From contig CP070758.1 of assembly GCA_020348925.1 (NCBI GenBank), positions 434,001-498,000 of the forward strand: a DNA stretch of 64,000 nt, given 5' to 3'. Of the stretch, positions 1-64,000 are shown one piece after another. Made by a program: the position numbers and the translations under genes. Source of the stretch: Gemmatimonadota bacterium. Lineage in GTDB: Bacteria > JBHIER01 > G020348925. The first letter of the stretch is position 1; every line of letters begins with the position of its first letter. Under the pieces are notes generated by a model. That model searched no databases. It was given only the letters and a program-made list of their open reading frames with translations, and was not told the DNA's origin.

Positions 1-383
1 GAACGCGCAGACCTTTTTTGACCTGCGGGTAAAAGAGGTCATTTGCAAACCGAGGTTCTGATGGAATCAGGGCTTTGCGAAAAGATCATTCAACGCTTTT
101 TTACATCCTCATGGCAGCCGCCTATTGAATTCGTGTCTGGGATTTATGCCGTGTGACGAGGGGAACAGTGAATCAGCCATTAAAGAATGTGGTGACGCAT
201 TTCTCTCCGAAAGGGACAAAAAAGCATTCCTCGGCCCTCAGAAGCACTGCTCAGAGCTCCGGAGAAAAAGTGAAGTCGAAGAACAAGAGGTGGTTGCATG
301 TCTGGATCCGGTTTCGATTGGAGTGCCACGAAAGTATCGTTCTCGAGCACCGAATGGGGAGGGTCCTCTGCTAAACGTTTGAG

Positions 384-397
384 TGTACCCGTGAACA
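384..397. promoter_or_regulatory. Candidate LexA (SOS) box TGTAC-N4-GAACA upstream of dinB
   Basis: tgtacccgtgaaca, one mismatch to the TGTTC-N4-GAACA palindrome known for Verrucomicrobia LexA; ends 21 nt before the dinB ATG. Confidence 0.4.
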
Positions 398-418
398 AGA
401 TCATTTCTCTGTATTCAT

Positions 419-1609
419 ATGGTCAAGAGCCAAAGAACCATTATCCATCTCGATCTGGATGCCTTTTTTGCCTCGGTGGAACAGCTGGACAAGCCGGAAC
501 TGAGAGGCAGACCGGTGGTGGTGGGAGCTGATCCGAAAAAAGGCCGAGGTGTCGTCTCTGCTGCCTCATACGAGGCACGAGAATACGGGATTCATTCGGC
601 CATGCCAATCTCCAGAGCACATCGACTCTGCCCTCACGGCGCATTTCTTCCCGTTCGCATGCGCCGCTACAAAGAAATATCCGATAGGATCATGAAGCTT
701 TTGAAGGAGTATACACCACTTATCGAACAGGTGAGTGTCGATGAGGCCTTCCTGGATGTGACAGGGTGTGACCGACTTTACGGTTCGGCTGAGGCGATCG
801 GAAAGGAAATCAGAGCGAGAGTCCGGAAAGAAGAGGGGCTGACCATATCTGTGGGCATTGCGCCGAACAAATATCTGGCCAAAATGTCGTCGAAACTGGG
901 GAAGCCGGATGGATTTGTGATCGTCAAATCCGGGAAAGAAAAGGAATTTCTGGCGGAACGAACTGTTGAATGTCTCTGGGGCGTTGGGGACAAGACGTCA
1001 AAGAAGCTTCGCGAAATGGGGATTACGACCATTGGCCAGTTAGCCAACTACCCCCCCGAATCATTAGAGAAGAAAATGGGCAAAATCGGTCGCCGTTTAT
1101 GGGAACTGGCCCATGGAATCGATGACAGTCCTGTCGTCACCAGGGATGATGTCAAATCGATCAGCCATGAGACCACATACGGCAGGGATATCGAAAACGT
1201 CTCATCGATGAAAAATACGCTCCTCGACTTATCCGAGCGAGTCGGCCGACGAGCCCGCCGGAAGGGGATCACAGGCAAGACGATCACCTTGAAAATACGT
1301 TTTGCTGATTTCACAACGTTCACCCGGAATCGCACATTGAAACAGGCGACGAATGGAACCGATAATATCTACAAGGCCGCGCTGAGCCTTCTTCAAACCT
1401 TTGAACTGACCGGCAGGAAAGTGAGACTTTTGGGTGTTGGGATCTCGCACCTGAGCCAAGGCAGCGAAAGTCAAGAGGACCTTTTTCAGATTGACGAAAA
1501 AAAGTGGGAAAAAGTCGATGGTGTTCTTGACAAAATCGAGGAGAGGTATGGGAAGGGGACAGTGAAACGGGCGGCCCTTCTTCGGAGTGGAACGCCCAGA
1601 AAAAGTTGA
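419..1609 (+). CDS. dinB: DNA polymerase IV (Y-family)
   Basis: IIHLDLDAFFASVEQ, SAASYEAR, SVDEAFLD catalytic motifs; C-terminal little-finger domain. Confidence 0.97.
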   Translation: MVKSQRTIIHLDLDAFFASVEQLDKPELRGRPVVVGADPKKGRGVVSAASYEAREYGIHSAMPISRAHRLCPHGAFLPVRMRRYKEISDRIMKLLKEYTPLIEQVSVDEAFLDVTGCDRLYGSAEAIGKEIRARVRKEEGLTISVGIAPNKYLAKMSSKLGKPDGFVIVKSGKEKEFLAERTVECLWGVGDKTSKKLREMGITTIGQLANYPPESLEKKMGKIGRRLWELAHGIDDSPVVTRDDVKSISHETTYGRDIENVSSMKNTLLDLSERVGRRARRKGITGKTITLKIRFADFTTFTRNRTLKQATNGTDNIYKAALSLLQTFELTGRKVRLLGVGISHLSQGSESQEDLFQIDEKKWEKVDGVLDKIEERYGKGTVKRAALLRSGTPRKS

Positions 1610-1633
1610 ATGACCAGACAGGAGCGTGGTGGA

Positions 1634-1972
1634 ATGATTGATTCGTATCGTTTTGGAGAGATCGTCATTGATGGCCATCCTTACACCTCTGATGTCGTCA
1701 TCTATCCCGATCGCGTTGATTCGAGCTGGTGGCGAAAGGAGGGGCATTGTTTGAGTATCGACGATCTCAAGAATATTGTCGAGAACGAACCAGAAATTCT
1801 TGTTGTAGGCACAGGAGATGCTGGTGTAATGACTATTCCCGAGGAGACGGTGGAGTATCTTCAGCAAAAGGGGATCAACCTGATTGCCGAGAGAACCGGT
1901 CAGGCTTGGCATACCTATAACCGATTGTCAGGATCAGGAAAAGTTGTAGCCGCACTGCATCTCACCTGCTGA
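1634..1972 (+). CDS. Mth938-like (DUF498) protein
   Basis: MIDSYRFGEIVIDG...GTG...AALHLTC family signature; start moved to ATG 1634. Confidence 0.9.
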   Translation: MIDSYRFGEIVIDGHPYTSDVVIYPDRVDSSWWRKEGHCLSIDDLKNIVENEPEILVVGTGDAGVMTIPEETVEYLQQKGINLIAERTGQAWHTYNRLSGSGKVVAALHLTC

Positions 1973-1989
1973 AAGGAGTAATACCAATA

Positions 1990-2763
1990 ATGTCAGACAA
2001 ACCTTTTGATGAGCTCGTCAACATCATGAAGCGCCTGCGGGGGGAGGATGGATGTCCCTGGGACAGGGAGCAGGATCACAAGTCCATACGCCCTTACCTC
2101 GTGGAAGAGACCTACGAAGTCATTGAAGCCATTGACGAGGGGGACTTCGACAAACTGAAGGAAGAGTTGGGCGACTTGTTATTACAGATCGTCTTCCACG
2201 CACAGATGGCAGCCGAGGCCGATCGCTTTGACATGGACGGCGTCGTCTCCCACATTATCAGGAAAATCAAAACCCGGCACCCCCATGTCTTCAAATCGAC
2301 AAAAGTGAAGGACTCCAAAGAAGTTTTAAGAAACTGGGAACAGATCAAGATGAGCGAGGGGCGATCATCTGTCCTCGATGGTGTCCCCAAAGATCTTCCG
2401 GCCCTGTTGAAAGCGGCTCGTATCCAGGAAAAAGCCGCCCGTGTTGGCTTCGACTGGGATCAGATCGACGGGGTCTTCGCCAAGGTGGAGGAGGAATTGG
2501 GGGAGTTTCGCGCAGCCTACAGGGACCACGACAAAGAAAAGATCGAGGATGAGCTGGGCGATATGTTTTTTGCCCTGGTCAACCTGGCCCGGTTCCTCGA
2601 AACAAATCCCGAGGACGCCCTGCGCGGCACTATTAATAAATTCATCAAGCGATTTCAGTACATCGAGCGTCAGCTGGAAGCTCGGGGCTTGGACCCCTCG
2701 CAAGTGACTTTGGAGGAGATGGACAAAATCTGGGAGGAAGCCAAGGGGAAGAATGACGGTTGA
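1990..2763 (+). CDS. mazG: Nucleoside triphosphate pyrophosphohydrolase MazG
   Basis: GCPWDREQ, EETYEV, EELGDLLLQ, second domain DELGD. Confidence 0.97.
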   Translation: MSDKPFDELVNIMKRLRGEDGCPWDREQDHKSIRPYLVEETYEVIEAIDEGDFDKLKEELGDLLLQIVFHAQMAAEADRFDMDGVVSHIIRKIKTRHPHVFKSTKVKDSKEVLRNWEQIKMSEGRSSVLDGVPKDLPALLKAARIQEKAARVGFDWDQIDGVFAKVEEELGEFRAAYRDHDKEKIEDELGDMFFALVNLARFLETNPEDALRGTINKFIKRFQYIERQLEARGLDPSQVTLEEMDKIWEEAKGKNDG

Positions 2764-2793
2764 AGAATTCAAATTGTAAATTGAAAAGGTAAT

Positions 2794-3669
2794 ATGTCAG
2801 AGAGAGGCAATTTCGTTAAGATCGCCCGCATTACTCCCCATTTCGGGGAGGAGCCCGTTCTGACAGGGACGAAAGGAGTCGGGGCAATATTCCTGAGTGG
2901 CTGCAACCTCCGCTGCGTCTTCTGCCAGAACTGGCAGATCAGTCACCGGCGTATGGGCGAAACTTTGAATACTCCTGCACAACTTGCCGGGGAGATGTTG
3001 AAGCTTCAGGAGTTGGGCTGCCACATCATTGACCTCGTATCTCCATCCCATCAAGTGAAATCATTACGAATTTCCATCCGATTGGCCAAAGAACAAGGCT
3101 TGACAATCCCCGTCGTTTATAATACGAACAGTCTGGACAATCTTGACGCGTTACGCAGCCTGGAAGGTCTGATTGATATCTATCTCCCGGATCTCAAGTA
3201 CTCGAATGACCGTATTGCCAAAGATCTTTCGAAGGCGCATTCTTACGTCTCAAAATCTAGGGCATCTGTTTTGGAGATGCATCGGCAAGTGGGCCATCTC
3301 TTTCCAAATGACGAAGATGCTCTAGCCCAGCGCGGCCTCATCATTCGGATTTTAGTCCTCCCTCATAATCTCTCCGGTTGCATTGAAAGCCTGCAATTCA
3401 TCGCCCAGGAGATCGGTCCCGAAACCTGGATCTCCCTCATGGCCCAGTACAATCCGAGACCGCTTTTCGACTCAAGCAATGAAGCAATCCTCAAAACGTA
3501 TCCCGCCCTTGGCCGTCCGATCACCGAGACAGAATACGAGAACGTACTGGAAGAAGCCCAGAACCTTGGGTTCGAAAATATTTTCATCCAGGAGTGTACG
3601 GCTGCTGTCGAATACGGCTCTCCTGATTTTGAGCACGAACAACCTTTTGTGTGGGATCAAAAGGTATAA
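2794..3669 (+). CDS. Radical SAM protein, PflX-like
   Basis: HFGEEP, CNLRCVFC (CxxxCxxC) QNWQIS, IDIYLPDLKY, ISLMAQY. Confidence 0.9.
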   Translation: MSERGNFVKIARITPHFGEEPVLTGTKGVGAIFLSGCNLRCVFCQNWQISHRRMGETLNTPAQLAGEMLKLQELGCHIIDLVSPSHQVKSLRISIRLAKEQGLTIPVVYNTNSLDNLDALRSLEGLIDIYLPDLKYSNDRIAKDLSKAHSYVSKSRASVLEMHRQVGHLFPNDEDALAQRGLIIRILVLPHNLSGCIESLQFIAQEIGPETWISLMAQYNPRPLFDSSNEAILKTYPALGRPITETEYENVLEEAQNLGFENIFIQECTAAVEYGSPDFEHEQPFVWDQKV

Positions 3670-3705
3670 CTGCAGCTTATTATTATTTCGCACGAGATGA
3701 GTGAG

Positions 3706-3740
3706 TTCTCCCCTTTCGGAAAGGGGAGTAAGAGGGGATT
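3706..3740. repeat. REP-like palindromic repeat, family A copy 1
   Basis: Arms ctcccctttc/gaaaggggag plus aggggatt tail; reverse complement resembles 13590-13625. Confidence 0.6.
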
Positions 3741-3892
3741 GTTAGAATAGATTTCCACAAAAGGACTTTGAGAACCAGGTAAACCATTATCATTTATTGT
3801 ATTTATTTTAGTATACAGATTCTGTATTTTTTTCGCTCATATTTGAAAATGCGTGTATTCGAAACAGGTACCTTTTTCAAAAGGAGAGAGCG

Positions 3893-4453
3893 ATGCGACT
3901 TTCAACGGTCATATTTGTAGCGGCCGTTCTCCTCGTTTCGGGGATTGTGTACAGCGCCCCGAAGCCGTCTGAGGATTTCGCCATCAGTATAAAGAAGACA
4001 GCACCGTGGCACGTGGCCTATCAAAAGTTCACCGGCCCGTACTCGGGAGTTCCGAAAGCAATAGGCCAGGTAGACTCCTGGGTCCGGAAATATAATTTGG
4101 TACTTTTGGGTCCTGTACTGTCGGAGTATTACAACAGTCCAATGGAGGTGGACTCCACGAAACTGGAATGGGCTATTATGTTTCCTATTTTGGAGCCGTT
4201 GACAGGATTCCCGAAGGAGACTGAGGGAGAAGTGTCCATCAAAAGGTTGGATCCGGTTCAAGTGGCTTATACCTATCATCAGGGGCCATATCAAGAGGTG
4301 GGAGGGACGTACATGAAGCTTTTTCAGTGGGTCTTCCAGAATGGATACCAGGTCGCCGGGCCCATGCGGGAGCTTTACTGGAGTGATCCGCAAAATACGC
4401 CGGAGGATAAACTCATCTCAGAACTTCAAGTACCGGTGACGAAGGGTCAATAA
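3893..4453 (+). CDS. GyrI-like small-molecule-binding protein with signal peptide
   Basis: Hydrophobic N-terminus; duplicated VAY..F/H.GPY motif; GPMRELYWSDP...SELQVPV. Confidence 0.85.
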   Translation: MRLSTVIFVAAVLLVSGIVYSAPKPSEDFAISIKKTAPWHVAYQKFTGPYSGVPKAIGQVDSWVRKYNLVLLGPVLSEYYNSPMEVDSTKLEWAIMFPILEPLTGFPKETEGEVSIKRLDPVQVAYTYHQGPYQEVGGTYMKLFQWVFQNGYQVAGPMRELYWSDPQNTPEDKLISELQVPVTKGQ

Positions 4454-4479
4454 TCTCATTCAAAAAAGCAGATCTTTTG

Positions 4480-4511
4480 GAGCGCCCCGTTCCACACGGG
4501 GCGTTTTTTTT
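4480..4511 (+). terminator. Rho-independent terminator
   Basis: gcgccccgt-tccac-acggggcgt followed by a T-run. Confidence 0.85.
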
Positions 4512-4536
4512 CGTCCGGTATAAAACCGGATGCTAC
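4512..4536 (-). repeat. GTAG-type REP-like palindrome
   Basis: Minus strand reads GTAG-catccggttttataccggacg; the 17-nt core recurs exactly at 35509-35525. Confidence 0.55.
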
Positions 4537-4550
4537 ATTTCAGTTGGTTC

Positions 4551-4583
4551 AGATTTCCGAAGTTTTCAAAACTTCGGAAATCT
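4551..4583. repeat. Perfect 16-bp inverted repeat (REP-like or terminator) between convergent genes
   Basis: agatttccgaagtttt-c-aaaacttcggaaatct followed by a T-run. Confidence 0.8.
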
Positions 4584-4609
4584 TTTTTTGTTGTCACAAG
4601 CCTCTTTAT

Positions 4610-5455
4610 CTATCTCTTCCCTACCAACCTCCGAATCGTCTTCATGTTACGTTCGTCGTCACCCTCCTCCTTTTTCGGTGTCTCCATGATTCCGGGAAGA
4701 TGCTTCAGCTTGGGATGGTTGACGATACGCCGAAATCCCTCCAGGCCGATCTCGCCCTGACCGATGTGCCAGTGACGGTCCACACGGGAACCTAAAGGCG
4801 TCTTGGAATCGTTCAAGTGGAGAACGCGGAGGCGCTCCAGACCGATCCTCTCGTCAAACTCCTTCAGCATCTTACTCAAACCGACCTTAGTAGACACATT
4901 GTAACCGGCCTCAAATCCATGGGACGTGTCAAAACAGACGCCCACTCGCTCCGGCTCATCGACATTACCAATGATCTCCTGAATGTGATGAAAAGTATAC
5001 CCGATCTCAGAACCCTGACCAGCCGTATTCTCCAGAAGAACAAGGACGCTGTTCCTCACCTTTTTGCAAGCCGTATTCAGAGCTTTCACGACACTTTGAA
5101 CACCCTCCTCTTCTGTGGAGTCCATTCGTTTACCCACATGGGTTACTAAATATTGAGCTCCAAGTTCACGGCACCGTTTCAGATCATCGATGAGCGAATC
5201 GACAGATTTCTTGAAATGCTCCCCTTTCGAATGGGCCAGATTGGGCAGATACGGCATGTGCACAACTACGGGCCCGATCCCGGCAGCTTCGACATCCCTC
5301 CGAAACTGGGCGACATCATCCACGTCCAGAGGGCCGTACTTCCAGCCCCTCGGATTGCGGGAGAAAAGCTGAATCGATTCACAGCCAAGCGCAGTGGCTC
5401 GCTCCACGACCTTTGAAAAACCGCCGGCAATGGATATGTGAAAACCGAATCGCAT
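4610..5455 (-). CDS. nfo: Endonuclease IV (AP endonuclease)
   Basis: GFHISIAGG, HMPYLPNL, LLENTAGQG, CFDTSH, HLNDSK, DRHWHIG, METP. Confidence 0.97.
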   Translation of the reverse strand: MRFGFHISIAGGFSKVVERATALGCESIQLFSRNPRGWKYGPLDVDDVAQFRRDVEAAGIGPVVVHMPYLPNLAHSKGEHFKKSVDSLIDDLKRCRELGAQYLVTHVGKRMDSTEEEGVQSVVKALNTACKKVRNSVLVLLENTAGQGSEIGYTFHHIQEIIGNVDEPERVGVCFDTSHGFEAGYNVSTKVGLSKMLKEFDERIGLERLRVLHLNDSKTPLGSRVDRHWHIGQGEIGLEGFRRIVNHPKLKHLPGIMETPKKEEGDDERNMKTIRRLVGKR

Positions 5456-5502
5456 GGTTTATTTCGACCTTTAGTCGTCACCCGAAATGACAGACAATAG
5501 TT

Positions 5503-5994
5503 TTAACGGTTCGCTTCCATTCTGGCCTTCACTATTTGGATAAATTGGGCCGGATCATCAGGAGAAATGACGAATGTTTTATCCGCCTCGATAACGATGG
5601 CCTTGTCACGATCGGTGGCATATCTGATATGATGACCCAGATCATGGGTGTAAAACCGTCCGAAATACCCGAAGAGTCCGGAAACTCCGAAAGTCCTGAC
5701 GCCCCATAAAGAACAGGCAGCCGGGTCATAGCGAAGGGACTCGATACGCTTTATTGGGATCTTAACGGAACCTATCTTGCGACGAATGAGTACCTCCGAC
5801 TCATCTATGGCATAGCCATGGGGTGCGAAAAGATAGCTCGTCACCAAAACGAGAAGTCCTATCACTGTAGTTGCCCCGAGCCCTCTATTGTTTCCCGTCG
5901 ATGCGAAGATCAGGATCAATACGACGAAAGTAATAATTATCAAAACTGTGACCGTTTGAACAAAACGATCTTGCGGTGCGTCAAATTCATCCAT
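5503..5994 (-). CDS. Membrane protein with bacterial PH domain
   Basis: Two TM helices then RTFGVSGLFGYFGRF and VISPDDP motifs. Confidence 0.75.
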   Translation of the reverse strand: MDEFDAPQDRFVQTVTVLIIITFVVLILIFASTGNNRGLGATTVIGLLVLVTSYLFAPHGYAIDESEVLIRRKIGSVKIPIKRIESLRYDPAACSLWGVRTFGVSGLFGYFGRFYTHDLGHHIRYATDRDKAIVIEADKTFVISPDDPAQFIQIVKARMEANR

Positions 5995-6025
5995 TCTCTG
6001 TTTACATCACTCTTTTTTTATATGA

Positions 6026-8968
6026 TTAAAAGCTCTCGGAGAAGGAGATGAGCCACCGTAATTCCAGTTCGCTGTCCTCACCATTCAAGGAGGGTTTATT
6101 GACATAGAGTGGAAAATCGGCCCTCAGGTTTATCTCCCCAAAAACAGTATCTCGTTTCAACCTCAAACCTATTCCAGCATCATAGAGAATGTCAGCATCC
6201 AAAAGGGACGACATATCTTCATCGCCGATTTTTCCAAGGTCAAGAAACGCAATCGTGCGAAGTGAAATGCTGGTATATTGCTCTATATATTCCGTCCAAC
6301 CTGGCAACGTGTACGGGGAGTGATATTCAAGATTCACAGCGAACAGTTTCCGCAGCCCGATGTTACCCTCAAGGTAACCCCTCAGGTTACCATCACCGCC
6401 GAGATGGTAGTTCAGGTCGTCCGGCAAGGCATCTCTGCTTCGAAGATGGAACTCCCGAAAACGACGGATGGGACCTGCCCCTGCCAGGGAAAATCTTTCC
6501 TGCACAGGAACACCGGAAGAGGCGAATCCACCAAAAATTCTCAGCCTGAAATTATGACGGCGGAAACGGGTTTTCAGATTACAATCGCACCGGATCGTAT
6601 TGAACTCGTGGTCGCTTCCCAGCATCTTCAGCGCCGTTGCGCCTTGAATCTTCAAATCGCTCCAAAAAATGTCGGCCCTGGGATTTGTTGATACTCCAAT
6701 TGTGATTTTATCGACCCGCCCTTTCCCCCACTCCATTGGATCAACGTAGCGGTCGTCCCGCAGTTCCAGATGAGTAAAGGCCGTTCCGATAATGATATCA
6801 GGGGGATAGTAGCGGTAGCGCCGGACGTTCTTCTCGACATACGCTTCCACCTCCACCCTTCCCTCCATTTTATTGATCCTCAAGCCACCCATAGTACGAG
6901 AACCAAGGCCCACAACAGGCGTGCTCCCCTCAAACCTGAAGTCGTTCCTGGCGCTCTTCGCGCCGTACCAGTAGCCGAGGGAGAATTTCGAGTAGTTCTC
7001 GGCATAACTGCCTTTGAGCAACCACCCCACTTTGACACCGTCAACGGTGTTGTACCACACCCACGGCCGGTATTTGAAGAGATAAGCGTCCTGGGGATAG
7101 TAGGACATATTGGGCAGATCCGGTTGTATATGGGTTTTCCACGGTCTGTGGTTATTGATCATGTTGAGGTCCAGTATCTCATTGTCAGGATTTATGGAAG
7201 CTGATGTCGGCTGAACATCCGTCTGAAAACTCACTGTCTCCTCGATGTTTCTCCCTTCCAATCGCTTCACCCTCTCAGTTCCATCGGTCAACCGTAGGTA
7301 GACGTCGATGGGCATGACGATATCTCCCAGCCTGCGAGTGGTCACAGTCGTCCAGTAAATCTTCACGGCTCGCTCCCACGTCCAATAGGTCTCTACCTCG
7401 GTGATAGCGTAATCGCAGGTTTTTGTGGTGTGAAGCCACTGGTCGAAGAACCACTCGAGATCCATGCCGCTGACCCGCTCGCAGACCGCCCTGAACCGTT
7501 CCTCGGTCACATGCTTGAACTTCCAATCCTCCAGATACGTGCGCATAATCTTGTTGAAGACAGGCTCACCGACAATGTATCTCAGCATCTCCAGGAAGAA
7601 GGCCGCTTTGTCGTAGACCATCGACCAGCCCGAATGCTTGAATTCATAGGACGGCAGGACTACTGTTTCCCAGTATCCTTCCCTTGCCAGATTGAGGAGA
7701 TGGCGCAAATTTTGTTCCCTCGCCGTCATTTTGGACAACAGGTTTTCGTACCAGTTGCGATCGGAGGTTTTGCCATACGACCCGTATTTCATCTCCATAT
7801 ACCATCGTTCCTGAAAGACAGTGAATCCCTCATCCATCCAGGCCTCGTCCAGCTCATTGTTGGCCAAAATGCCGTAGAAATAGATGTGACCCATCTCATG
7901 GAGCACAAGGCCCTCATCCAAATAGCCATTCATGATCAGCATAGGGTACTCCATCCCCCAGCCGTAGGGCACATCAACGATGCTCACTTGGGGATATGGG
8001 AAAGGTCCGAATTTCTCCGAGAGCCACTGAACGGCCGACAGTCCGTACGCAAGGTTGGTATCCTCCCAGGCCGTATTCCATCTTCGATAAAAGCTCCGAA
8101 CGGAAATCCCATTCCATGTGGTGTCCTGGACCACAAAATCCGGATCGGCACACCAGGCGAAGTCATGGACATTCTCTGCGCGGAATGTAACAGTTTTATA
8201 GACTATTTCACCTTTTTCGTATTCTACGACACTGTCTGCGAGAGTATCCGTAGTCGCCTCAGCCTTTGCTAAATTCTTCTCCTGTCCCCAACCAGGATCC
8301 CCACCCGTACACTCTCCGGTTGCAGCGATAACATATTTTTCAGGTATCGTGATGGAAACGTCGAAGGTCCCAAACTCACCGTAAAACTCCCCCATGGCGT
8401 GAAATTTTTCCGGATGCCAGCCCTCCTCATCGTACACGACCATTTTCGGATACCACTGGGCGAAATCGTAATGTTGACGTCTGTATCCGGCCCGTCCGAA
8501 CTTTTCTCTCACCTTCTCCACAAACGAAAAGTGGATTGTCATGCTGCCATCGGGTGGTAACGATTGGGGTAGTTTGGCCAAAAGGACGGTCTCATCAACT
8601 GTGAACGGAACGGATCGATCGTCGATCCTGAAATCCGCGATGTCGATGTGCCCGCGATTTTCCTCGGGGAATTTACGTAAGTTGAAATTATTAAACCTGC
8701 GGCGTTCCTCCATGAAGGTGGTCTTTTCGCTTCTGAATGCATTGGGGTAAAGGTGAAGGTATATGCTTTTCAGGGTGTCAGGTGAGTTGTTGCGGTATAT
8801 AATAGTTTCATCACCCGTGAGAATGTGGGTTTCTGGGATTAGGGTCACATCGATAGCATAATCGACGGACTGTTGCCAGTATGAATTTGGAGCGCCTGCA
8901 TGGGTTATTAATGCAGAAGAAAAAAATATCAAAATGATGAGTGACCGTTTAACCATATGTTTTTTCAA
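6026..8968 (-). CDS. M1-family aminopeptidase with C-terminal outer-membrane beta-barrel-like region
   Basis: Signal peptide, YWQQ, LYPNAF, QWYPK, GMEYP, HEMGH-x18-E; C-terminal amphipathic strands, LRGY motif, DAGIGLRL, terminal Phe. Confidence 0.85.
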   Translation of the reverse strand: MKKHMVKRSLIILIFFSSALITHAGAPNSYWQQSVDYAIDVTLIPETHILTGDETIIYRNNSPDTLKSIYLHLYPNAFRSEKTTFMEERRRFNNFNLRKFPEENRGHIDIADFRIDDRSVPFTVDETVLLAKLPQSLPPDGSMTIHFSFVEKVREKFGRAGYRRQHYDFAQWYPKMVVYDEEGWHPEKFHAMGEFYGEFGTFDVSITIPEKYVIAATGECTGGDPGWGQEKNLAKAEATTDTLADSVVEYEKGEIVYKTVTFRAENVHDFAWCADPDFVVQDTTWNGISVRSFYRRWNTAWEDTNLAYGLSAVQWLSEKFGPFPYPQVSIVDVPYGWGMEYPMLIMNGYLDEGLVLHEMGHIYFYGILANNELDEAWMDEGFTVFQERWYMEMKYGSYGKTSDRNWYENLLSKMTAREQNLRHLLNLAREGYWETVVLPSYEFKHSGWSMVYDKAAFFLEMLRYIVGEPVFNKIMRTYLEDWKFKHVTEERFRAVCERVSGMDLEWFFDQWLHTTKTCDYAITEVETYWTWERAVKIYWTTVTTRRLGDIVMPIDVYLRLTDGTERVKRLEGRNIEETVSFQTDVQPTSASINPDNEILDLNMINNHRPWKTHIQPDLPNMSYYPQDAYLFKYRPWVWYNTVDGVKVGWLLKGSYAENYSKFSLGYWYGAKSARNDFRFEGSTPVVGLGSRTMGGLRINKMEGRVEVEAYVEKNVRRYRYYPPDIIIGTAFTHLELRDDRYVDPMEWGKGRVDKITIGVSTNPRADIFWSDLKIQGATALKMLGSDHEFNTIRCDCNLKTRFRRHNFRLRIFGGFASSGVPVQERFSLAGAGPIRRFREFHLRSRDALPDDLNYHLGGDGNLRGYLEGNIGLRKLFAVNLEYHSPYTLPGWTEYIEQYTSISLRTIAFLDLGKIGDEDMSSLLDADILYDAGIGLRLKRDTVFGEINLRADFPLYVNKPSLNGEDSELELRWLISFSESF

Positions 8969-9855
8969 CGAATTGCTCGATTATTGAAGTAGAGGCTGGT
9001 ATGCGAAGCGTTTCCGACCAATCTGTACCAGGATCTGGTCAGGCTCAATGCTTGCTGAAGAATGAAAAGGGCTATTATTGTCATAGTGGTCGGCAACAGA
9101 CCACACCCCATTTGTAAAACCCAGAATATTCCCCAAAAGAAAAGTAAGCCGATGAGAAGCCCTCCGTAGAGGGCAAGCGCCTTTCCAAAGTTCTTGGAAA
9201 AAAATTCCACTGTTTCGCCCAACGTGTCGAGAACTTGACTTTCTTCATCTGACACGGTTGTTATCTTGACATACGTCATTATCATATTGATAAACAAGAG
9301 CAACAGAAGAAGCGTTATCAATTGGCCCAGCGCTACGAAAATCCTGACAGGCTCGGAGGTAAAATCACTCAGGATCAGTCGCATTCCCAAGGTTGACAAG
9401 ATAATAAACAGAAAAGTAATGACAACATAAAATATAGCTGAAATCAGGGCGATTTTCATAAATTTCCAGAAGTATCGACCGCACCATCCGAAAAAGCGTT
9501 CGGCAGAAAGTGTCTCATATTCACCATGCTGTGCGACTGCAAGGGCCCGAAAAAAGCCCCCGCTGAGAAAAGTGTGGAGTGTCAGAGCAAAAATAACGCC
9601 GACAACAATGAAATAACCGTATTGTTTCAAGACATTAAGATTATTAAATATGAAATCGATCAGAGGCGTCAGGTTCCACTCTTTCAACAAGAGCTCGGCC
9701 GCCGGGCGGTAACCGAACGCTTCCGATGCGAGATTCTGCAACGGTATGACGAACAGAAAAGCCAATGCAAATTTAAACGCAAAGGTGACGACTATCAACG
9801 GCCAGCTCTTTTGGACTATTTTCACCCCTGTTAATATGTGTTTAAATGTCGACAT
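8965..9855 (-). CDS. Multi-pass membrane protein (about 6 TM)
   Basis: Long hydrophobic stretches; lies between two M1 genes and overlaps the downstream start. Confidence 0.8.
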   Translation of the reverse strand: MSTFKHILTGVKIVQKSWPLIVVTFAFKFALAFLFVIPLQNLASEAFGYRPAAELLLKEWNLTPLIDFIFNNLNVLKQYGYFIVVGVIFALTLHTFLSGGFFRALAVAQHGEYETLSAERFFGWCGRYFWKFMKIALISAIFYVVITFLFIILSTLGMRLILSDFTSEPVRIFVALGQLITLLLLLLFINMIMTYVKITTVSDEESQVLDTLGETVEFFSKNFGKALALYGGLLIGLLFFWGIFWVLQMGCGLLPTTMTIIALFILQQALSLTRSWYRLVGNASHTSLYFNNRAIR

Positions 9856-9865
9856 TGATCCTCAC

Positions 9866-9921
9866 GTTACGTCGGTCGGTTATGGTGACGAAACACGCTT
9901 CGTTTAGATGTTAGGGTTACG
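9866..9921. repeat. Dispersed short repeat, family C copy 1
   Basis: gttacgtcggtcggttatggtgacga matches 63068-63093 at 24/26. Confidence 0.65.
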
Positions 9922-9988
9922 TCTCTTCCCTGATCTCCCGGTATGTGTGTTTTTGATTTTACAATTTGCATTTTTCAATTCAAATTCA

Positions 9989-11866
9989 TTAAAGTCCTGT
10001 CAGGCACTGAATCGCTGTTTCCCAGAGAAAAAGGAGCCTCGAGCCGATTTTGAAAAGAGCCAAATCCTGTGACGCCACCGTCATTCCATTATTATTCATG
10101 TCTACATCGAGCACTATTTTGCTTTCAGGATCAACAACAGCTGATTTGATCTTAGAGCCCGTTTCCATCTCAAACTCGACCCACCGGTCCATCCCATCCC
10201 AATTCTTATTAATTGACTCGCCGTCTTCCAGCTCGATGAGGACGCCCACCGGCATGACGACTGCACCTAATCGCTCAACTTTCACTTTTGTCCGGTATCT
10301 TTCTGGCGTTGAGCCCTTGTCAACTCCGTAAGTTTCTCTACTCTCTATCCACGTCACGGCGTAGTCGCAGACACCCGTCCCATAGAGCAACGGCTCGAAG
10401 AACCAATCCAGACCCTGAGCGCTCACCTCCTCAGCGATTGCGATGAAATCATCCGTCGTGGGATGGCGAAATGAAAACCGCTGGTAGTAAGTCCTCAAAA
10501 TTTCCCTCATCACATCCTCGCCCACGTATCGCTCCAGCGTCTCCAGCATGAAGGAGGCTTTGCTGTAGACCGTTGCCGTGTAACTGAGGAAGTTCTCGAA
10601 CTCCCAGGAGTCTTTTACAATGGGATCTGATTTCGGTTTCATGAGATACGTACCTCTTTCGTACTGAGGCTCTCTCAAGGTCAGGCCGAAGAGCTTGATA
10701 AAATTGTCCCTTTCACCATAAAGGGTCTCGAGCACCTTGCGGGTGGAATAGGTATTAATGCCTTCATCCAGCCAGGCTTCTTCAAATTCATTGCTCGCCA
10801 CCACACCGTACCACCACTGGTGGCCGATCTCATGGATAAGGACAGCCTCCTCGAACCGGATTGATTTCGGCAGGAGCCAGGAGAATTCCACTGCGACAAT
10901 CATCGGATACTCCATGCCACCGCCTCCCGGCCCGGTTTCGGCGTCGGTGATGACGAGCTTCTTATACGGATAGGAGCCGTACCACTCGCCGAGATAATTC
11001 AGTGCCATGCGAGCTGTTTCCATCACTCTCGGAATCTTTCTCTTGTGAGCGGGACGGCAGAGGAAGGAGACCTCCACACCGTCGAAAACCTCTCTGGTGA
11101 CAGTAAAGTCCGGATCTGCCTCCCAGTAGAAATCATGAACGGTTTCGGCGTTATACCGAACGGTCTTCATCCCTTCATCATCGACCGTTTCATCCTGAAG
11201 GTAGCCAGTCGCTCCCACAACATACTCTTCCGGGACAGCAAAGGAAACATCATATGTCCCGAAATTGGCGAAGAACTCGGAGCTGCAGTGATACTGATGG
11301 TTAACCCAGGAGCCGTCCGGTCGAATGGCGCACATCTTCGGGAACCACTGACCTATAGAATAGTGATCGCCTTTGTAGCCCATCCGGGCGATGACTTCTG
11401 GCAGTTGCACGGTAAATTCCACACAGAGCTCGACCTCCTCTCCGGGTGGTACTAACTGCGGCAGAACCACTTTCATGACCGTCTCATTAATAATAATGCT
11501 GTCATTCAGTCCCACCCCGCCAGCGATCTCCACATTGCCGATGTCCATGTAGCCCCACTTCCTCCTTCTCGCCACCCTTCGCCGAAACCACTTCGGACAC
11601 TCCCTCATAAACGTCGTCTTCTCATCTCGAAAGGCGTTGGGGTAGAGGTGCAGGTATAGTGTGTCGAGTGATGTTTCGGAGATATTAGTAAAAGTTATTA
11701 GTTCATCGCCGTAAAGTTTTTTCTTTTCATTATCAAGGGTTACGTCGATCTGGTAGGAAGCCACAACGGAGCTGCTTGATCCATCTTGTCCTAAAGAAGA
11801 TAGAGGTGAGAATAGAAATAAAACTAAGAAAGTGACAGATATTTTAATAGGAAACCAATATGCCAT
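9989..11866 (-). CDS. M1-family aminopeptidase (secreted)
   Basis: Signal peptide, LYPNAF, QWFPK, GGMEYP, HEIGH-x18-E, VYSKAS. Confidence 0.92.
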   Translation of the reverse strand: MAYWFPIKISVTFLVLFLFSPLSSLGQDGSSSSVVASYQIDVTLDNEKKKLYGDELITFTNISETSLDTLYLHLYPNAFRDEKTTFMRECPKWFRRRVARRRKWGYMDIGNVEIAGGVGLNDSIIINETVMKVVLPQLVPPGEEVELCVEFTVQLPEVIARMGYKGDHYSIGQWFPKMCAIRPDGSWVNHQYHCSSEFFANFGTYDVSFAVPEEYVVGATGYLQDETVDDEGMKTVRYNAETVHDFYWEADPDFTVTREVFDGVEVSFLCRPAHKRKIPRVMETARMALNYLGEWYGSYPYKKLVITDAETGPGGGGMEYPMIVAVEFSWLLPKSIRFEEAVLIHEIGHQWWYGVVASNEFEEAWLDEGINTYSTRKVLETLYGERDNFIKLFGLTLREPQYERGTYLMKPKSDPIVKDSWEFENFLSYTATVYSKASFMLETLERYVGEDVMREILRTYYQRFSFRHPTTDDFIAIAEEVSAQGLDWFFEPLLYGTGVCDYAVTWIESRETYGVDKGSTPERYRTKVKVERLGAVVMPVGVLIELEDGESINKNWDGMDRWVEFEMETGSKIKSAVVDPESKIVLDVDMNNNGMTVASQDLALFKIGSRLLFLWETAIQCLTGL

Positions 11867-12000
11867 CCAAGACCCCCCTCAAAAATTCAATCAATGCACT
11901 GAATAGAATTAAAATAGCTTCTTCTTTCACTTACAGCAATCAATTTCTCAATCCAAATGCACTAAAATGTACGGGAGGCTATATCCGTATCAGATTACCC

Positions 12001-12029
12001 TTGACAAAGAACAAAAGTTATGATAGCTT
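12001..12029 (+). promoter_or_regulatory. sigma70-like promoter
   Basis: TTGACA-N17-TAGCTT with TG extension. Confidence 0.55.
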
Positions 12030-12116
12030 GCTCTTTGTACTTTTTTGTTATTAAATTACTCTCATCTGGATGTTTACAGGGAGGATGAAATTTCCCATAA
12101 TGAAAGAGGATGATTC

Positions 12117-13451
12117 ATGAATTTCACACGAAAAAAATATCTTGTTAGGGTTTTGAAACTGGTTTTGGTGATTATTCTGACTTTAGGTTTCTCCCAGTGC
12201 GCCAAGTCGCCGACGGAATCGGAATCGCTTCAGAAAAGATCGGCCCTCGTTGAAGTTGAAGAAAGCAATTTTGTTCCAACGGAGATTACGACGAACGATT
12301 GCGACGACGGGGTCCAGCCCAGCGGGGCGCTGTACCGCATCTGCATGCCAAATCTGTGGAACAACGACCTTGTGGTGTGGGCCCACGGCTATACCGATCC
12401 CCAGGAGCCGTTGTCAATACCTGACGAAGAGATCGGTGGCTTCACCCTCTCGGAGATTGTAAACCTCTTGGGGTACGCCTTCGCCACGACAAGCTATCGG
12501 GCCAACGGCCTGGTCGTGCCCGATGCGGTCGAAGACCTGGCAGAACTGGTGGATATTTTCATCGGTGACTATACCGCCCCTGAACACGTCTACCTCGTCG
12601 GGGCATCGGAGGGCGGCCTCATTACGGCCCTGTCAATCGAGCAGTATCCGGAAAAGTTCAGCGGCGGGCTGGCTACCTGCGGGCCGGTGGGTGACTTCCC
12701 CACGCAACTCAACTACTTTGGCGATTTCCGGACACTCTTCAACTACTTTTTCCCAGACGTTTTACCGGGCAGCCCTGTTGATATCCCCAAAGAAATCATG
12801 GATTACTGGGACAGCGTATATGAACAAAAGGTTAAAGATGCCATCCACAGAAATCAGAATGCGACAGAACAGCTTTTTCGAGTGACCGGTGCACCTTTCG
12901 ATCCATGGGATCTCACAACCATCGAACAGACCGTACTGGGAGCCCTGCGGTACAATGTCTTTGCCACCAACAACGCGGTTGAAAAGTTGGGGGGCCAACC
13001 CTTCGATAACTCCAATCGAATCTACAAAGGATCAGAGGATGATTTCCAACTGAATCGAAAAGTTCAACGGTTTCGCCCAGACCAGACGGCCCTGGACGAG
13101 ATTGAAGCCAGATACCAAACATCAGGATTCCTCGACATCCCGCTGGTCACTCTGCACACCACGAAGGACGAGATCGTGCCCTACTGGCACGAGCCCCGTT
13201 ACAGCTGGAAAGTGTTCGGAAGCGGCTCGAGCTCACTGCATACGAACATGTCAGTCTATCGTTACGGTCACTGCAATTTCGAAGTTGAAGAGGTTCTTGC
13301 TGCTTTCGCCGTTCTGGTACTCTATGTTACAACGCAGGAGTTGGTTGTGCCGGAAAAGATCTTGGCCGATGCCGACTCGCGGTCTCAGTTTTTGGAACTT
13401 GCGCGGGAATATGGGGCCCAGCCGAAGATAGTTGTTAGATCTGCAATGTAA
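12117..13451 (+). CDS. Lipoprotein alpha/beta hydrolase
   Basis: Lipobox FSQC; WAHGY, GASEGG nucleophile elbow, KDEIVP, YGHC. Confidence 0.8.
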   Translation: MNFTRKKYLVRVLKLVLVIILTLGFSQCAKSPTESESLQKRSALVEVEESNFVPTEITTNDCDDGVQPSGALYRICMPNLWNNDLVVWAHGYTDPQEPLSIPDEEIGGFTLSEIVNLLGYAFATTSYRANGLVVPDAVEDLAELVDIFIGDYTAPEHVYLVGASEGGLITALSIEQYPEKFSGGLATCGPVGDFPTQLNYFGDFRTLFNYFFPDVLPGSPVDIPKEIMDYWDSVYEQKVKDAIHRNQNATEQLFRVTGAPFDPWDLTTIEQTVLGALRYNVFATNNAVEKLGGQPFDNSNRIYKGSEDDFQLNRKVQRFRPDQTALDEIEARYQTSGFLDIPLVTLHTTKDEIVPYWHEPRYSWKVFGSGSSSLHTNMSVYRYGHCNFEVEEVLAAFAVLVLYVTTQELVVPEKILADADSRSQFLELAREYGAQPKIVVRSAM

Positions 13452-13589
13452 CCAAAGAGAGGGGGTGCGTTTCAGTATATCCGCACAGTTCTATTTCGAC
13501 AATGATACAATCGAGAACATTTAATCATACTCTTCCTTCTTTCTCAAAGGAAGCAAGAGTGATTCTCTTCTACAGAAAAACGAATATTA

Positions 13590-13625
13590 AATCCCCCTAA
13601 GTCCCCCTTTACGAAAGGGGGACTT
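13590..13625. repeat. REP-like palindromic repeat, family A copy 2
   Basis: aatccccct then aagtcccccttt-acg-aaagggggactt (12-bp arms). Confidence 0.6.
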
Positions 13626-13634
13626 CTATGCTGG

Positions 13635-14534
13635 ATGTTTGGTTCACATATGGAGACAGAAAAGTTCAAACTTAAAGCATACTTAAAAAGATTTTTGTCT
13701 TTAGTGGGGATGATGTCTCTCAGTACCGCTCCTATCCAGACCTCCTGGGCTGAAACAAAGACCGAATCCAAAACCTTTACCCTCCATGGTACATTGAGCG
13801 ATGTTCAGACTGGTGGTGGGATTGCAGGTTGCTTCGTTGTGGTGGGAGAGGATTCCGTCAGAACAGACAGTTTAGGACATTATGAAATACAACTACCATC
13901 ACATGCCTATGAATTTTCTGTGAGATCATGGGGAAAAGATCATTATGAATATTCAACTCTCGTATACCTTGGTGAGGATACAGAACTAGATGTTCCTATG
14001 ATCCCGAAGAGTACTGATTTGAAATTCCTGAAATCATTCTTCCCCAATGACCGCATTATACGATGGGAAGAATTGCCCGTCAAAGTCTTTTATAATCGAT
14101 TAAAGGCACCAGGAGGATACATTCACATGCTCGAAAGAGCAATTATGGACTGGGAATTTGTGAGCAACATGGACCTTTTTGAGGAAGTTGAAACTCAAGA
14201 GGAAGCAGGTCTCAATATTCGATATGTGCCTTACGTAAAAGATGCCGAGTCCACGATCGATCTGCATATCGATTCAAATCGCTTCCTAAACATGACCATC
14301 TCCATAAAAACGTATTATTCCTGGTACATTTTCGGTGCAAGAACCTATGCCTACAAGGTGTTCGCCCATGAATTGGGTCATGCACTGGGATTGTCACATT
14401 CCAATTACGCTTTCCAGATCATGGCCTCTCCCCCTGAAGGTATATGGGAAATAACCGCTCCACTCGGAGAGATCATCCAAACAGTATACAAATTGCCTGT
14501 TGGTATGAATCTGTCCTCATACCATCTTAAATGA
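13635..14534 (+). CDS. Matrixin (M10-like metzincin) with N-terminal carboxypeptidase-regulatory-like domain
   Basis: HELGHALGLSH zinc motif, Met-turn IMAS; GTLSD..TG..I.G...TDSLGHY Ig-like domain; start uncertain. Confidence 0.85.
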   Translation: MFGSHMETEKFKLKAYLKRFLSLVGMMSLSTAPIQTSWAETKTESKTFTLHGTLSDVQTGGGIAGCFVVVGEDSVRTDSLGHYEIQLPSHAYEFSVRSWGKDHYEYSTLVYLGEDTELDVPMIPKSTDLKFLKSFFPNDRIIRWEELPVKVFYNRLKAPGGYIHMLERAIMDWEFVSNMDLFEEVETQEEAGLNIRYVPYVKDAESTIDLHIDSNRFLNMTISIKTYYSWYIFGARTYAYKVFAHELGHALGLSHSNYAFQIMASPPEGIWEITAPLGEIIQTVYKLPVGMNLSSYHLK

Positions 14535-14654
14535 AGATTGAATCATGCTGTATCTCCTCATAACTTTGTATTGGGCTCGCCGAGTCAAGTCCACCCTGAA
14601 GCTTTTGATTAAACAGCTAAAAAATTCACTGTTTCTCAACACATCTTTGTTAAA

Positions 14655-15272
14655 ATGATGAAATTCTTGCTTTCGGGTATCGTATTTGGACTCAGCGCCG
14701 GCTTGGCTCCCGGACCGCTGTTGACCCTTGTTATTTCTGAAACTTTGAAACACGGGACAAGAGAGGGTGTGAAGGTCTCCATGGCGCCTCTTGTGACGGA
14801 CCTGCCCATCGTCTTATTCACCATCTTTATCCTCTCGCGGCTGTCAAATATAGAACCGGTGGTCGGAGGAATATTTCTGCTCGGAGGCATATTTCTGCTC
14901 TATCTGGGATACGAGAGTCTGTCTTTCAAGGGTATTGATCTTGATCTCGAACAGGTCAAGCCGCAGTCACTCAGGAAGGGAATTGTCGCCAATTTCCTGA
15001 ACCCTCACCCATACGTGTTCTGGCTTTCGATAGGGGCGCCCCTGGTACTGAAAGCGTCAAGAATTCATAGTACCCTCGCAATCCTTTTTTTGTCGGCTTT
15101 CTATGTGTTCCTTATAGGCTCGAAATTGTCGGTGGCCGTTATTATTGGGAAATCGCGCCATTTTCTCAAAGCCAAAGGGTACGTATATTCGATCAGGTTT
15201 TTAGGTGTCATTCTCCTTGTGTTCGCCATTCTCTTTGTGGTGGATGGTTTAAAAGCGATAGGAGCATTCTAA
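14655..15272 (+). CDS. LysE-family transporter
   Basis: GLSAGLAPGP, NFLNPHPYVFW, hydrophobic. Confidence 0.92.
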   Translation: MMKFLLSGIVFGLSAGLAPGPLLTLVISETLKHGTREGVKVSMAPLVTDLPIVLFTIFILSRLSNIEPVVGGIFLLGGIFLLYLGYESLSFKGIDLDLEQVKPQSLRKGIVANFLNPHPYVFWLSIGAPLVLKASRIHSTLAILFLSAFYVFLIGSKLSVAVIIGKSRHFLKAKGYVYSIRFLGVILLVFAILFVVDGLKAIGAF

Positions 15273-16076
15273 ATGAAGAAGAGAGATGGTTATGCCGAAG
15301 TAAAGGGAGCGAAACTCTACTATGAGATAACGGGAGATGGACATCCTCTGGTATTGATTCATGGCGGGCTCATGGATAGCCGTATGTGGGATGATCAGAT
15401 GGACATCTTCGCTCAACGCTATGAGGTCATACGATACGATATTCGAGGATATAAAGATTCGGACCCTCCGGGTAAAAAATTCTCTCATGTTGAAGATCTC
15501 TATTGCCTGCTGAGATCTTTAAATATTGAAAAGGCATATATCGTAGGTTTATCGCTTGGCGGTATGATTGCGATTGACTTTGCTCTGGAGCATCCTGAGA
15601 TGGCGGCTGCCTTGATCCCCGTTGCCTCGGGTTTGAATGGGTATCAATATCAGGACGCGGAAAACCTCGAACCCCGGTTTACCGCAATCTTTAAAGCTGG
15701 GAAAACCGAGGGCGTTGATAAGGCCGTTGACTTGCTAATGGAGCTGCCTTACTTTGTTCCGGCTCAAGAAAATTCAGAGGTGCGACAGAGGATGCGTCTT
15801 ATGGCAAAGGAGAACTACAACACCTGGTCGGTCCAGCAGGATACTCGAATGTGGCCTTCACCGCCCTCCTTGGAAAGGCTTTCGGAGATCAAAATTCCGA
15901 CGCTGATCATCGTGGGTGACCATGACGTTTCGGATATTTTCGGCGTTGCCGATGCTCTTGAAGCGGAGATATCCGAAGCCAAGAAGGTGATCATTGAAGG
16001 GGCAGGGCATCATGTCAACATGGAAAAACCGGATGAGTTTAATAAAACGGTGCTGGATTTTTTGTTCAGCCCCTGA
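15273..16076 (+). CDS. Alpha/beta hydrolase
   Basis: LIHGG, YDIRGY, GLSLGG, GDHD, GAGHHVNME. Confidence 0.93.
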   Translation: MKKRDGYAEVKGAKLYYEITGDGHPLVLIHGGLMDSRMWDDQMDIFAQRYEVIRYDIRGYKDSDPPGKKFSHVEDLYCLLRSLNIEKAYIVGLSLGGMIAIDFALEHPEMAAALIPVASGLNGYQYQDAENLEPRFTAIFKAGKTEGVDKAVDLLMELPYFVPAQENSEVRQRMRLMAKENYNTWSVQQDTRMWPSPPSLERLSEIKIPTLIIVGDHDVSDIFGVADALEAEISEAKKVIIEGAGHHVNMEKPDEFNKTVLDFLFSP

Positions 16077-16167
16077 AACTTCTGCTAAAAGATAAAGGAT
16101 TCAAGGGACCCAGGAATTATATTGTAGGTTCGCCGAGACGAGTCCGAAGTGTATCTTTGAATTTGTT

Positions 16168-16860
16168 ATGAGACAGTTTGATCTTGTTGTGTTTGATCTG
16201 GGGGGGACCACGATCGAAGATCGAGGTGATGTGTCCAAGGCGTTCACTGCCGCTCTGAAGTCCCATCGCATTGACGTCACAGATTCGGAGCTTCTGGGGT
16301 GTCGCGGTCGTTCAAAGCTGGATACTGTGCGTTTCCTTGTGGAGAAAAAATCCTGGGGCGATACAGCATCATCTCGGAGGACTGTTGGACGTATTTACGA
16401 AGCGTTCCGCGAGGAACTGAAAAACAGATTTCAAGAGAACGGCGTTAGTCCCATCCCAGATGCTGAAAAGGTTTTCTCTTGGCTGAAAGGCCGAAAGATA
16501 AAAACAGCAATGACAACCGGTTTCGATCGACATATTGCCGACTTTATTCTGAAGAAGCTGTCCTGGCAAAAGAACGTTTTTGACGCCACCGTCTGTGGCA
16601 GCGAAGTTTCCCAAGGCCGTCCTGCTCCCTTCATGATTTTCCGCGCTATGGAGGCATGTCGCACCATCGATGTCCACCGAGTTATCAAAGTCGGGGATAC
16701 TCCTGTTGATATTCAAGCTGGCACTAATGCCGGTGTCCATACAGTGGCAGTGCTGACGGGGCCGCACGATGAGAACAGTTTGCGAAAAGAAAAGCCTGCT
16801 CATATTATCCCCAGTATCGCAGAATTGCCAGATGTATTGAAAGGAGAAGGGTTTCTTTAG
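16168..16860 (+). CDS. HAD-family phosphonatase-like hydrolase
   Basis: VFDLGGTT, TTGF, GRPAPFMI, KVGDTPVD. Confidence 0.88.
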   Translation: MRQFDLVVFDLGGTTIEDRGDVSKAFTAALKSHRIDVTDSELLGCRGRSKLDTVRFLVEKKSWGDTASSRRTVGRIYEAFREELKNRFQENGVSPIPDAEKVFSWLKGRKIKTAMTTGFDRHIADFILKKLSWQKNVFDATVCGSEVSQGRPAPFMIFRAMEACRTIDVHRVIKVGDTPVDIQAGTNAGVHTVAVLTGPHDENSLRKEKPAHIIPSIAELPDVLKGEGFL

Positions 16861-16975
16861 AGGTGACCGATTAAAAATTCCCGTTGAATTATATTCGCGA
16901 GAGGAACGCACAGAGCACCCAACAATATGATGTTGAAAATAATAAAACCCAACAACCACTCGAAAGGATATTGAC

Positions 16976-18421
16976 ATGAAGCGCTCAACCGTTATCATGC
17001 TATTGCTTCTCACAGCCCTGTGTTTGACGATGTGTACCTCGAAGCCTGACGAGGATATCGTTGGCACCTGGCAAGGCACGCTGGTATTTCCCGGTGCTAT
17101 TGAACTGAGTGTCGTATACAAGATCTCCAAAACACCTGCCGGTGAATTGAGGGCAACTCTGTTGAGGCCGGACCAAAGAGACGATGAGATTCCTGTAACC
17201 AAGATCGTCCTCGAGAACCGCCATCTCTTTATGGAAGTAGGGTCCATCAATGGCTCTTTCGATGGGAATATCAGTTCTGACGGATCCGTTATTCAGGGTC
17301 AATGGAAACATCCCGATTGGTCCCATTGACCCTGAATAACGGATCAATGGAAACATCCCGATTGGTCCCAACCGCTCGAGCTGAAGAAGGTGGAAGAAAT
17401 TTCAAAACCTCTCCGGCCACAAGAACCGATTCCGCCCTATCCCTATAAAGAGGAGGAAGTCGTCTACGTAAACAGCGAGGGACCATCCAGACTTGCCGGC
17501 ACCTTAACCTCACCGCACAAAGGATGCCCATGCCCGGCTGTGCTTCTGATATCAGGCGGTGGTCCCCATAATCGAGACGGGCTAATACTGGGGCATCGTC
17601 CTTTCCTGGTATTAGCAGACTATCTCACCCGCCGCGGGATCGCGGTTCTCAGAACCGACGATCGAGGAGTGGGAGCCTCCCTGGGCGATAGATCTCGTGC
17701 GACCAGCGAGGATTTCGCCAAGGACGCCCTGGCGGGCGTTCGATTCCTGAAGAACCGCACAGAGATTGCTTCAGACCGAATCGGTCTGATCGGACATAGC
17801 GAAGGAGGCACCATCGCATCCATGGCCGCGTCCCGATCATCCGATGTCTCTTTCATCGTAATGATGGCGGGCACAGGATTACCAGGCGACGAATATAACA
17901 TCCAGTTTGAGGAATCAATCGGACGGGCCCTGGGAGAGAGTGAGGAAGTCATCGCAGGAAAGCGAGCTATTCAGGAGCGCGTTTATTCCGCCTTGAAAAG
18001 TGAAGAGGACTTAACGGTCGTCGAAGCCAAACTTCGGGGCATTCTCAGTGAGCTTGACCCTCCAATGCCGGAGGCCACGTTGGAACAGGCTCTGGGACGA
18101 TACCTCTCGCCCTGGTTCCGCTTCTCCATAAACTACGATCCAGGAGAAACTTTGAAGAAGGTGAAATGTCCCGTATTGGCCCTGTTCGGCGAAAAGGATC
18201 TTCAGGTTCCATCCAAAGGGAACGTGGAAGCTGTCAAGAGGGCCCTCACGAGCGGCGGAAACAAGGATTTCAGAGTCGAGGTGGTACCAGGCCTCAATCA
18301 TCTGTTTCAGACGGCAAGAACCGGATTACCCACGGAATACGGAAAAATTGAGGAAACTCTATCGCCATTGGCACTGGAATTGATTGCAGACTGGATCCTT
18401 GAGCATACAAAGGTGAATTGA
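16976..18421 (+). pseudogene. Alpha/beta hydrolase (secreted or lipoprotein) interrupted by a 45-nt in-frame insertion containing two TGA
   Basis: ORFs 16976-17329 and 17390-18421 share one frame; removing 17326-17370 gives ...WKHPDWSQPLELKKVEE... with GHSEGG, KDLQV and NHLFQ triad motifs. Confidence 0.85.
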
Positions 18422-18485
18422 GCCAAAGTTTGAACGCTCGTATACAGAGCAGTCGACCTGGGACGTCTGTCTTTCAAGAAAAATC

Positions 18486-18514
18486 TTGACAAATCATTGA
18501 AAGCTTTGTAGCTT
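18486..18514 (+). promoter_or_regulatory. sigma70-like promoter
   Basis: TTGACA-N17-TAGCTT. Confidence 0.5.
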
Positions 18515-18645
18515 TGAAAGATGTTGCCTCATCGCAGGAAGTGTATTCCTGATGGCCTTAGAAACAAAGTCAACCATCGATGAAGGAACATTTCGAAAAT
18601 ACATCGAAAATAGAATGAAGGGACGCAGGAAGGAGGATAAAGGCG

Positions 18646-18969
18646 ATGGAACATACCTATGAAGAACTGAAGAAAAAGACGGTGGCGGACCTTCGGGAGA
18701 TTGCATCAGGTATTGAGCACGAGGCGGTCAAGGGCTATACTCAGTTGAATAAAGAACATCTCTTGAAAGCCATATGCGATGCCCTGAACATCGATATGTA
18801 CGCCCACCACGAGATAGTGGGCATCGACAAGGGTGCCATCAAAGCGAAGATCAAAGCTTTGAAGGTGAAGCGGGACGAGGCGTTTGAAGCCCACGATCAT
18901 GCCCAACTGAAAGTTGTCAGACGAAAAATCCACAGGCTCAAAAGGTCGCTGCGAAGAGCCATGGTTTAA
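18646..18969 (+). CDS. Small basic protein with Rho N-terminal-like helical domain
   Basis: ELKKKTVADLREIA...GYTQLNKEHLLKAI; strong AGGAGG RBS. Confidence 0.75.
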   Translation: MEHTYEELKKKTVADLREIASGIEHEAVKGYTQLNKEHLLKAICDALNIDMYAHHEIVGIDKGAIKAKIKALKVKRDEAFEAHDHAQLKVVRRKIHRLKRSLRRAMV

Positions 18970-18977
18970 GACTGCAG

Positions 18978-19406
18978 ATGGAGATTCGCCCCTATTCCGA
19001 TTCGGACGAGGCAGCTGTCGCAAAATTGTGGCGTGAGGTTTTCCCCGAGGCACCCTCATGGAATCTCCCCGAAACTGATATTCGGCGCAAGCGTGCAATT
19101 CAACCAGAACTTTTTCTCGTGGCCACCAGTGATTCATCGATCGTCGGTACTGCTATGGCCGGCTATGACGGCCACCGGGGATGGGTGTATTACGTGGCGG
19201 TCAGTCCAAAACACCGAAGGCAGGGAATCGGTTCCACTCTCATGAAGAGGGTGGAACAGGATCTCGCCGAGTTGGGCTGTCCAAAACTCAACCTCCAGGT
19301 TCGGACCGAGAACGAAGAGGTCGTCGCCTTCTATAAGAAACTGGGCTATACGGTTGAGGAACGGGTGAGCATGGGAAAACACCTGGAGAGAAGCAATGGG
19401 TCTTAG
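18978..19406 (+). CDS. GNAT acetyltransferase (YpeA-like)
   Basis: MAGYDGHRGWVYYVAV, RRQGIG, KLNLQVR, FYKKLGY. Confidence 0.93.
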   Translation: MEIRPYSDSDEAAVAKLWREVFPEAPSWNLPETDIRRKRAIQPELFLVATSDSSIVGTAMAGYDGHRGWVYYVAVSPKHRRQGIGSTLMKRVEQDLAELGCPKLNLQVRTENEEVVAFYKKLGYTVEERVSMGKHLERSNGS

Positions 19407-19839
19407 GAAACAATCATTCAAAATTTCAGGTCCCTTTGACTTCGTCCGCCTCTTTGTCAAAGATATCCCACAGTGGAGCGCTTTGGCCCGACGGCTCTTC
19501 GTATTATAAAAGCGACGCCGTATTGTGGATCTCATATCCTAAAAAAGGTTCAAAGATGGAGACTGATATGTCGCTCGATTTGGGCTGGGATACAATAACC
19601 CAGACCGAAGTAAGATCCGTTTCGCAGGTGTCCGTCTATAATAGACATTGGAACTCAGACAAGCATAAAAGTGGGTCGAATTGGACCCACTTTCGATCGT
19701 ATCTGAGTTCCTTCGGCCCCTTTCATCTTTTTCATCCGATCGAAAACTTTTCGTGTCCGTTTTCAATGCATTCCTTAACTGTTGGCAGCACAATAGGATT
19801 TCAAAAAAGAGCTGCGCCAGCCTTGATTCGAATTGAAAT

Positions 19840-19855
19840 TGGCACAAGGTTTGCA
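19840..19855 (+). promoter_or_regulatory. sigma54 (-24/-12) promoter
   Basis: TGGCAC-AAGGT-TTGCA, exact match to TGGCAC-N5-TTGCW in an intergenic region. Confidence 0.65.
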
Positions 19856-20251
19856 TAGTTAAGACTTCCATGTGACGACTATTGAGGTAGAAATGATAGC
19901 GGTAATTATGAGAAAGGAGGTATACATTGTAGAATATTTCCCTTGAACTGTTCATCGGGTCTAGGAGTGTTGCTCCTTGCCAAAACAAAGGAACACGTTT
20001 TGGGGGATAAAAGAAGGAATCTTTGCACTGAAGAACAACATGTGCTGCATTTGTTGTGCAAGAAGCAATACGGGCTCTTTAGTCTTCCACTGACACCTAA
20101 GATTTCAATAATACGGGGCAATGATGCATGAAGAAGGCAATCACTCCGTTATCGGGAAATCTTTGAAGAGAAAGTTCTCTCAGGTAGTATTATTGCCGAT
20201 TCAGACACTCAGGGGATTGGACAGCACCTTAACATACAAGGAGATAACATC

Positions 20252-20659
20252 ATGAAAACATCCATTGCAGCGATTTGTATTTTTTGTCTTGCATCGGCCT
20301 CTTTTTTGGGAAATGCATACTCAAGTATGGGGAATCCGTCTGTTGCGGCAACAGAACCTGTGAGTATCAAAATCTCGCCCAATACGATCATTCTTGAAGC
20401 GGACGTTGTATGGGTTACGGTTCACACCAATATCCCTTTGAGCAAGGTTGACTGTTCCACCCTGGTGCTTAACGATATCCCGGTGGCCTGGACAAAGGCC
20501 GACGCCAAGGGAAATCTTGTTGCCAAATTCCACCATTCCGAAGTTGAAGAGATCGTTGAACCACCGCAGGCCACCCTGACCCTCACCGGAGCTACCAAAG
20601 ACGGTGTCCTCTTTTCCGGTTCCGATACCATTGCGGTGCGAGAGACCAACCGCAAATGA
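20252..20659 (+). CDS. Secreted hypothetical protein (single beta-rich domain)
   Basis: AAGGAG RBS, signal peptide, ISPNTI...LVAKF...LTLTG...FSGSDTI. Confidence 0.8.
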   Translation: MKTSIAAICIFCLASASFLGNAYSSMGNPSVAATEPVSIKISPNTIILEADVVWVTVHTNIPLSKVDCSTLVLNDIPVAWTKADAKGNLVAKFHHSEVEEIVEPPQATLTLTGATKDGVLFSGSDTIAVRETNRK

Positions 20660-20753
20660 TTGACAGAACATCTACCGTTTTTTGAGAAAGCTCGAAGAGC
20701 TACCTGGAGAACGTATTTATCGGACTCGATTGAATAATCGATCTGCTGGAAGT

Positions 20754-20794
20754 GGGCCGCCAGAGATTTAGATCTCTGGCGGCCTTTCTTATTT
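20754..20794 (+). terminator. Rho-independent terminator
   Basis: ggccgccagagat-ttag-atctctggcggcc followed by tttcttattt. Confidence 0.85.
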
Positions 20795-20835
20795 CAACCT
20801 ATGCTGAGGGATTTATGAACTCAATGTACAAGGTT

Positions 20836-20946
20836 TGTCATTCTGAATCCCGAATCAAGTTCGGGACAGGCTCCGCAAGGCGAAGTGAAGAATCTCACTC
20901 ATGAGGTTAGAGATTCTTCGCCCGATAAATCGGACTCAGAATGACA
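20836..20946. repeat. Composite palindromic miniature element, family B copy 1
   Basis: 11-bp terminal IR tgtcattctga/tcagaatgaca; internal gaagaatctc/gagattcttc and cccgataaatcgg hairpins. Confidence 0.75.
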
Positions 20947-21160
20947 TTTCAGTAATGTTGTTTACCAAGAATCGCTCAATTTAGGTTCAAATATGTTTTT
21001 GAAATTTCGATACTGCCTCTTTTGTAATCCTCGTCTCCTCATCCTGTGAAACTTCAGACCATAGAGGAACGATCCGTTTCATGTATATGAACTCCTCTTC
21101 GCCCATTCAAATCGAAACATCCGAGCCCAGGGGATACTCTCACATTCATCAAGAATGTCC

Positions 21161-21189
21161 TTGACAAACAATACCGTGATTACTATTTT
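21161..21189 (+). promoter_or_regulatory. sigma70-like promoter for the nfeD-SPFH-hgcAB cluster
   Basis: TTGACA-N17-TATTTT. Confidence 0.45.
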
Positions 21190-21320
21190 CGCACAATCGT
21201 GCTGGTGCAGTATAAAAATTTCTATACTTACGATTACGAAAAAGCAATTGAGTCATGTGTCCTCTTTGGAAAAACCGAATGAGAAGGGATCAACCCAAGT
21301 AGAGAACAGGGGGTATAAAA

Positions 21321-21767
21321 ATGGCCATTGAGGCGTGGTGGTTATGGATGGCTCTGGCCGCCATATTTATTGTGGGCGAAATATTTACGGCGGGTTTTTT
21401 TATTCTGTGGTTCGGGATCGGCGCACTTGTGGCCGGCATTCTTGCTCTTTTGGGGCTGGGTGCTGTCTGGCAATGGGGTGGTTTTGTTGTCGTGTCGGGA
21501 GTTTTGTTTGCGGTTTCGAGAAAATTTGCTGACCGGTTTACAAAAAAGCAGCCGCCGGGTGTTGGTGCCGATCGTTTTGTCGGCAAGGTGGGCACGGTTC
21601 TGGAAGAGATCGATAATATGAAGAACACCGGACGCGTCCGACTGGACAGGGAGGAGTGGAGGGCGGAAAGCGAAACAGGTGATATCTTACCGGAGGGGGC
21701 GCAGGTAAAAGTTATTCGCCTTGATGGCGTGCACCTTATTGTCACATTCGCAAAGGAAGGAGAATGA
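21321..21767 (+). CDS. NfeD-family membrane protein
   Basis: Three TM helices, [22 protein letters not shown]-fold; adjacent to SPFH gene. Confidence 0.92.
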
Positions 21768-21768
21768 C

Positions 21769-22653
21769 ATGGTTCCATTATTTGTCATTGTTGCGTTCGT
21801 CGTATTAATCATTGCGGCGACAGGAATAAAAATCGTCCGACCCTGGCAAAAGGCATTGATTGAGAGGCTTGGGAAATATCAACGGACAGCGGGCAGCGGT
21901 CTTTCGATCATCATTCCCTTTCTTGAACGAATGATCAAGGTCGACATGCGGGAACAGGTTGTAGACGTCCCCCCTCAAGACGTCATCACGAAAGATAATG
22001 TGGTCGTCGAGGTGGATGCTGTGGTCTACTACGAGGTAACGGATCCAATCAAGGTCACCTATAACGTCGCCAATTTCTATATGGCTGCGACCAAGTTGGC
22101 CCAGACGAACCTGAGGAATCTTGTCGGTGATATGGCCTTGGACGAATCACTCACATCCAGGGAGACCATTAATACGAAATTGCGCCAGATTCTTGATGAC
22201 GCCACAGATAAATGGGGGACGAAGGTAACCAGAGTCGAACTTCAGAGGATTGAGCCTCCCACAGACGTCACGGATGCCATGCACCGTCAGATGAAGGCTG
22301 AACGGGACAGGCGGGCTATGATCCTCGAGGCTGAGGGACAGAAGAGGTCAGCCATTCTCAAAGCCGAGGGCGAAGCCGAGGCGATAAAAAAAGTGGCCGA
22401 CGCTGAAAAGTATCAGAAGTTAACCGTCGCTCAAGGTGAAGCGGAAGCTATATCCACCGTCTACAAAGCGATCCACGACGGTAATCCAACAAATGATCTC
22501 ATTGCCATCAAATATCTCGAAGCCTTGCAGAAGATTGCTGATGGGAAGGCGGCCAAAATATTTTTACCTTTTGAGGCCTCAGGCGTATTGGGCAGCATCG
22601 CCGGTATAGGTGAGCTGTTTCAGGAAAAATTCTCCTCGGAAAAGAACGAATAA
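21769..22653 (+). CDS. SPFH/Band 7 (QmcA/stomatin-like) protein
   Basis: [27 protein letters not shown]; start reset to ATG 21769. Confidence 0.95.
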
Positions 22654-22677
22654 CATAGAACGGTATATATATCGGTT

Positions 22678-23694
22678 ATGAAACCGAAGACAAATACTCA
22701 ACAGCGCCCAACTGATATACCGGTTGTGACGCATCATATCACTCCTGCAGATCGTTGGGACCACTTTGTAGCCCATTGGGGCGTAAACCGCAGGGGCCGT
22801 CGCGTGAAACCGGGATTGTACGCCTTGGGTAAGCCCACAGGGGATTCACCCGTCTTGGTTACAGCCAATTACACCCTCAGTTTCGATGCACTCCGCTCTG
22901 CTTCAGCAGGTTTTGATTGTTATATAATGGTCTTAGATACAAAAGGAATCAACGTCTGGTGCGCCGCCGGCAAGGAAACCTTTGGCACGGAGGAACTGGT
23001 CCATCGGATCGAAATCACTGCCCTCAGCACTATTGTGGATCATCGGATTCTCATTCTTCCGCAATTGGGTGCCAGCGGAGTGGCTGCTCACGAGGTGAAG
23101 AGCCGGACGGGATTCAGCGTCGAATACGGCCCCATCCGTGCCAAGGATCTTCAGGAATATCTCAAAACCCGAGAGGCCACACCTGAGATGAGACGCGTGC
23201 GCTTCGACCTGCTCGACCGGTTGATTCTGATTCCTGTTGAGCTTGTTCATTTTCTACTGCCCATGGTAATAGCCGCAATTGTACTCTATTTTTTAGGCGG
23301 ACCTCAAGTGGCTGCAGCCTCGATCGTGGCCATCCTTGCTGGTACTGTAATATTTCCTCTCGTGCTGCCCTGGATCCCGACACCCAACTTCAGCACAAAG
23401 GGGTTTCTTCTGGGAATTGTCGTCATCCTGCCCTTTGCCCTGGCATTACTCTGGGATAATCCCGAAACGATGGTGTGGCAGCGTGCCGGTAAGGCACTCG
23501 CCATAGCTTTGGCCTTTCCGCCAGTAACGGCGTTTTTGGCATTAAACTTTACTGGCTCAACCCCAATTACCTCAAAAAGCGGGGTCGAGTGTGAGATCCA
23601 TACATACATACCTATCATGGCATGGATGTTCGGCGGTGGCCTTGTCGTGACTGTAATCCTCTTGATTCTCAATATATTAGGGGGTGTTCTATGA
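22678..23694 (+). CDS. hgcA: Mercury methylation corrinoid protein HgcA
   Basis: Cap-helix motif GINVWCAAGK in a CdhD-like domain (PGLY, VTANYTLSFD, LPQLGA, YGPIRA); C-terminal TM domain with NFTGSTP. Confidence 0.95.
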   Translation: MKPKTNTQQRPTDIPVVTHHITPADRWDHFVAHWGVNRRGRRVKPGLYALGKPTGDSPVLVTANYTLSFDALRSASAGFDCYIMVLDTKGINVWCAAGKETFGTEELVHRIEITALSTIVDHRILILPQLGASGVAAHEVKSRTGFSVEYGPIRAKDLQEYLKTREATPEMRRVRFDLLDRLILIPVELVHFLLPMVIAAIVLYFLGGPQVAAASIVAILAGTVIFPLVLPWIPTPNFSTKGFLLGIVVILPFALALLWDNPETMVWQRAGKALAIALAFPPVTAFLALNFTGSTPITSKSGVECEIHTYIPIMAWMFGGGLVVTVILLILNILGGVL

Positions 23695-23996
23695 TCAATG
23701 CATATACGACCAATACACTAACGTATAATTCAGAACTGTGCACCGGATGTAAAATGTGCAGCACGGTGTGCCCGCAGGCTGTATTTGCGCAGGAGAAACA
23801 AATTGCCCGGATTGTCAATCCGGAAAGCTGTATTGAATGTGGAGCCTGTCAGCGAAATTGTCCCACAGGTGCGATTTTTGTGGAGAGTGGTGTTGGGTGC
23901 GCGTATGCGATGATGTATGCAGCCTTGACCGGTAAAAAAGAGCCGACTTGCGGAGGCGAGGATGAGCCGTCTTGCTGCTGCTCTTCGGACAATTAG
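23691..23996 (+). CDS. hgcB: Mercury methylation ferredoxin HgcB
   Basis: CTGCKMCSTVCP and CIECGACQRNCP, GVGCA, C-terminal CCC; ATGA overlap with the hgcA stop. Confidence 0.95.
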   Translation: MINAYTTNTLTYNSELCTGCKMCSTVCPQAVFAQEKQIARIVNPESCIECGACQRNCPTGAIFVESGVGCAYAMMYAALTGKKEPTCGGEDEPSCCCSSDN

Positions 23997-24525
23997 GAAA
24001 GTTTGAGGAAATAATTATAAGTGATAGAAAAATGAAAAAGTTCCGATCCCTCTTTCCGTTAAAATTGCACCCGGAACGGAGCCCGTAAAGTTTTATTCAG
24101 ATGATTCGGAGCCTGATTCATTCATAAACTCGTACAACGCGAATCAGAGAGATATGTCTGTATTCAGGTTACGTCACATCATCTGATATGACAACCTTTT
24201 AGGCTGTGAATTTCGTAACATATCATTTATATATTTATCACTGTGCCTCCCTGTGGGATAATTTAATATTCTCCGGAGCCTCTGCGTCTCTGCGGAGAAT
24301 AATCAAGGTCAGACGTCAAAATTTTCAGTGTTCAATCCCAATAAATCACAAGCGCAGTGCTTGTATTTCGAAACATTCTTCGCGGCGCTGAAACCCTGTT
24401 TCTTTGAAAAATGGCTTTGAAACCTGCCACACGTGAAATTGTTTTGTACAATCATAAAAGCTTTATATACAGCAAGTTAGGAAATTTACACCCGGATCGT
24501 ATTGGATGGGTCAGATAAAATTTTC

Positions 24526-24554
24526 TTGACAATATTATTTCGGCGCACTATTAT
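24526..24554 (+). promoter_or_regulatory. sigma70 promoter of the HU/IHF gene
   Basis: TTGACA-N17-TATTAT. Confidence 0.7.
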
Positions 24555-24613
24555 ATGTGGAAAGAAAATAACAAGTTAAACATTCCTTTTCACCACTATC
24601 AGAGGAGGAGGAC

Positions 24614-24910
24614 ATGACCATAACTAAGAAGGATCTGGCCTTGAAGGTCAACGAGGTTACGGGACTCAGGAAGAACATGTCGGCAAAGGTTGTGGACGCC
24701 CTGTTTGCCAGCATGCGGGATACCTTGATTGAAGGAAACCGCATTGAGATTAGGGGCTTCGGGGTGTTTGAGGTAAAAGATACCAAGCCCAAGCCTGCGG
24801 CCCGAAATCCGCGGACGGGCGAGATCATTTATGTGCCCGCTCGTCGGAAGACACACTTCAAACCGGGAAAACTGTTGAAAAAAGAATTGCACAAGCCACT
24901 TGAGGAATAG
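24614..24910 (+). CDS. HU/IHF-family DNA-binding protein
   Basis: IEIRGFGVF, ARNPRTGE, FKPGK. Confidence 0.96.
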   Translation: MTITKKDLALKVNEVTGLRKNMSAKVVDALFASMRDTLIEGNRIEIRGFGVFEVKDTKPKPAARNPRTGEIIYVPARRKTHFKPGKLLKKELHKPLEE

Positions 24911-25086
24911 CGAAAAAACCGAGAAGCGATTATTTACCAATAAAATCGAAGCGTTGCTGGTGCGACAGTTTTCGTCCTTATACGTCAATAATGCAAGGAT
25001 AGAGCTTCGGGTGATCAATTTGTTAATTAAGCCGAAGCCCTTCTTCGCTTGATAAGGATTTAACCTTAGGGACATTCGTATCCATA

Positions 25087-26250
25087 TTGCACTCTTTAGA
25101 TCCGCCTCCACAACGGCAATATTATTATATTAATACAGATTCTGCTCTCAGGAAACTCCTAAACCACATGAGGCAGACGGCCCGGATCGCCCTCGATACG
25201 GAAGCCGATAGTCTGCATCATTACTTCGAAAAAGTTTGTCTGATTCAAGTAACGCTTGACCGAATAAACTATATTGTCGATCCATTATCAGGTATCAACC
25301 TTTCGCAATTCCTGAGCATCCTCTCCGACAAGCCTCTTGTCCTGCACGGTGCCGATTATGACTTGCGTATGCTCCGGATAACGTATAGTTTCCGGGCCGA
25401 CCGGGATGTGTCGGACACCATGCTGGCGGCACAACTCCTCGGCTACGAACAGTTCGGTTTGGCGGCGCTGGTGCAACGCTTCTTTGAAACGACGTTGACT
25501 AAAAGCGGGCAGAAGTCCGATTGGTCTCGACGACCGTTGAGCCAAAAGCAGTTGGAATATGCCAGCAATGATACGCGCTTTCTTGAACCGCTGGCGAAGA
25601 CGCTTCACGGTCAATTGCATAAACTCGGCCGGTGGGATTGGTACCGGGAAACATGCGCTCGCATGGTCGAATCCACCAAACATAATAGCTTTTTGCGTGA
25701 TTCCGAAAACGCTTGGCGCATTAAGGGCTGGAGCTCCTTGGACAGAAGACAGCTGGCTTTTCTGCGCCAAATATGGAATTGGAGAGAACACGAAGCAAAA
25801 AGGGCCGATCTGCCACCCTTCAGGGTCATGAACAACCAACAAATAATAGACCTTGCGGTTTGGTCGGCTTCACACCCGAAAGGTTCGCTCGCTGAAGGTC
25901 CCAAGTTGCCGCGCCATATGAGGGGACATCGTCTCGAGCGTCTTCAGAAGATTATTCGGGTAGCGCAGAAGATTCCGGAATCCCAATGGCCCGAAAAGCA
26001 AAGACAGAAATTTCCAACGTACCTCGAACCCGATCTGAAGCAAATTATTGAAGACCTGCAAACCGAATGTTCTCTTAGAGCGGAGGAGCTGAATATAACC
26101 CCCCCGGCTTTAGCCCCCCGGGCAGCACTGGTGACAATTGCCCGGAATCGCCCTGTAAACATAAAAGAAATCATGGCTTGTGGCCTCATGCGCTGGCAGG
26201 CCACTATATTGGAACCGAGAGTCAGAGGGATTCTAAAAAAATACGAGTGA
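25087..26250 (+). CDS. rnd: Ribonuclease D-like 3'-5' exonuclease with HRDC domain
   Basis: ALDTEAD, HGADYD, DTMLAA, SDWSRRPL, YASND, HRDC region. Confidence 0.9.
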   Translation: MHSLDPPPQRQYYYINTDSALRKLLNHMRQTARIALDTEADSLHHYFEKVCLIQVTLDRINYIVDPLSGINLSQFLSILSDKPLVLHGADYDLRMLRITYSFRADRDVSDTMLAAQLLGYEQFGLAALVQRFFETTLTKSGQKSDWSRRPLSQKQLEYASNDTRFLEPLAKTLHGQLHKLGRWDWYRETCARMVESTKHNSFLRDSENAWRIKGWSSLDRRQLAFLRQIWNWREHEAKRADLPPFRVMNNQQIIDLAVWSASHPKGSLAEGPKLPRHMRGHRLERLQKIIRVAQKIPESQWPEKQRQKFPTYLEPDLKQIIEDLQTECSLRAEELNITPPALAPRAALVTIARNRPVNIKEIMACGLMRWQATILEPRVRGILKKYE

Positions 26251-26508
26251 TCTCATAAAAAATTTTCTTATTTCGGAACATGGCTCGGCGTCACCTCAGC
26301 AATCCATGGAATTATTCACCTCATCCGTTACAGGCAAATAAACTTCTGCGTAAGAATCCTCTTTATTTTCCCTCCTCCTCGTTGTAAATTATAGATTCTT
26401 GTGGTTTTGTATTGTACAAAAACAAAGATGTTGAGAAGGAGAATGACGGTTGCGTTCGTCTCATGCAACAAAACCATGTGTAACCATTTACCATAGGAAG
26501 GAAATAAT

Positions 26509-28146
26509 ATGAAAAGAATCATCCTCCGTATCGCTCTCGCGAACAGCCTCCTTCTTTTTTCACTGGCCTCTCCGGGTATATCCTGTACAAACTTTCTCAT
26601 AACAAAAGGGGCTTCGGTCGACGGCTCCACGATGATCTCATATTCCGCCGATTCTCATGTGCTTTATGGAGATCTGTACTACATGCCGGCCGGAAATCAC
26701 AGAGCAGGTGCAATGCTTGACATCTATGATTGGGATACCGGCGATTACCATGGGCAGATAAAACAGGTTGGTCGCACCTACGCAGTTGTCGGTCTCATCA
26801 ACGAGCATCAGGTTGCCATTGGGGAAACGACCTGGGGTGGTCGGGAGGAGCTGGTCGATTCCACAGGCATCATGGATTACGGGAGCCTCATGTACGTCGC
26901 CCTTCACAGGGCCAAGACGGCCAGAGAAGCCATACGGATCATGGGCGATCTTGTTGCTGAATACGGATATAACAGCTCAGGGGAATCCTTTTCCATTGCG
27001 GATCCGGAAGAAGTGTGGTTCATGGATTTGATCGGCAAAGGGCCTGGCAACACAGGAGCAGTCTGGGTTGCCAGGAAGATTCCGGACGGATATATCTCCG
27101 CCCATGCTAACCAGGCCCGCATTCGCCGGTTTCCTCTGAATGATAAGGAGAACTGTCTCTACGCAGAAGATGTCATATCCTTCGCCAGGGAGAAAGGTTA
27201 TTTCAGCGGGGAAGACGAGGAGTTCAGTTTTGCGGATGCATATGCTCCTCTCGATTTCGGCGCACTCAGGTTCTGCGAGGCGAGGGTCTGGAGTATGTTT
27301 CGCCAGGCGGCCCCCTCACTGAATCTGTCGACCGATTACGTGAATGGCGTCGAAGGTGCTGAGCCATTTCCTCTGTGGATCAAACCCGATACGAAACTCT
27401 CCCTTCAAGACGTCATGGGTTTTATGAGGGATCATTTTGAGGACTCCGAGTTCGATCTGACGTTCGGGATAGGTGCGGGTCCCTACTGCCTTCCGTACCG
27501 CTGGCGACCGCTCACGTGGAAGGTGGACGATGTCACCTACTGCAACGAGCGCGCGACATCCACCCAACAGACCGGTTTCTCCTTCGTGACACAATCCCGA
27601 TCCTGGTTGCCCGATCCCATCGGCGGCATCATCTGGTTCGGGGTCGATGACACTTACAGCACAGTCTATATCCCCATGTACTGCGGTATCAATGAGGTGC
27701 CGAGGAGTTACGCTGTGGGCACGGCGACCTTTGACGCTTTTTCCTGGGACTCCGCCTTCTGGATCTTCAATTTTGTGGCAAATTTCGCTTACCTCAGATA
27801 CTGCGACATGATCGTGGATATCCAGAAAGTGCAGCGAGAATTTGAGGACTCATTTGTGGCCCATCAGCCGGAGATTGAAAAGGCTGCTCTCGCGCTCTAT
27901 GAACAGGCCCCACGGTTGGCCAGAGATTACCTTACGGAATATTCGGTCAAGCAGGGTGAGGCTGTCGTAAAGCGCTGGAAGAGGTTGGGGGAGCTTCTCA
28001 TTTGGAAATACATGGATGGGAACGTCAAGGACGAGCATGGGGGGGTAACCCATCCCGGTTACGACGAGTCGTGGTACCGACGGATCGTGGAGGAAAGCGG
28101 TGAGCAATTCAAAGTGAGAAAAATAGGCGAGGAGGAAACACATTAG
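26509..28146 (+). CDS. C69-family dipeptidase (Ntn hydrolase)
   Basis: Signal peptide then CTNFLIT nucleophile, NEHQVAIGETT, AHANQARI, PYRWRPL, NERA. Confidence 0.93.
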   Translation: MKRIILRIALANSLLLFSLASPGISCTNFLITKGASVDGSTMISYSADSHVLYGDLYYMPAGNHRAGAMLDIYDWDTGDYHGQIKQVGRTYAVVGLINEHQVAIGETTWGGREELVDSTGIMDYGSLMYVALHRAKTAREAIRIMGDLVAEYGYNSSGESFSIADPEEVWFMDLIGKGPGNTGAVWVARKIPDGYISAHANQARIRRFPLNDKENCLYAEDVISFAREKGYFSGEDEEFSFADAYAPLDFGALRFCEARVWSMFRQAAPSLNLSTDYVNGVEGAEPFPLWIKPDTKLSLQDVMGFMRDHFEDSEFDLTFGIGAGPYCLPYRWRPLTWKVDDVTYCNERATSTQQTGFSFVTQSRSWLPDPIGGIIWFGVDDTYSTVYIPMYCGINEVPRSYAVGTATFDAFSWDSAFWIFNFVANFAYLRYCDMIVDIQKVQREFEDSFVAHQPEIEKAALALYEQAPRLARDYLTEYSVKQGEAVVKRWKRLGELLIWKYMDGNVKDEHGGVTHPGYDESWYRRIVEESGEQFKVRKIGEEETH

Positions 28147-28559
28147 CACGGATCAGTATATTCTCGCGACCATTCAATACTCTTCAGGTGTTTTAAATGG
28201 TGAATCTCTTGGAAACATTTTCAACGTATGCCACGTCCTATAATGTAAACTTTCGAGAATCGTACAAATTTTCGAAAGGCAGGAGTTGTTTGAAGGGATG
28301 AAGCCTTCTTCAGAGGTGACAGTGGAGCGATCCGAGTAAGCCATGGTTCCAGAACAAAAGTATGTCTGTGAGACCCTCTGGAAAAGTGAGCGACCGAAGG
28401 AGGCTCAGTTCGATAGCGATCACCGTTCGTGTGGAACAACATGCTCGAAGAGACGCCTTATGTGAAGAACGATACCTCCGTATTGATACTATGTACCCCT
28501 TTTTATTTAACGCTGCGCCTTTGTGGCGAATAATCCGAGAGAAGAGAGGAGCTTGTGAA

Positions 28560-29213
28560 ATGACAATGAGATCTCTGGTTCTGAACCTTGTTATCGCAAC
28601 ACTTTTCGTGCTGGATGCAGCCGTTTTTGCTGACACGACCGTCCGAACCCTCACGAAAGAGCTGTCCGTGGAAGAGGCTGAATGGGTATTCATAGAACTT
28701 CCCATCGGAGAGCTGGAGGTCAAGGGATCCGGTGGTAACGTGCTGTCTTTTCATCTCAAGGTGAAATGTGAGGATCGGGACAGTGATAAATGCCGTCGCG
28801 CAGCCGAGGACATCGAACTCGAGGTGGATCAGCATTCCGACGGCATTGAAATTGGGATCGACCACTGGCCCAAGTTTCGTAACAAGGGCATGTCCCTTGA
28901 AGGTTTTCTCGAGGTACCGCGTCAGCTCGTTCTTGAGATCGACATGGGTGTGGGAGAGGTCGATATCTCCGGTATGGAGGATGACATCGAGATCGACATC
29001 GGTGTCGGCGAGGTCAGTATCGAGATGAATGAATCTGAGGTCCGATCGGTGAGCCTGGATGCAGGAGTCGGTGATGCGACCCTTCGCGTGGGGGGGAGAA
29101 CCATTGAAGGCTCGGGCTTTATCGGCCACGGCCTCGACTGGCGTGAAGGCTCAGGCAAGGCTTATATCGAAATCGACTGCGGTGTGGGATCGATTGACGT
29201 TTATCTTGATTGA
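28560..29213 (+). CDS. Secreted protein with (D/E)xGVG(E/D) beta-repeats (DUF4097/adhesin-like)
   Basis: GAGGAG RBS before ATG 28560, signal peptide, repeats DMGVGEV/DIGVGEV/DAGVGDA/DCGVGSI. Confidence 0.75.
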   Translation: MTMRSLVLNLVIATLFVLDAAVFADTTVRTLTKELSVEEAEWVFIELPIGELEVKGSGGNVLSFHLKVKCEDRDSDKCRRAAEDIELEVDQHSDGIEIGIDHWPKFRNKGMSLEGFLEVPRQLVLEIDMGVGEVDISGMEDDIEIDIGVGEVSIEMNESEVRSVSLDAGVGDATLRVGGRTIEGSGFIGHGLDWREGSGKAYIEIDCGVGSIDVYLD

Positions 29214-29253
29214 AGTTCAAAGCAAAGTTTATCTGCAAGACCAAACTGCGAAA

Positions 29254-29289
29254 CCCTCTTCCCAGATATTTAGGAGAGAGGGATTTTTC
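29254..29289 (+). terminator. Probable terminator
   Basis: ccctcttcc...ggagagaggg imperfect stem plus T-run. Confidence 0.55.
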
Positions 29290-29876
29290 TGCTCCAACCG
29301 GTATAAAATCTAAACCACTATTTCAGATATATTGATACCACCTAAAGTGATATTGCGCCTTTTTCTCAATGAATGGTGTGGTCCGTTTTGCTCACGTAAG
29401 GTTCACAAACACCTTTCAACTTCTCAAGCATATTGAGGCAACCGGGAGTATTTATACGAATCAGGCTAATATTTTAAAAATCGATAATAAGGATTTTTTG
29501 AATAACTCCACTTTTGAGGAACAGGATTGGTTTCGTGCCCTCCGGCACTTCGAAGGAGTGATCCGGCGAATAGCATTGTATAAATTTGGGTTAAAAATCT
29601 TGGGTCAGGAGAGTGAATATAAAGTTTTGAATCATTAAATATGCTTCATTCGGACCGTCCAAAGAGCAGGACAACACCAATTTCCTTAACCGGGGTTTCC
29701 TCGCAGAGATCGGGATTATAAAAACAGCATCAAGGCAGTCTTCCTCGAACTCTCGAGGTACACTCCACCAAAATCAATATGTCACATTCTCAATCTTGAA
29801 AGGGGAAAGTATATAAAAACTTGCTGAAGTATGCGAGTTCTATATGCGGAACTCAGGTGTGATATCAAAACATGTT

Positions 29877-29920
29877 GAGTTATCCACATTCTCAAACCAC
29901 TCTATTCATGTGGATAACTC
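29877..29920. promoter_or_regulatory. 13-bp perfect inverted repeat containing two consensus DnaA boxes
   Basis: gagTTATCCACAt-N18-aTGTGGATAActc. Confidence 0.55.
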
Positions 29921-30008
29921 CTCCTGGAGAAGATATACAAATATCAAAGAGAATATTTTCTCTCAGATCTGAAGAAATATTGAATGTTTCTTCCAAATAG
30001 TGCTGAAA

Positions 30009-32496
30009 TCACTTCATCAGCACCATCTTCTTCGTCTCACTGAAATCTTTTGCTTTCATGCTGTAAAAATAGATTCCACTGACCGCATTCTCGCCATTCC
30101 AGAGGACCGAATGGTATCCTGCCTCCATCTCAGAGTCTATCAGTTCAGCCATCACCTGTCCCAGAATGTTATAGACCGTAAGAGTTACGTGTGTGGCCTG
30201 GGGCAAGGTGAAGCCGATTTCGGTGTCAGGATTAAATGGATTCGGATAATTCTGATGCAAGGCATATTGCTGAGGAAGTGGTTCGACTACGATCTCAAAA
30301 GACGTCTTCCCACTTACTGAAAGTTCCTCAACTTTCCGCATATCTATTTCGCGACTGTCGACTCGTGCCGTGATTGTGAGTTCATCTGGCAGATGTGAAA
30401 TATCCCAGGTCACCTGCACCGCGTCCTCGCCGATATCGATCAGCAACATCCATCGACTGCTACCGAGGTTGCGAATATCCCGTTGAAGCTCAAAAACATG
30501 ACCATCGCTCATACTTAAGAAAGCACTCCGCTCATCTTTTGTTGGCCCAGGTGGTGGAAGGAGCAAATCAAAGTCACATTCAAAAACGTCACTGGCTGAA
30601 GCGGCCTGTCCAAACTCAAGTACGCTGGATTGCCTGCTGCCTGATATCGAAACATGTGAGACCCAATCGGCTTGTTTTAAATTCGAAGACGTCCTTTTGA
30701 TCGGTACATTCTCAGTTGATTTGACCTCGATGATGCAGTCTGTTAAAGCGAATATCCAATATCCGAGCCCCGGCTCAACGATGTCTGTGCCATAATAATC
30801 CTCACCGTTAAAACCGAACAGCGAGTTTGGAACAATACTGCTTTCAACAGCTGGCCGACCAGTGCTTAGATCGATGATGCTTGATACCGATACAGGCTCC
30901 AGCAAGGATCCAATGAGGTTCCAACCGGTTTTGAGGTGGAGAGTGTAATACTGCAAAGGATAGCCTATCAGATTGTATTGATTCCCTCCGGTGCAATGGA
31001 CGAAATATCCCAAACCTCCTTGGAGGAATTCCGCCGCCCTGTATGATCCGCTGTAATGCCAGTAAGGTCCATGATCGTACATTTTATCGAGGACGTCCGC
31101 TGAAACTGGAACCACTGGGAGTGATATAAGATTCCAATCCGGTTCCATGTTCAATTCAAATGCGATGTTTTGTGACGGTATTAGATTTGGCAATCCTATG
31201 AGGGTGAGTGTTGCATCATCCTCTTGAGGAGTATCCGGGTCATCCGAGGATTTTAAAGGCACTTCATTACTGGTAACAAAACCCTGATTCACAATCTCAG
31301 TGAGGAAGGGCAGGTTTTCGTTAAGCGTTACGCGGAAAGAGAGGGTTACTGATCTTCCTCCAAGCAACAGTCCGATAAATACAACGACTTCAGAATCGCC
31401 CTCCGTGTTACCGGATAGAACGAATCCGCGAGTGGTCGTTACAGTGCCTGTGTTCAAGGTTGTCTTTGTGTCGGGAATGTCTGAGAATTGAACATTGGTG
31501 ATATCCGTTGCAAGAGTATTGCTTGTGTTGGAAATAACTACAATATACTCAAGAACATCCCCTGGTGAGATGATACCATTACTGTCCGCATCAACAACAA
31601 GGTTATCTCGTTTTAACACTTCCAATACGAATACAGTCTGTTCCACAGTCACAATGATAGCTTCACTCTCATTACCAGCGCGGTCAACCGCTGTCACATA
31701 AACAGTATCGCCAACATCTATATATGAAGCAATCAAGGCTGCAAAACGCCCATTCCGATCGGCTTCCGCTTCTCCAAGAAGAGTCGTGAGTCCTTCGTTT
31801 TCATAGAATTTTACCCTCAGTCCTGATTCAAACCAATCCTGGCCTACAGATCCTGAGTCACCCTCGGCAAGACCGTCATCATAGATCTTAATCCGGGATT
31901 CCTCAGGCGGCCTTGGAGGTGTAATATCGACGAGAATATGCAATCCAGTATTCGGCTCGCCATCTTCAATATCCACCAAATTACTGGCTGTATCACGGCC
32001 TTTTATTCGTACTTGTGCAAGCCCCTCACAGGTTACATCGGCGCCGAGCAAGCTCCATGTGTATCGATACGATAGCGTGTCACAATGAGGGGGTCCATCA
32101 TTTAACCATCGTTCTACCTCAAAGAAACCTTCATAATATACCGGCACGCCGTCTATATCAACTCGTTCCCCCTGGGCAAAGATAAAGATATCCATAGAAC
32201 TCCAAAGCCGGCCGTTCCCCTCAACCGGGAACGTTTGATCGACCATGGTTGTAATCTCCACGTTCTGTCTGTTCGTTACTGGAATGTCACCGAGCGTCGG
32301 ATGGGAAATGAATGGTAACGGTTGCCCGTCGCCCTCTCGAGCATACTCGATGTTATAAATCGGATCCTTTGAATCGAGAACAACGTAGGTGGTAACCGGT
32401 ATAAACTGCAGAAAACCGTCAACAGCAAGATAAATCTCAGAAGAGATTTCCCACAATCCATCATCGAAGTTCGATTCGTCATAGACCACCCAGTCG
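30009..32496 (-). CDS. Large secreted protein, 5' part lost in gap (Ig-like, DUF11-like, T9SS/FlgD-type CTD)
   Basis: DRAGNES Ig motif, PGDVLEYIVVISN DUF11-like, WNLIS/GWNLIG repeats, QNYPNPFNP...KKMVLMK. Confidence 0.85.
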
Positions 32497-32596
32497 NNNN
32501 NNNNNNNNNNNNNNNNNNNNNNNNNNNNNNNNNNNNNNNNNNNNNNNNNNNNNNNNNNNNNNNNNNNNNNNNNNNNNNNNNNNNNNNNNNNNNNNN
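32497..32596. other. Assembly gap (100 N)
   Basis: Exactly 100 N; unrelated genes on each side. Confidence 0.99.
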
Positions 32597-33123
32597 AATC
32601 GGGCAACGGTCTCCACGTTGTGACTGATCACATCCGGCCCGGCATCGATGATTTTTTGAAGCGAGTTCACATTCCCATCAAAGTCCGGGATCAAAACCTC
32701 GATCGATATATTTTTACAAGCGTTTCGTATAGCCTTCACTGTAAAAGCAAAATGGGTGGCTCCACCATCGGACAAATCATCCCGGGTGACGGATGTAATC
32801 ACGCAGTATTTCAATGATAGCGCCTTCCACGCTTCAGCCACCCGGTCTGGCTCCTCCTCGTCCGGTGCTGAAGGGTGACCGGTTGAAACGTTACAAAATC
32901 GGCAGGCTCTGGTACACACATCTCCCAGAATCATAAACGTCGCCGTGCCCCGCCCCCAGCACTCCCCTAAATTGGGACAGGCGGCCTCCTGACAGACCGT
33001 GTGAAGACGCAATTGTTGCAGTGTCGTTGTTACGTTCTTGAAATGTTCGCCAACATACAGAGGTGATTTGAGCCACGCGGGTTTTCTCATTTTATGCAGT
33101 CTCTCGTCAATTGGAATGGACAC
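32597..33123 (-). CDS. lipA: Lipoyl synthase, 3' part lost in gap
   Basis: KPAWLK, CQEAACPNLGEC (CX4CX5C), CTRACRFC, ITSVTRDDL, HNVETV. Confidence 0.96.
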
Positions 33124-33230
33124 TCTAGAATGCGATTTGTATGAAATTATAATTTACACCGCCTCTGCTCAAAGTCAACCGAGATTTTCGTAAGCCGTTT
33201 TGAAAGAAGAAATTTTTTAAGGAATTTCCC

Positions 33231-33259
33231 TTGACTTTTTTCACCGAAAATTATATTCT
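33231..33259 (+). promoter_or_regulatory. sigma70-like promoter
   Basis: TTGACT-N17-TATTCT. Confidence 0.6.
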
Positions 33260-33380
33260 TGCTTTTTTGCAGATAGAAACCTTTGAAGGATACTGAATGA
33301 ATGGTGAGGAACGTGTTGGGCCTATAATGAACTCTCGATCTGATGCGTTCTTTTGTGTTTATATATTTGAAGGTGAAAGT

Positions 33381-35390
33381 ATGAGCCGCGGAGTCCGTAT
33401 GGTAAAAAAAATAGGCATCATAGTGTCAATCGTTTTTTTGTGTCTCTTCGGTCCTGTTGACGCCCAGGAAAACTTACGGGCCTGGCATACACAGGGCCAG
33501 ACCTTCTTGGTCTGGGAGCACGCGTTCGGTATTTCTACAGCCACTTTCGATATTTTTTCAGCCTCGCAACCCATCACCTCAATCGATACCGCGACGTGGC
33601 TCGGGCGGGTATTCGCCGGAAATGGATCAAACCTGCGCCTCAGTTCCTATGTTCCAAACTCGAGATGGAAGCTGCCGGATACCGCAGGGGGGACTGTGGA
33701 TGTGGACGAGGACGAGGCATATTTTGTCGTCACTCCACATACACCTGGCAATGTTTACTATGCTGTTGTCGTTACCGGGGACACACTCGTACGTTCAAGC
33801 AATACTGTCGGACCGATCGAGGAGACGGTTGACCCTGTGGGTATCGTCCTTCAGCATGAGGATGATAGCCTTCGGGTGTACGGCCACTGGATAGACGGCA
33901 GGAGTGATCCCGGGGCGGGTCGTCCGGGGTATCCCGTAATGGGGAACGAGCACTCCAATGGTTTTGGTTTTAACTTTGCCGTGTGGGAACCTTCCGGCGG
34001 TCGTCCCCAGGGTACCCTCCCCTTGGTTATGTATCTTCATCCATTGATAACGAGCCTCTTTTTCTTGCCACATTTCCCTTCCTTGGGAGGGATATATACG
34101 GAGAACTCAGGGGGCTTTGTTGTCACCTTTGACGATTATCTCATATTCAAGGATATCTTCGGTTTCGGCGTTGTGAATACGTATTGGGTCGGATATAATA
34201 CCGAATACAACCGTTTTGCTCCGGCGCAACCGAGTGATTCCGCGGTGGTCGTCGATTATACATGGCGCCGTGTCCGGTGGGAGCTGGATCGGGTCCTGGC
34301 AAACTTCCCCGTGGATACGATGCGTGTATCCATAATGGGGATGAGTATGGGAGGGCTGGGAACGCTTGTCTATACACAATTTCAGCCGGATTTTTACAGT
34401 GCCGGCTTGAGTTTTGTCCCACCCTCCGATTTTTCATTCATGAGTGATAGGCTTATCGGTACATCGGATCAAAATCTTTCGACAACCCTGGACGGGCAAC
34501 CGGGGATTTACGATGTCTTCAGCTGGAGCTGGCGTCATCGGAATCTCCATGGAAATCGCGGGGACTTCCCCTTTACAACGATCGTCAGCGGAAAAAAGGA
34601 CATATTTGTCGGCTGGAGGGATAAACCGGAATTATTTGAGCTTATCGATTCGACCCGGACCGGATATGCTCTCTACTGGGATGAGCGGGATCATTTCTTG
34701 TGGGACGGAGCCCACTTCCAGTTCTCAGAGCATGTACAGGCTTCGTATTTGACGAGGTTCCGCAGAGATCAATCCTACCCCGCATTTTCACGTACCGATG
34801 TGGATCTCGTAACTCCGGGCCGACAGCCGGATCCCGGAACAGGCGATCCTGCAAATGGGGATCCGTGGGGAACGTGGGGTGGGTATTTCGAGTGGGACCC
34901 GGAGAGTATTGTGGATACGGTGGATACCTGGGCGGTTACGATGTGGGTTGTTTCCCAATCACAATATCCCGGTGACGTTCCTGATGCTGACACAATTCTA
35001 ACGGACGTGACACCCCGTCGGCTGCAAGTATTTCAACCCCAAGCAGGCTTGTCCTATTATTGGGCTCTGGTCAAGGTTGCGAGCGGCGAGATCCTGCAGG
35101 AAGGAACCGTTCGAGCTGCCCTGAACGGTGAGATCATAGTGTCAGGATTGAAATTGGAGAAACAAGCTGCACGATTGACTCTTTTGGGGCCCGGGAAAAG
35201 GGGTGACATCATCCGGGATGGTGAGGTCAATATCCAGGATGTGTTGCGATGCGTAAATATAGTTCTGCAATTAACCGATGCACCGAGCGAATACGAGCGG
35301 TGGGCAGCGGATATGAACGGAGATGAAAACATAAATGTGCTTGATGTCTTTCGAATGGTGCGAATCATTTTAGATGCGGGTATTTATTAA
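33381..35390 (+). CDS. Secreted esterase/depolymerase-like alpha/beta hydrolase with C-terminal dockerin
   Basis: Signal peptide, GMSMGG elbow, GDIIRDGEVNIQD...ADMNGDENINVLD duplicated Ca-loops; start 33381 or 33399. Confidence 0.8.
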   Translation: MSRGVRMVKKIGIIVSIVFLCLFGPVDAQENLRAWHTQGQTFLVWEHAFGISTATFDIFSASQPITSIDTATWLGRVFAGNGSNLRLSSYVPNSRWKLPDTAGGTVDVDEDEAYFVVTPHTPGNVYYAVVVTGDTLVRSSNTVGPIEETVDPVGIVLQHEDDSLRVYGHWIDGRSDPGAGRPGYPVMGNEHSNGFGFNFAVWEPSGGRPQGTLPLVMYLHPLITSLFFLPHFPSLGGIYTENSGGFVVTFDDYLIFKDIFGFGVVNTYWVGYNTEYNRFAPAQPSDSAVVVDYTWRRVRWELDRVLANFPVDTMRVSIMGMSMGGLGTLVYTQFQPDFYSAGLSFVPPSDFSFMSDRLIGTSDQNLSTTLDGQPGIYDVFSWSWRHRNLHGNRGDFPFTTIVSGKKDIFVGWRDKPELFELIDSTRTGYALYWDERDHFLWDGAHFQFSEHVQASYLTRFRRDQSYPAFSRTDVDLVTPGRQPDPGTGDPANGDPWGTWGGYFEWDPESIVDTVDTWAVTMWVVSQSQYPGDVPDADTILTDVTPRRLQVFQPQAGLSYYWALVKVASGEILQEGTVRAALNGEIIVSGLKLEKQAARLTLLGPGKRGDIIRDGEVNIQDVLRCVNIVLQLTDAPSEYERWAADMNGDENINVLDVFRMVRIILDAGIY

Positions 35391-35502
35391 CCTGGATTAT
35401 TCATAAAATCTGTCAGAATATAACATAACACACCTCTTTATTTGACTTATAAAAGTTATTGGTTTGAACTTCGTTCGTTTATACTTTCCCAGTAACCCTG
35501 TA

Positions 35503-35593
35503 TGTCATTCCGGTTTTATACCGGAATCTCTTGAATAGAGAATCTGTTGCATCAAGCGAGGAGATTTCCCGATAAATCGGGACCGGAATGACA
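35503..35593. repeat. Composite palindromic miniature element, family B copy 2
   Basis: 12-bp terminal IR tgtcattccggt/accggaatgaca; shares cccgataaatcgg with copy 1. Confidence 0.75.
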
Positions 35594-35948
35594 GCTCATG
35601 AATAACTATGTAAGGTTGTGAATTCTTAGGAAAAATCCATTCACTTTACAATCTGAAAAAATCTAATTCTGCTGGTGAAACATTTCAATGTACGATTGGT
35701 CTCATTAGAGGGTTAAGGATACTAAACGTACATCTTGGAAAACCACCACAGGGATTTGGGACTAACAATCTTTTCAAGTAACATATTCTCAATATGTCAA
35801 GACCGATTCGAAGTGTCAAGCACGAATATTCTCGAAAAGAAAACGGGACATGATGGAGAGTTCAATGTTCTCGTGTTCTCCGATTGCTATGAAAACAGTA
35901 AAGTATTCGTCTTCCCTCACAACAAACAACATAGATAGGAGGCACATC

Positions 35949-38654
35949 ATGAAAGCGTTACAATTGTTGCTTTTGGCTGTGGGCTGTACAGTGATCACAG
36001 TCGTGGGTTCCCCTCAGGAGATGGCCGCTGCTGCGGATAACGTGGAGCACATACGGCAGGCCATTGTCGCTCAGGGCGCCAATTGGAAGGCCGCTGAAAA
36101 CTGGGTGACCAAGCTTACACCTGAAGAGCAGAGAAAACTCTACGGCGGCATGCGCAAACCGATCAATCCGTCGGAGGCGACGCTATTGTCCCTCCCGCAG
36201 ATCGATAATTTACCCCCAATGTTTGATTGGCGCGACAACAATGGCAGCTGGGTGACACCTGTGAGAAACCAGGGTTTCTGCGGAAGCTGCTGGGATTTCT
36301 CGGCGTTGGCCCAGGTGGAATCCTGGTGGAATATTCACAACCAGGATCCCCATTTGATGGTTGACCTCTCGGAGCAGTTTGTCCTCTCGTGCAGCGACGG
36401 TTCCTGCGACGGTTGGCCTGTTGAGGAAGCTTTGGATTTTATCATATCAATAGGGGGGGTTCCCACCGAAGCATGTTTCGAATATGGGGCCGATGACGCA
36501 ATTCCCTGCAATAATGCCTGCAGCGATTGGGCGGACGAAGCCATCACCATTCCGGGTTGGGGTTACGTCACATTACAGGAGAATAATGTTGAAAACATTA
36601 AAAACGCGGTTCTCAGACATCCCGTATCGGCATGTTATGATATCTATGAAGATTTCAACTATTACACAGGTGGTGTATATGAGCACGTCTGGGGCAATTA
36701 CTTGGCAGGCCATTGCATACTCATTGTCGGCTGGAACGATGAGGAGCAATGCTGGATCTGTAAAAACAGCTGGGGTGAAGATTGGGGTGAATCGGGCTAC
36801 TTCCGTATTCGGTGGGGAAACTGCGAGATGGGCGAGTATATTCCCTTCATATGGGATGACATGACGAGCGGGCCAGCCCTGGCCGTCTCCCCGGACCGCA
36901 TCGATCTCTCCATGAACATCGGTGAATCCGCATCGCAGACGCTTACTATTACGAATACGGGATCCGATGTTTTGGAGTTTTCGATTGTCGATTATGAAGT
37001 GCCGGTTGCCTTCCACCCCGACACCTTGATGGCCTGGGATAACCTTTCGTGGTGGTGCGGCGATCCACGAATTGGCGGTTACGGTGACTATTGGCTTCAA
37101 TATCTTGATACCCCCGTTCTGGACCTGTCCAATACAACCGATCCCCGTCTTTCATTTATGGGCTTCTGGTCAATTGAATCGGCAGTCAATCCGACTCCGC
37201 CATATGATGGATGGGATGGGTGCAACGTTTGGGTATCCGACGATGGGGGTGAGACCTTTCAGGTGGCCTCTCCCATCAGTCCCGGATATCCCTGCCGGCG
37301 TCTGTGGAGTTTCAGCCATCCCGATCGAGGTTGGGATCTTGGTCCGAATATTGGCGGCTGGGTGGGCATCAGCATAGGCTGGACTCCGTGTGAGTTTGAT
37401 CTGTCCGGTTTCAGATCGGACGGCGTCGTAATCAGATTCGCCTTTGCCTCAGATAAAGGCATGTGCACGATTGATGATCCCAGCCTCTATGGTTTCTTCG
37501 TTGACGAAATTCGAGTGACAGACGGAAGCGAGATCCTATTTGTGGATCATGGTGACACTTTTGATACCATGAGTGCAACCGGCTTCGGTGAATACATAAA
37601 CACCTGGCTCGATATTTCCGACGGCGTGGGGATGCTCCAACCCTCCGGATCGGCTCAATCGAATCTTACGATACATACGAGCGATTTAGGATCAAGAAGG
37701 TATCACGGTCGCGTTCGTGTCGTATCCAACGATCCGACAAATCCGGACGTGGAAATTCCGGTGATCCTGGAGGTATTGGCGGATGCAGACGAGGATGGTA
37801 TCATTGATCATAATGACAACTGTCCCGACCTATACAATCCCGGGCAAGAGGACGGGGATGAGGATGGGCTCGGGGATATCTGCGACAATTGCCCCAATGA
37901 CAGTAATCTGGATCAGTCCGATGCTGATGACGATGGCGACGGTGATGTCTGCGACCCGTGCACGGACAGCGACGGTGACGGGTACGGGGACCCGGGCTAT
38001 CCGGCCAATGTATGTGATGAGGACAACTGTCCCCTCGTCTCCAATCCGGATCAGAGTCCGGCCCAGAGGGGCGATATCGACTGCAATGGGGAGACGGATG
38101 TGCTCGATGTTTTGGCAGCGGTGAATCACACCCTGGCAATACTTCCTCTCGTCGGAAGACCCTTCGACAGGGCGGATTGTAACGCCGACATGAGTGTCGA
38201 TATTCTGGACGCCCTGGGCATGATCAACGTGATTCTTGGCCTGGGCGAGTGCGCGCCTGGATTCTTCAGCGCTGGGATCAGCCAGGAGGTGATGCGCTTC
38301 TGTGAGTCGCTCGAACAGTACCTTCCGGCTGATGAGTTCGAGCGGTTCATGGTCCTGGTCAAGGCGGAGGTAGTGATTCCGGCTGGGTACCGTCTTGCCC
38401 AGAACTATCCCAATCCCTTCAATCCGACGACGGATATCAGATATCGGATCGCGGATAATAGAGACCCTGCCCACATCACCCTGAAAATCTACAATACTCT
38501 CGGTCAGGAGGTGAAAATATTGGTGGATGAGGTCAAGGGGCCGGGGTATTATACGGTGACCTGGGACGCGTCCGATGTGGCCAGCGGAATCTATTTTTAC
38601 AGGCTGACAGCCGGCGAATTTACCGTAACGAAAAAAATGTTACTGATACGGTGA
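35949..38654 (+). CDS. Papain-like C1A cysteine peptidase + TSP3 repeats + dockerin + T9SS/FlgD-type CTD
   Basis: GGAGG RBS, signal peptide, QGFCGSCW, GHCILIVGW, KNSWG, DNCP repeats, GDIDCNG...ADCNAD, QNYPNPFNP. Confidence 0.92.
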   Translation: MKALQLLLLAVGCTVITVVGSPQEMAAAADNVEHIRQAIVAQGANWKAAENWVTKLTPEEQRKLYGGMRKPINPSEATLLSLPQIDNLPPMFDWRDNNGSWVTPVRNQGFCGSCWDFSALAQVESWWNIHNQDPHLMVDLSEQFVLSCSDGSCDGWPVEEALDFIISIGGVPTEACFEYGADDAIPCNNACSDWADEAITIPGWGYVTLQENNVENIKNAVLRHPVSACYDIYEDFNYYTGGVYEHVWGNYLAGHCILIVGWNDEEQCWICKNSWGEDWGESGYFRIRWGNCEMGEYIPFIWDDMTSGPALAVSPDRIDLSMNIGESASQTLTITNTGSDVLEFSIVDYEVPVAFHPDTLMAWDNLSWWCGDPRIGGYGDYWLQYLDTPVLDLSNTTDPRLSFMGFWSIESAVNPTPPYDGWDGCNVWVSDDGGETFQVASPISPGYPCRRLWSFSHPDRGWDLGPNIGGWVGISIGWTPCEFDLSGFRSDGVVIRFAFASDKGMCTIDDPSLYGFFVDEIRVTDGSEILFVDHGDTFDTMSATGFGEYINTWLDISDGVGMLQPSGSAQSNLTIHTSDLGSRRYHGRVRVVSNDPTNPDVEIPVILEVLADADEDGIIDHNDNCPDLYNPGQEDGDEDGLGDICDNCPNDSNLDQSDADDDGDGDVCDPCTDSDGDGYGDPGYPANVCDEDNCPLVSNPDQSPAQRGDIDCNGETDVLDVLAAVNHTLAILPLVGRPFDRADCNADMSVDILDALGMINVILGLGECAPGFFSAGISQEVMRFCESLEQYLPADEFERFMVLVKAEVVIPAGYRLAQNYPNPFNPTTDIRYRIADNRDPAHITLKIYNTLGQEVKILVDEVKGPGYYTVTWDASDVASGIYFYRLTAGEFTVTKKMLLIR

Positions 38655-38730
38655 TTTCTGCTGGCTTCTTGAGAGATTCTGAGGTTCACCATATGTTGAT
38701 TGCAGTTTCATTATGTGCTGGAGGTGGTCG

Positions 38731-39232
38731 GTGAAGCGTATTCCCCGGATGAAAAATACTGGAATGCGGATTGATACCCCCTACCTGTCCTCGATTTCCC
38801 TTGCAGCTGCGTTGATTCTCACAGTATGTGTCTGTGGGGGTCAGCAGCCTACAAGCCTTGATGACGCGCTTGCTCTCTACTACGAAAACAGATTGGAGCA
38901 GGCATTGCCGCTCCTCCAGCGCGTGGCTTCGCGGCAGGGGAATGATGCCGAGACTCACGCCTGGCTGGCTGAGACCTGCCGGCGGTTGAGAATGAAAGAC
39001 AACGCTGTGACCACTGCGATGAGAGCCCTCCAACTCGATCCATGCAACAGCTTCGCCCATACGGTCATTGCCGATGCCTGCCACCGTCCCCCCGGAGACG
39101 GGAAGCTGTCGGCCTCAGATACCACGGTGGTTCACATCAACAGAGCGCTAGGGTGCGATTCTACCGATGGAAATGGTTGGGTGTTTCTCTGCGTGGAAGC
39201 CATGCTCCGCGGGAAATTTGATGTGATGCGCA
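38731..39232 (+). CDS. TPR-repeat protein, truncated by gap
   Basis: GGAGG RBS + GTG, hydrophobic N-terminus, TPR-like helices (AETHAWLAE, ALQLDP). Confidence 0.7.
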
Positions 39233-39332
39233 NNNNNNNNNNNNNNNNNNNNNNNNNNNNNNNNNNNNNNNNNNNNNNNNNNNNNNNNNNNNNNNNNNNN
39301 NNNNNNNNNNNNNNNNNNNNNNNNNNNNNNNN
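39233..39332. other. Assembly gap (100 N)
   Basis: Exactly 100 N. Confidence 0.99.
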
Positions 39333-39333
39333 A

Positions 39334-40113
39334 GGCAATCTGACGAGTTTGAGGATCCTGAATATTGATTACACTCAGCTTTCAGGTTCCCTCCCTCCTG
39401 AGATTGGGAATTGTACGGAGTTGATACAGATATTTGCTGATAATAATCAACTGTCTGGTTCAATTCCGCCCGAGATCGGAAATCTTACAAACATGACAAC
39501 ACTTTGGCTTCAGACCAATCAACTCACGGATCTACCGGATTTATCTTCTGATACGAGTTTGACCGTATTGAAAATCCAAGAGAACAAGCTCACCTTTGAG
39601 GATATTGAGCCGAACGTCTTTGTCCCCGATTTCACCTATTCGCCTCAGGATAGTGTGGGCGAGGAACAGGATACCACTATAGAGCAAGGTTCAAGCCTGG
39701 AGCTTGCAGTTGCTGTCGGCGGAACGGCCAACCAATATCAATGGATGCAGGATGGGGTTGATATTCCAGGGGCAGAGAGTGGTTCATACGTCCTTGCCTC
39801 GGCGGATTCTTCACATGCTGGATCGTACGTTTGCAGGATCACCAGCACGATTGCCACCGAATTAACACTCTACAGTAGACCCATCAATGTGAGACTGTCA
39901 GGTGGAGGAGTATGTGAACGCGGTGACGTCACTTGCGACGGCAGTATTGATCTCTTTGATCTGCTCACCCTTGTCAATCACATATTGGGGACCCAGGTCC
40001 TGGAGAAGAATGCATTGTGGGCGGCCAATTGCAATGATGACGGAGAAATCGATCTTCTCGATTTGGTAGGTATTGTCAACGTCATATTGGGCATAGGCGA
40101 ATGTGAGCCCTGA
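39334..40113 (+). CDS. 3' part of a leucine-rich-repeat + Ig + dockerin protein
   Basis: Plant-type LRRs (NQLSGSIPPEIGNLT), YQW...DSSHAGSYVC Ig domain, GDVTCDG...ANCNDDG dockerin. Confidence 0.88.
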   Translation, partial: GNLTSLRILNIDYTQLSGSLPPEIGNCTELIQIFADNNQLSGSIPPEIGNLTNMTTLWLQTNQLTDLPDLSSDTSLTVLKIQENKLTFEDIEPNVFVPDFTYSPQDSVGEEQDTTIEQGSSLELAVAVGGTANQYQWMQDGVDIPGAESGSYVLASADSSHAGSYVCRITSTIATELTLYSRPINVRLSGGGVCERGDVTCDGSIDLFDLLTLVNHILGTQVLEKNALWAANCNDDGEIDLLDLVGIVNVILGIGECEP

Positions 40114-40342
40114 TTCCTAACTATTCTTGCGAGAAACATCGCATGTTTTACCTGGACTCAGAGCGGTGATTGCCATTCAAAATCAACATGTTCAGAAAAA
40201 TTTTCAAAATTCATATTTTCCAGGCTTTGTCCGATAGTTATATTTCTGGAAAAGTGGGCGCTTTCAGGGGTAAGGTGAAAGTGGTGATAAGGCCAATTGG
40301 ATTCGACAGACTATCGATCGATCCGGCTGGCCCGCAAAGTGC

Positions 40343-42340
40343 TTGTGTGCAACCTCAGTGTTTTCAAAATTGTGTGTCGCGGTGAACGTGCGCGCTTCGA
40401 TTCTTCTCAGAGCAGAAAAGATACAAAAAGAACTTGGTCTCCTTGTCATACTCACGACGATATGCGGGGCTCTGGCCAACACGTCAATCGCTCAGGTCGT
40501 GTACGATCTTAATTTAGGAAATGAAAACATACGGATACAGGGCAGGAATCCGCTGGACGGTCTCGGCCGGGCTGTAGCCAGTGGTGATATCAACGGGGAC
40601 GGCCTCGACGACATCATCATCGGGGCCTTCAGGGCCGATCCCGCCGGTGGTGAGGATGCCGGTGAGACCTACGTCATTTACGGCAGCACGGATTTCCCTA
40701 TCGATCACACCATAGATCTGAACTCCGTCCCTGCGGATGTGACCGTCAGCGGCGCTCACGAACATGACAGACTCGGAAAATCACTCACGAGCGGGGATGT
40801 CAACGGCGACTCCATCGACGATGTTATCATCGGGGCCTACTGGGTCGATCCACCAGGCGGTGAGGATGCCGGTGCGACGTACGTCATTTTCGGCAGAAGG
40901 ACTTTTCCGGTCCATCACACCATAGACCTGAGCTCAGTCTCTGCGGACATCACCGTTTGTGGTGCCCACGAGCACGATGAGTTCGGGAAATCCGTATCCA
41001 GCGGCGACGTCAACGGCGACTCCATCGACGATATCATTATCGGGGCATACCATGCCGATCCCCCGGACTGTGAGAATGCCGGTGAAACTTATGTCATTTA
41101 CGGCAGCGGAAATTTCCCGCCCAACCATATCGTCGATCTCAATTCAGGGACCGCGGACATCACCATCTGCGGTGCTCATAAGTTCGATGAGTCCGGGAGA
41201 TCGGTCTCCAGTTGCGATGTCAACGGTGACTCCGTTGAGGATATCCTCATCGGAGCACCCAATACAGATCCTGTTGGTGGGGCGAACGCCGGCGCGACAA
41301 ATATCATTTACGGCAACCGTGCTTTTCCCGACAAGCACAGGATCGATCTCGGGGTGACCTCAACTGATATCATCATATACGGCGATGATATTGACGACTG
41401 GTTCGGTTCCTCCACAGCGACCGGCGATATCAACGGAGATGGCATCGACGATATGATCATCGGCGCCCATGGCGCCGGTTCAGGTGCCCGCCTCCTTTCC
41501 GGGAGAACGTACGTCATATATGGAGACGATCATTTTCAGGGCGCGCAGTCCATAGATTTGAATACCATTTCGGCCGATGTTACGATTCTCGGAAATAATT
41601 CTTGGGATTTATCCGGCGAATCCGTATGCTGCGGCGATGTAAACGGTGATGGTTTCGATGATATGATCGTCGGAGCCCCTCAGGCCGACCCGTTCGGCCT
41701 TGTGCAGGACGCCGGAGAGATCTACGTTGTTTTCGGCAGCAGGAGCTTTCCAAAGAGATACACGATAGACCTCGATGCGGTCCCGGCGGATATCAGTATC
41801 TATGGCAAGAGTCCCTATGATTGGGCTGGTGTCTCGATAGCCAGTGGTGATATCAATGGAGATGGAAATGACGACATTATCATCGGGGCCTCCCAAGCCG
41901 ATCCGGAAGGAGGCGCAGACGCCGGCGAGGTCTATGTCATCTATGGTTTTCCAACAGTAATAAGAGATTCCGATGGTGATGAAGTGCCGGATCAATTCGA
42001 TAATTGCCCCCAATATCCAAATCCCGATCAGGGTGACGAAGATGCGGACGGTGCCGGTGACGAGTGCGACAACTGTCCCAAGATCTTCAATCCGAATCAG
42101 GAGGATTCCGATCGAGACGACACAGGCGATGCATGCGAACCCCGACGTGGTGATGTCAACGGTGATTGGGATATCGATCTCTTTGATGTGGTGCTTGTTG
42201 CCAACCATATTTTAGGAACCCACATTTTGGGTGAGGACGTCCGCTGGTTGGCCGATTGCAATGGTGATGACACGATCAACGTCTTGGATGCCCTCGGAAT
42301 TGCATATGTCATACTTGAAATCGGCTGTTGCCCGCCATAG
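40343..42340 (+). CDS. FG-GAP (integrin-alpha-like 7-blade propeller) + TSP3 + dockerin protein
   Basis: Seven GD(I/V)NGD..DD.IIGA...YVI(Y/F)G repeats, DNCP repeats, C-terminal dockerin; start uncertain. Confidence 0.88.
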   Translation: MCATSVFSKLCVAVNVRASILLRAEKIQKELGLLVILTTICGALANTSIAQVVYDLNLGNENIRIQGRNPLDGLGRAVASGDINGDGLDDIIIGAFRADPAGGEDAGETYVIYGSTDFPIDHTIDLNSVPADVTVSGAHEHDRLGKSLTSGDVNGDSIDDVIIGAYWVDPPGGEDAGATYVIFGRRTFPVHHTIDLSSVSADITVCGAHEHDEFGKSVSSGDVNGDSIDDIIIGAYHADPPDCENAGETYVIYGSGNFPPNHIVDLNSGTADITICGAHKFDESGRSVSSCDVNGDSVEDILIGAPNTDPVGGANAGATNIIYGNRAFPDKHRIDLGVTSTDIIIYGDDIDDWFGSSTATGDINGDGIDDMIIGAHGAGSGARLLSGRTYVIYGDDHFQGAQSIDLNTISADVTILGNNSWDLSGESVCCGDVNGDGFDDMIVGAPQADPFGLVQDAGEIYVVFGSRSFPKRYTIDLDAVPADISIYGKSPYDWAGVSIASGDINGDGNDDIIIGASQADPEGGADAGEVYVIYGFPTVIRDSDGDEVPDQFDNCPQYPNPDQGDEDADGAGDECDNCPKIFNPNQEDSDRDDTGDACEPRRGDVNGDWDIDLFDVVLVANHILGTHILGEDVRWLADCNGDDTINVLDALGIAYVILEIGCCPP

Positions 42341-42794
42341 GTGTTCCCGCATATCAAAAATCATATCGTTTTTTTTTAACCCATTGTCGCCCATTCTTCG
42401 TTGCACCTTTTACCGAATGCTTTTCAATAATAATTGCCTTGGAATACGATTGAAATGAAACAATAAACCGTGAGGTGATGTCTTACGTTTCAAATGAAGA
42501 GCACGGCGAAATCGCAATCCCTGTTCGGTCATTGCCATGAGCCGTAATCCCGGGCGCATGCAGCTCAGGCCCAGGTGACGCGACCTCCTGCAAAAAGAAA
42601 GATTGTTCTGTCATGCCCCGCGTCACGCGGCCCTCCTCGCACTGACGGGAGTGGAAAAACGTTTTGCTCAAAGATTCAAAATGTGCTTGCCAATACGCAG
42701 AAAATATAACTGACTATCGATAGAGATATATTCCGTCATCTTCAAAAGAGCGCGAACGAGCCCCATGAATCGCTCAATCAAAAGGAGGCCTCGT

Positions 42795-43082
42795 ATGGCA
42801 GCATACGTTATAGCCCGAATCACCGTCACGAACTGGGACCAGTACCAAAAGTATATCGCGGCAACACCGGCAGTGATCGAACAGTTCGCGGGGAAGTTTA
42901 TTGCCCGCGGCGGCGAGACCGTCACATTGGAGGGACCTGAAGAGACACGACGCCTTGTCTTGCTCGAATTCCCCTCAATGGAACAGGCGAAGGCATTTTA
43001 CAATTCACAGGACTACCAGGATGTAATAAAACTCCGGGAGGGCGCTGCCACGGCTTCACTGGTCGCCATCGACGGCGTCTGA
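42795..43082 (+). CDS. DUF1330-family protein
   Basis: MAAYVIA, GKFIARGG..LEG, LEFPS..AKAFYNS.DYQ; AGGAGG RBS. Confidence 0.93.
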   Translation: MAAYVIARITVTNWDQYQKYIAATPAVIEQFAGKFIARGGETVTLEGPEETRRLVLLEFPSMEQAKAFYNSQDYQDVIKLREGAATASLVAIDGV

Positions 43083-43303
43083 ACGAGCCTCGGCAACTGT
43101 AAGCATTACACAGACGAAACGACTATTCTCAAGGACCAGGAAGTTTTGCAACGTGAGCCTCATGAAAAAATACTTGCGCACATCGTGTTAAAAAATTATG
43201 TTATTACCTCTGATAAGCGATGGGACTGAGAATTTTGACACAAACGTGCGATCCCTCAACATACATGGACAAAATTACCACATCTCTCAGACAGGAGGTC
43301 ATA

Positions 43304-45907
43304 ATGAGAACGTTTTTTCTTTCCGCTGTCATCCTTATGTGCATTTTGATTGCTGGCAGTGCTCTCGCCGAGGATCGTGATATCTCCGAGAAAGCTCTCG
43401 AAGCCAAGCTCGAGGCCATACAAAAGGCCATTGAGGAGAAGGGAGCCAACTGGACGGCAGGCATGACCGATATCTTCAGGTTGCCACCTGAGAAATGGAA
43501 ACGCAGATTGGGAGCTCTCGATTCAGTCTCCGAGGAAAAACTTCCCCAAGAGAAACTCCTCATTCGCTATTCCTGGCAGCCGGAATACTTTAGCTGGAAC
43601 GATAGGGACGGGCAAGACTGGATGACGCCGATTACAAATCAAGGGGACTGCGGAAGTTGTGTCGCATTCGGCACTATGGGCACCTTTGAAGGTCAGCTCA
43701 ACATCTACCACGACGATCCGTACCTTGATATGGACCTCTCCGAAGCTCATCTCTTCTTCTGTGGCGACGGTTTGTGCGATGAAGGGTGGTACTCAAACGA
43801 AGCCGCTCAGTTCCTTCAGGAAAGCGGCGTTCCTGATGAGGCCTGCTTTCCATACACGGCAGGCGAAACGGGTGATGACCAACTCTGCGAGGACACGTGT
43901 CCCGACTGGCAGGACCGAGCTGTCAAAATTGCTTGCTGGGGATGGGTCGGAGGTGACGACGGTGTGAGAACCCCGGCGGAGATCAAAGAGCAACTCCTGC
44001 AGGGACCTCTCACCACAAGCATGCAAGTCTACGACGATTTTCAGGCGTACGAAGGCGGCATCTACGAACACGTTTACGGGGAGGAGCCGGGCGGCCACTG
44101 CGTCTGTATCGTCGGCTGGGACGACACAACGGATCCTCCCTGCTGGATCGTACGGAACAGCTGGGGAACAGACTGGGGCGAACGCGGCTACTTCCGGATA
44201 CGGATGGGCTCGAATGAGGTGGGCATTGAAGGCCGAAGCCTCTTCATGGTGACCGGCGAGGCACCTGTCGGATATTTCTCCGATGGCGGTTACAACTACG
44301 GCAACGTGGAGATCGGCTATACGGAGGACTGGGAGATGAATATTGTCAACGAAGGCACCGGCAGTCTTCAAATCTACAGTTATTCCAGCACGCTTCCCGA
44401 CTTCTATGTCAGTGCCCCGACCACGTTCCCTCAGACAATACCGCCGGGAGGTTCCCAGGACTTCACCATCACCTTTGCCCCCATCGCACTGGAAACGCGG
44501 CAGGGCCGGATGACATTTGACAGCAACAACTGCAAAGAACTTCCCGAGCTTCGACTCCGTGGAACGGGTATTGTTCGCTACGTCAGACCGACACCCACTT
44601 CATTAGAAGCGACGCTTTTTCAGGGTCAGACAACCACCCTTCCCCTCACCTTGACGAATACCAGAGAGAGCACCCTCACATTCACCATTACGATTCTCAG
44701 GGATTGGCTCTCCGCGGACCCGGACAGCGGTACCATGGAGGCCGGGGCCGACGTTACCGTTGATGTGACCTTCGATGCCTCGTCCGTTGAATCGGGAGAA
44801 CATCATACAAATATACTTATATACACCGACGACCCTGAGGATAATGTCGTCGTTGTACCGATCACGTTTTTTGTCGAGGAAGCTGTCATTACTGTTTCCA
44901 CGCCTTCGACCATCAGGTTCACCGATCCCATCTTCGATCTGGGCATTGCCGTTGACACGGAGACGAAGATGAACAAAGCACTGGCGGAGGTATCCATGCA
45001 GGTGGGCTACGATCCGGAATTCCTGGAACTTCTCTCCGTCAATCCCACCTCCCGCTGCGACCACATGAGCGACTTCCTGTGGGAGGTGACCGAGCCCGGG
45101 CACGTTACCATCTCGGTCTCAGATGCCGCTGACAACACAATCTCACCCGGAACAGGGGATGTGGTGGAATTCTCTTTCGAAATCCAGGAGGAGAGACCCT
45201 GCGAAAGCTCGACCATGTTGAACGTGAGTGACGTACTCCTCAAGGACGCTTCGGGAGGTACCCTCGATGTTGCGTTTGAGGGGGGTTCCCTCACATTTCT
45301 GTGCAAAGGGGATGTCACCCTGGACGGGGCCGTGAACGTTCTGGACGTGTTAGCTGTCGTCAACCATATCCTGAGCCTCCAGATACTGGAGGGGGAGTCC
45401 CTCGACCGAGCCGATTGCAACGCCGATGTAGCAGTCGATATTCTGGACGCCCTGGGTATCGTCAACGTCGTTCTCGGCATCGGCGAATGCTCGCCAGGGG
45501 CTGTCATGACAGAACCCTCTCTTGAGGTTATTAAATTTCTGGAGACGCTGAAGCCGTATCTGTCGCCCCGGGATTTCTCCGATTTCATGACCATGGTCAA
45601 AGGGGGGACAGCGATCCCCACCGGATACAACCTGGGCCAGAATTACCCCAACCCCTTCAATCCGACGACTGACATCAGTTATCATATATCCCATGGCAGA
45701 GCGTCCGTTCCCATCACGCTCAAGATTTACAACATCCTGGGGCAGCACGTCCGGACGCTGGTCGATGACGTTCAGGAGCCGGGGGATTACACCGTCACAT
45801 GGGACGGGAAAGACGATCTGGGGACCGACGTCTCCAGCGGTATCTATGTCTACAGACTGGCTGCCGCTACCTTTTCCGCCAGTAAGAAGATGGCACTGCT
45901 GAAGTGA
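43304..45907 (+). CDS. Papain-like C1A peptidase + Ig-like domains + cohesin-like + dockerin + T9SS/FlgD-type CTD
   Basis: QGDCGSCV, GHCVCIVGW, RNSWG; YDPEFLELLSV...GTGDVVEFSFEI cohesin-like; GDVTLDG...ADCNAD; QNYPNPFNP. Confidence 0.9.
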   Translation: MRTFFLSAVILMCILIAGSALAEDRDISEKALEAKLEAIQKAIEEKGANWTAGMTDIFRLPPEKWKRRLGALDSVSEEKLPQEKLLIRYSWQPEYFSWNDRDGQDWMTPITNQGDCGSCVAFGTMGTFEGQLNIYHDDPYLDMDLSEAHLFFCGDGLCDEGWYSNEAAQFLQESGVPDEACFPYTAGETGDDQLCEDTCPDWQDRAVKIACWGWVGGDDGVRTPAEIKEQLLQGPLTTSMQVYDDFQAYEGGIYEHVYGEEPGGHCVCIVGWDDTTDPPCWIVRNSWGTDWGERGYFRIRMGSNEVGIEGRSLFMVTGEAPVGYFSDGGYNYGNVEIGYTEDWEMNIVNEGTGSLQIYSYSSTLPDFYVSAPTTFPQTIPPGGSQDFTITFAPIALETRQGRMTFDSNNCKELPELRLRGTGIVRYVRPTPTSLEATLFQGQTTTLPLTLTNTRESTLTFTITILRDWLSADPDSGTMEAGADVTVDVTFDASSVESGEHHTNILIYTDDPEDNVVVVPITFFVEEAVITVSTPSTIRFTDPIFDLGIAVDTETKMNKALAEVSMQVGYDPEFLELLSVNPTSRCDHMSDFLWEVTEPGHVTISVSDAADNTISPGTGDVVEFSFEIQEERPCESSTMLNVSDVLLKDASGGTLDVAFEGGSLTFLCKGDVTLDGAVNVLDVLAVVNHILSLQILEGESLDRADCNADVAVDILDALGIVNVVLGIGECSPGAVMTEPSLEVIKFLETLKPYLSPRDFSDFMTMVKGGTAIPTGYNLGQNYPNPFNPTTDISYHISHGRASVPITLKIYNILGQHVRTLVDDVQEPGDYTVTWDGKDDLGTDVSSGIYVYRLAAATFSASKKMALLK

Positions 45908-45932
45908 TTGAACCCCTCTGTGTGAACACAAC

Positions 45933-45966
45933 AAGCCCTTTTGAGACTATTCAAGAGGGCTTTTGT
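45933..45966 (+). terminator. Rho-independent terminator
   Basis: aagcccttttga-gactat-tcaagagggctt then ttgt. Confidence 0.75.
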
Positions 45967-45997
45967 GGTTCTAAAATGAAAAGGTCCGAGGAAGATC

Positions 45998-48721
45998 ATG
46001 TTTTATAAAGGTACGCTTTCAGCCCTACTGTCGATCATCGTCATAACGAACGGTGCCTGGTCCGTCTCCCCGAAGCCGGGACTTTTCGACAAGGGAGGTT
46101 ACTGCGCGAAAACTGCGGCCTGGATGCCCCGTACTCAGCTCGGGGTGGATGTTCCCGAACCCCGCAAGGCTCCGGTGACAGGGAGTTTCAGGGCCATCGT
46201 GCTTCTGGTCGAATTCTCCGATCGTCGAGCCGATAAAGAGAACCACTCCCAGGGGGCTTTTCGCACGTTGTTGTTCGATTCCACGGGAGTTGTGGTAACG
46301 GGAAGCATGCACGAATATTTCCAAGAGGTTTCTTACGGCCGACTGTTCCTATGGGGAGAGGTGAGTGTCTGGATGGAGGCCCCACAGACGAACAGCTACT
46401 ATGCCGATGATCAGTTCGGCCAGGGGCGTTGGCCCAGAAATCGTGTCAGACTGGCCTACGACGTCGTCGCAGCCGCAGATCAGTATGTCGACTTCTCCCA
46501 GTATGATGGGGACGGAGACGGCATCGTCGACGCCCTCTTCATCGTCCACGCCGGAGCGGGTGGTGAGGAGACGGGCAAAACCAACGACCTCTGGTCCCAC
46601 AAAGGCACACTCCCTGCACATTCGAACGGGACGGGGTCAGGCTACGGAACCGACGATGGTGTCACAGTCGGACCCTATACGATGCAACCTGAGGAACATG
46701 AGGACGAGGGATTGATCAGCATCGGTGTCTTCTGTCATGAATTCGGCCATGTCCTGGGACTGCCGGATCTCTATGATCGGGACAACAGCATCGCCGGTAT
46801 CGGGAACTGGGGCCTCATGGGCGGGGGAAGTTGGGGTGGGGACGGCCGATCGCCGGAAACTCCGGTCCATCTGTGTGCCTGGTCGAAGGAGCGAGTGGGC
46901 TGGATTGCGCCCATTGCGATGACACAAAACGTCCGAGACCAAACGATTCGGCGCGTCGAAGACCATAACGACGTCTATAAACTCTGGGCCCAGGGTATGC
47001 CAGCCACCGAATATTTCCTCATTGAAAATCGACAGCCCGTTGGATTTGATTCCGAAATCCCAAGCGGAGGATTGCTGATCTGGCACATCGACAACTCGGT
47101 GACGACCCAGAATGACAACGAATTCGATAAACTCGTCGATCTTGAAGCGGCCGATGGTGCGCGGGACTTGGACCGCGGTACGAACCGAGGCGACGCGGGC
47201 GACCCTTTCCCCGGGGCTGCAGAGAACGTCGCGTTTCATCTTTTCTCCCAACCAAACTCACGAACAAAAGGGGGCGCACCCTCCCAGGTCTCCGTCCTCA
47301 ACATAGGCACCTCTCACGAAAGCATGAGGGCGGATCTTCAGGTCACAGCCGAAGTCCCCCTTTTCTCCCTAAAGGACATGACCGTCATCGACACTCGGGG
47401 TAATGCCAACGGAAGGGCCGATCCCGGTGAGGATGTTGACTTTGTCATCGCCCTGGAAAATTTCGGCCGTGAGGCGTCCGGGCTTCGGGGGAAGGTGATG
47501 ACCACGGATCAGCATCTTGAGATACTCCTCGATGATGTTCCTTTTCACGATCTCCCCTTCAATGCCACAGGCACGAACGGGAGCAATCCTTTCGAGTTCT
47601 CCATCGCCACCTCGGCCGATCTCCACTACGCCTATTTCACTCTGAATCTCTGGGAAGAGGGGCACACGGACACGGCAGAGATACTCTTCAGACTCGTCAT
47701 CGGTCAACCGGATGTGCTCCTTGTGGACGACGATTACGATTCCGGGGATGGCTTATGGGTATTCGACGTTGAGGCGTATTACCGGGGAGCGCTGGACAGT
47801 GTAGGTGTCGTTCACGATTCCTGGACCTGGGCGGAGAAAGGCGCACCGGATGCTGCGCATCTCAAGACATATGATATCGTCATCTGGTTCACCGGACACG
47901 CGACGCCTTCATTGAGTCAGGAGGACATTCACAATCTCACCTCCTTTCTCGACAGCGGAGGCGGATTGTTTCTTTCCGGCCAGGATGTGGGAGTGGGGCT
48001 CCAATCCTTACCTTTTCTATCAGACTACTTGCATGCCCAATTCATCGAGAACAATTCAAACGAAGGCTTCATCGCGGCCGTTCCTGAAGATCCATTGAGC
48101 GGTGATATCCCCGGCCTTTTGGTTTTGAGTGGAAATGATGCCGCCAACAATCAGCCTTCCCCGGATGTCATCACCCCACTCTCCGGTGCGACACCTGTGT
48201 TTGAGTATACACCCTCGGGCCGGACGGCAGCCCTGAAGTATGCCGGTGCGTACAGGGTCGTCTATTTTGCCTTCGGTTTCGAGGCCCTCTCGGGTCTCGG
48301 CCCGGATAGCAGATCAATCCGGGAGCATCTCATGGCCGGAATCATAGACTGGCTGAGGGCCGGAGCAACAGAAATCGAAGATACCCACGCGGATATTCCT
48401 CCACCTCATGACTATTCACTATCCCAGAATTATCCCAACCCCTTCAACGCAACCACGACCATCCGCTATACCTTACCGGGTGGAGAATGGAAAACAGAAT
48501 ACGGAGAACGGAGAACACTATACCACACCACCCTCACAATTTACAACACACTCGGTCAGAAAGTACGAACGCTGGTCAATGAGGAAAAGGAACAAGGTGA
48601 GTATACAATGAAATGGGATGGTAGCGACAAAGATGGGAGAGAGGTTTCAAGTGGGATCTACTTCTATCGTCTGGAAACAGGACCTTTCAGCAAAACGAAA
48701 CGCCTGCTTCTCCTAAAGTAA
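45998..48721 (+). CDS. M6 (immune inhibitor A-like) metallopeptidase with T9SS/FlgD-type CTD
   Basis: HEFGHVLGLPDLY, LMGGGSW, EYFLIENRQ, GLLIWHID, QNYPNPFN. Confidence 0.93.
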   Translation: MFYKGTLSALLSIIVITNGAWSVSPKPGLFDKGGYCAKTAAWMPRTQLGVDVPEPRKAPVTGSFRAIVLLVEFSDRRADKENHSQGAFRTLLFDSTGVVVTGSMHEYFQEVSYGRLFLWGEVSVWMEAPQTNSYYADDQFGQGRWPRNRVRLAYDVVAAADQYVDFSQYDGDGDGIVDALFIVHAGAGGEETGKTNDLWSHKGTLPAHSNGTGSGYGTDDGVTVGPYTMQPEEHEDEGLISIGVFCHEFGHVLGLPDLYDRDNSIAGIGNWGLMGGGSWGGDGRSPETPVHLCAWSKERVGWIAPIAMTQNVRDQTIRRVEDHNDVYKLWAQGMPATEYFLIENRQPVGFDSEIPSGGLLIWHIDNSVTTQNDNEFDKLVDLEAADGARDLDRGTNRGDAGDPFPGAAENVAFHLFSQPNSRTKGGAPSQVSVLNIGTSHESMRADLQVTAEVPLFSLKDMTVIDTRGNANGRADPGEDVDFVIALENFGREASGLRGKVMTTDQHLEILLDDVPFHDLPFNATGTNGSNPFEFSIATSADLHYAYFTLNLWEEGHTDTAEILFRLVIGQPDVLLVDDDYDSGDGLWVFDVEAYYRGALDSVGVVHDSWTWAEKGAPDAAHLKTYDIVIWFTGHATPSLSQEDIHNLTSFLDSGGGLFLSGQDVGVGLQSLPFLSDYLHAQFIENNSNEGFIAAVPEDPLSGDIPGLLVLSGNDAANNQPSPDVITPLSGATPVFEYTPSGRTAALKYAGAYRVVYFAFGFEALSGLGPDSRSIREHLMAGIIDWLRAGATEIEDTHADIPPPHDYSLSQNYPNPFNATTTIRYTLPGGEWKTEYGERRTLYHTTLTIYNTLGQKVRTLVNEEKEQGEYTMKWDGSDKDGREVSSGIYFYRLETGPFSKTKRLLLLK

Positions 48722-48809
48722 ACTCTCCACTTCGAACGAAGCCTCGATGGAGTCTCGCCCTCCCAAACCTCAATTCAAGAACGTGAGGGCAAGTGTCCTC
48801 TTTTTCGAA

Positions 48810-51434
48810 TCAACGTTTTTCACCCAGAAACCAACCAACAATAACAACGGCATCCACCACATCTATGAACCCGTCACTGTTTGCGTCGGCGGTCCAGAAT
48901 TCGATCTCGTTCGCCTCTTTCAATCCCAGGATGATATTGATCACGCTTAAAATATCAAGGACATCAATCTCACAGTTGCCGTTAACATCCCCAATCAATG
49001 GTTCCTGGATATCAATAGTGACATCTTGAATCACGCTTTTTGAGTTGGCATCAGTCACTTCCACCGAGAAAAAAGCGGTCTCAATATCGGTGGGAATGCC
49101 TTCAATCAAACCCTCATCGGAATGAAATGTACACCCTTCCGGCAGAGTACCGGATACAATAGCCCAGGTATACGGCGACCAACCCCCGTTCGCCACCACA
49201 TATCGGGAGTACGGTATGCCCACACTTCCGCAGGTGAGGTCGGCCGCCTCGATGCGCACCGGCGCCGAGTAGACAATATCGTCCGCAAAGACGTCGGACC
49301 AATTGCCGGCCGTATCTTTGTATCTGACGTACACCGTCTTTATTCCCGACTCATCAACGCCTCCGTATTCTGACAGATCCCAATCCAACCGTTCCGACAT
49401 ATAGTTTTCAGGTGGGGACCAGGATCCCCCGTCGTGACTGAACCTCATCTCATCCAAACCGCTGAGCTCCTCAAGGGCACCCAAAGCGTATAACGTCACA
49501 CTCACCGAGTATGTCGTATCAGCCCCATTGTTTATTGAGATTGTCCCTGAATTTGGAGGTGACGTATCGATGTAAAAAGGTCCAATATGGACGGGAATTC
49601 CCCAGTTGCCCGCATTGTCTCCTGCCCTAATGTGAAAATAGTGATCATCCCCATCCTCTAAAGGTGGGCTGACCGAGACCACGACACTTTCCTCAAGGTC
49701 TTTTCGCCAATCCGGCGTTGATATCGCAATCATGTCCCAATGATATGAGTATCCGTCCACCCCACTCCCCTCATCTCCCGTCCCATCCCAAAAGACGTAT
49801 ACAGTATTGGTTCCTGACCATTGACTGACACTGTGTGTGTGACTTCCTATATGTGTTGGTCCAAAGGGCGGTGTCGTATCTTTCCCGAAGCTCCAGCTCA
49901 ATTGTCCCGATGCTCCGGTTACGTGACCGTTGATATCCGAGACCTTGAAGTACAGAGTATGCATTCCATCAGACAGACCATAAAATCCTGGCACAATCCA
50001 TCCGTCATCGTTCCATTCCGTTTCCTGAAGATCCTCGAAGAGGAGCGTCCACTCGCCCCGATATGAATCGATCTGATACCATCCCTCAGCCAGTCCGAAA
50101 TCATCATAAAAACCGAAATTTGAAAACGTTGGAGCCGAGCCATACCATTGGTTCTGGGGCTCGAGAATGGCTCCCATCGTCGGCGGCAGATCGGATCCGA
50201 TCGCTCCGGCAATCTCCACGGCAAAGAGATTCGGGCCGAGATTTTCCAGAATGAGCGGTTCGATTCGTGCATGGGATGGATGAAATCCGTCACTCGTGCC
50301 ACCCACTTCCGGTGTGATCCCGAAGACCATGTTTTTGGCCGTCTGCTCACCGTACAACCAGTCGTTGGTCCCTCCATTCGTAGGGTAGATCGTCCCCGAG
50401 GCTGAATTCCCCGACTCATAGCCGTTGAAGGCCGCCATACCCTGGGTAATACTCAGAAACGTGGCGTGATCGGGTGTGTTCTCGGCCACATATCCCCAGG
50501 GGAAGAGGAGCAAATTGCCGTACGCGTGATACGAGAGAGAAATGACGATGTTATGGGTTTCAGCGAAATCGCGGATGGCTTGTGTCTCCGGTTCGGAGAA
50601 CGGTTCAGACCCTCGAAAAACGTTCGAGCCCGGAATCGGGCTCGAGCCGATATCATCGAACCCCCACATGTAACCGTAATTCCGGTTGAGATCGACGCCG
50701 TACGTGCCATCGCCATTATCGCGGCGATTCTTCCGCCACCACATGTCCACTTCAAAGACGTATTCATGACCATCGGGATTGAGCATGGGTACAAGCCAGA
50801 GCTGGCGAGTATCCACAAGGTGCGTGACCTCAGGATCCGTACCGTAATTATCCACCAGATAGTGCATGAAATGGAGAAGAATCTCCGGCGTGATGATCTC
50901 CCGGGCGTGATGACAGGCCATGTAGAGAACTTCCGGTTCATGTGCTTCCTCCTCCAAGACGTTATCGGAGATCTTGATGGCCCATATATCTCGATCTGCC
51001 AGGCCCTGTGTTTTCTCCCAGCCATCCCCTATGTCGTACAGTTTTCCGATGTCGGGGTGCGCGTCCTCAACGCTCCGCATCTCCGATAGCATCTCGGAGT
51101 ATGTATGAAAGGGCTCGAAATAGTCCTGCTGCCGCATTGCAGTGCTCAGAGCATCAAGGTCATCAATCCGAACCGTCGTCTCAAAACCAAGATCTCGGAT
51201 CTTCTTACCCTCTTCTTCTTGGACCACGACATCAATAAACCGACCACTCTTGTCGTAGTGTGTGATGTCCGGATGAAGTCTGAGCAATCGGACAACACTC
51301 GCCTCATCTTTCCCCGAAAGGTCTACACGGATCAATCTCCTCGGCAGGTCGTCAGAACGGACATTTCCTGCTGCGAGACATACGATCCCTATGCACACCA
51401 ATCGTATAAAAAGATCCTGTTGTCCATATCTCAT
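48810..51434 (-). CDS. M14 carboxypeptidase T-like + Ig-like domains + dockerin
   Basis: HHARE, WRKNRR, DLNRN, SYHAY, ITPEVG; GDVNGNCEID...ADANSDG. Confidence 0.93.
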   Translation of the reverse strand: MRYGQQDLFIRLVCIGIVCLAAGNVRSDDLPRRLIRVDLSGKDEASVVRLLRLHPDITHYDKSGRFIDVVVQEEEGKKIRDLGFETTVRIDDLDALSTAMRQQDYFEPFHTYSEMLSEMRSVEDAHPDIGKLYDIGDGWEKTQGLADRDIWAIKISDNVLEEEAHEPEVLYMACHHAREIITPEILLHFMHYLVDNYGTDPEVTHLVDTRQLWLVPMLNPDGHEYVFEVDMWWRKNRRDNGDGTYGVDLNRNYGYMWGFDDIGSSPIPGSNVFRGSEPFSEPETQAIRDFAETHNIVISLSYHAYGNLLLFPWGYVAENTPDHATFLSITQGMAAFNGYESGNSASGTIYPTNGGTNDWLYGEQTAKNMVFGITPEVGGTSDGFHPSHARIEPLILENLGPNLFAVEIAGAIGSDLPPTMGAILEPQNQWYGSAPTFSNFGFYDDFGLAEGWYQIDSYRGEWTLLFEDLQETEWNDDGWIVPGFYGLSDGMHTLYFKVSDINGHVTGASGQLSWSFGKDTTPPFGPTHIGSHTHSVSQWSGTNTVYVFWDGTGDEGSGVDGYSYHWDMIAISTPDWRKDLEESVVVSVSPPLEDGDDHYFHIRAGDNAGNWGIPVHIGPFYIDTSPPNSGTISINNGADTTYSVSVTLYALGALEELSGLDEMRFSHDGGSWSPPENYMSERLDWDLSEYGGVDESGIKTVYVRYKDTAGNWSDVFADDIVYSAPVRIEAADLTCGSVGIPYSRYVVANGGWSPYTWAIVSGTLPEGCTFHSDEGLIEGIPTDIETAFFSVEVTDANSKSVIQDVTIDIQEPLIGDVNGNCEIDVLDILSVINIILGLKEANEIEFWTADANSDGFIDVVDAVVIVGWFLGEKR

Positions 51435-51446
51435 GATGCGTTACTC

Positions 51447-52229
51447 CTACTTAATATAGAAGAAACCAAATGTCCTGGCCGCCGATCCAAAGACCCCTTT
51501 GACCCCGGGAATATGATTGACATCGGGGGAATCGGGATCTCCGGGATCGGACCTCGTATACCCGGCGTAGTTTTTGTCGACGGCGAAAATATCGATCCAG
51601 ACCTGACCCTCCCTCTCCAGATCATAGGTGGGGATGTAATAGACCGTATCGGAAAAAGCATACGACTCGAATGTTACGGAGCTTCTCTGCGTCACGTGTA
51701 TGTAATACTCCTCCGCCCCCTCGCTTTTCGACCATCTTAACCTGAGAAAAGACTGCTGTTCAACACTGTCACCATACCCAGGGTAGAGTATCTGAAAATA
51801 GCCGGGAACCGTGGTCGTGGCTGAGAGCGTTTTCCCGTCCTGAGCTCTCACATCCAGGGTGTAGGTCGAGCTGTGCTGGACGCGAAAGGTCTCCGTGGCC
51901 CGATAGGTGCCGGACTGACCCGCCACTTCGGGCAGGATGACTTCCCGGTCATCCCCGGACAGGCGCACGATGGCCCCTGAAACGGCAATATCCATGTCCG
52001 GCTGTTCGATATCCAGCGTCCGCTCCACGTGGACGCTGCTGGGCCCGATATCCGTCCGGAGGAGACAATGAACGGACAGCGTCTCCTCATACGCAACATC
52101 GGAGGTGGGGATCTCTATACATCCGCCCACCAGAAACAGACTTGAGATCACGATAGCACACCACATATCTCTTGTCGCGCCGGGATGATTAAACAGGCTC
52201 ATCTTGATTGCCAATTTTTCTCTTTCCAT
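51447..52229 (-). CDS. DUF4249-like lipoprotein
   Basis: Lipobox LVGGC, VSGAIVRL, GTY, ATTTVP, NHIPGVKGVFGS; follows a TonB receptor. Confidence 0.8.
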   Translation of the reverse strand: MEREKLAIKMSLFNHPGATRDMWCAIVISSLFLVGGCIEIPTSDVAYEETLSVHCLLRTDIGPSSVHVERTLDIEQPDMDIAVSGAIVRLSGDDREVILPEVAGQSGTYRATETFRVQHSSTYTLDVRAQDGKTLSATTTVPGYFQILYPGYGDSVEQQSFLRLRWSKSEGAEEYYIHVTQRSSVTFESYAFSDTVYYIPTYDLEREGQVWIDIFAVDKNYAGYTRSDPGDPDSPDVNHIPGVKGVFGSAARTFGFFYIK

Positions 52230-52250
52230 TTATCAGTTCTTCCGTTCCAT

Positions 52251-54494
52251 CTAAAACGTCGCCCGAAAGCCCAAGGTCGGCAGAAGGGGAAACATTGTCA
52301 CCTCCTTCCTCTTCGGGGGTGACACGTCATAGTCGAAGTAGTACCACAGAACATTCTTTTTGTTAATAACATTGATGACCTGGACGTACATCTGCAGATC
52401 CCAGTTCTTGAAGGCGAACGTCCGGGCCAGACTGAAGTCAAGCCGGTTGTACACCGGGTATCGAAAGCCGTTCTTCGTCCCTTCCATGTTTTTCCAGTCA
52501 TCCACGCCGTAGTCTTCCCAACTCCCGTCCCAGAAATTATACTCCCTGTGTTTATATCGGCCGATGATCCTTGAGTACGGCAGGCCGCTGCCGGCCGTCC
52601 ATCGAACGTTCATTCCCCACTTGTCATTCAGAGGATAGGTCAGGACGCCGTTGAGCGCGTGCCGTCGATCGTACTTGGTGTAATAGCTCACCCCGTTCAC
52701 CTCCTTCTTCGTCTGCGCGTAGCCGTACCCGACCCAGCCCAAAAGCTTTCCCACAGTCTTCTTGACCAGGACCTCCACCCCCCAAGCCTCTCCCCTGCCT
52801 GTGTAGAAAAAATCATCCTCGTTGATAAACTCCCGGTTCACGGCCAGTATGTCTTTGATCTCCTTGAAATATCCCTCAAGGGTCAGGTTCACTTCCGGCG
52901 AAACCCACTGCTCCAAGCCAAGAATGTAGTGAGCGGCCCGGCCGGGTTTTTTCTCACCATCGGCAAACCACATCTCCATGGGTATGTAAAGGTCCTCATC
53001 GTTGAACGTCTTGAGATATTGATAGTAGATACCCCAGGAGCCGTTCAGGGCCAGATCCTCACTGAGCCGGTACCTGAAACCGAGCCTCGGCGCCGCCCGC
53101 CAGAAATCTCCGAGGTTGAACCGGCTCAGCCTGATCCCGGGCTGTATCGACAGCAGCGGCGTGAGGGCCCATTTGTCCTGAAGGTAAAAATCGATCTCAG
53201 CCGGCCGCGTCGCATTCTCCAGCCCGACGTTCAAATCGACCGTGACGAGGTACGAGAACTTGTAGTTTCTCATCAGCATCCCGAAACGCAGCTCATGATC
53301 GTCCGAAGCGAGAAAGGTCCAGTCGCCCTGAAGCGTGGCGTCCTGTATCCTGTTGCGCATGACGAAGTGTTCGTCGTTGTCGGCATCCACGTCCGTGAAA
53401 AACGAGGTCCATGAAAGCAGAACATTGGATATCACTCTCGTTCCGATAATGGACTGCCACGTAAGACCGACCGTTTTATTTCCCCAGGCCCAGTAGACGT
53501 CTTCCTGTTCCTCCTCATCGGGATCGTCCTCCTCATAATCGAAAATGTCCTTGCCGTACAATCCGCTCAGAATGAGGCGATTGTTCGGCCCCAGGGCATA
53601 GTTGATCTTGCCGTGAAAATCGTAGAAATAGTAGGGGAACTCTCTGTTGAACATCGGCACAATCTTGTCGAAATAGGTTCGCCGACCGGACAACATCCAC
53701 GATCCTTTCGGGGATGGACCTTCGAGAGACAACTTGGAGCTGAGGAGACTCACCTCCGCGACGCCTTGCATCTCCTGGCTGTTCCCGTCCTTGTTGATCA
53801 CGTTCAAAACAGAGGCCAAACGACCGCCGTACTGTGCCGGGAATCCGCCCAAAAGCAGTTCGGCCTCCTTGACCGCATCCACGTTGAATGTGCTGAAAAT
53901 GCCTCCGAGATGATAGGGATTGTAGACCGTGACGCCGTCCAAAAGGATGAGGTTCTGATCAGGGCTGCTCCCTCTGACGTAGAGCTGGCTAAAAAAGTCG
54001 TTCTGGGCCATCACACCAGGCAGCATTTGGAGGGACCGGAAGAGATCGGCCTCGGCCAGGGAGGGCATCATGCGGAGTTCCCGTGTACTCAATGACCGGT
54101 TGCTGACAGTGACCTCCGTTTCAAACTTGGCCCGCTCGCCGCTGGAAATAACGGCCTCCATTTCAATCACATTCAGCTCCAGGGAGGCATCGAAGGTGGC
54201 CGTCTGACCCGCTTTCACGGTGATGTCGCCCTCGGTTTTTTTGTAACCCACAATCGATGCCACGACGCGGTACGTCCCATCAGGCACGTTGTGAATGACG
54301 TAGTAGCCGTTCATGCCCGTCACCGCTCCCAACCCCGTCCCACGCACCAGGACGTTGACATAGGGCAGCGTCTCGCCGTTTGAGCCGTCTCTGATGACCC
54401 CGCGTATCAGGCCCGTGTTCTCAAAACCCAGATGAACTGAAACAAGGCAGAACAGCAAGAGGCACAGAAAGAGATGTGTACGACTTTTCAGCAT
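52251..54494 (-). CDS. TonB-dependent receptor with N-terminal carboxypeptidase-regulatory-like domain
   Basis: GETLPYVNV, LPGV, VRGSSPDQNLILLDG, GGFPAQYGGRL, YNRLD, terminal Phe. Confidence 0.95.
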   Translation of the reverse strand: MLKSRTHLFLCLLLFCLVSVHLGFENTGLIRGVIRDGSNGETLPYVNVLVRGTGLGAVTGMNGYYVIHNVPDGTYRVVASIVGYKKTEGDITVKAGQTATFDASLELNVIEMEAVISSGERAKFETEVTVSNRSLSTRELRMMPSLAEADLFRSLQMLPGVMAQNDFFSQLYVRGSSPDQNLILLDGVTVYNPYHLGGIFSTFNVDAVKEAELLLGGFPAQYGGRLASVLNVINKDGNSQEMQGVAEVSLLSSKLSLEGPSPKGSWMLSGRRTYFDKIVPMFNREFPYYFYDFHGKINYALGPNNRLILSGLYGKDIFDYEEDDPDEEEQEDVYWAWGNKTVGLTWQSIIGTRVISNVLLSWTSFFTDVDADNDEHFVMRNRIQDATLQGDWTFLASDDHELRFGMLMRNYKFSYLVTVDLNVGLENATRPAEIDFYLQDKWALTPLLSIQPGIRLSRFNLGDFWRAAPRLGFRYRLSEDLALNGSWGIYYQYLKTFNDEDLYIPMEMWFADGEKKPGRAAHYILGLEQWVSPEVNLTLEGYFKEIKDILAVNREFINEDDFFYTGRGEAWGVEVLVKKTVGKLLGWVGYGYAQTKKEVNGVSYYTKYDRRHALNGVLTYPLNDKWGMNVRWTAGSGLPYSRIIGRYKHREYNFWDGSWEDYGVDDWKNMEGTKNGFRYPVYNRLDFSLARTFAFKNWDLQMYVQVINVINKKNVLWYYFDYDVSPPKRKEVTMFPLLPTLGFRATF

Positions 54495-54561
54495 GATATA
54501 TGTGAGACAAGGCTATCTCTATTATGTTTCAATGGAATTTTGAGAGAGAAAACATTTATTA

Positions 54562-54583
54562 TTGGAAGCATACAGCTTACCAA
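54562..54583 (-). promoter_or_regulatory. Bacterial SECIS hairpin
   Basis: Minus strand UUGG-U-AAGC-UGUAU-GCUU-CCAA; apical loop with G begins 18 nt after the in-frame UGA; bulged U. Confidence 0.75.
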
Positions 54584-54808
54584 TTACACTTTTCACGTCC
54601 CCCCAAAACCGATGGACACACTATCTCCCTCAACGATGACGGGCACGACCCTCTCGCCTTTCGAGTAGACCAGCATGTTCTCCAGCGAGGCCTCATTTTC
54701 CATCACATCGATGTATTCGACCGTATAGCCTCTTCGAACATAAACCTCGCGGGCCTTCTTCGTAAACGGACAGGCCTCTTTACCGTAGACCACAATTTTT
54801 CTATCCAT
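54584..54808 (-). CDS. Uxx-star-family glutaredoxin-like selenoprotein (C-terminus GGT-U-KV)
   Basis: YGKEACPFT, VPVIVEG..VSIGFGGT then TGA AAA GTG TAA, followed by a SECIS. Confidence 0.85.
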
Positions 54809-54811
54809 TTT

Positions 54812-57346
54812 TCACCCCTCTAGAATGACCCGAACAATGCCCACGATATCCAGAATATCGATCTCCCCGTCATCGTTGTAATCCGCCCGCCAGAATTCCC
54901 CCGAATCGGGTTGATGCAACCCCAGAATGATGTTGACGCACAGAAGGACATCGAGGAGGTCAATCCGGGTATCGTCATTCACATCGCCCTTCATGCTCTC
55001 CGAATGAAACCAGTCGAAGAAGGTATCCATGGCAGGATGATTGGTGACGTTCACCGGATGGCTGCCGTCCATGTTGGCCACAAAGATATCCATATTTTCA
55101 TCACCGCAGAACTGGATGTACGCAATTTTTGAGCCGTCCGGCGACCAGACCGGCAGCCAGGCTATTGTCGTCGTATCCGCGGTGTCGGTGACAGCCGTTT
55201 CAGTCAACGTCTCCACGTCGATAACATAAACCGCCCAGGGACCGCGGAGAAGGCCTTCTTGGAACCAATCCCCCGGACCCAGATACCGCTCGAAAGCCAC
55301 ATACCGACCGTCCGGCGACCAGACGGGATCGTGGTCCGAGTTTTCATTGTACGTCAATCTTTCAACAGGCCCCTGCCCATCCGTGATGTCCATAATGTAA
55401 AGCTGCTCCCTGCCGGTATCCCGATCCGATTTGAACACGATCTTCGACCCGTCCGGTGAAAACTCCGGATCGTTGTCAATGATATTTTCATTCCGCGTCA
55501 GTGTATCAACAACCTCCCCTGTCTTCGGTTCCATGATATATATCTCGTCATCACCGTCCATCCATGAGACGAACAGCATCTGCGATCCATCCGGCGACCA
55601 CGAAGAGTGGCCGTCAATGACGCTGTTTGACGTCAGTCTCCTCTCCTCCCCGCTGGCCACATCGAGATCGAATACCTCCCAGGAGAAAACATCACCAGGG
55701 TTCAACTCCCGGGTGAAGGTGACCCTCACTTCTGAGGCCGGTTCCAACAACTCTGACTTCGACACAATCTTAGATTGACCTCCCTCTTTCCGGACAAAAA
55801 CATCCGGAAGCTCTTCATGGTAGGTGTTGTAGGTCAATCTGGAAATATGTGAGCCATCCATATTCATCAGGTAAAACTCATCCAAGGGGTCGTCCCGATT
55901 GGAGGTGAACACCATCTTTCCGGTCAGCTCCACATCGATGCCCGGTGAAGCGCCGTGACTGTCGGAGGAGGAGCTAAAGTTCCCGGCCGTATCCATGGCC
56001 GTCACGGTGTACTCATAGATGAGTCCGTTCGACAAGCCCGTATCTCGGTAAGCTGGCCAAAAGCTGAAATCGAGAAACTGAAAATCGGGCTCACCCTGCC
56101 CCTTCCGGAAGAGGGCGTAGAAGAACATATCCGGATCGGAGTTCGGATACCAGAAGACGGTCAGCGTCCCCTCGCCCGGGACGAATTGTCGTATTTTCGG
56201 TGTGGCCGGGGGAGCAGTGTCCTCGCCGGGCACAACTTCCAGGGTGAAGATGATGTCAGGCAGACTATCGATCTCCGTGGTCCCAGCCCACGGATACCAA
56301 TCAGGCTGCTCTTCGAAGGAGAACTCCGGCTCAGGCGTCACTTTGTGTCGATCCGATCCATCCGGGTTGACCACATAGATATCCCCGATGTCCCTGAGAT
56401 CCTCGCTGATCACCCAGAAGACCAGCTTCGTGCCGTCCGGCGACCACGCGGGCATGATGTCAACGACATCGTTGCGGCTGATCTCGATCTCATCGTCCCC
56501 GTCGATATCGATGACGTACAGATCCCAATCGCCGAGCCCATAGTTTCCGATATCGTTGACGTGTCTGTAAAAAGCCACCCGAGTTCCGTCAGGCGAAATC
56601 TTGGGATCAAAATCTCCGAACCGAAAGGGTCCGGTACTGATGCCGGGAATCCGGGGAAACGTCAACTGCCTCTGGTTCGTACCGTCGTCATTCATGAGCC
56701 ACACCCCGGAAGTCATTGTCGGATCACTCAGGACCTCCTTTTTGAAAACAATGGTTCCACCCACCCAGTGAGGATCGGCCTCCAGAGTGTCCGGGGTATT
56801 GGTCAGGTTGACGATGTTCTCCCCGTTCACATCCATGATGAAAAGATCCAGGTCCAGTCCTCCCGGCGGGCTGTTCCGGCTGGAGGCAAACAGGATTCGA
56901 TCCCCTTCCGGAGACCAGACAGGAACCGCGTCAATGATGTTATCATTGTCGGTTAACAATTGAGGCTCGGAACCGTCGATGTTTCTGATACCGATCTCCG
57001 AGGAGAAGGCGTCGTCCTCGTTGATGTTACCATCCCCGTTGAGATCCTCGGTAAATCGCGAAAAGAGGATTTTCGTCCCATCCGGTGAGACGTGAACGTG
57101 GTTCTCCTGATAGGGCGTCTCACTGAGCCTGACCCGATGTGATCCATCGATATTCATCGACGCAATTGAGTACCACGCGGCAGAGAAGCGGTGGACGTCC
57201 ATCCGCTCTGTCCCCCTGAGGAGTGATTTCCTCCTCAGAAATTCCTGCAGAGGAGAGCGAAGAGGGAAGGAGGTATCGACTGCTAACCCAATATTTGAGG
57301 CAGTGACCAGTATCAAACAGAAAAGCACGATGGGACATCTCTTCAT
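54812..57346 (-). CDS. TolB-like (PD40 repeat) double propeller + FN3 + dockerin protein
   Basis: Many WSPDG repeats in two blocks, YEYTVTAMDTAGN FN3, GDVNDDTRID...ADYNDDG. Confidence 0.9.
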   Translation of the reverse strand: MKRCPIVLFCLILVTASNIGLAVDTSFPLRSPLQEFLRRKSLLRGTERMDVHRFSAAWYSIASMNIDGSHRVRLSETPYQENHVHVSPDGTKILFSRFTEDLNGDGNINEDDAFSSEIGIRNIDGSEPQLLTDNDNIIDAVPVWSPEGDRILFASSRNSPPGGLDLDLFIMDVNGENIVNLTNTPDTLEADPHWVGGTIVFKKEVLSDPTMTSGVWLMNDDGTNQRQLTFPRIPGISTGPFRFGDFDPKISPDGTRVAFYRHVNDIGNYGLGDWDLYVIDIDGDDEIEISRNDVVDIMPAWSPDGTKLVFWVISEDLRDIGDIYVVNPDGSDRHKVTPEPEFSFEEQPDWYPWAGTTEIDSLPDIIFTLEVVPGEDTAPPATPKIRQFVPGEGTLTVFWYPNSDPDMFFYALFRKGQGEPDFQFLDFSFWPAYRDTGLSNGLIYEYTVTAMDTAGNFSSSSDSHGASPGIDVELTGKMVFTSNRDDPLDEFYLMNMDGSHISRLTYNTYHEELPDVFVRKEGGQSKIVSKSELLEPASEVRVTFTRELNPGDVFSWEVFDLDVASGEERRLTSNSVIDGHSSWSPDGSQMLFVSWMDGDDEIYIMEPKTGEVVDTLTRNENIIDNDPEFSPDGSKIVFKSDRDTGREQLYIMDITDGQGPVERLTYNENSDHDPVWSPDGRYVAFERYLGPGDWFQEGLLRGPWAVYVIDVETLTETAVTDTADTTTIAWLPVWSPDGSKIAYIQFCGDENMDIFVANMDGSHPVNVTNHPAMDTFFDWFHSESMKGDVNDDTRIDLLDVLLCVNIILGLHQPDSGEFWRADYNDDGEIDILDIVGIVRVILEG

Positions 57347-57599
57347 TTATTGAGACTCTCTCGGGAGCATGCTCGGCGACGTGAGAATGAAAGCGCTCCT
57401 TGAATGAAACATTGATACTGGAAAAATTATCGCGCTCGTACAAGAACCATAAGACTCACAAGTTCAGACAATGTATTTAAATAAACGGACCGCCCCTGAA
57501 AAAGTCAAGGAAAAAGGTCGATCGAACGGAGAGAGAGACCGGGAAAAAATGTTACCATCGTATCTCTGAAATTTTCAGAAAAAAGATTTGAAAAAAGGG

Positions 57600-57628
57600 T
57601 TGACATTTGTACCCAAGAATGTTATCAT
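57600..57628 (+). promoter_or_regulatory. sigma70-like promoter
   Basis: TTGACA-N17-TATCAT with TG extension. Confidence 0.65.
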
Positions 57629-57672
57629 TCAATAGGTTTTCTGTCGCAGTACCGGACTCGGCGAGGAAAAGT

Positions 57673-58644
57673 ATGAGAGGCATATGCACTGTGGGGATGG
57701 CTCTCCTGTTTTGGATCAACAGCGGGTACTCCAACATCATTATTACCGAGGTCGCTATGAAAGCGAATCCCGATTGGGTAGAGATTTATAATGCCGGATC
57801 CTGGAGTGTCGACGTCTCTGGATTCAGACTGACGGATCTGGACGGCACGGACAGTATTTTCGCCTCAGCCTCAGCAACGCTCCTGCCAAATTCCTATGCA
57901 CTCATTCACTGGTCCGCGGGTACGGACGAGACAGACGATGTGGGCGATCTCTATCCCCGGAACGGTTGCATCGATCTTTATTTGAACGACAAAGATTTAA
58001 CCGGTACGGACGATCAGGCGGTTTTGACTGCCGGCGCCGACACCATCGATGCAGTCCTCTGGTCCAACGGTGACGGCGGAGGTCGAAATGACGAACTGAA
58101 CGATTTTAATATACTTACACCTGAGTTCTGGGATTCTCAGGATGTTGCCGATTGGATCGGATATGAAAGGTTTGCCTGGTCAGATACCGACGAAATGAGC
58201 GCAAAGGAATCGCTGGCTCGATATGTCAACGGAGCGGACGGTTACATTGATACGAATCGAAAAAACGATTGGTACAGGGCGGTCAACCCGACACCAGGCA
58301 GCCAAAATGATATGATCCTCTCTGTTCAGGCTGAACAAACTCCGGTACCTTTCATCATGGCTCTTGTCCAAAACTACCCGAATCCGTTTCGCACAAGAAC
58401 TACTATCAGATATCAGACCGGAAATCTCAGATCACCTCTCCATGGAACTCTTAGAATATATAATATCCTGAGCCAGGAAGTGAAGCTGCTTGTTGATGGG
58501 CCACTAATGAATGGCGATCATTCGGTTTCATGGAATGGAACCGATAACGACGATCATGATGTCGTGAGCGGAGTGTATTTTTTTCAATTTGAAATAGAGA
58601 ACGGTCGTTGGTCGGAGACAAAAAAGATGATTGTGCTTCGTTAA
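57673..58644 (+). CDS. Lamin-tail-domain protein with T9SS/FlgD-type CTD
   Basis: IIITEV...DWVEIYN...VDVSGFRLTD, PTPGSQN, QNYPNPF; start reset to ATG 57673. Confidence 0.85.
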   Translation: MRGICTVGMALLFWINSGYSNIIITEVAMKANPDWVEIYNAGSWSVDVSGFRLTDLDGTDSIFASASATLLPNSYALIHWSAGTDETDDVGDLYPRNGCIDLYLNDKDLTGTDDQAVLTAGADTIDAVLWSNGDGGGRNDELNDFNILTPEFWDSQDVADWIGYERFAWSDTDEMSAKESLARYVNGADGYIDTNRKNDWYRAVNPTPGSQNDMILSVQAEQTPVPFIMALVQNYPNPFRTRTTIRYQTGNLRSPLHGTLRIYNILSQEVKLLVDGPLMNGDHSVSWNGTDNDDHDVVSGVYFFQFEIENGRWSETKKMIVLR

Positions 58645-58688
58645 GTGGTCCGTGCACGGTGTCCACTAATTGAAAGGAGGAGATGAAC

Positions 58689-59114
58689 ATGGCACGAGGA
58701 ACAGTAAATAAGGCTATCCTGATCGGTCGCCTTGGAGCCGATCCTGAAATTCGCTACACACCCAGTGGACGGGCAGTGACAAATTTCCGCATAGCCACCA
58801 ACGAAATCTGGAGGGACAAAGAAGGTCAACAGCAAGATCGAACCGAGTGGCATAGTATCGTCTTGTGGGATAAGTTGGCAGAAATCAGTGCCGAGTATCT
58901 GAAAAAAGGGAGCCACGTCTACGTTGAAGGCCGTCTCCAGACACGAACCTGGGAGGGGCAGGATGGCGTCCAGAGGCGGACAACAGAGATTGTCGCGCTA
59001 CGAATGCAAATGCTGGACAAGAAAGGGGCTGAGTCCGAAGGACCCTTTGCCCCGGGCGAGCCGCCTGTCGATGAGGGTCCGGCTGCGAGTGAGGAAGATG
59101 ACCTTCCATTCTAA
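58689..59114 (+). CDS. ssb: Single-stranded DNA-binding protein
   Basis: [31 protein letters not shown] tail. Confidence 0.98.
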
Positions 59115-59149
59115 GAGACAGTTGTGATCCAACAGCGCTGAGATCCATC

Positions 59150-59632
59150 ATGAAGAATACAAGGATACCCAGAATTTGGCGCCTGCTGAAAGCGAAAACC
59201 ATCGCTCTTGACCTCAGTGAAAGAATAAAGGAAAAGGCCATTGAGGAACTGATCGACCTTTTGGTCGAGGCGAAGCTGCTTCCAGACAAAACAAGAGCTT
59301 TGGAAAATGTCTTAAAACGGGAGGAGATGATCAGCACGGGCATCGGTGAAGGTGTGGCCCTGCCACACGCCAAGTACGATAAGATAACTCAGCCTCTTCT
59401 CGCTTTGGGAAGATCCGAAGAGGGGTTAAAGTTCGACTCCCTGGATGGGAAAAAAGTACATTTGGTCTTTTTACTGTTATCGCCACAGGATGATCCTGCG
59501 AAATACGTCAAACTTTTAGGTAAAATAGCGAGGCTCTTGGATAGTAAAGAACTGAGGGATGCTGTCCGAAAAGCCGAGTCGCAACAGGAAATCATAGAAA
59601 CGATCAAGGAAGCGGAGAGGAGACTGCGGTAA
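59150..59632 (+). CDS. PTS IIA (fructose/Ntr-type) domain protein
   Basis: RE..STGIGEGVALPHA, FDSLDGK. Confidence 0.93.
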   Translation: MKNTRIPRIWRLLKAKTIALDLSERIKEKAIEELIDLLVEAKLLPDKTRALENVLKREEMISTGIGEGVALPHAKYDKITQPLLALGRSEEGLKFDSLDGKKVHLVFLLLSPQDDPAKYVKLLGKIARLLDSKELRDAVRKAESQQEIIETIKEAERRLR

Positions 59633-59659
59633 CTGCGGATCTCTCAAGCGATGGGACGT

Positions 59660-59688
59660 AAAAGCGTATCATTGCGATACGCTTTTTT
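59660..59688 (+). terminator. Rho-independent (possibly bidirectional) terminator
   Basis: aaaagcgtatc-attgc-gatacgctttt plus further T. Confidence 0.85.
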
Positions 59689-59760
59689 CATGTTGATGAA
59701 AATCTCTCCCTTTCCCGAACCCCACTTTGGGAACAGAGACCTCACAGAAAGGAGTGAGAA

Positions 59761-60960
59761 TTGAAACGCAAAAGAAATTTACCGATTGTCCTTTTCTCCC
59801 TGTTCCTGTTCTCCGTCCTCCTTTCCTCAGGTTCTGCCCAACAAAGGGAAACCCGCCCCCGTGCCAGGGATTTAGGCATCGAGATCGGAATAGTCCAACC
59901 CGGACCGAACAATGCCATAACCGATGTTGAAGGAGTAAAGGTCGGCCACACCACCTTGATCCAGGGCGAAAATGTTCGAACAGGGGCCACGGCCATCCTG
60001 CCCCACGGCGGAAACATCTTTCAGGAAAAGGTACCGGCGGCCGTTTATGTGGGCAACGGTTTCGGCAAGGCCACGGGGTTTACCCAGATTGAGGAGCTGG
60101 GTGAGATCGAGACGCCCATTATTCTGACGAACACTCTGAGCGTACCGACAGCAGCACAGGCCGTCATCGAATACACGCTCGGCCTCCCGGGCAACGAAGA
60201 GATTCGCTCGGTCAACGCCGTCGTCGGGGAGACGAACGACGGCTGGCTGAACGACATGCGCGGCCGTCACGTCATGCAAAACCATGTCCTGGAAGCCATT
60301 CTGTACGCCCATGCCGGTCCGGTGGAGGAGGGTTCTGTCGGTGCAGGGACAGGAACGCACTGTCTCGGCTTCAAGGGCGGCATCGGCACATCGTCGCGGA
60401 TTCTGCCCGAGTCCCAAGGTGGACATACGATAGGCGTTCTGGTTCAAACCAATTTCGGTGGCATTCTTCAAATCAACGGTGCACCGGTCGGTCGGGAGCT
60501 GGGTCGATTCTACATGAGCGAACACGTGCCATACAAAACGGACGGATCGTGCATGATCGTCGTGGCCACCGATGCACCGCTCGCTTCAAGGAACTTGAAG
60601 CGTCTGGCCCAACGGGCCATGCTCGGGCTGGCCCGCACCGGCACCTTCAGCGGCAACGGCAGCGGGGATTACGTCATCGCCTTCTCCACCCATACATCGG
60701 GCCGAAGACCCTACAAATCTGGGGAGAAAAGCCGTCAGGTCGAGCTGTTGCACAACGACGCCATGTCCCCCCTTTTTCTGGCCGTGGTGGAGGCCACCGA
60801 GGAAGCCGTTTACAATTCAATGTTCAAGGCCACAACCATCGCCGGCCGCGACGGCCACAAAGAGGAAGCAATACCTATCGATAGAGTAATTGAGATTTGT
60901 AAAAAATACAATGTGCTCAATTGGAACAAGAAGTTACCATCCTGGAAGAAAGGAGAATGA
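59761..60960 (+). CDS. DmpA-like P1/S58 aminopeptidase (secreted)
   Basis: NAITDV.GVKVGH, NGFGK, GETNDG, DGSCMIVVATDAP autoprocessing site, GSGDY. Confidence 0.93.
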   Translation: MKRKRNLPIVLFSLFLFSVLLSSGSAQQRETRPRARDLGIEIGIVQPGPNNAITDVEGVKVGHTTLIQGENVRTGATAILPHGGNIFQEKVPAAVYVGNGFGKATGFTQIEELGEIETPIILTNTLSVPTAAQAVIEYTLGLPGNEEIRSVNAVVGETNDGWLNDMRGRHVMQNHVLEAILYAHAGPVEEGSVGAGTGTHCLGFKGGIGTSSRILPESQGGHTIGVLVQTNFGGILQINGAPVGRELGRFYMSEHVPYKTDGSCMIVVATDAPLASRNLKRLAQRAMLGLARTGTFSGNGSGDYVIAFSTHTSGRRPYKSGEKSRQVELLHNDAMSPLFLAVVEATEEAVYNSMFKATTIAGRDGHKEEAIPIDRVIEICKKYNVLNWNKKLPSWKKGE

Positions 60961-60962
60961 AA

Positions 60963-61373
60963 ATGAGTGTCTATTCGAAAGAGTTGTCCGTACCTTCCCG
61001 GAAGCGGGTTGAGCTCTTATCGATGACAAGTCAGGTCGGCTCGGTCGTCTCCGAGAGCAAGATTAAGACTGGTATCTGTCTGCTTTTCTCACCGCACACG
61101 ACCACGGCCATTTTTACAAATGAGAACGAGAGCAACCTATTGGCGGATATAGAGGAGGCCTTGGAGAAGTTGATCCCCGTCGGTGGCTCTTATCGACACA
61201 ACCGGATCGATTCCAACTCCGACGCTCACTTGCGGGGAATCCTCGTATCAAACAGTCTGACCGTCCCGATTGAAGGCGGCAGCCTCGCCCTCGGAACCTG
61301 GCAGACCATCTTCTTCGCCGACTTCGACGGCCCGAGGCATCGGAGGGTGAAGGTTACGGTTGTGGGGGAGTAA
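60963..61373 (+). CDS. yjbQ: YjbQ/UPF0047 protein
   Basis: PHTTTAI..NENE, NSDAHL, LGTWQ.IF..FDGPR. Confidence 0.93.
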   Translation: MSVYSKELSVPSRKRVELLSMTSQVGSVVSESKIKTGICLLFSPHTTTAIFTNENESNLLADIEEALEKLIPVGGSYRHNRIDSNSDAHLRGILVSNSLTVPIEGGSLALGTWQTIFFADFDGPRHRRVKVTVVGE

Positions 61374-61506
61374 GAGGGTTGCGTACCAGGTGCCCTCGAA
61401 TCCTTCTGTCAATCCGACTGAGGGGGTGAAATCTCCAACCGGCAACAATACAGATCACTCGATTCCGCTCGACGTGGCAGGAGAGGATTGTGTATGATGG
61501 TTTTCC

Positions 61507-61635
61507 TCACCGCTGCCTTTGCGACCATTTGCGGCGGTCGGATTTGAGGCGGGATTTGAGCTTCCTGAAAAGAAGCCGCTCCTTCTTCTGCTTCGGGACG
61601 ACACTCACCTTCTGCCTGTTGTCAATCTTTCTCAT
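61507..61635 (-). CDS. Putative 42-aa highly basic small protein
   Basis: MRKIDNRQKVSVVPKQKKERLLFRKLKSRLKSDRRKWSQRQR; ATGA overlap with the symporter stop; purine-rich upstream sequence. Confidence 0.5.
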   Translation of the reverse strand: MRKIDNRQKVSVVPKQKKERLLFRKLKSRLKSDRRKWSQRQR

Positions 61636-63062
61636 CCCTCTTTCCCCTTGAAGAACGGTCTCCATTTTTTCTCATCCGGCGGTGAACTCAACAGACTCAA
61701 GACAACCAAAAGAAGGATCGAACAGAAGAGGGCGGGATAGACGGCAGGCAGACCAAGTAGAAAATGGCCCTGCACCTTCCTGATGACCTCCCAAACAATC
61801 GTCACAATCATTCCGGCAAAGATAGAGATTGTGCCGGCCATGGGGGTTGCTCGTTTCCAGAAAAACGTGGCCAACAAAGCCGGTGTGATCCCCGCCCCAT
61901 AGACCGTGTAGGCGGCATACGCGGCATCAAGGATACGAGGGAAAAAAGATATGAGGGAATAAGAGCAAAATCCTAAAATAATAACCACAATACGGGAATA
62001 GAGCACCATCTTTCTATCCGAAACACCGGGGTTAATAAAACGCTGATAAATGTCGCGCATGATATTCGTGGCAGGCACCAAAAGGAAACTGTTGGCCGTT
62101 GAAATAATGATGGCCACGATGGAGGCAATTAAAATACACCCTATAGCCACCGGAACACCCTTGTGGGCTACAAGGAGAATAATCTTCCCCGATTCTGCCG
62201 TACTGAGACCTTTGAAGTAGCTCGAGCCGACGACGGCCAGCGTCTGCAGTGCAATACCCAGAAGAATGACCCCGATCACCCAACCGACAACAGCCTTCCT
62301 CGCCTCCCTGGGACTCTTCGCCGAAAAGAACCGCTGATACATATTACCGTTCCCCAAAGCCAGGAGGAGCGTTGGTACGAAGTACCCCATGGCCCGCACC
62401 AGCGACATGTTGCCCAGAAAAGCATGCTTTCGAGGCGTGACATTGGCCACAATCTGCTCCATACCCCCCACGTGACTTATGAGAAAAGGAATAGCCAGAA
62501 AGACACCACCTATTATAATGAGACCGTTGATGACATCGAGATAGGCCACAGAGATCATTCCCGCCGTGAGCGTATAAAAGACGACAAAGGCGGCCACCAG
62601 GATCATGGCCGTCTCCACCCCCACCCTGCCGTCGGAGATAATATTGAGGACCCAACCTCCGCCGCGAAACTGGTAGCTGACAATGGTAACATAAGCAATT
62701 ATAGTCGTCACCGTGGCCAGCAGCCTGGCCCATTGATTGTACCGTACCTCCAGAATATCAGGAACCGTATACTGTCCGAATTCCCGCACCCGACCGGCGA
62801 TGAAAAAGACAATTATGATTCCTATCCACCCTCCAGCACTCCCGATTAATGAGGAATAGCCGTGATGGTAGCTCAAGTCAGCGACACTGAAGATGTCGCC
62901 GGAGCCGATCCACGTAGCCAGAAGTGTCCCCACAAGGATTGGGGCCGTCAGTCTCCTTCCGGCCACCATAAAATCCTCCTGCGTCCTGGCCCGGAAGGAG
63001 AGCATCACCCCCACGGTGAAGAGGACGATGAGATAAGCGACAATTGTGTATAAATGGGTCAT
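61632..63062 (-). CDS. Sodium:solute symporter family protein
   Basis: DFMVAGR, ATWIGSG, TVPDILE.RY, YQRFFSAK, IISTANSFL. Confidence 0.95.
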   Translation of the reverse strand: MTHLYTIVAYLIVLFTVGVMLSFRARTQEDFMVAGRRLTAPILVGTLLATWIGSGDIFSVADLSYHHGYSSLIGSAGGWIGIIIVFFIAGRVREFGQYTVPDILEVRYNQWARLLATVTTIIAYVTIVSYQFRGGGWVLNIISDGRVGVETAMILVAAFVVFYTLTAGMISVAYLDVINGLIIIGGVFLAIPFLISHVGGMEQIVANVTPRKHAFLGNMSLVRAMGYFVPTLLLALGNGNMYQRFFSAKSPREARKAVVGWVIGVILLGIALQTLAVVGSSYFKGLSTAESGKIILLVAHKGVPVAIGCILIASIVAIIISTANSFLLVPATNIMRDIYQRFINPGVSDRKMVLYSRIVVIILGFCSYSLISFFPRILDAAYAAYTVYGAGITPALLATFFWKRATPMAGTISIFAGMIVTIVWEVIRKVQGHFLLGLPAVYPALFCSILLLVVLSLLSSPPDEKKWRPFFKGKEG

Positions 63063-63067
63063 ATTGA

Positions 63068-63139
63068 GTTACGTCGTTCGGTTACGGTGACGAGGCCTGT
63101 TTCGTACGAAGCACGCTTCGTTGAACGGTTACGGTGACG
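63068..63139. repeat. Dispersed short repeat, family C copy 2
   Basis: cggttacggtgacg occurs twice; acgaagcacgcttcgtt matches 9888-9904 at 16/17. Confidence 0.65.
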
Positions 63140-63214
63140 TTCCACCCTTGATCGCCCGGTATATGTACGTCGGGAAAATAATATTACAGGTGTGTATCCC
63201 TAATACGATTGCAA

Positions 63215-64000
63215 TCAACCAGGACTCTCCTCAACCATTTCTACCACTGGCTCCGCCTCCTTCAAGGTCTTGCTTTCCTTACGAACAACAAAGAAGAACC
63301 CCCCTATAAGGCTGACCGCAAGGGTAATTGCGTAGACCAGAAGGGCCAGGGAGAGGGCTTCGGCAGAACTCCTCTCTATTCTGGCCAACAGGAATACATA
63401 TCCCCCCTCTCTGAGACCAACGGCATTAATGGAAATCGGAATGAAGCCGACCAATCCAATCAGCGGCACAAATAATAAGAAATAGTAGAATTTAACGCCC
63501 AGCCCGAGAGTCAGGCTCACACAATAGACAAAGACCGCATTCATCAACTGATACACGATCGAAACAAAAAAGACGCCGCCCAGGGCATTCTTTGAGTCAC
63601 GGTAGAGTTTGAGACATCCGTGTAACTTTTTTATCCGCCGACCAAATTCGAGAAACTGAATTTCTTGAATCCATCTTTTCAGACCCCCCAAAGGCAAATC
63701 GTAAAATATCGAAACGAAAAGTATGAGTAAAAATCCCAGAAACACAAACACGACCAGAAAAAGCCTGGGCTTATAATCGATTCTTCCAACAAGGAGTAAT
63801 CCGATAAGGGCTAAGAAGACGATGGCAGTGAGCCCTATCACTCGCTCCATGAGCACTGACGCGGCGGACTCGGCCCTCCGCCCGCTCTTTCGGGCCAGAT
63901 CAAGGGTCCGCACAATATCCCCACCGATACTTGTGGGCAAAAAATTGTTGACGAAAAAACCGATGAAATAGTAGATCACCAGGCTGTGAACGGAAACCTT
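63215..64000 (-). CDS. Lysylphosphatidylglycerol-synthase TM / flippase-like membrane protein (5' end outside window)
   Basis: NNFLPTSIGGDIVR, ER..GL, PISINAVGLREG; frame open to the window edge. Confidence 0.9.
   Translation of the reverse strand, partial: KVSVHSLVIYYFIGFFVNNFLPTSIGGDIVRTLDLARKSGRRAESAASVLMERVIGLTAIVFLALIGLLLVGRIDYKPRLFLVVFVFLGFLLILFVSIFYDLPLGGLKRWIQEIQFLEFGRRIKKLHGCLKLYRDSKNALGGVFFVSIVYQLMNAVFVYCVSLTLGLGVKFYYFLLFVPLIGLVGFIPISINAVGLREGGYVFLLARIERSSAEALSLALLVYAITLAVSLIGGFFFVVRKESKTLKEAEPVVEMVEESPG

Follow-up and report, generated by a model that had tools for sequence, protein, structure and literature searches.

Seven dockerin genes within 24 kb

The question raised by this locus is whether a group of neighboring dockerin-bearing genes encodes one dedicated proteolytic complex or is a sample of a larger system. 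The window, a 64,000-nucleotide stretch of a Gemmatimonadota genome, holds seven such genes in a span of about 24 kb, for which a sequence-only reading had proposed a surface complex of peptidases and binding propellers. The domains named in that reading were recovered: all seven secreted-type proteins with a duplicated Ca-loop dockerin match Pfam Dockerin_1 at positions within a few codons of those proposed, six of them above the curated cut-off (the dockerin of C1A peptidase 1 reaches 21.5 bits against 22.9), and at least four of the five Ca-ligand positions are kept in both loops of each.

The forward strand starts with a putative esterase (33297..35390) that ends in a dockerin (35202-35372), followed by C1A peptidase 1 (35850..38654), which is composed of a papain domain, MAM-like and TSP3 modules, a dockerin (38070-38237), a two-helix linker (about 38280-38363) and a T9SS sorting domain (CTD, 38370-38651). 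A TPR protein fragment (38713..39232) on the same strand is cut by a 100-N join between assembly pieces (39233..39332) and is separate from the LRR-Ig protein beyond it (39334..40113, forward strand, terminal dockerin 39922-40089), whose 5' end is missing, so that its secretion signal is not visible. An FG-GAP beta-propeller with TSP3 (40343..42340, terminal dockerin 42149-42316), C1A peptidase 2 (43220..45907) and an M6 metallopeptidase with a CTD and no dockerin (45998..48721) complete the forward-strand genes. The reverse strand encodes an M14 carboxypeptidase (48810..51434, terminal dockerin 48825-48992), a DUF4249 protein (51447-52229), a TonB-dependent receptor (52251-54494) and a TolB-like double PD40 propeller (54812..57346, terminal dockerin 54821-54988). 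The receptor, DUF4249 and M14 genes are probably co-transcribed, judging from the 22-bp spacer between the first two and the 13 bp separating the DUF4249 gene from the M14 gene downstream. Only the two C1A peptidases combine a dockerin with a CTD; the other five dockerin proteins stop at the dockerin. Both of these CTDs and the M6 metallopeptidase had been overlooked in the sequence-only reading. Its enzyme identities agree with the catalytic motifs, namely the Q/C/H/N residues of both C1A peptidases, the zinc and catalytic residues of M14 and the GxSxG motif of the esterase, and Pfam likewise found no glycoside hydrolase among the seven proteins.

C1A peptidase 2 has the most complex architecture, with a papain domain, HYDIN-like Ig and BACON domains, a cohesin (44888..45301), a dockerin (45308..45475), a two-helix linker (45521..45601) and a type A CTD (45608..45904). 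The suspected cohesin-like domain passes Pfam (29.1 bits, cut-off 24.1), and its model (pLDDT 89) has a type I cohesin fold, matching 5nrk_A at Z 18.3 and rmsd 1.7 Å over 134 residues; the top PDB matches of the cohesin profile are also cohesins. It falls in the type I-like class common to the multi-cohesin proteins of the genome, a score to be read with the domain's own membership of the profile training set, and is without the N-terminal Pro-Gly typical of that class. The modeled dockerin matches 2ccl_B (Z 11.8, rmsd 1.0 Å, 62 residues). The conserved linker between dockerin and CTD, detected by modeling and by profile search, is predicted to form two helices (212-219 and 227-238, pLDDT 66-84), and the CTD is identified by TIGR04183 (28.8 bits, cut-off 23) and by its structural match to the PorU C-terminal region (6za2_B, Z 11.2).

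These findings lend some plausibility to a planctosome-like proteolytic complex built by the seven neighboring genes on the cohesin of C1A peptidase 2: the cohesin is real, three of the seven proteins are peptidases, and an M6 peptidase and a TonB-dependent receptor lie in the same span. However, the join is one of 205 identical 100-N joins in the assembly, none of the public contigs listed bridges it, and it parts the TPR fragment from the LRR-Ig-dockerin fragment, so that the span consists of two pieces with two and five dockerin genes, which moreover lie on both strands and offer one cohesin for seven dockerins. The region does not stand alone as a system: dockerins of this class are found on 293 ORFs, and nine non-overlapping clusters in the genome have at least seven dockerin ORFs per 24 kb (genome mean 1.39, gaps ignored). 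The dockerin density of the window is therefore nothing particular to this place, eight other clusters being equally dense. Nor do dockerin-only genes gather around cohesin genes: 25 of 175 lie within 5 kb of one, vs 54 of 400 background genes. We consider a dedicated local complex highly improbable.

Genome-wide repertoire of cohesins and dockerins

A genome-wide profile search identified 299 dockerins of the main class on 293 ORFs, 20 ORFs with a second dockerin class, and 162 cohesins on 101 ORFs, with zero matches in a decoy search of reversed ORFs. Proteins with cohesins or dockerins are encoded by ~16% of this diderm genome. Both Ca-loops are intact in 271 of the 299 main-class dockerins, whose two repeats have identical hydrophobic residues at positions 10-11 and 17, and which hold a covarying cysteine pair; the cohesin-dockerin pair is probably clasped by a disulfide. 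As judged from profiles and models, the genome encodes ~300 predicted Sec-exported proteins with one dominant, near-symmetric Ca-binding dockerin class and ~100 with type I-like cohesins. By a crude heuristic, signal-like N-termini are found in 127 of 144 dockerin-only ORFs vs 222 of 600 background ORFs. Orphan dockerins had been raised as a caveat, which falls away in the sense of cohesin-less dockerins, since many other cohesins are present.

Most of the cohesins (128) reside on 77 ORFs that end in a CTD. At least two cohesins are found in 38 ORFs and at least three in 15, the maximum being six, and 55 ORFs combine cohesin and dockerin. A whole-genome search for a multi-cohesin scaffoldin was thus successful: the proteins with three or more cohesins, all encoded outside the window, mostly contain only Ig-like or TSP3 stalks besides, and include non-catalytic examples with three cohesins and a dockerin or six cohesins and a CTD. 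Bare cohesin-CTD proteins are encoded as well. The cohesins, which fall into three classes, are divergent (mean identity 15-26%).

The modules might instead be tags for structure or sorting that domain shuffling has spread, with dockerins capped in cis by the cohesin that follows or by the two-helix linker ahead of the CTD, or serving as Ca-stabilized tags, and with no higher-order assembly. This would fit the recurrence of fixed cassettes, i.e. dockerin-cohesin-CTD (33), dockerin-hairpin-CTD (66) and cohesin-spacer-second-class dockerin, and the fact that the hairpin (two-helix) profile matches none of the dockerin-cohesin-CTD proteins. It would also fit a sample of a neighboring phylum, where a few dockerins or cohesins per genome are common (49 and 68 of 81 genomes, respectively), and the dockerin-plus-CTD clusters present in Fidelibacterota. 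We nevertheless regard it as rather unlikely: 146 dockerin-only ORFs stop right after the dockerin and leave nothing to cap in cis, near-pure multi-cohesin proteins and those with only cohesin and CTD would be hard to explain if they had no partners in trans, and conservation is good in both the binding helices and the Ca-loops.

Composition of the dockerin-tagged cargo

Peptidase domains were detected in 46 of 305 scanned proteins (43 of 298 protein bodies and three of the seven in the window; 34 short or cut ORFs were left out), making them the largest catalytic group at ~15%. The families include M28, C25, M14, M1, S8, S41, C1 and M6. A glycoside hydrolase or lyase domain occurs in five of the 298 bodies (GH99, GH31, GH13, GH57 and a heparinase II C-terminal domain), which gives a ratio of peptidases to carbohydrate enzymes of about nine to one, and GH48, GH9, GH5 and CBM3 gave zero matches in the 298 + 7 scanned proteins at cut-offs of 1e-9 and 1e-14. 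Most cargo is non-catalytic, with propellers and lectin-like domains, or has unknown domains, and 44 of 157 dockerin-only bodies are without a Pfam match at E <= 1e-9. For the proteolytic system proposed from the window alone, these counts support a bias toward peptidases; they do not support a system dedicated to proteolysis.

Export and location of the proposed docking system

The genome encodes SprA, which scores above the profile cut-off, and PorU (738 bits, cut-off 420), whose gene is preceded by a cohesin-dockerin-cohesin-CTD gene and followed by PorV; type A CTDs are found on 253 ORFs. Together with the TonB receptors, SprA, PorU and PorV fit the earlier guess of an FCB-type diderm, and they resemble the T9SS of Bacteroidota. 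In contrast to the latter, GldM and GldN gave zero matches in this genome (G000, 96% complete) and in G001, where divergent homologs could escape the search; both were found in two of two Bacteroidota control genomes. In F. johnsoniae, the GldLM motor is reported to be needed for substrate release from the translocon (PMC10994853), so the T9SS here would be atypical or poorly working.

More than half of the dockerin proteins have no CTD: 163 ORFs with signal peptides stop at the dockerin, and only two of them are followed by a hairpin or CTD remnant, which argues that they are not broken CTD genes. These proteins may be co-exported on cohesin-CTD carriers or kept in the periplasm. In the latter case binding would be real, lipoprotein cohesins would hold the CTD-less proteins for processing of TonB-imported peptides, and only CTD-bearing proteins would reach the surface. 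In line with this, the CTD-less ORFs end cleanly at the dockerin, a lipobox is found in one of 144 dockerin-only ORFs, and the sole secretin follows a PilP-like/SPOR gene and gets its highest score from the PilQ profile (243.8 bits, vs 183.2 bits for GspD, each below the respective cut-off). The GspK profile PF03934 had no match in the genome, a result limited by its unspecific matches in controls. A single-cohesin lipoprotein of the carrier class is encoded at G000:C1:2246567-2247175, exopeptidases (M28, M14, M1) are frequent in the CTD-less class, including five M14, and in the window the M14 gene comes after a TonB receptor gene. Against this, one or two lipoprotein cohesins stand opposite 77 cohesin-CTD proteins, and the lipoprotein cohesin has no clear ortholog in G001 (87% complete), where matches at the five loci inspected are CTD-bearing. 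The CTD-less class further includes seven C25 gingipain-like proteases as well as LRR, FISUMP and FG-GAP proteins, kinds that are found at the surface. Retention in the periplasm thus appears improbable.

The data are best read as a surface docking system that is anchored by the T9SS and leans toward protein degradation. It would be a variant, on a much larger scale, of what has been proposed for Ca. Stygibacter and the 'planctosome', and the window is a sample of it. Probably this uncultured bacterium uses ~300 dockerin-bearing (plug) and 100 cohesin-bearing (socket) genes to display proteases along with many binding proteins, rather than cellulases, on its outer surface. In this scheme, T9SS would export and anchor cohesin-CTD proteins of graded size: small carriers with a single cohesin, adaptors with cohesin and dockerin, and Ig-stalked scaffolds with as many as six cohesins. 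Dockerin-tagged cargo would clip onto them in a Ca-dependent manner. A protein in which both modules are present, as in C1A peptidase 2, would form a branch point, and the outcome would be a mixed, open coat instead of a single fixed complex. The propellers, the lectin-like domains and the domains of unknown kind may bind particles or substrates, and released peptides would be taken up by TonB-dependent receptors, for example the one encoded next to M14. Co-export of the 163 CTD-less proteins across the outer membrane, bound to a cohesin-CTD carrier, is our best guess and the least supported step. As evidence of fusion between cargo and carrier, the cohesin class of the 33 dockerin-cohesin-CTD tails recurs in small free-standing cohesin-CTD proteins (109-122 bits, all outside the training set), and both forms are present in the sole same-family genome. 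Taken with all its steps, we judge this explanation somewhat more probable than its competitors combined.

Several observations weigh against surface docking. Sockets are fewer than plugs (162 vs >300), and 33 cohesins directly follow a dockerin, so many may be filled in cis. The two or three lipoprotein-type cohesin ORFs might instead retain cargo in the periplasm, the searches for GldM and GldN gave no match, peptidases form only a minor part of the scanned cargo, and the cohesins are divergent. Dockerin-only genes are enriched neither near cohesin genes nor near TonB receptors (10 of 175 vs 16 of 400 background genes for the latter).

More tentatively, the dockerin could be a substitute tag for export and display. 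While still in the periplasm, some 160 folded proteins that have no CTD would bind to small carriers of the cohesin-CTD type and travel with them through the SprA translocon, in a T9SS without the canonical Gld motor; dockerin-cohesin-CTD tails would represent fused cargo and carrier, and the two-helix linker would mask the dockerin of CTD proteins until the CTD is cut. As a joint proposal this is doubtful. If true, this would be the largest cohesin-dockerin network described and the first serving protein export, tuned to protein and not to plant polysaccharide; type IX secretion would gain a new mode by such co-export, and the probably disulfide-clasped pair could be used for display on Gram-negative cells. 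The testable question that it raises is by which route ~160 untagged proteins exit the periplasm.

Comparison with known systems

To our knowledge, what is understood of cohesin-dockerin complexes comes almost entirely from monoderms that degrade polysaccharides. The ~16% share of the genome and the ~9:1 peptidase bias point to organized surface proteolysis in a barely sampled lineage, and the surprise is lessened by the fact that a peptidase 'cellulosome' in a diderm has already been published as a hypothesis. Non-cellulosomal cohesins of A. fulgidus (2xdh) and of the C. perfringens GH84 and GH33 enzymes (2w1n, 2vo8) are strong structural matches, and these systems, which are small, likewise have enzymes with cohesin and dockerin on one chain, as in the 55 ORFs here.

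For Ca. Stygibacter (Cloacimonadota), a cellulosome-like complex has been proposed from genomes only; four types of enzyme are described, together with a single scaffoldin of 3,755 aa that has CBM2/CBM3 (PMC8542988). The likeness comprises a diderm host, signal-peptide enzymes with C-terminal dockerins including S8, C25 and GH57, a multi-cohesin scaffold with a CTD, and derivation from genomes alone; CTD-terminated multi-cohesin scaffolds and dockerin enzymes of all three families are present here. The differences are our ~300 dockerin and 101 cohesin ORFs, two dockerin classes, cohesins on enzymes and small cohesin-CTD carriers. A scaffold CBM2/CBM3 and a GH18 dockerin chitinase had no match at strict cut-offs, which weak CBM matches would escape.

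The 'planctosome' of Nemodlikiaceae (Planctomycetes) is a hypothetical cohesin-dockerin display of peptidases including M14 (PMC6461901). It shares with our system dockerin-borne peptidases, M14 among them, without cellulases, and differs in its anchor, a lamin-tail protein with P-domains, plus a HYR adaptor and M12B; here the anchor would be a T9SS CTD, and the scale is far larger. LTD, P-domain and HYR were found in none of 82 cohesin-bearing bodies at E <= 1e-14 (80) or 1e-9 (2), thresholds that miss weak matches; the proteins with LTD domains are limited to dockerin cargo and a CTD protein.

Among cellulosomes, published counts are 78 cohesins on 31 scaffoldins and >200 dockerin ORFs in (Pseudo)Bacteroides cellulosolvens (PMC5590126), and 222 dockerin proteins with 16 peptidase modules in R. 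flavefaciens FD-1 (PMC2930009). Like the present system, clostridial and ruminococcal cellulosomes have type I-like folds, adaptors as well as scaffolds, genes dispersed over the whole genome, dockerins of more than one class and many unknown cargo domains. Counts are higher here, at 162 cohesins on 101 ORFs and a total of 312 dockerin ORFs; they come from our own profiles and are not strictly comparable. The present system differs further in the rarity of glycoside hydrolase or lyase cargo, with no match to GH5, GH9 or GH48, in the dockerin cysteine pair, and in its diderm host, where cargo must cross an outer membrane. The main holders of the sequence are sediment metagenomes, possibly including the source sample itself.

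Docking modules of the window proteins

The seven ORFs that the sequence-only reading had described as dockerin proteins (an esterase, C1A peptidases 1 and 2, an LRR-Ig protein, an FG-GAP propeller, an M14 carboxypeptidase and a TolB-like protein) all exist. Dockerin_1 was matched in 7/7 of them, six over the curated cut-off, and at least four of the five Ca-ligand positions are kept per loop in both loops of every one. The domain of C1A peptidase 2 that had been called cohesin-like proved to be a cohesin, passing the Pfam cut-off and having a type I cohesin structural match. Window 44888-45904 was modelled with AlphaFold2 from a paralog alignment of 92 rows, at a mean pLDDT of 89.4. In two structure comparisons the first domain of this model was matched to type I cohesins (TM by target 0.80 and rmsd 2.3 Å in one; Z 18.3 and rmsd 1.7 Å over 134 residues in the other). 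The next domain resembles a type I dockerin (rmsd 1.0 Å, Z 11.8), and the closing one resembles PorU in its C-terminal part (Z 11.2). The enzyme calls also hold: both C1A peptidases, the M14 protein and the esterase retain their catalytic motifs, and so does an M6 peptidase absent from the original list. The promoter and terminator scan gave chance-level counts (12 vs 15.0; 24 vs 16.9), and no RNA dataset was present among the public runs listed as containing the sequence.

Several other window proteins are of related interest. A secreted Ig-rich fragment cut by a gap (30009-32496, minus strand) and a secreted lamin-tail-domain protein (57607-58644, plus strand) each carry a T9SS sorting domain (CTD) without a dockerin. 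Two large secreted HExxH proteins, M1 aminopeptidase-like by eye, lie at 6026-11866 (minus strand) with a membrane protein between them and have neither dockerin nor CTD. A secreted protein at 26509-28146 (plus strand) is presumably C69 dipeptidase-like, and a protein at 59761-60960 (plus strand) is presumably P1/S58 aminopeptidase-like; both would be fitting for a peptide-eating lifestyle.

Genome-wide census and extent of the system

Pfam searches of the source genome (G000, GCA_020348925.1) gave 81 cohesin matches and 148 dockerin matches, the latter among the 150 of 527 candidates scored, and profiles iterated from these matches were used for the final census. Further cohesins and multi-cohesin proteins, on which the sequence-only reading depended, were sought genome-wide and found: the census comprises 162 cohesins on 101 ORFs (up to six per ORF) and 299 dockerins, which are carried by 293 ORFs, while a CTD is present on 253 ORFs. 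ORFs were taken from stop to stop and those cut by gaps were counted, so that gene numbers may shift slightly. Reversed-ORF decoys yielded zero matches with the census profiles. Dockerin or cohesin ORFs make up 16% of the genome. Written with D for dockerin, C for cohesin and T for CTD, their architectures include D (169 ORFs), DT (63), CT (21), DCT (19), CDCT (13), CD (11), CCT (7) and CCCT (7), the maximum, at G000:C1:4337235-4341008, being six cohesins plus T. Another dockerin class is atypical in that its first loop is degenerate; its 24 domains lie on 20 ORFs, and 18 of these ORFs also have a cohesin. This second class is tied to one cohesin clade, 27/49 members of which occur in such proteins vs 4/110 of the other clade. 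Giant proteins of 1,800-3,700 aa with HYDIN/ASH-like Ig repeats are encoded in genome stretches L152, L153 and L179 (G000:C1:2311364-2331667; 3087997-3100307); they also bear cohesins or a dockerin, plus a CTD, and are likely to be long stalks.

The assembly consists of 206 pieces joined by 100-N spacers. The spacer at window 39233-39332 has a TPR fragment on one side and an LRR-Ig-dockerin fragment on the other; a single gene made of both was considered and rejected, and no contig bridging the gap was found among the public contigs listed. The esterase and C1A peptidase 1 share one 6.6-kb piece, and the remaining five dockerin genes are on the next. At a second 100-N join (window 32497-32596) the two sides are probably not true neighbours, because a contig from a public sequencing run (X2) reaches 32496 and continues with different sequence. 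Nine clusters in the genome have at least seven dockerin ORFs per 24 kb. Dockerin-only genes show no greater proximity to cohesin genes than the background does (25/175 vs 54/400 within 5 kb), and clustering of dockerin genes with cohesin genes or with TonB genes was rejected by proximity counts. The single local system proposed from the window is thus not borne out, its genes being on two assembly pieces, with eight other equally dense clusters in the genome and no cohesin-gene proximity. A predicted locus-specific protease complex, of which the intact window peptidases and the cohesin of C1A peptidase 2 would be parts, is judged very improbable. We read the window as one excerpt from a system scattered over the genome, and not as an operon-level machine.

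Cargo of the docking modules

Of the 339 ORFs with a dockerin or cohesin, 298 were scanned in their non-tail parts (E <= 1e-9 or 1e-14, depending on the set); the 7 window ORFs were scanned apart and 34 ORFs with bodies of <70 residues were left out. Peptidase domains were found in 31/157 dockerin-only, 4/59 DT, 8/82 cohesin-bearing and 3/7 window ORFs (46/305 in sum). This count excludes beta-lactamase/S12-like domains, and also peptidyl-arginine deiminases, amidohydrolases and DJ-1/PfpI domains, of which there are two each. A GH or lyase domain occurs in 5/298. The remaining cargo includes FG-GAP, LVIVD, PD40 and other propellers, LamG (23/59 DT), FISUMP, LRR and Ig stalks, and 44/157 dockerin-only and 15/59 DT bodies had no domain match at the cut-offs used. 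Given these counts, protein degradation, the function first proposed, stands as the main catalytic theme and not as the whole cargo. All-against-all clustering of the cargo returned one 189-member component, connected via shared stalks, and no usable groups.

A dockerin without CTD is present on 10/15 M28 and 7/11 C25 homologs of the genome. Stretches L158-L159 (G000:C1:2574117-2611159) hold eight tandem M28-dockerin genes and, after them, dockerin genes of the M1, M14 and C25 families, none with a CTD, a cluster far richer in peptidases than the window. At L214:3283-17986 (-), three gingipain-like C25 proteases (1,500-1,700 aa) are encoded in tandem and have a terminal dockerin in place of the CTD. 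Seven FISUMP (Fib_succ_major) proteins with a dockerin and no CTD are found in L104, L126, L157, L209, L212 and L215. Since a protein with multiple Kazal serine-protease-inhibitor domains (L096:229-1647 (-)) bears a dockerin, the predicted surface coat may carry its own protease inhibitor.

Predicted binding, tails and export

Dockerin positions 10-11 and 17-18 are alike between repeats and between the D and DT classes. If type I dockerins are taken as the analogue, this likeness points to a single main specificity and to binding in a dual mode. The Cys of the second Ca-loop covaries with a tail Cys (both in 153, neither in 56, one only in 27, with 63/299 dockerins unmatched by the pattern and paralogs not independent), and this pair suggests a disulfide clasp in the dockerin.

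In the 66 cases of a CTD that directly succeeds the dockerin, the two are separated by a conserved two-helix linker. The profile built on those 66 gave 5 further matches and 0 in DCT proteins, and for this reason linker and cohesin are alternatives at the position after the dockerin. The cohesin class behind the dockerin in 33 DCT tails recurs in one lipoprotein cohesin and in small free-standing proteins made of a cohesin and a CTD, such as that at G000:C1:2626809-2627606. DCT proteins would then represent dockerin cargo fused with its carrier, a small cohesin-CTD protein proposed to take CTD-less dockerin cargo through the T9SS. Modules that are structural or satisfied in cis, as dockerin and cohesin of one such chain might be, are an unlikely explanation; dockerin-only ORFs are the commonest architecture. 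The single-chain models have pTM values (0.60, 0.67) that are uninformative on cis packing of the dockerin with cohesin or linker hairpin. Two small single-cohesin lipoproteins were observed (L150:31-531 (-) and G000:C1:3165988-3166674 (-)), the former of the carrier class and with housekeeping-like neighbours.

SprA, PorU and PorV are encoded in the genome. A CDCT gene lies directly upstream of porU-porV (G000:C1:3284895-3292177 (+)), and this order links the docking system to T9SS attachment genes. We counted one PorV because seven of the eight PorV-family matches do not adjoin porU; most of these seven are in TonB-receptor-like loci. GldM and GldN had no match in this genome, in the sole genome of the same family (G001) or in two genomes of a neighbouring phylum (G046 and G039), and both were detected in two Bacteroidota controls; a T9SS with a different energiser is possibly present.

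In 163 ORFs the 3' end is intact, the last domain is a dockerin and a CTD is absent. Their origin as broken CTD genes was rejected, as a linker or CTD remnant lies downstream in just 2/163. By crude rules, signal-like N-termini occur in 127/144 dockerin-only ORFs vs 222/600 background ORFs, and a lipobox in 1/144 vs 18/600. The sole secretin found is PilQ-like, and a PF03934 search was unspecific as judged by controls. The T9SS is described as carrying folded, very large proteins (PMC9251779), and in F. johnsoniae a CTD-less reporter is described as the negative control (PMC10994853). CTD-less dockerin proteins are predicted to be delivered to the periplasm, and no route from there to the outside is evident. 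Assembly in the periplasm, where these proteins would then stay, is considered quite unlikely. With moderate confidence we favour a predicted docking system on the cell surface.

Relation to known systems

The system resembles a cellulosome in its predicted working mode and differs in that cellulases were not found among the ORFs scanned, for which reason we do not class the predicted docking system as a cellulosome. Ca. Stygibacter has been proposed to have a CTD-anchored scaffold that bears peptidases (PMC8542988), and members of Nemodlikiaceae a 'planctosome' with an LTD anchor (PMC6461901), each as a hypothesis. One planctomycete with a two-cohesin scaffoldin is described in a genome survey of cellulosome bacteria (PMC11557425). 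This kind of system has therefore already been proposed in print, and the present case is a real feature and a variant of that kind. The counts described for B. cellulosolvens (PMC5590126) and R. flavefaciens FD-1 (PMC2930009) are below those found here, with methods that differ. Literature searches, with subscription journals and supplements outside their scope, found no paper on cohesin-mediated co-export and no match for a T9SS outside Bacteroidota. No T9SS piggyback or hitchhiking of this kind was evident by title or abstract start among the matches listed, and queries for dockerin-cohesin peptidases in Latescibacteria and dockerin peptidases in Marinimicrobia gave no relevant match. What gives the finding weight is its scale, together with the occurrence of two dockerin classes and the puzzle of export.

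Occurrence in other genomes

In G001, from the same family, the searches gave 69 matches to cohesins and 48 to dockerins (the latter at E <= 1e-9, among the 150 of 271 candidates scored), and the D, DCT and small CT forms are present, as in the source genome. By SSB, a weak marker, the closest named relatives include Latescibacterota-titled records, and 81 genomes from the phylum of one such relative were used for comparison (dockerin search at 1e-7, at most 69 candidates scored per genome). Dockerins were detected in 49/81 and cohesins in 68/81, with per-genome maxima of 10 and 28 vs 142 and 38 in the source genome at the same cut-offs. The parts are therefore widespread, and their expansion is lineage-specific. 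All scores in an Atlas feature search were <0.9. G046 has 28 cohesin and 9 dockerin matches and G039 has 18 and 9, respectively; both genomes possibly hold smaller versions of the docking system.
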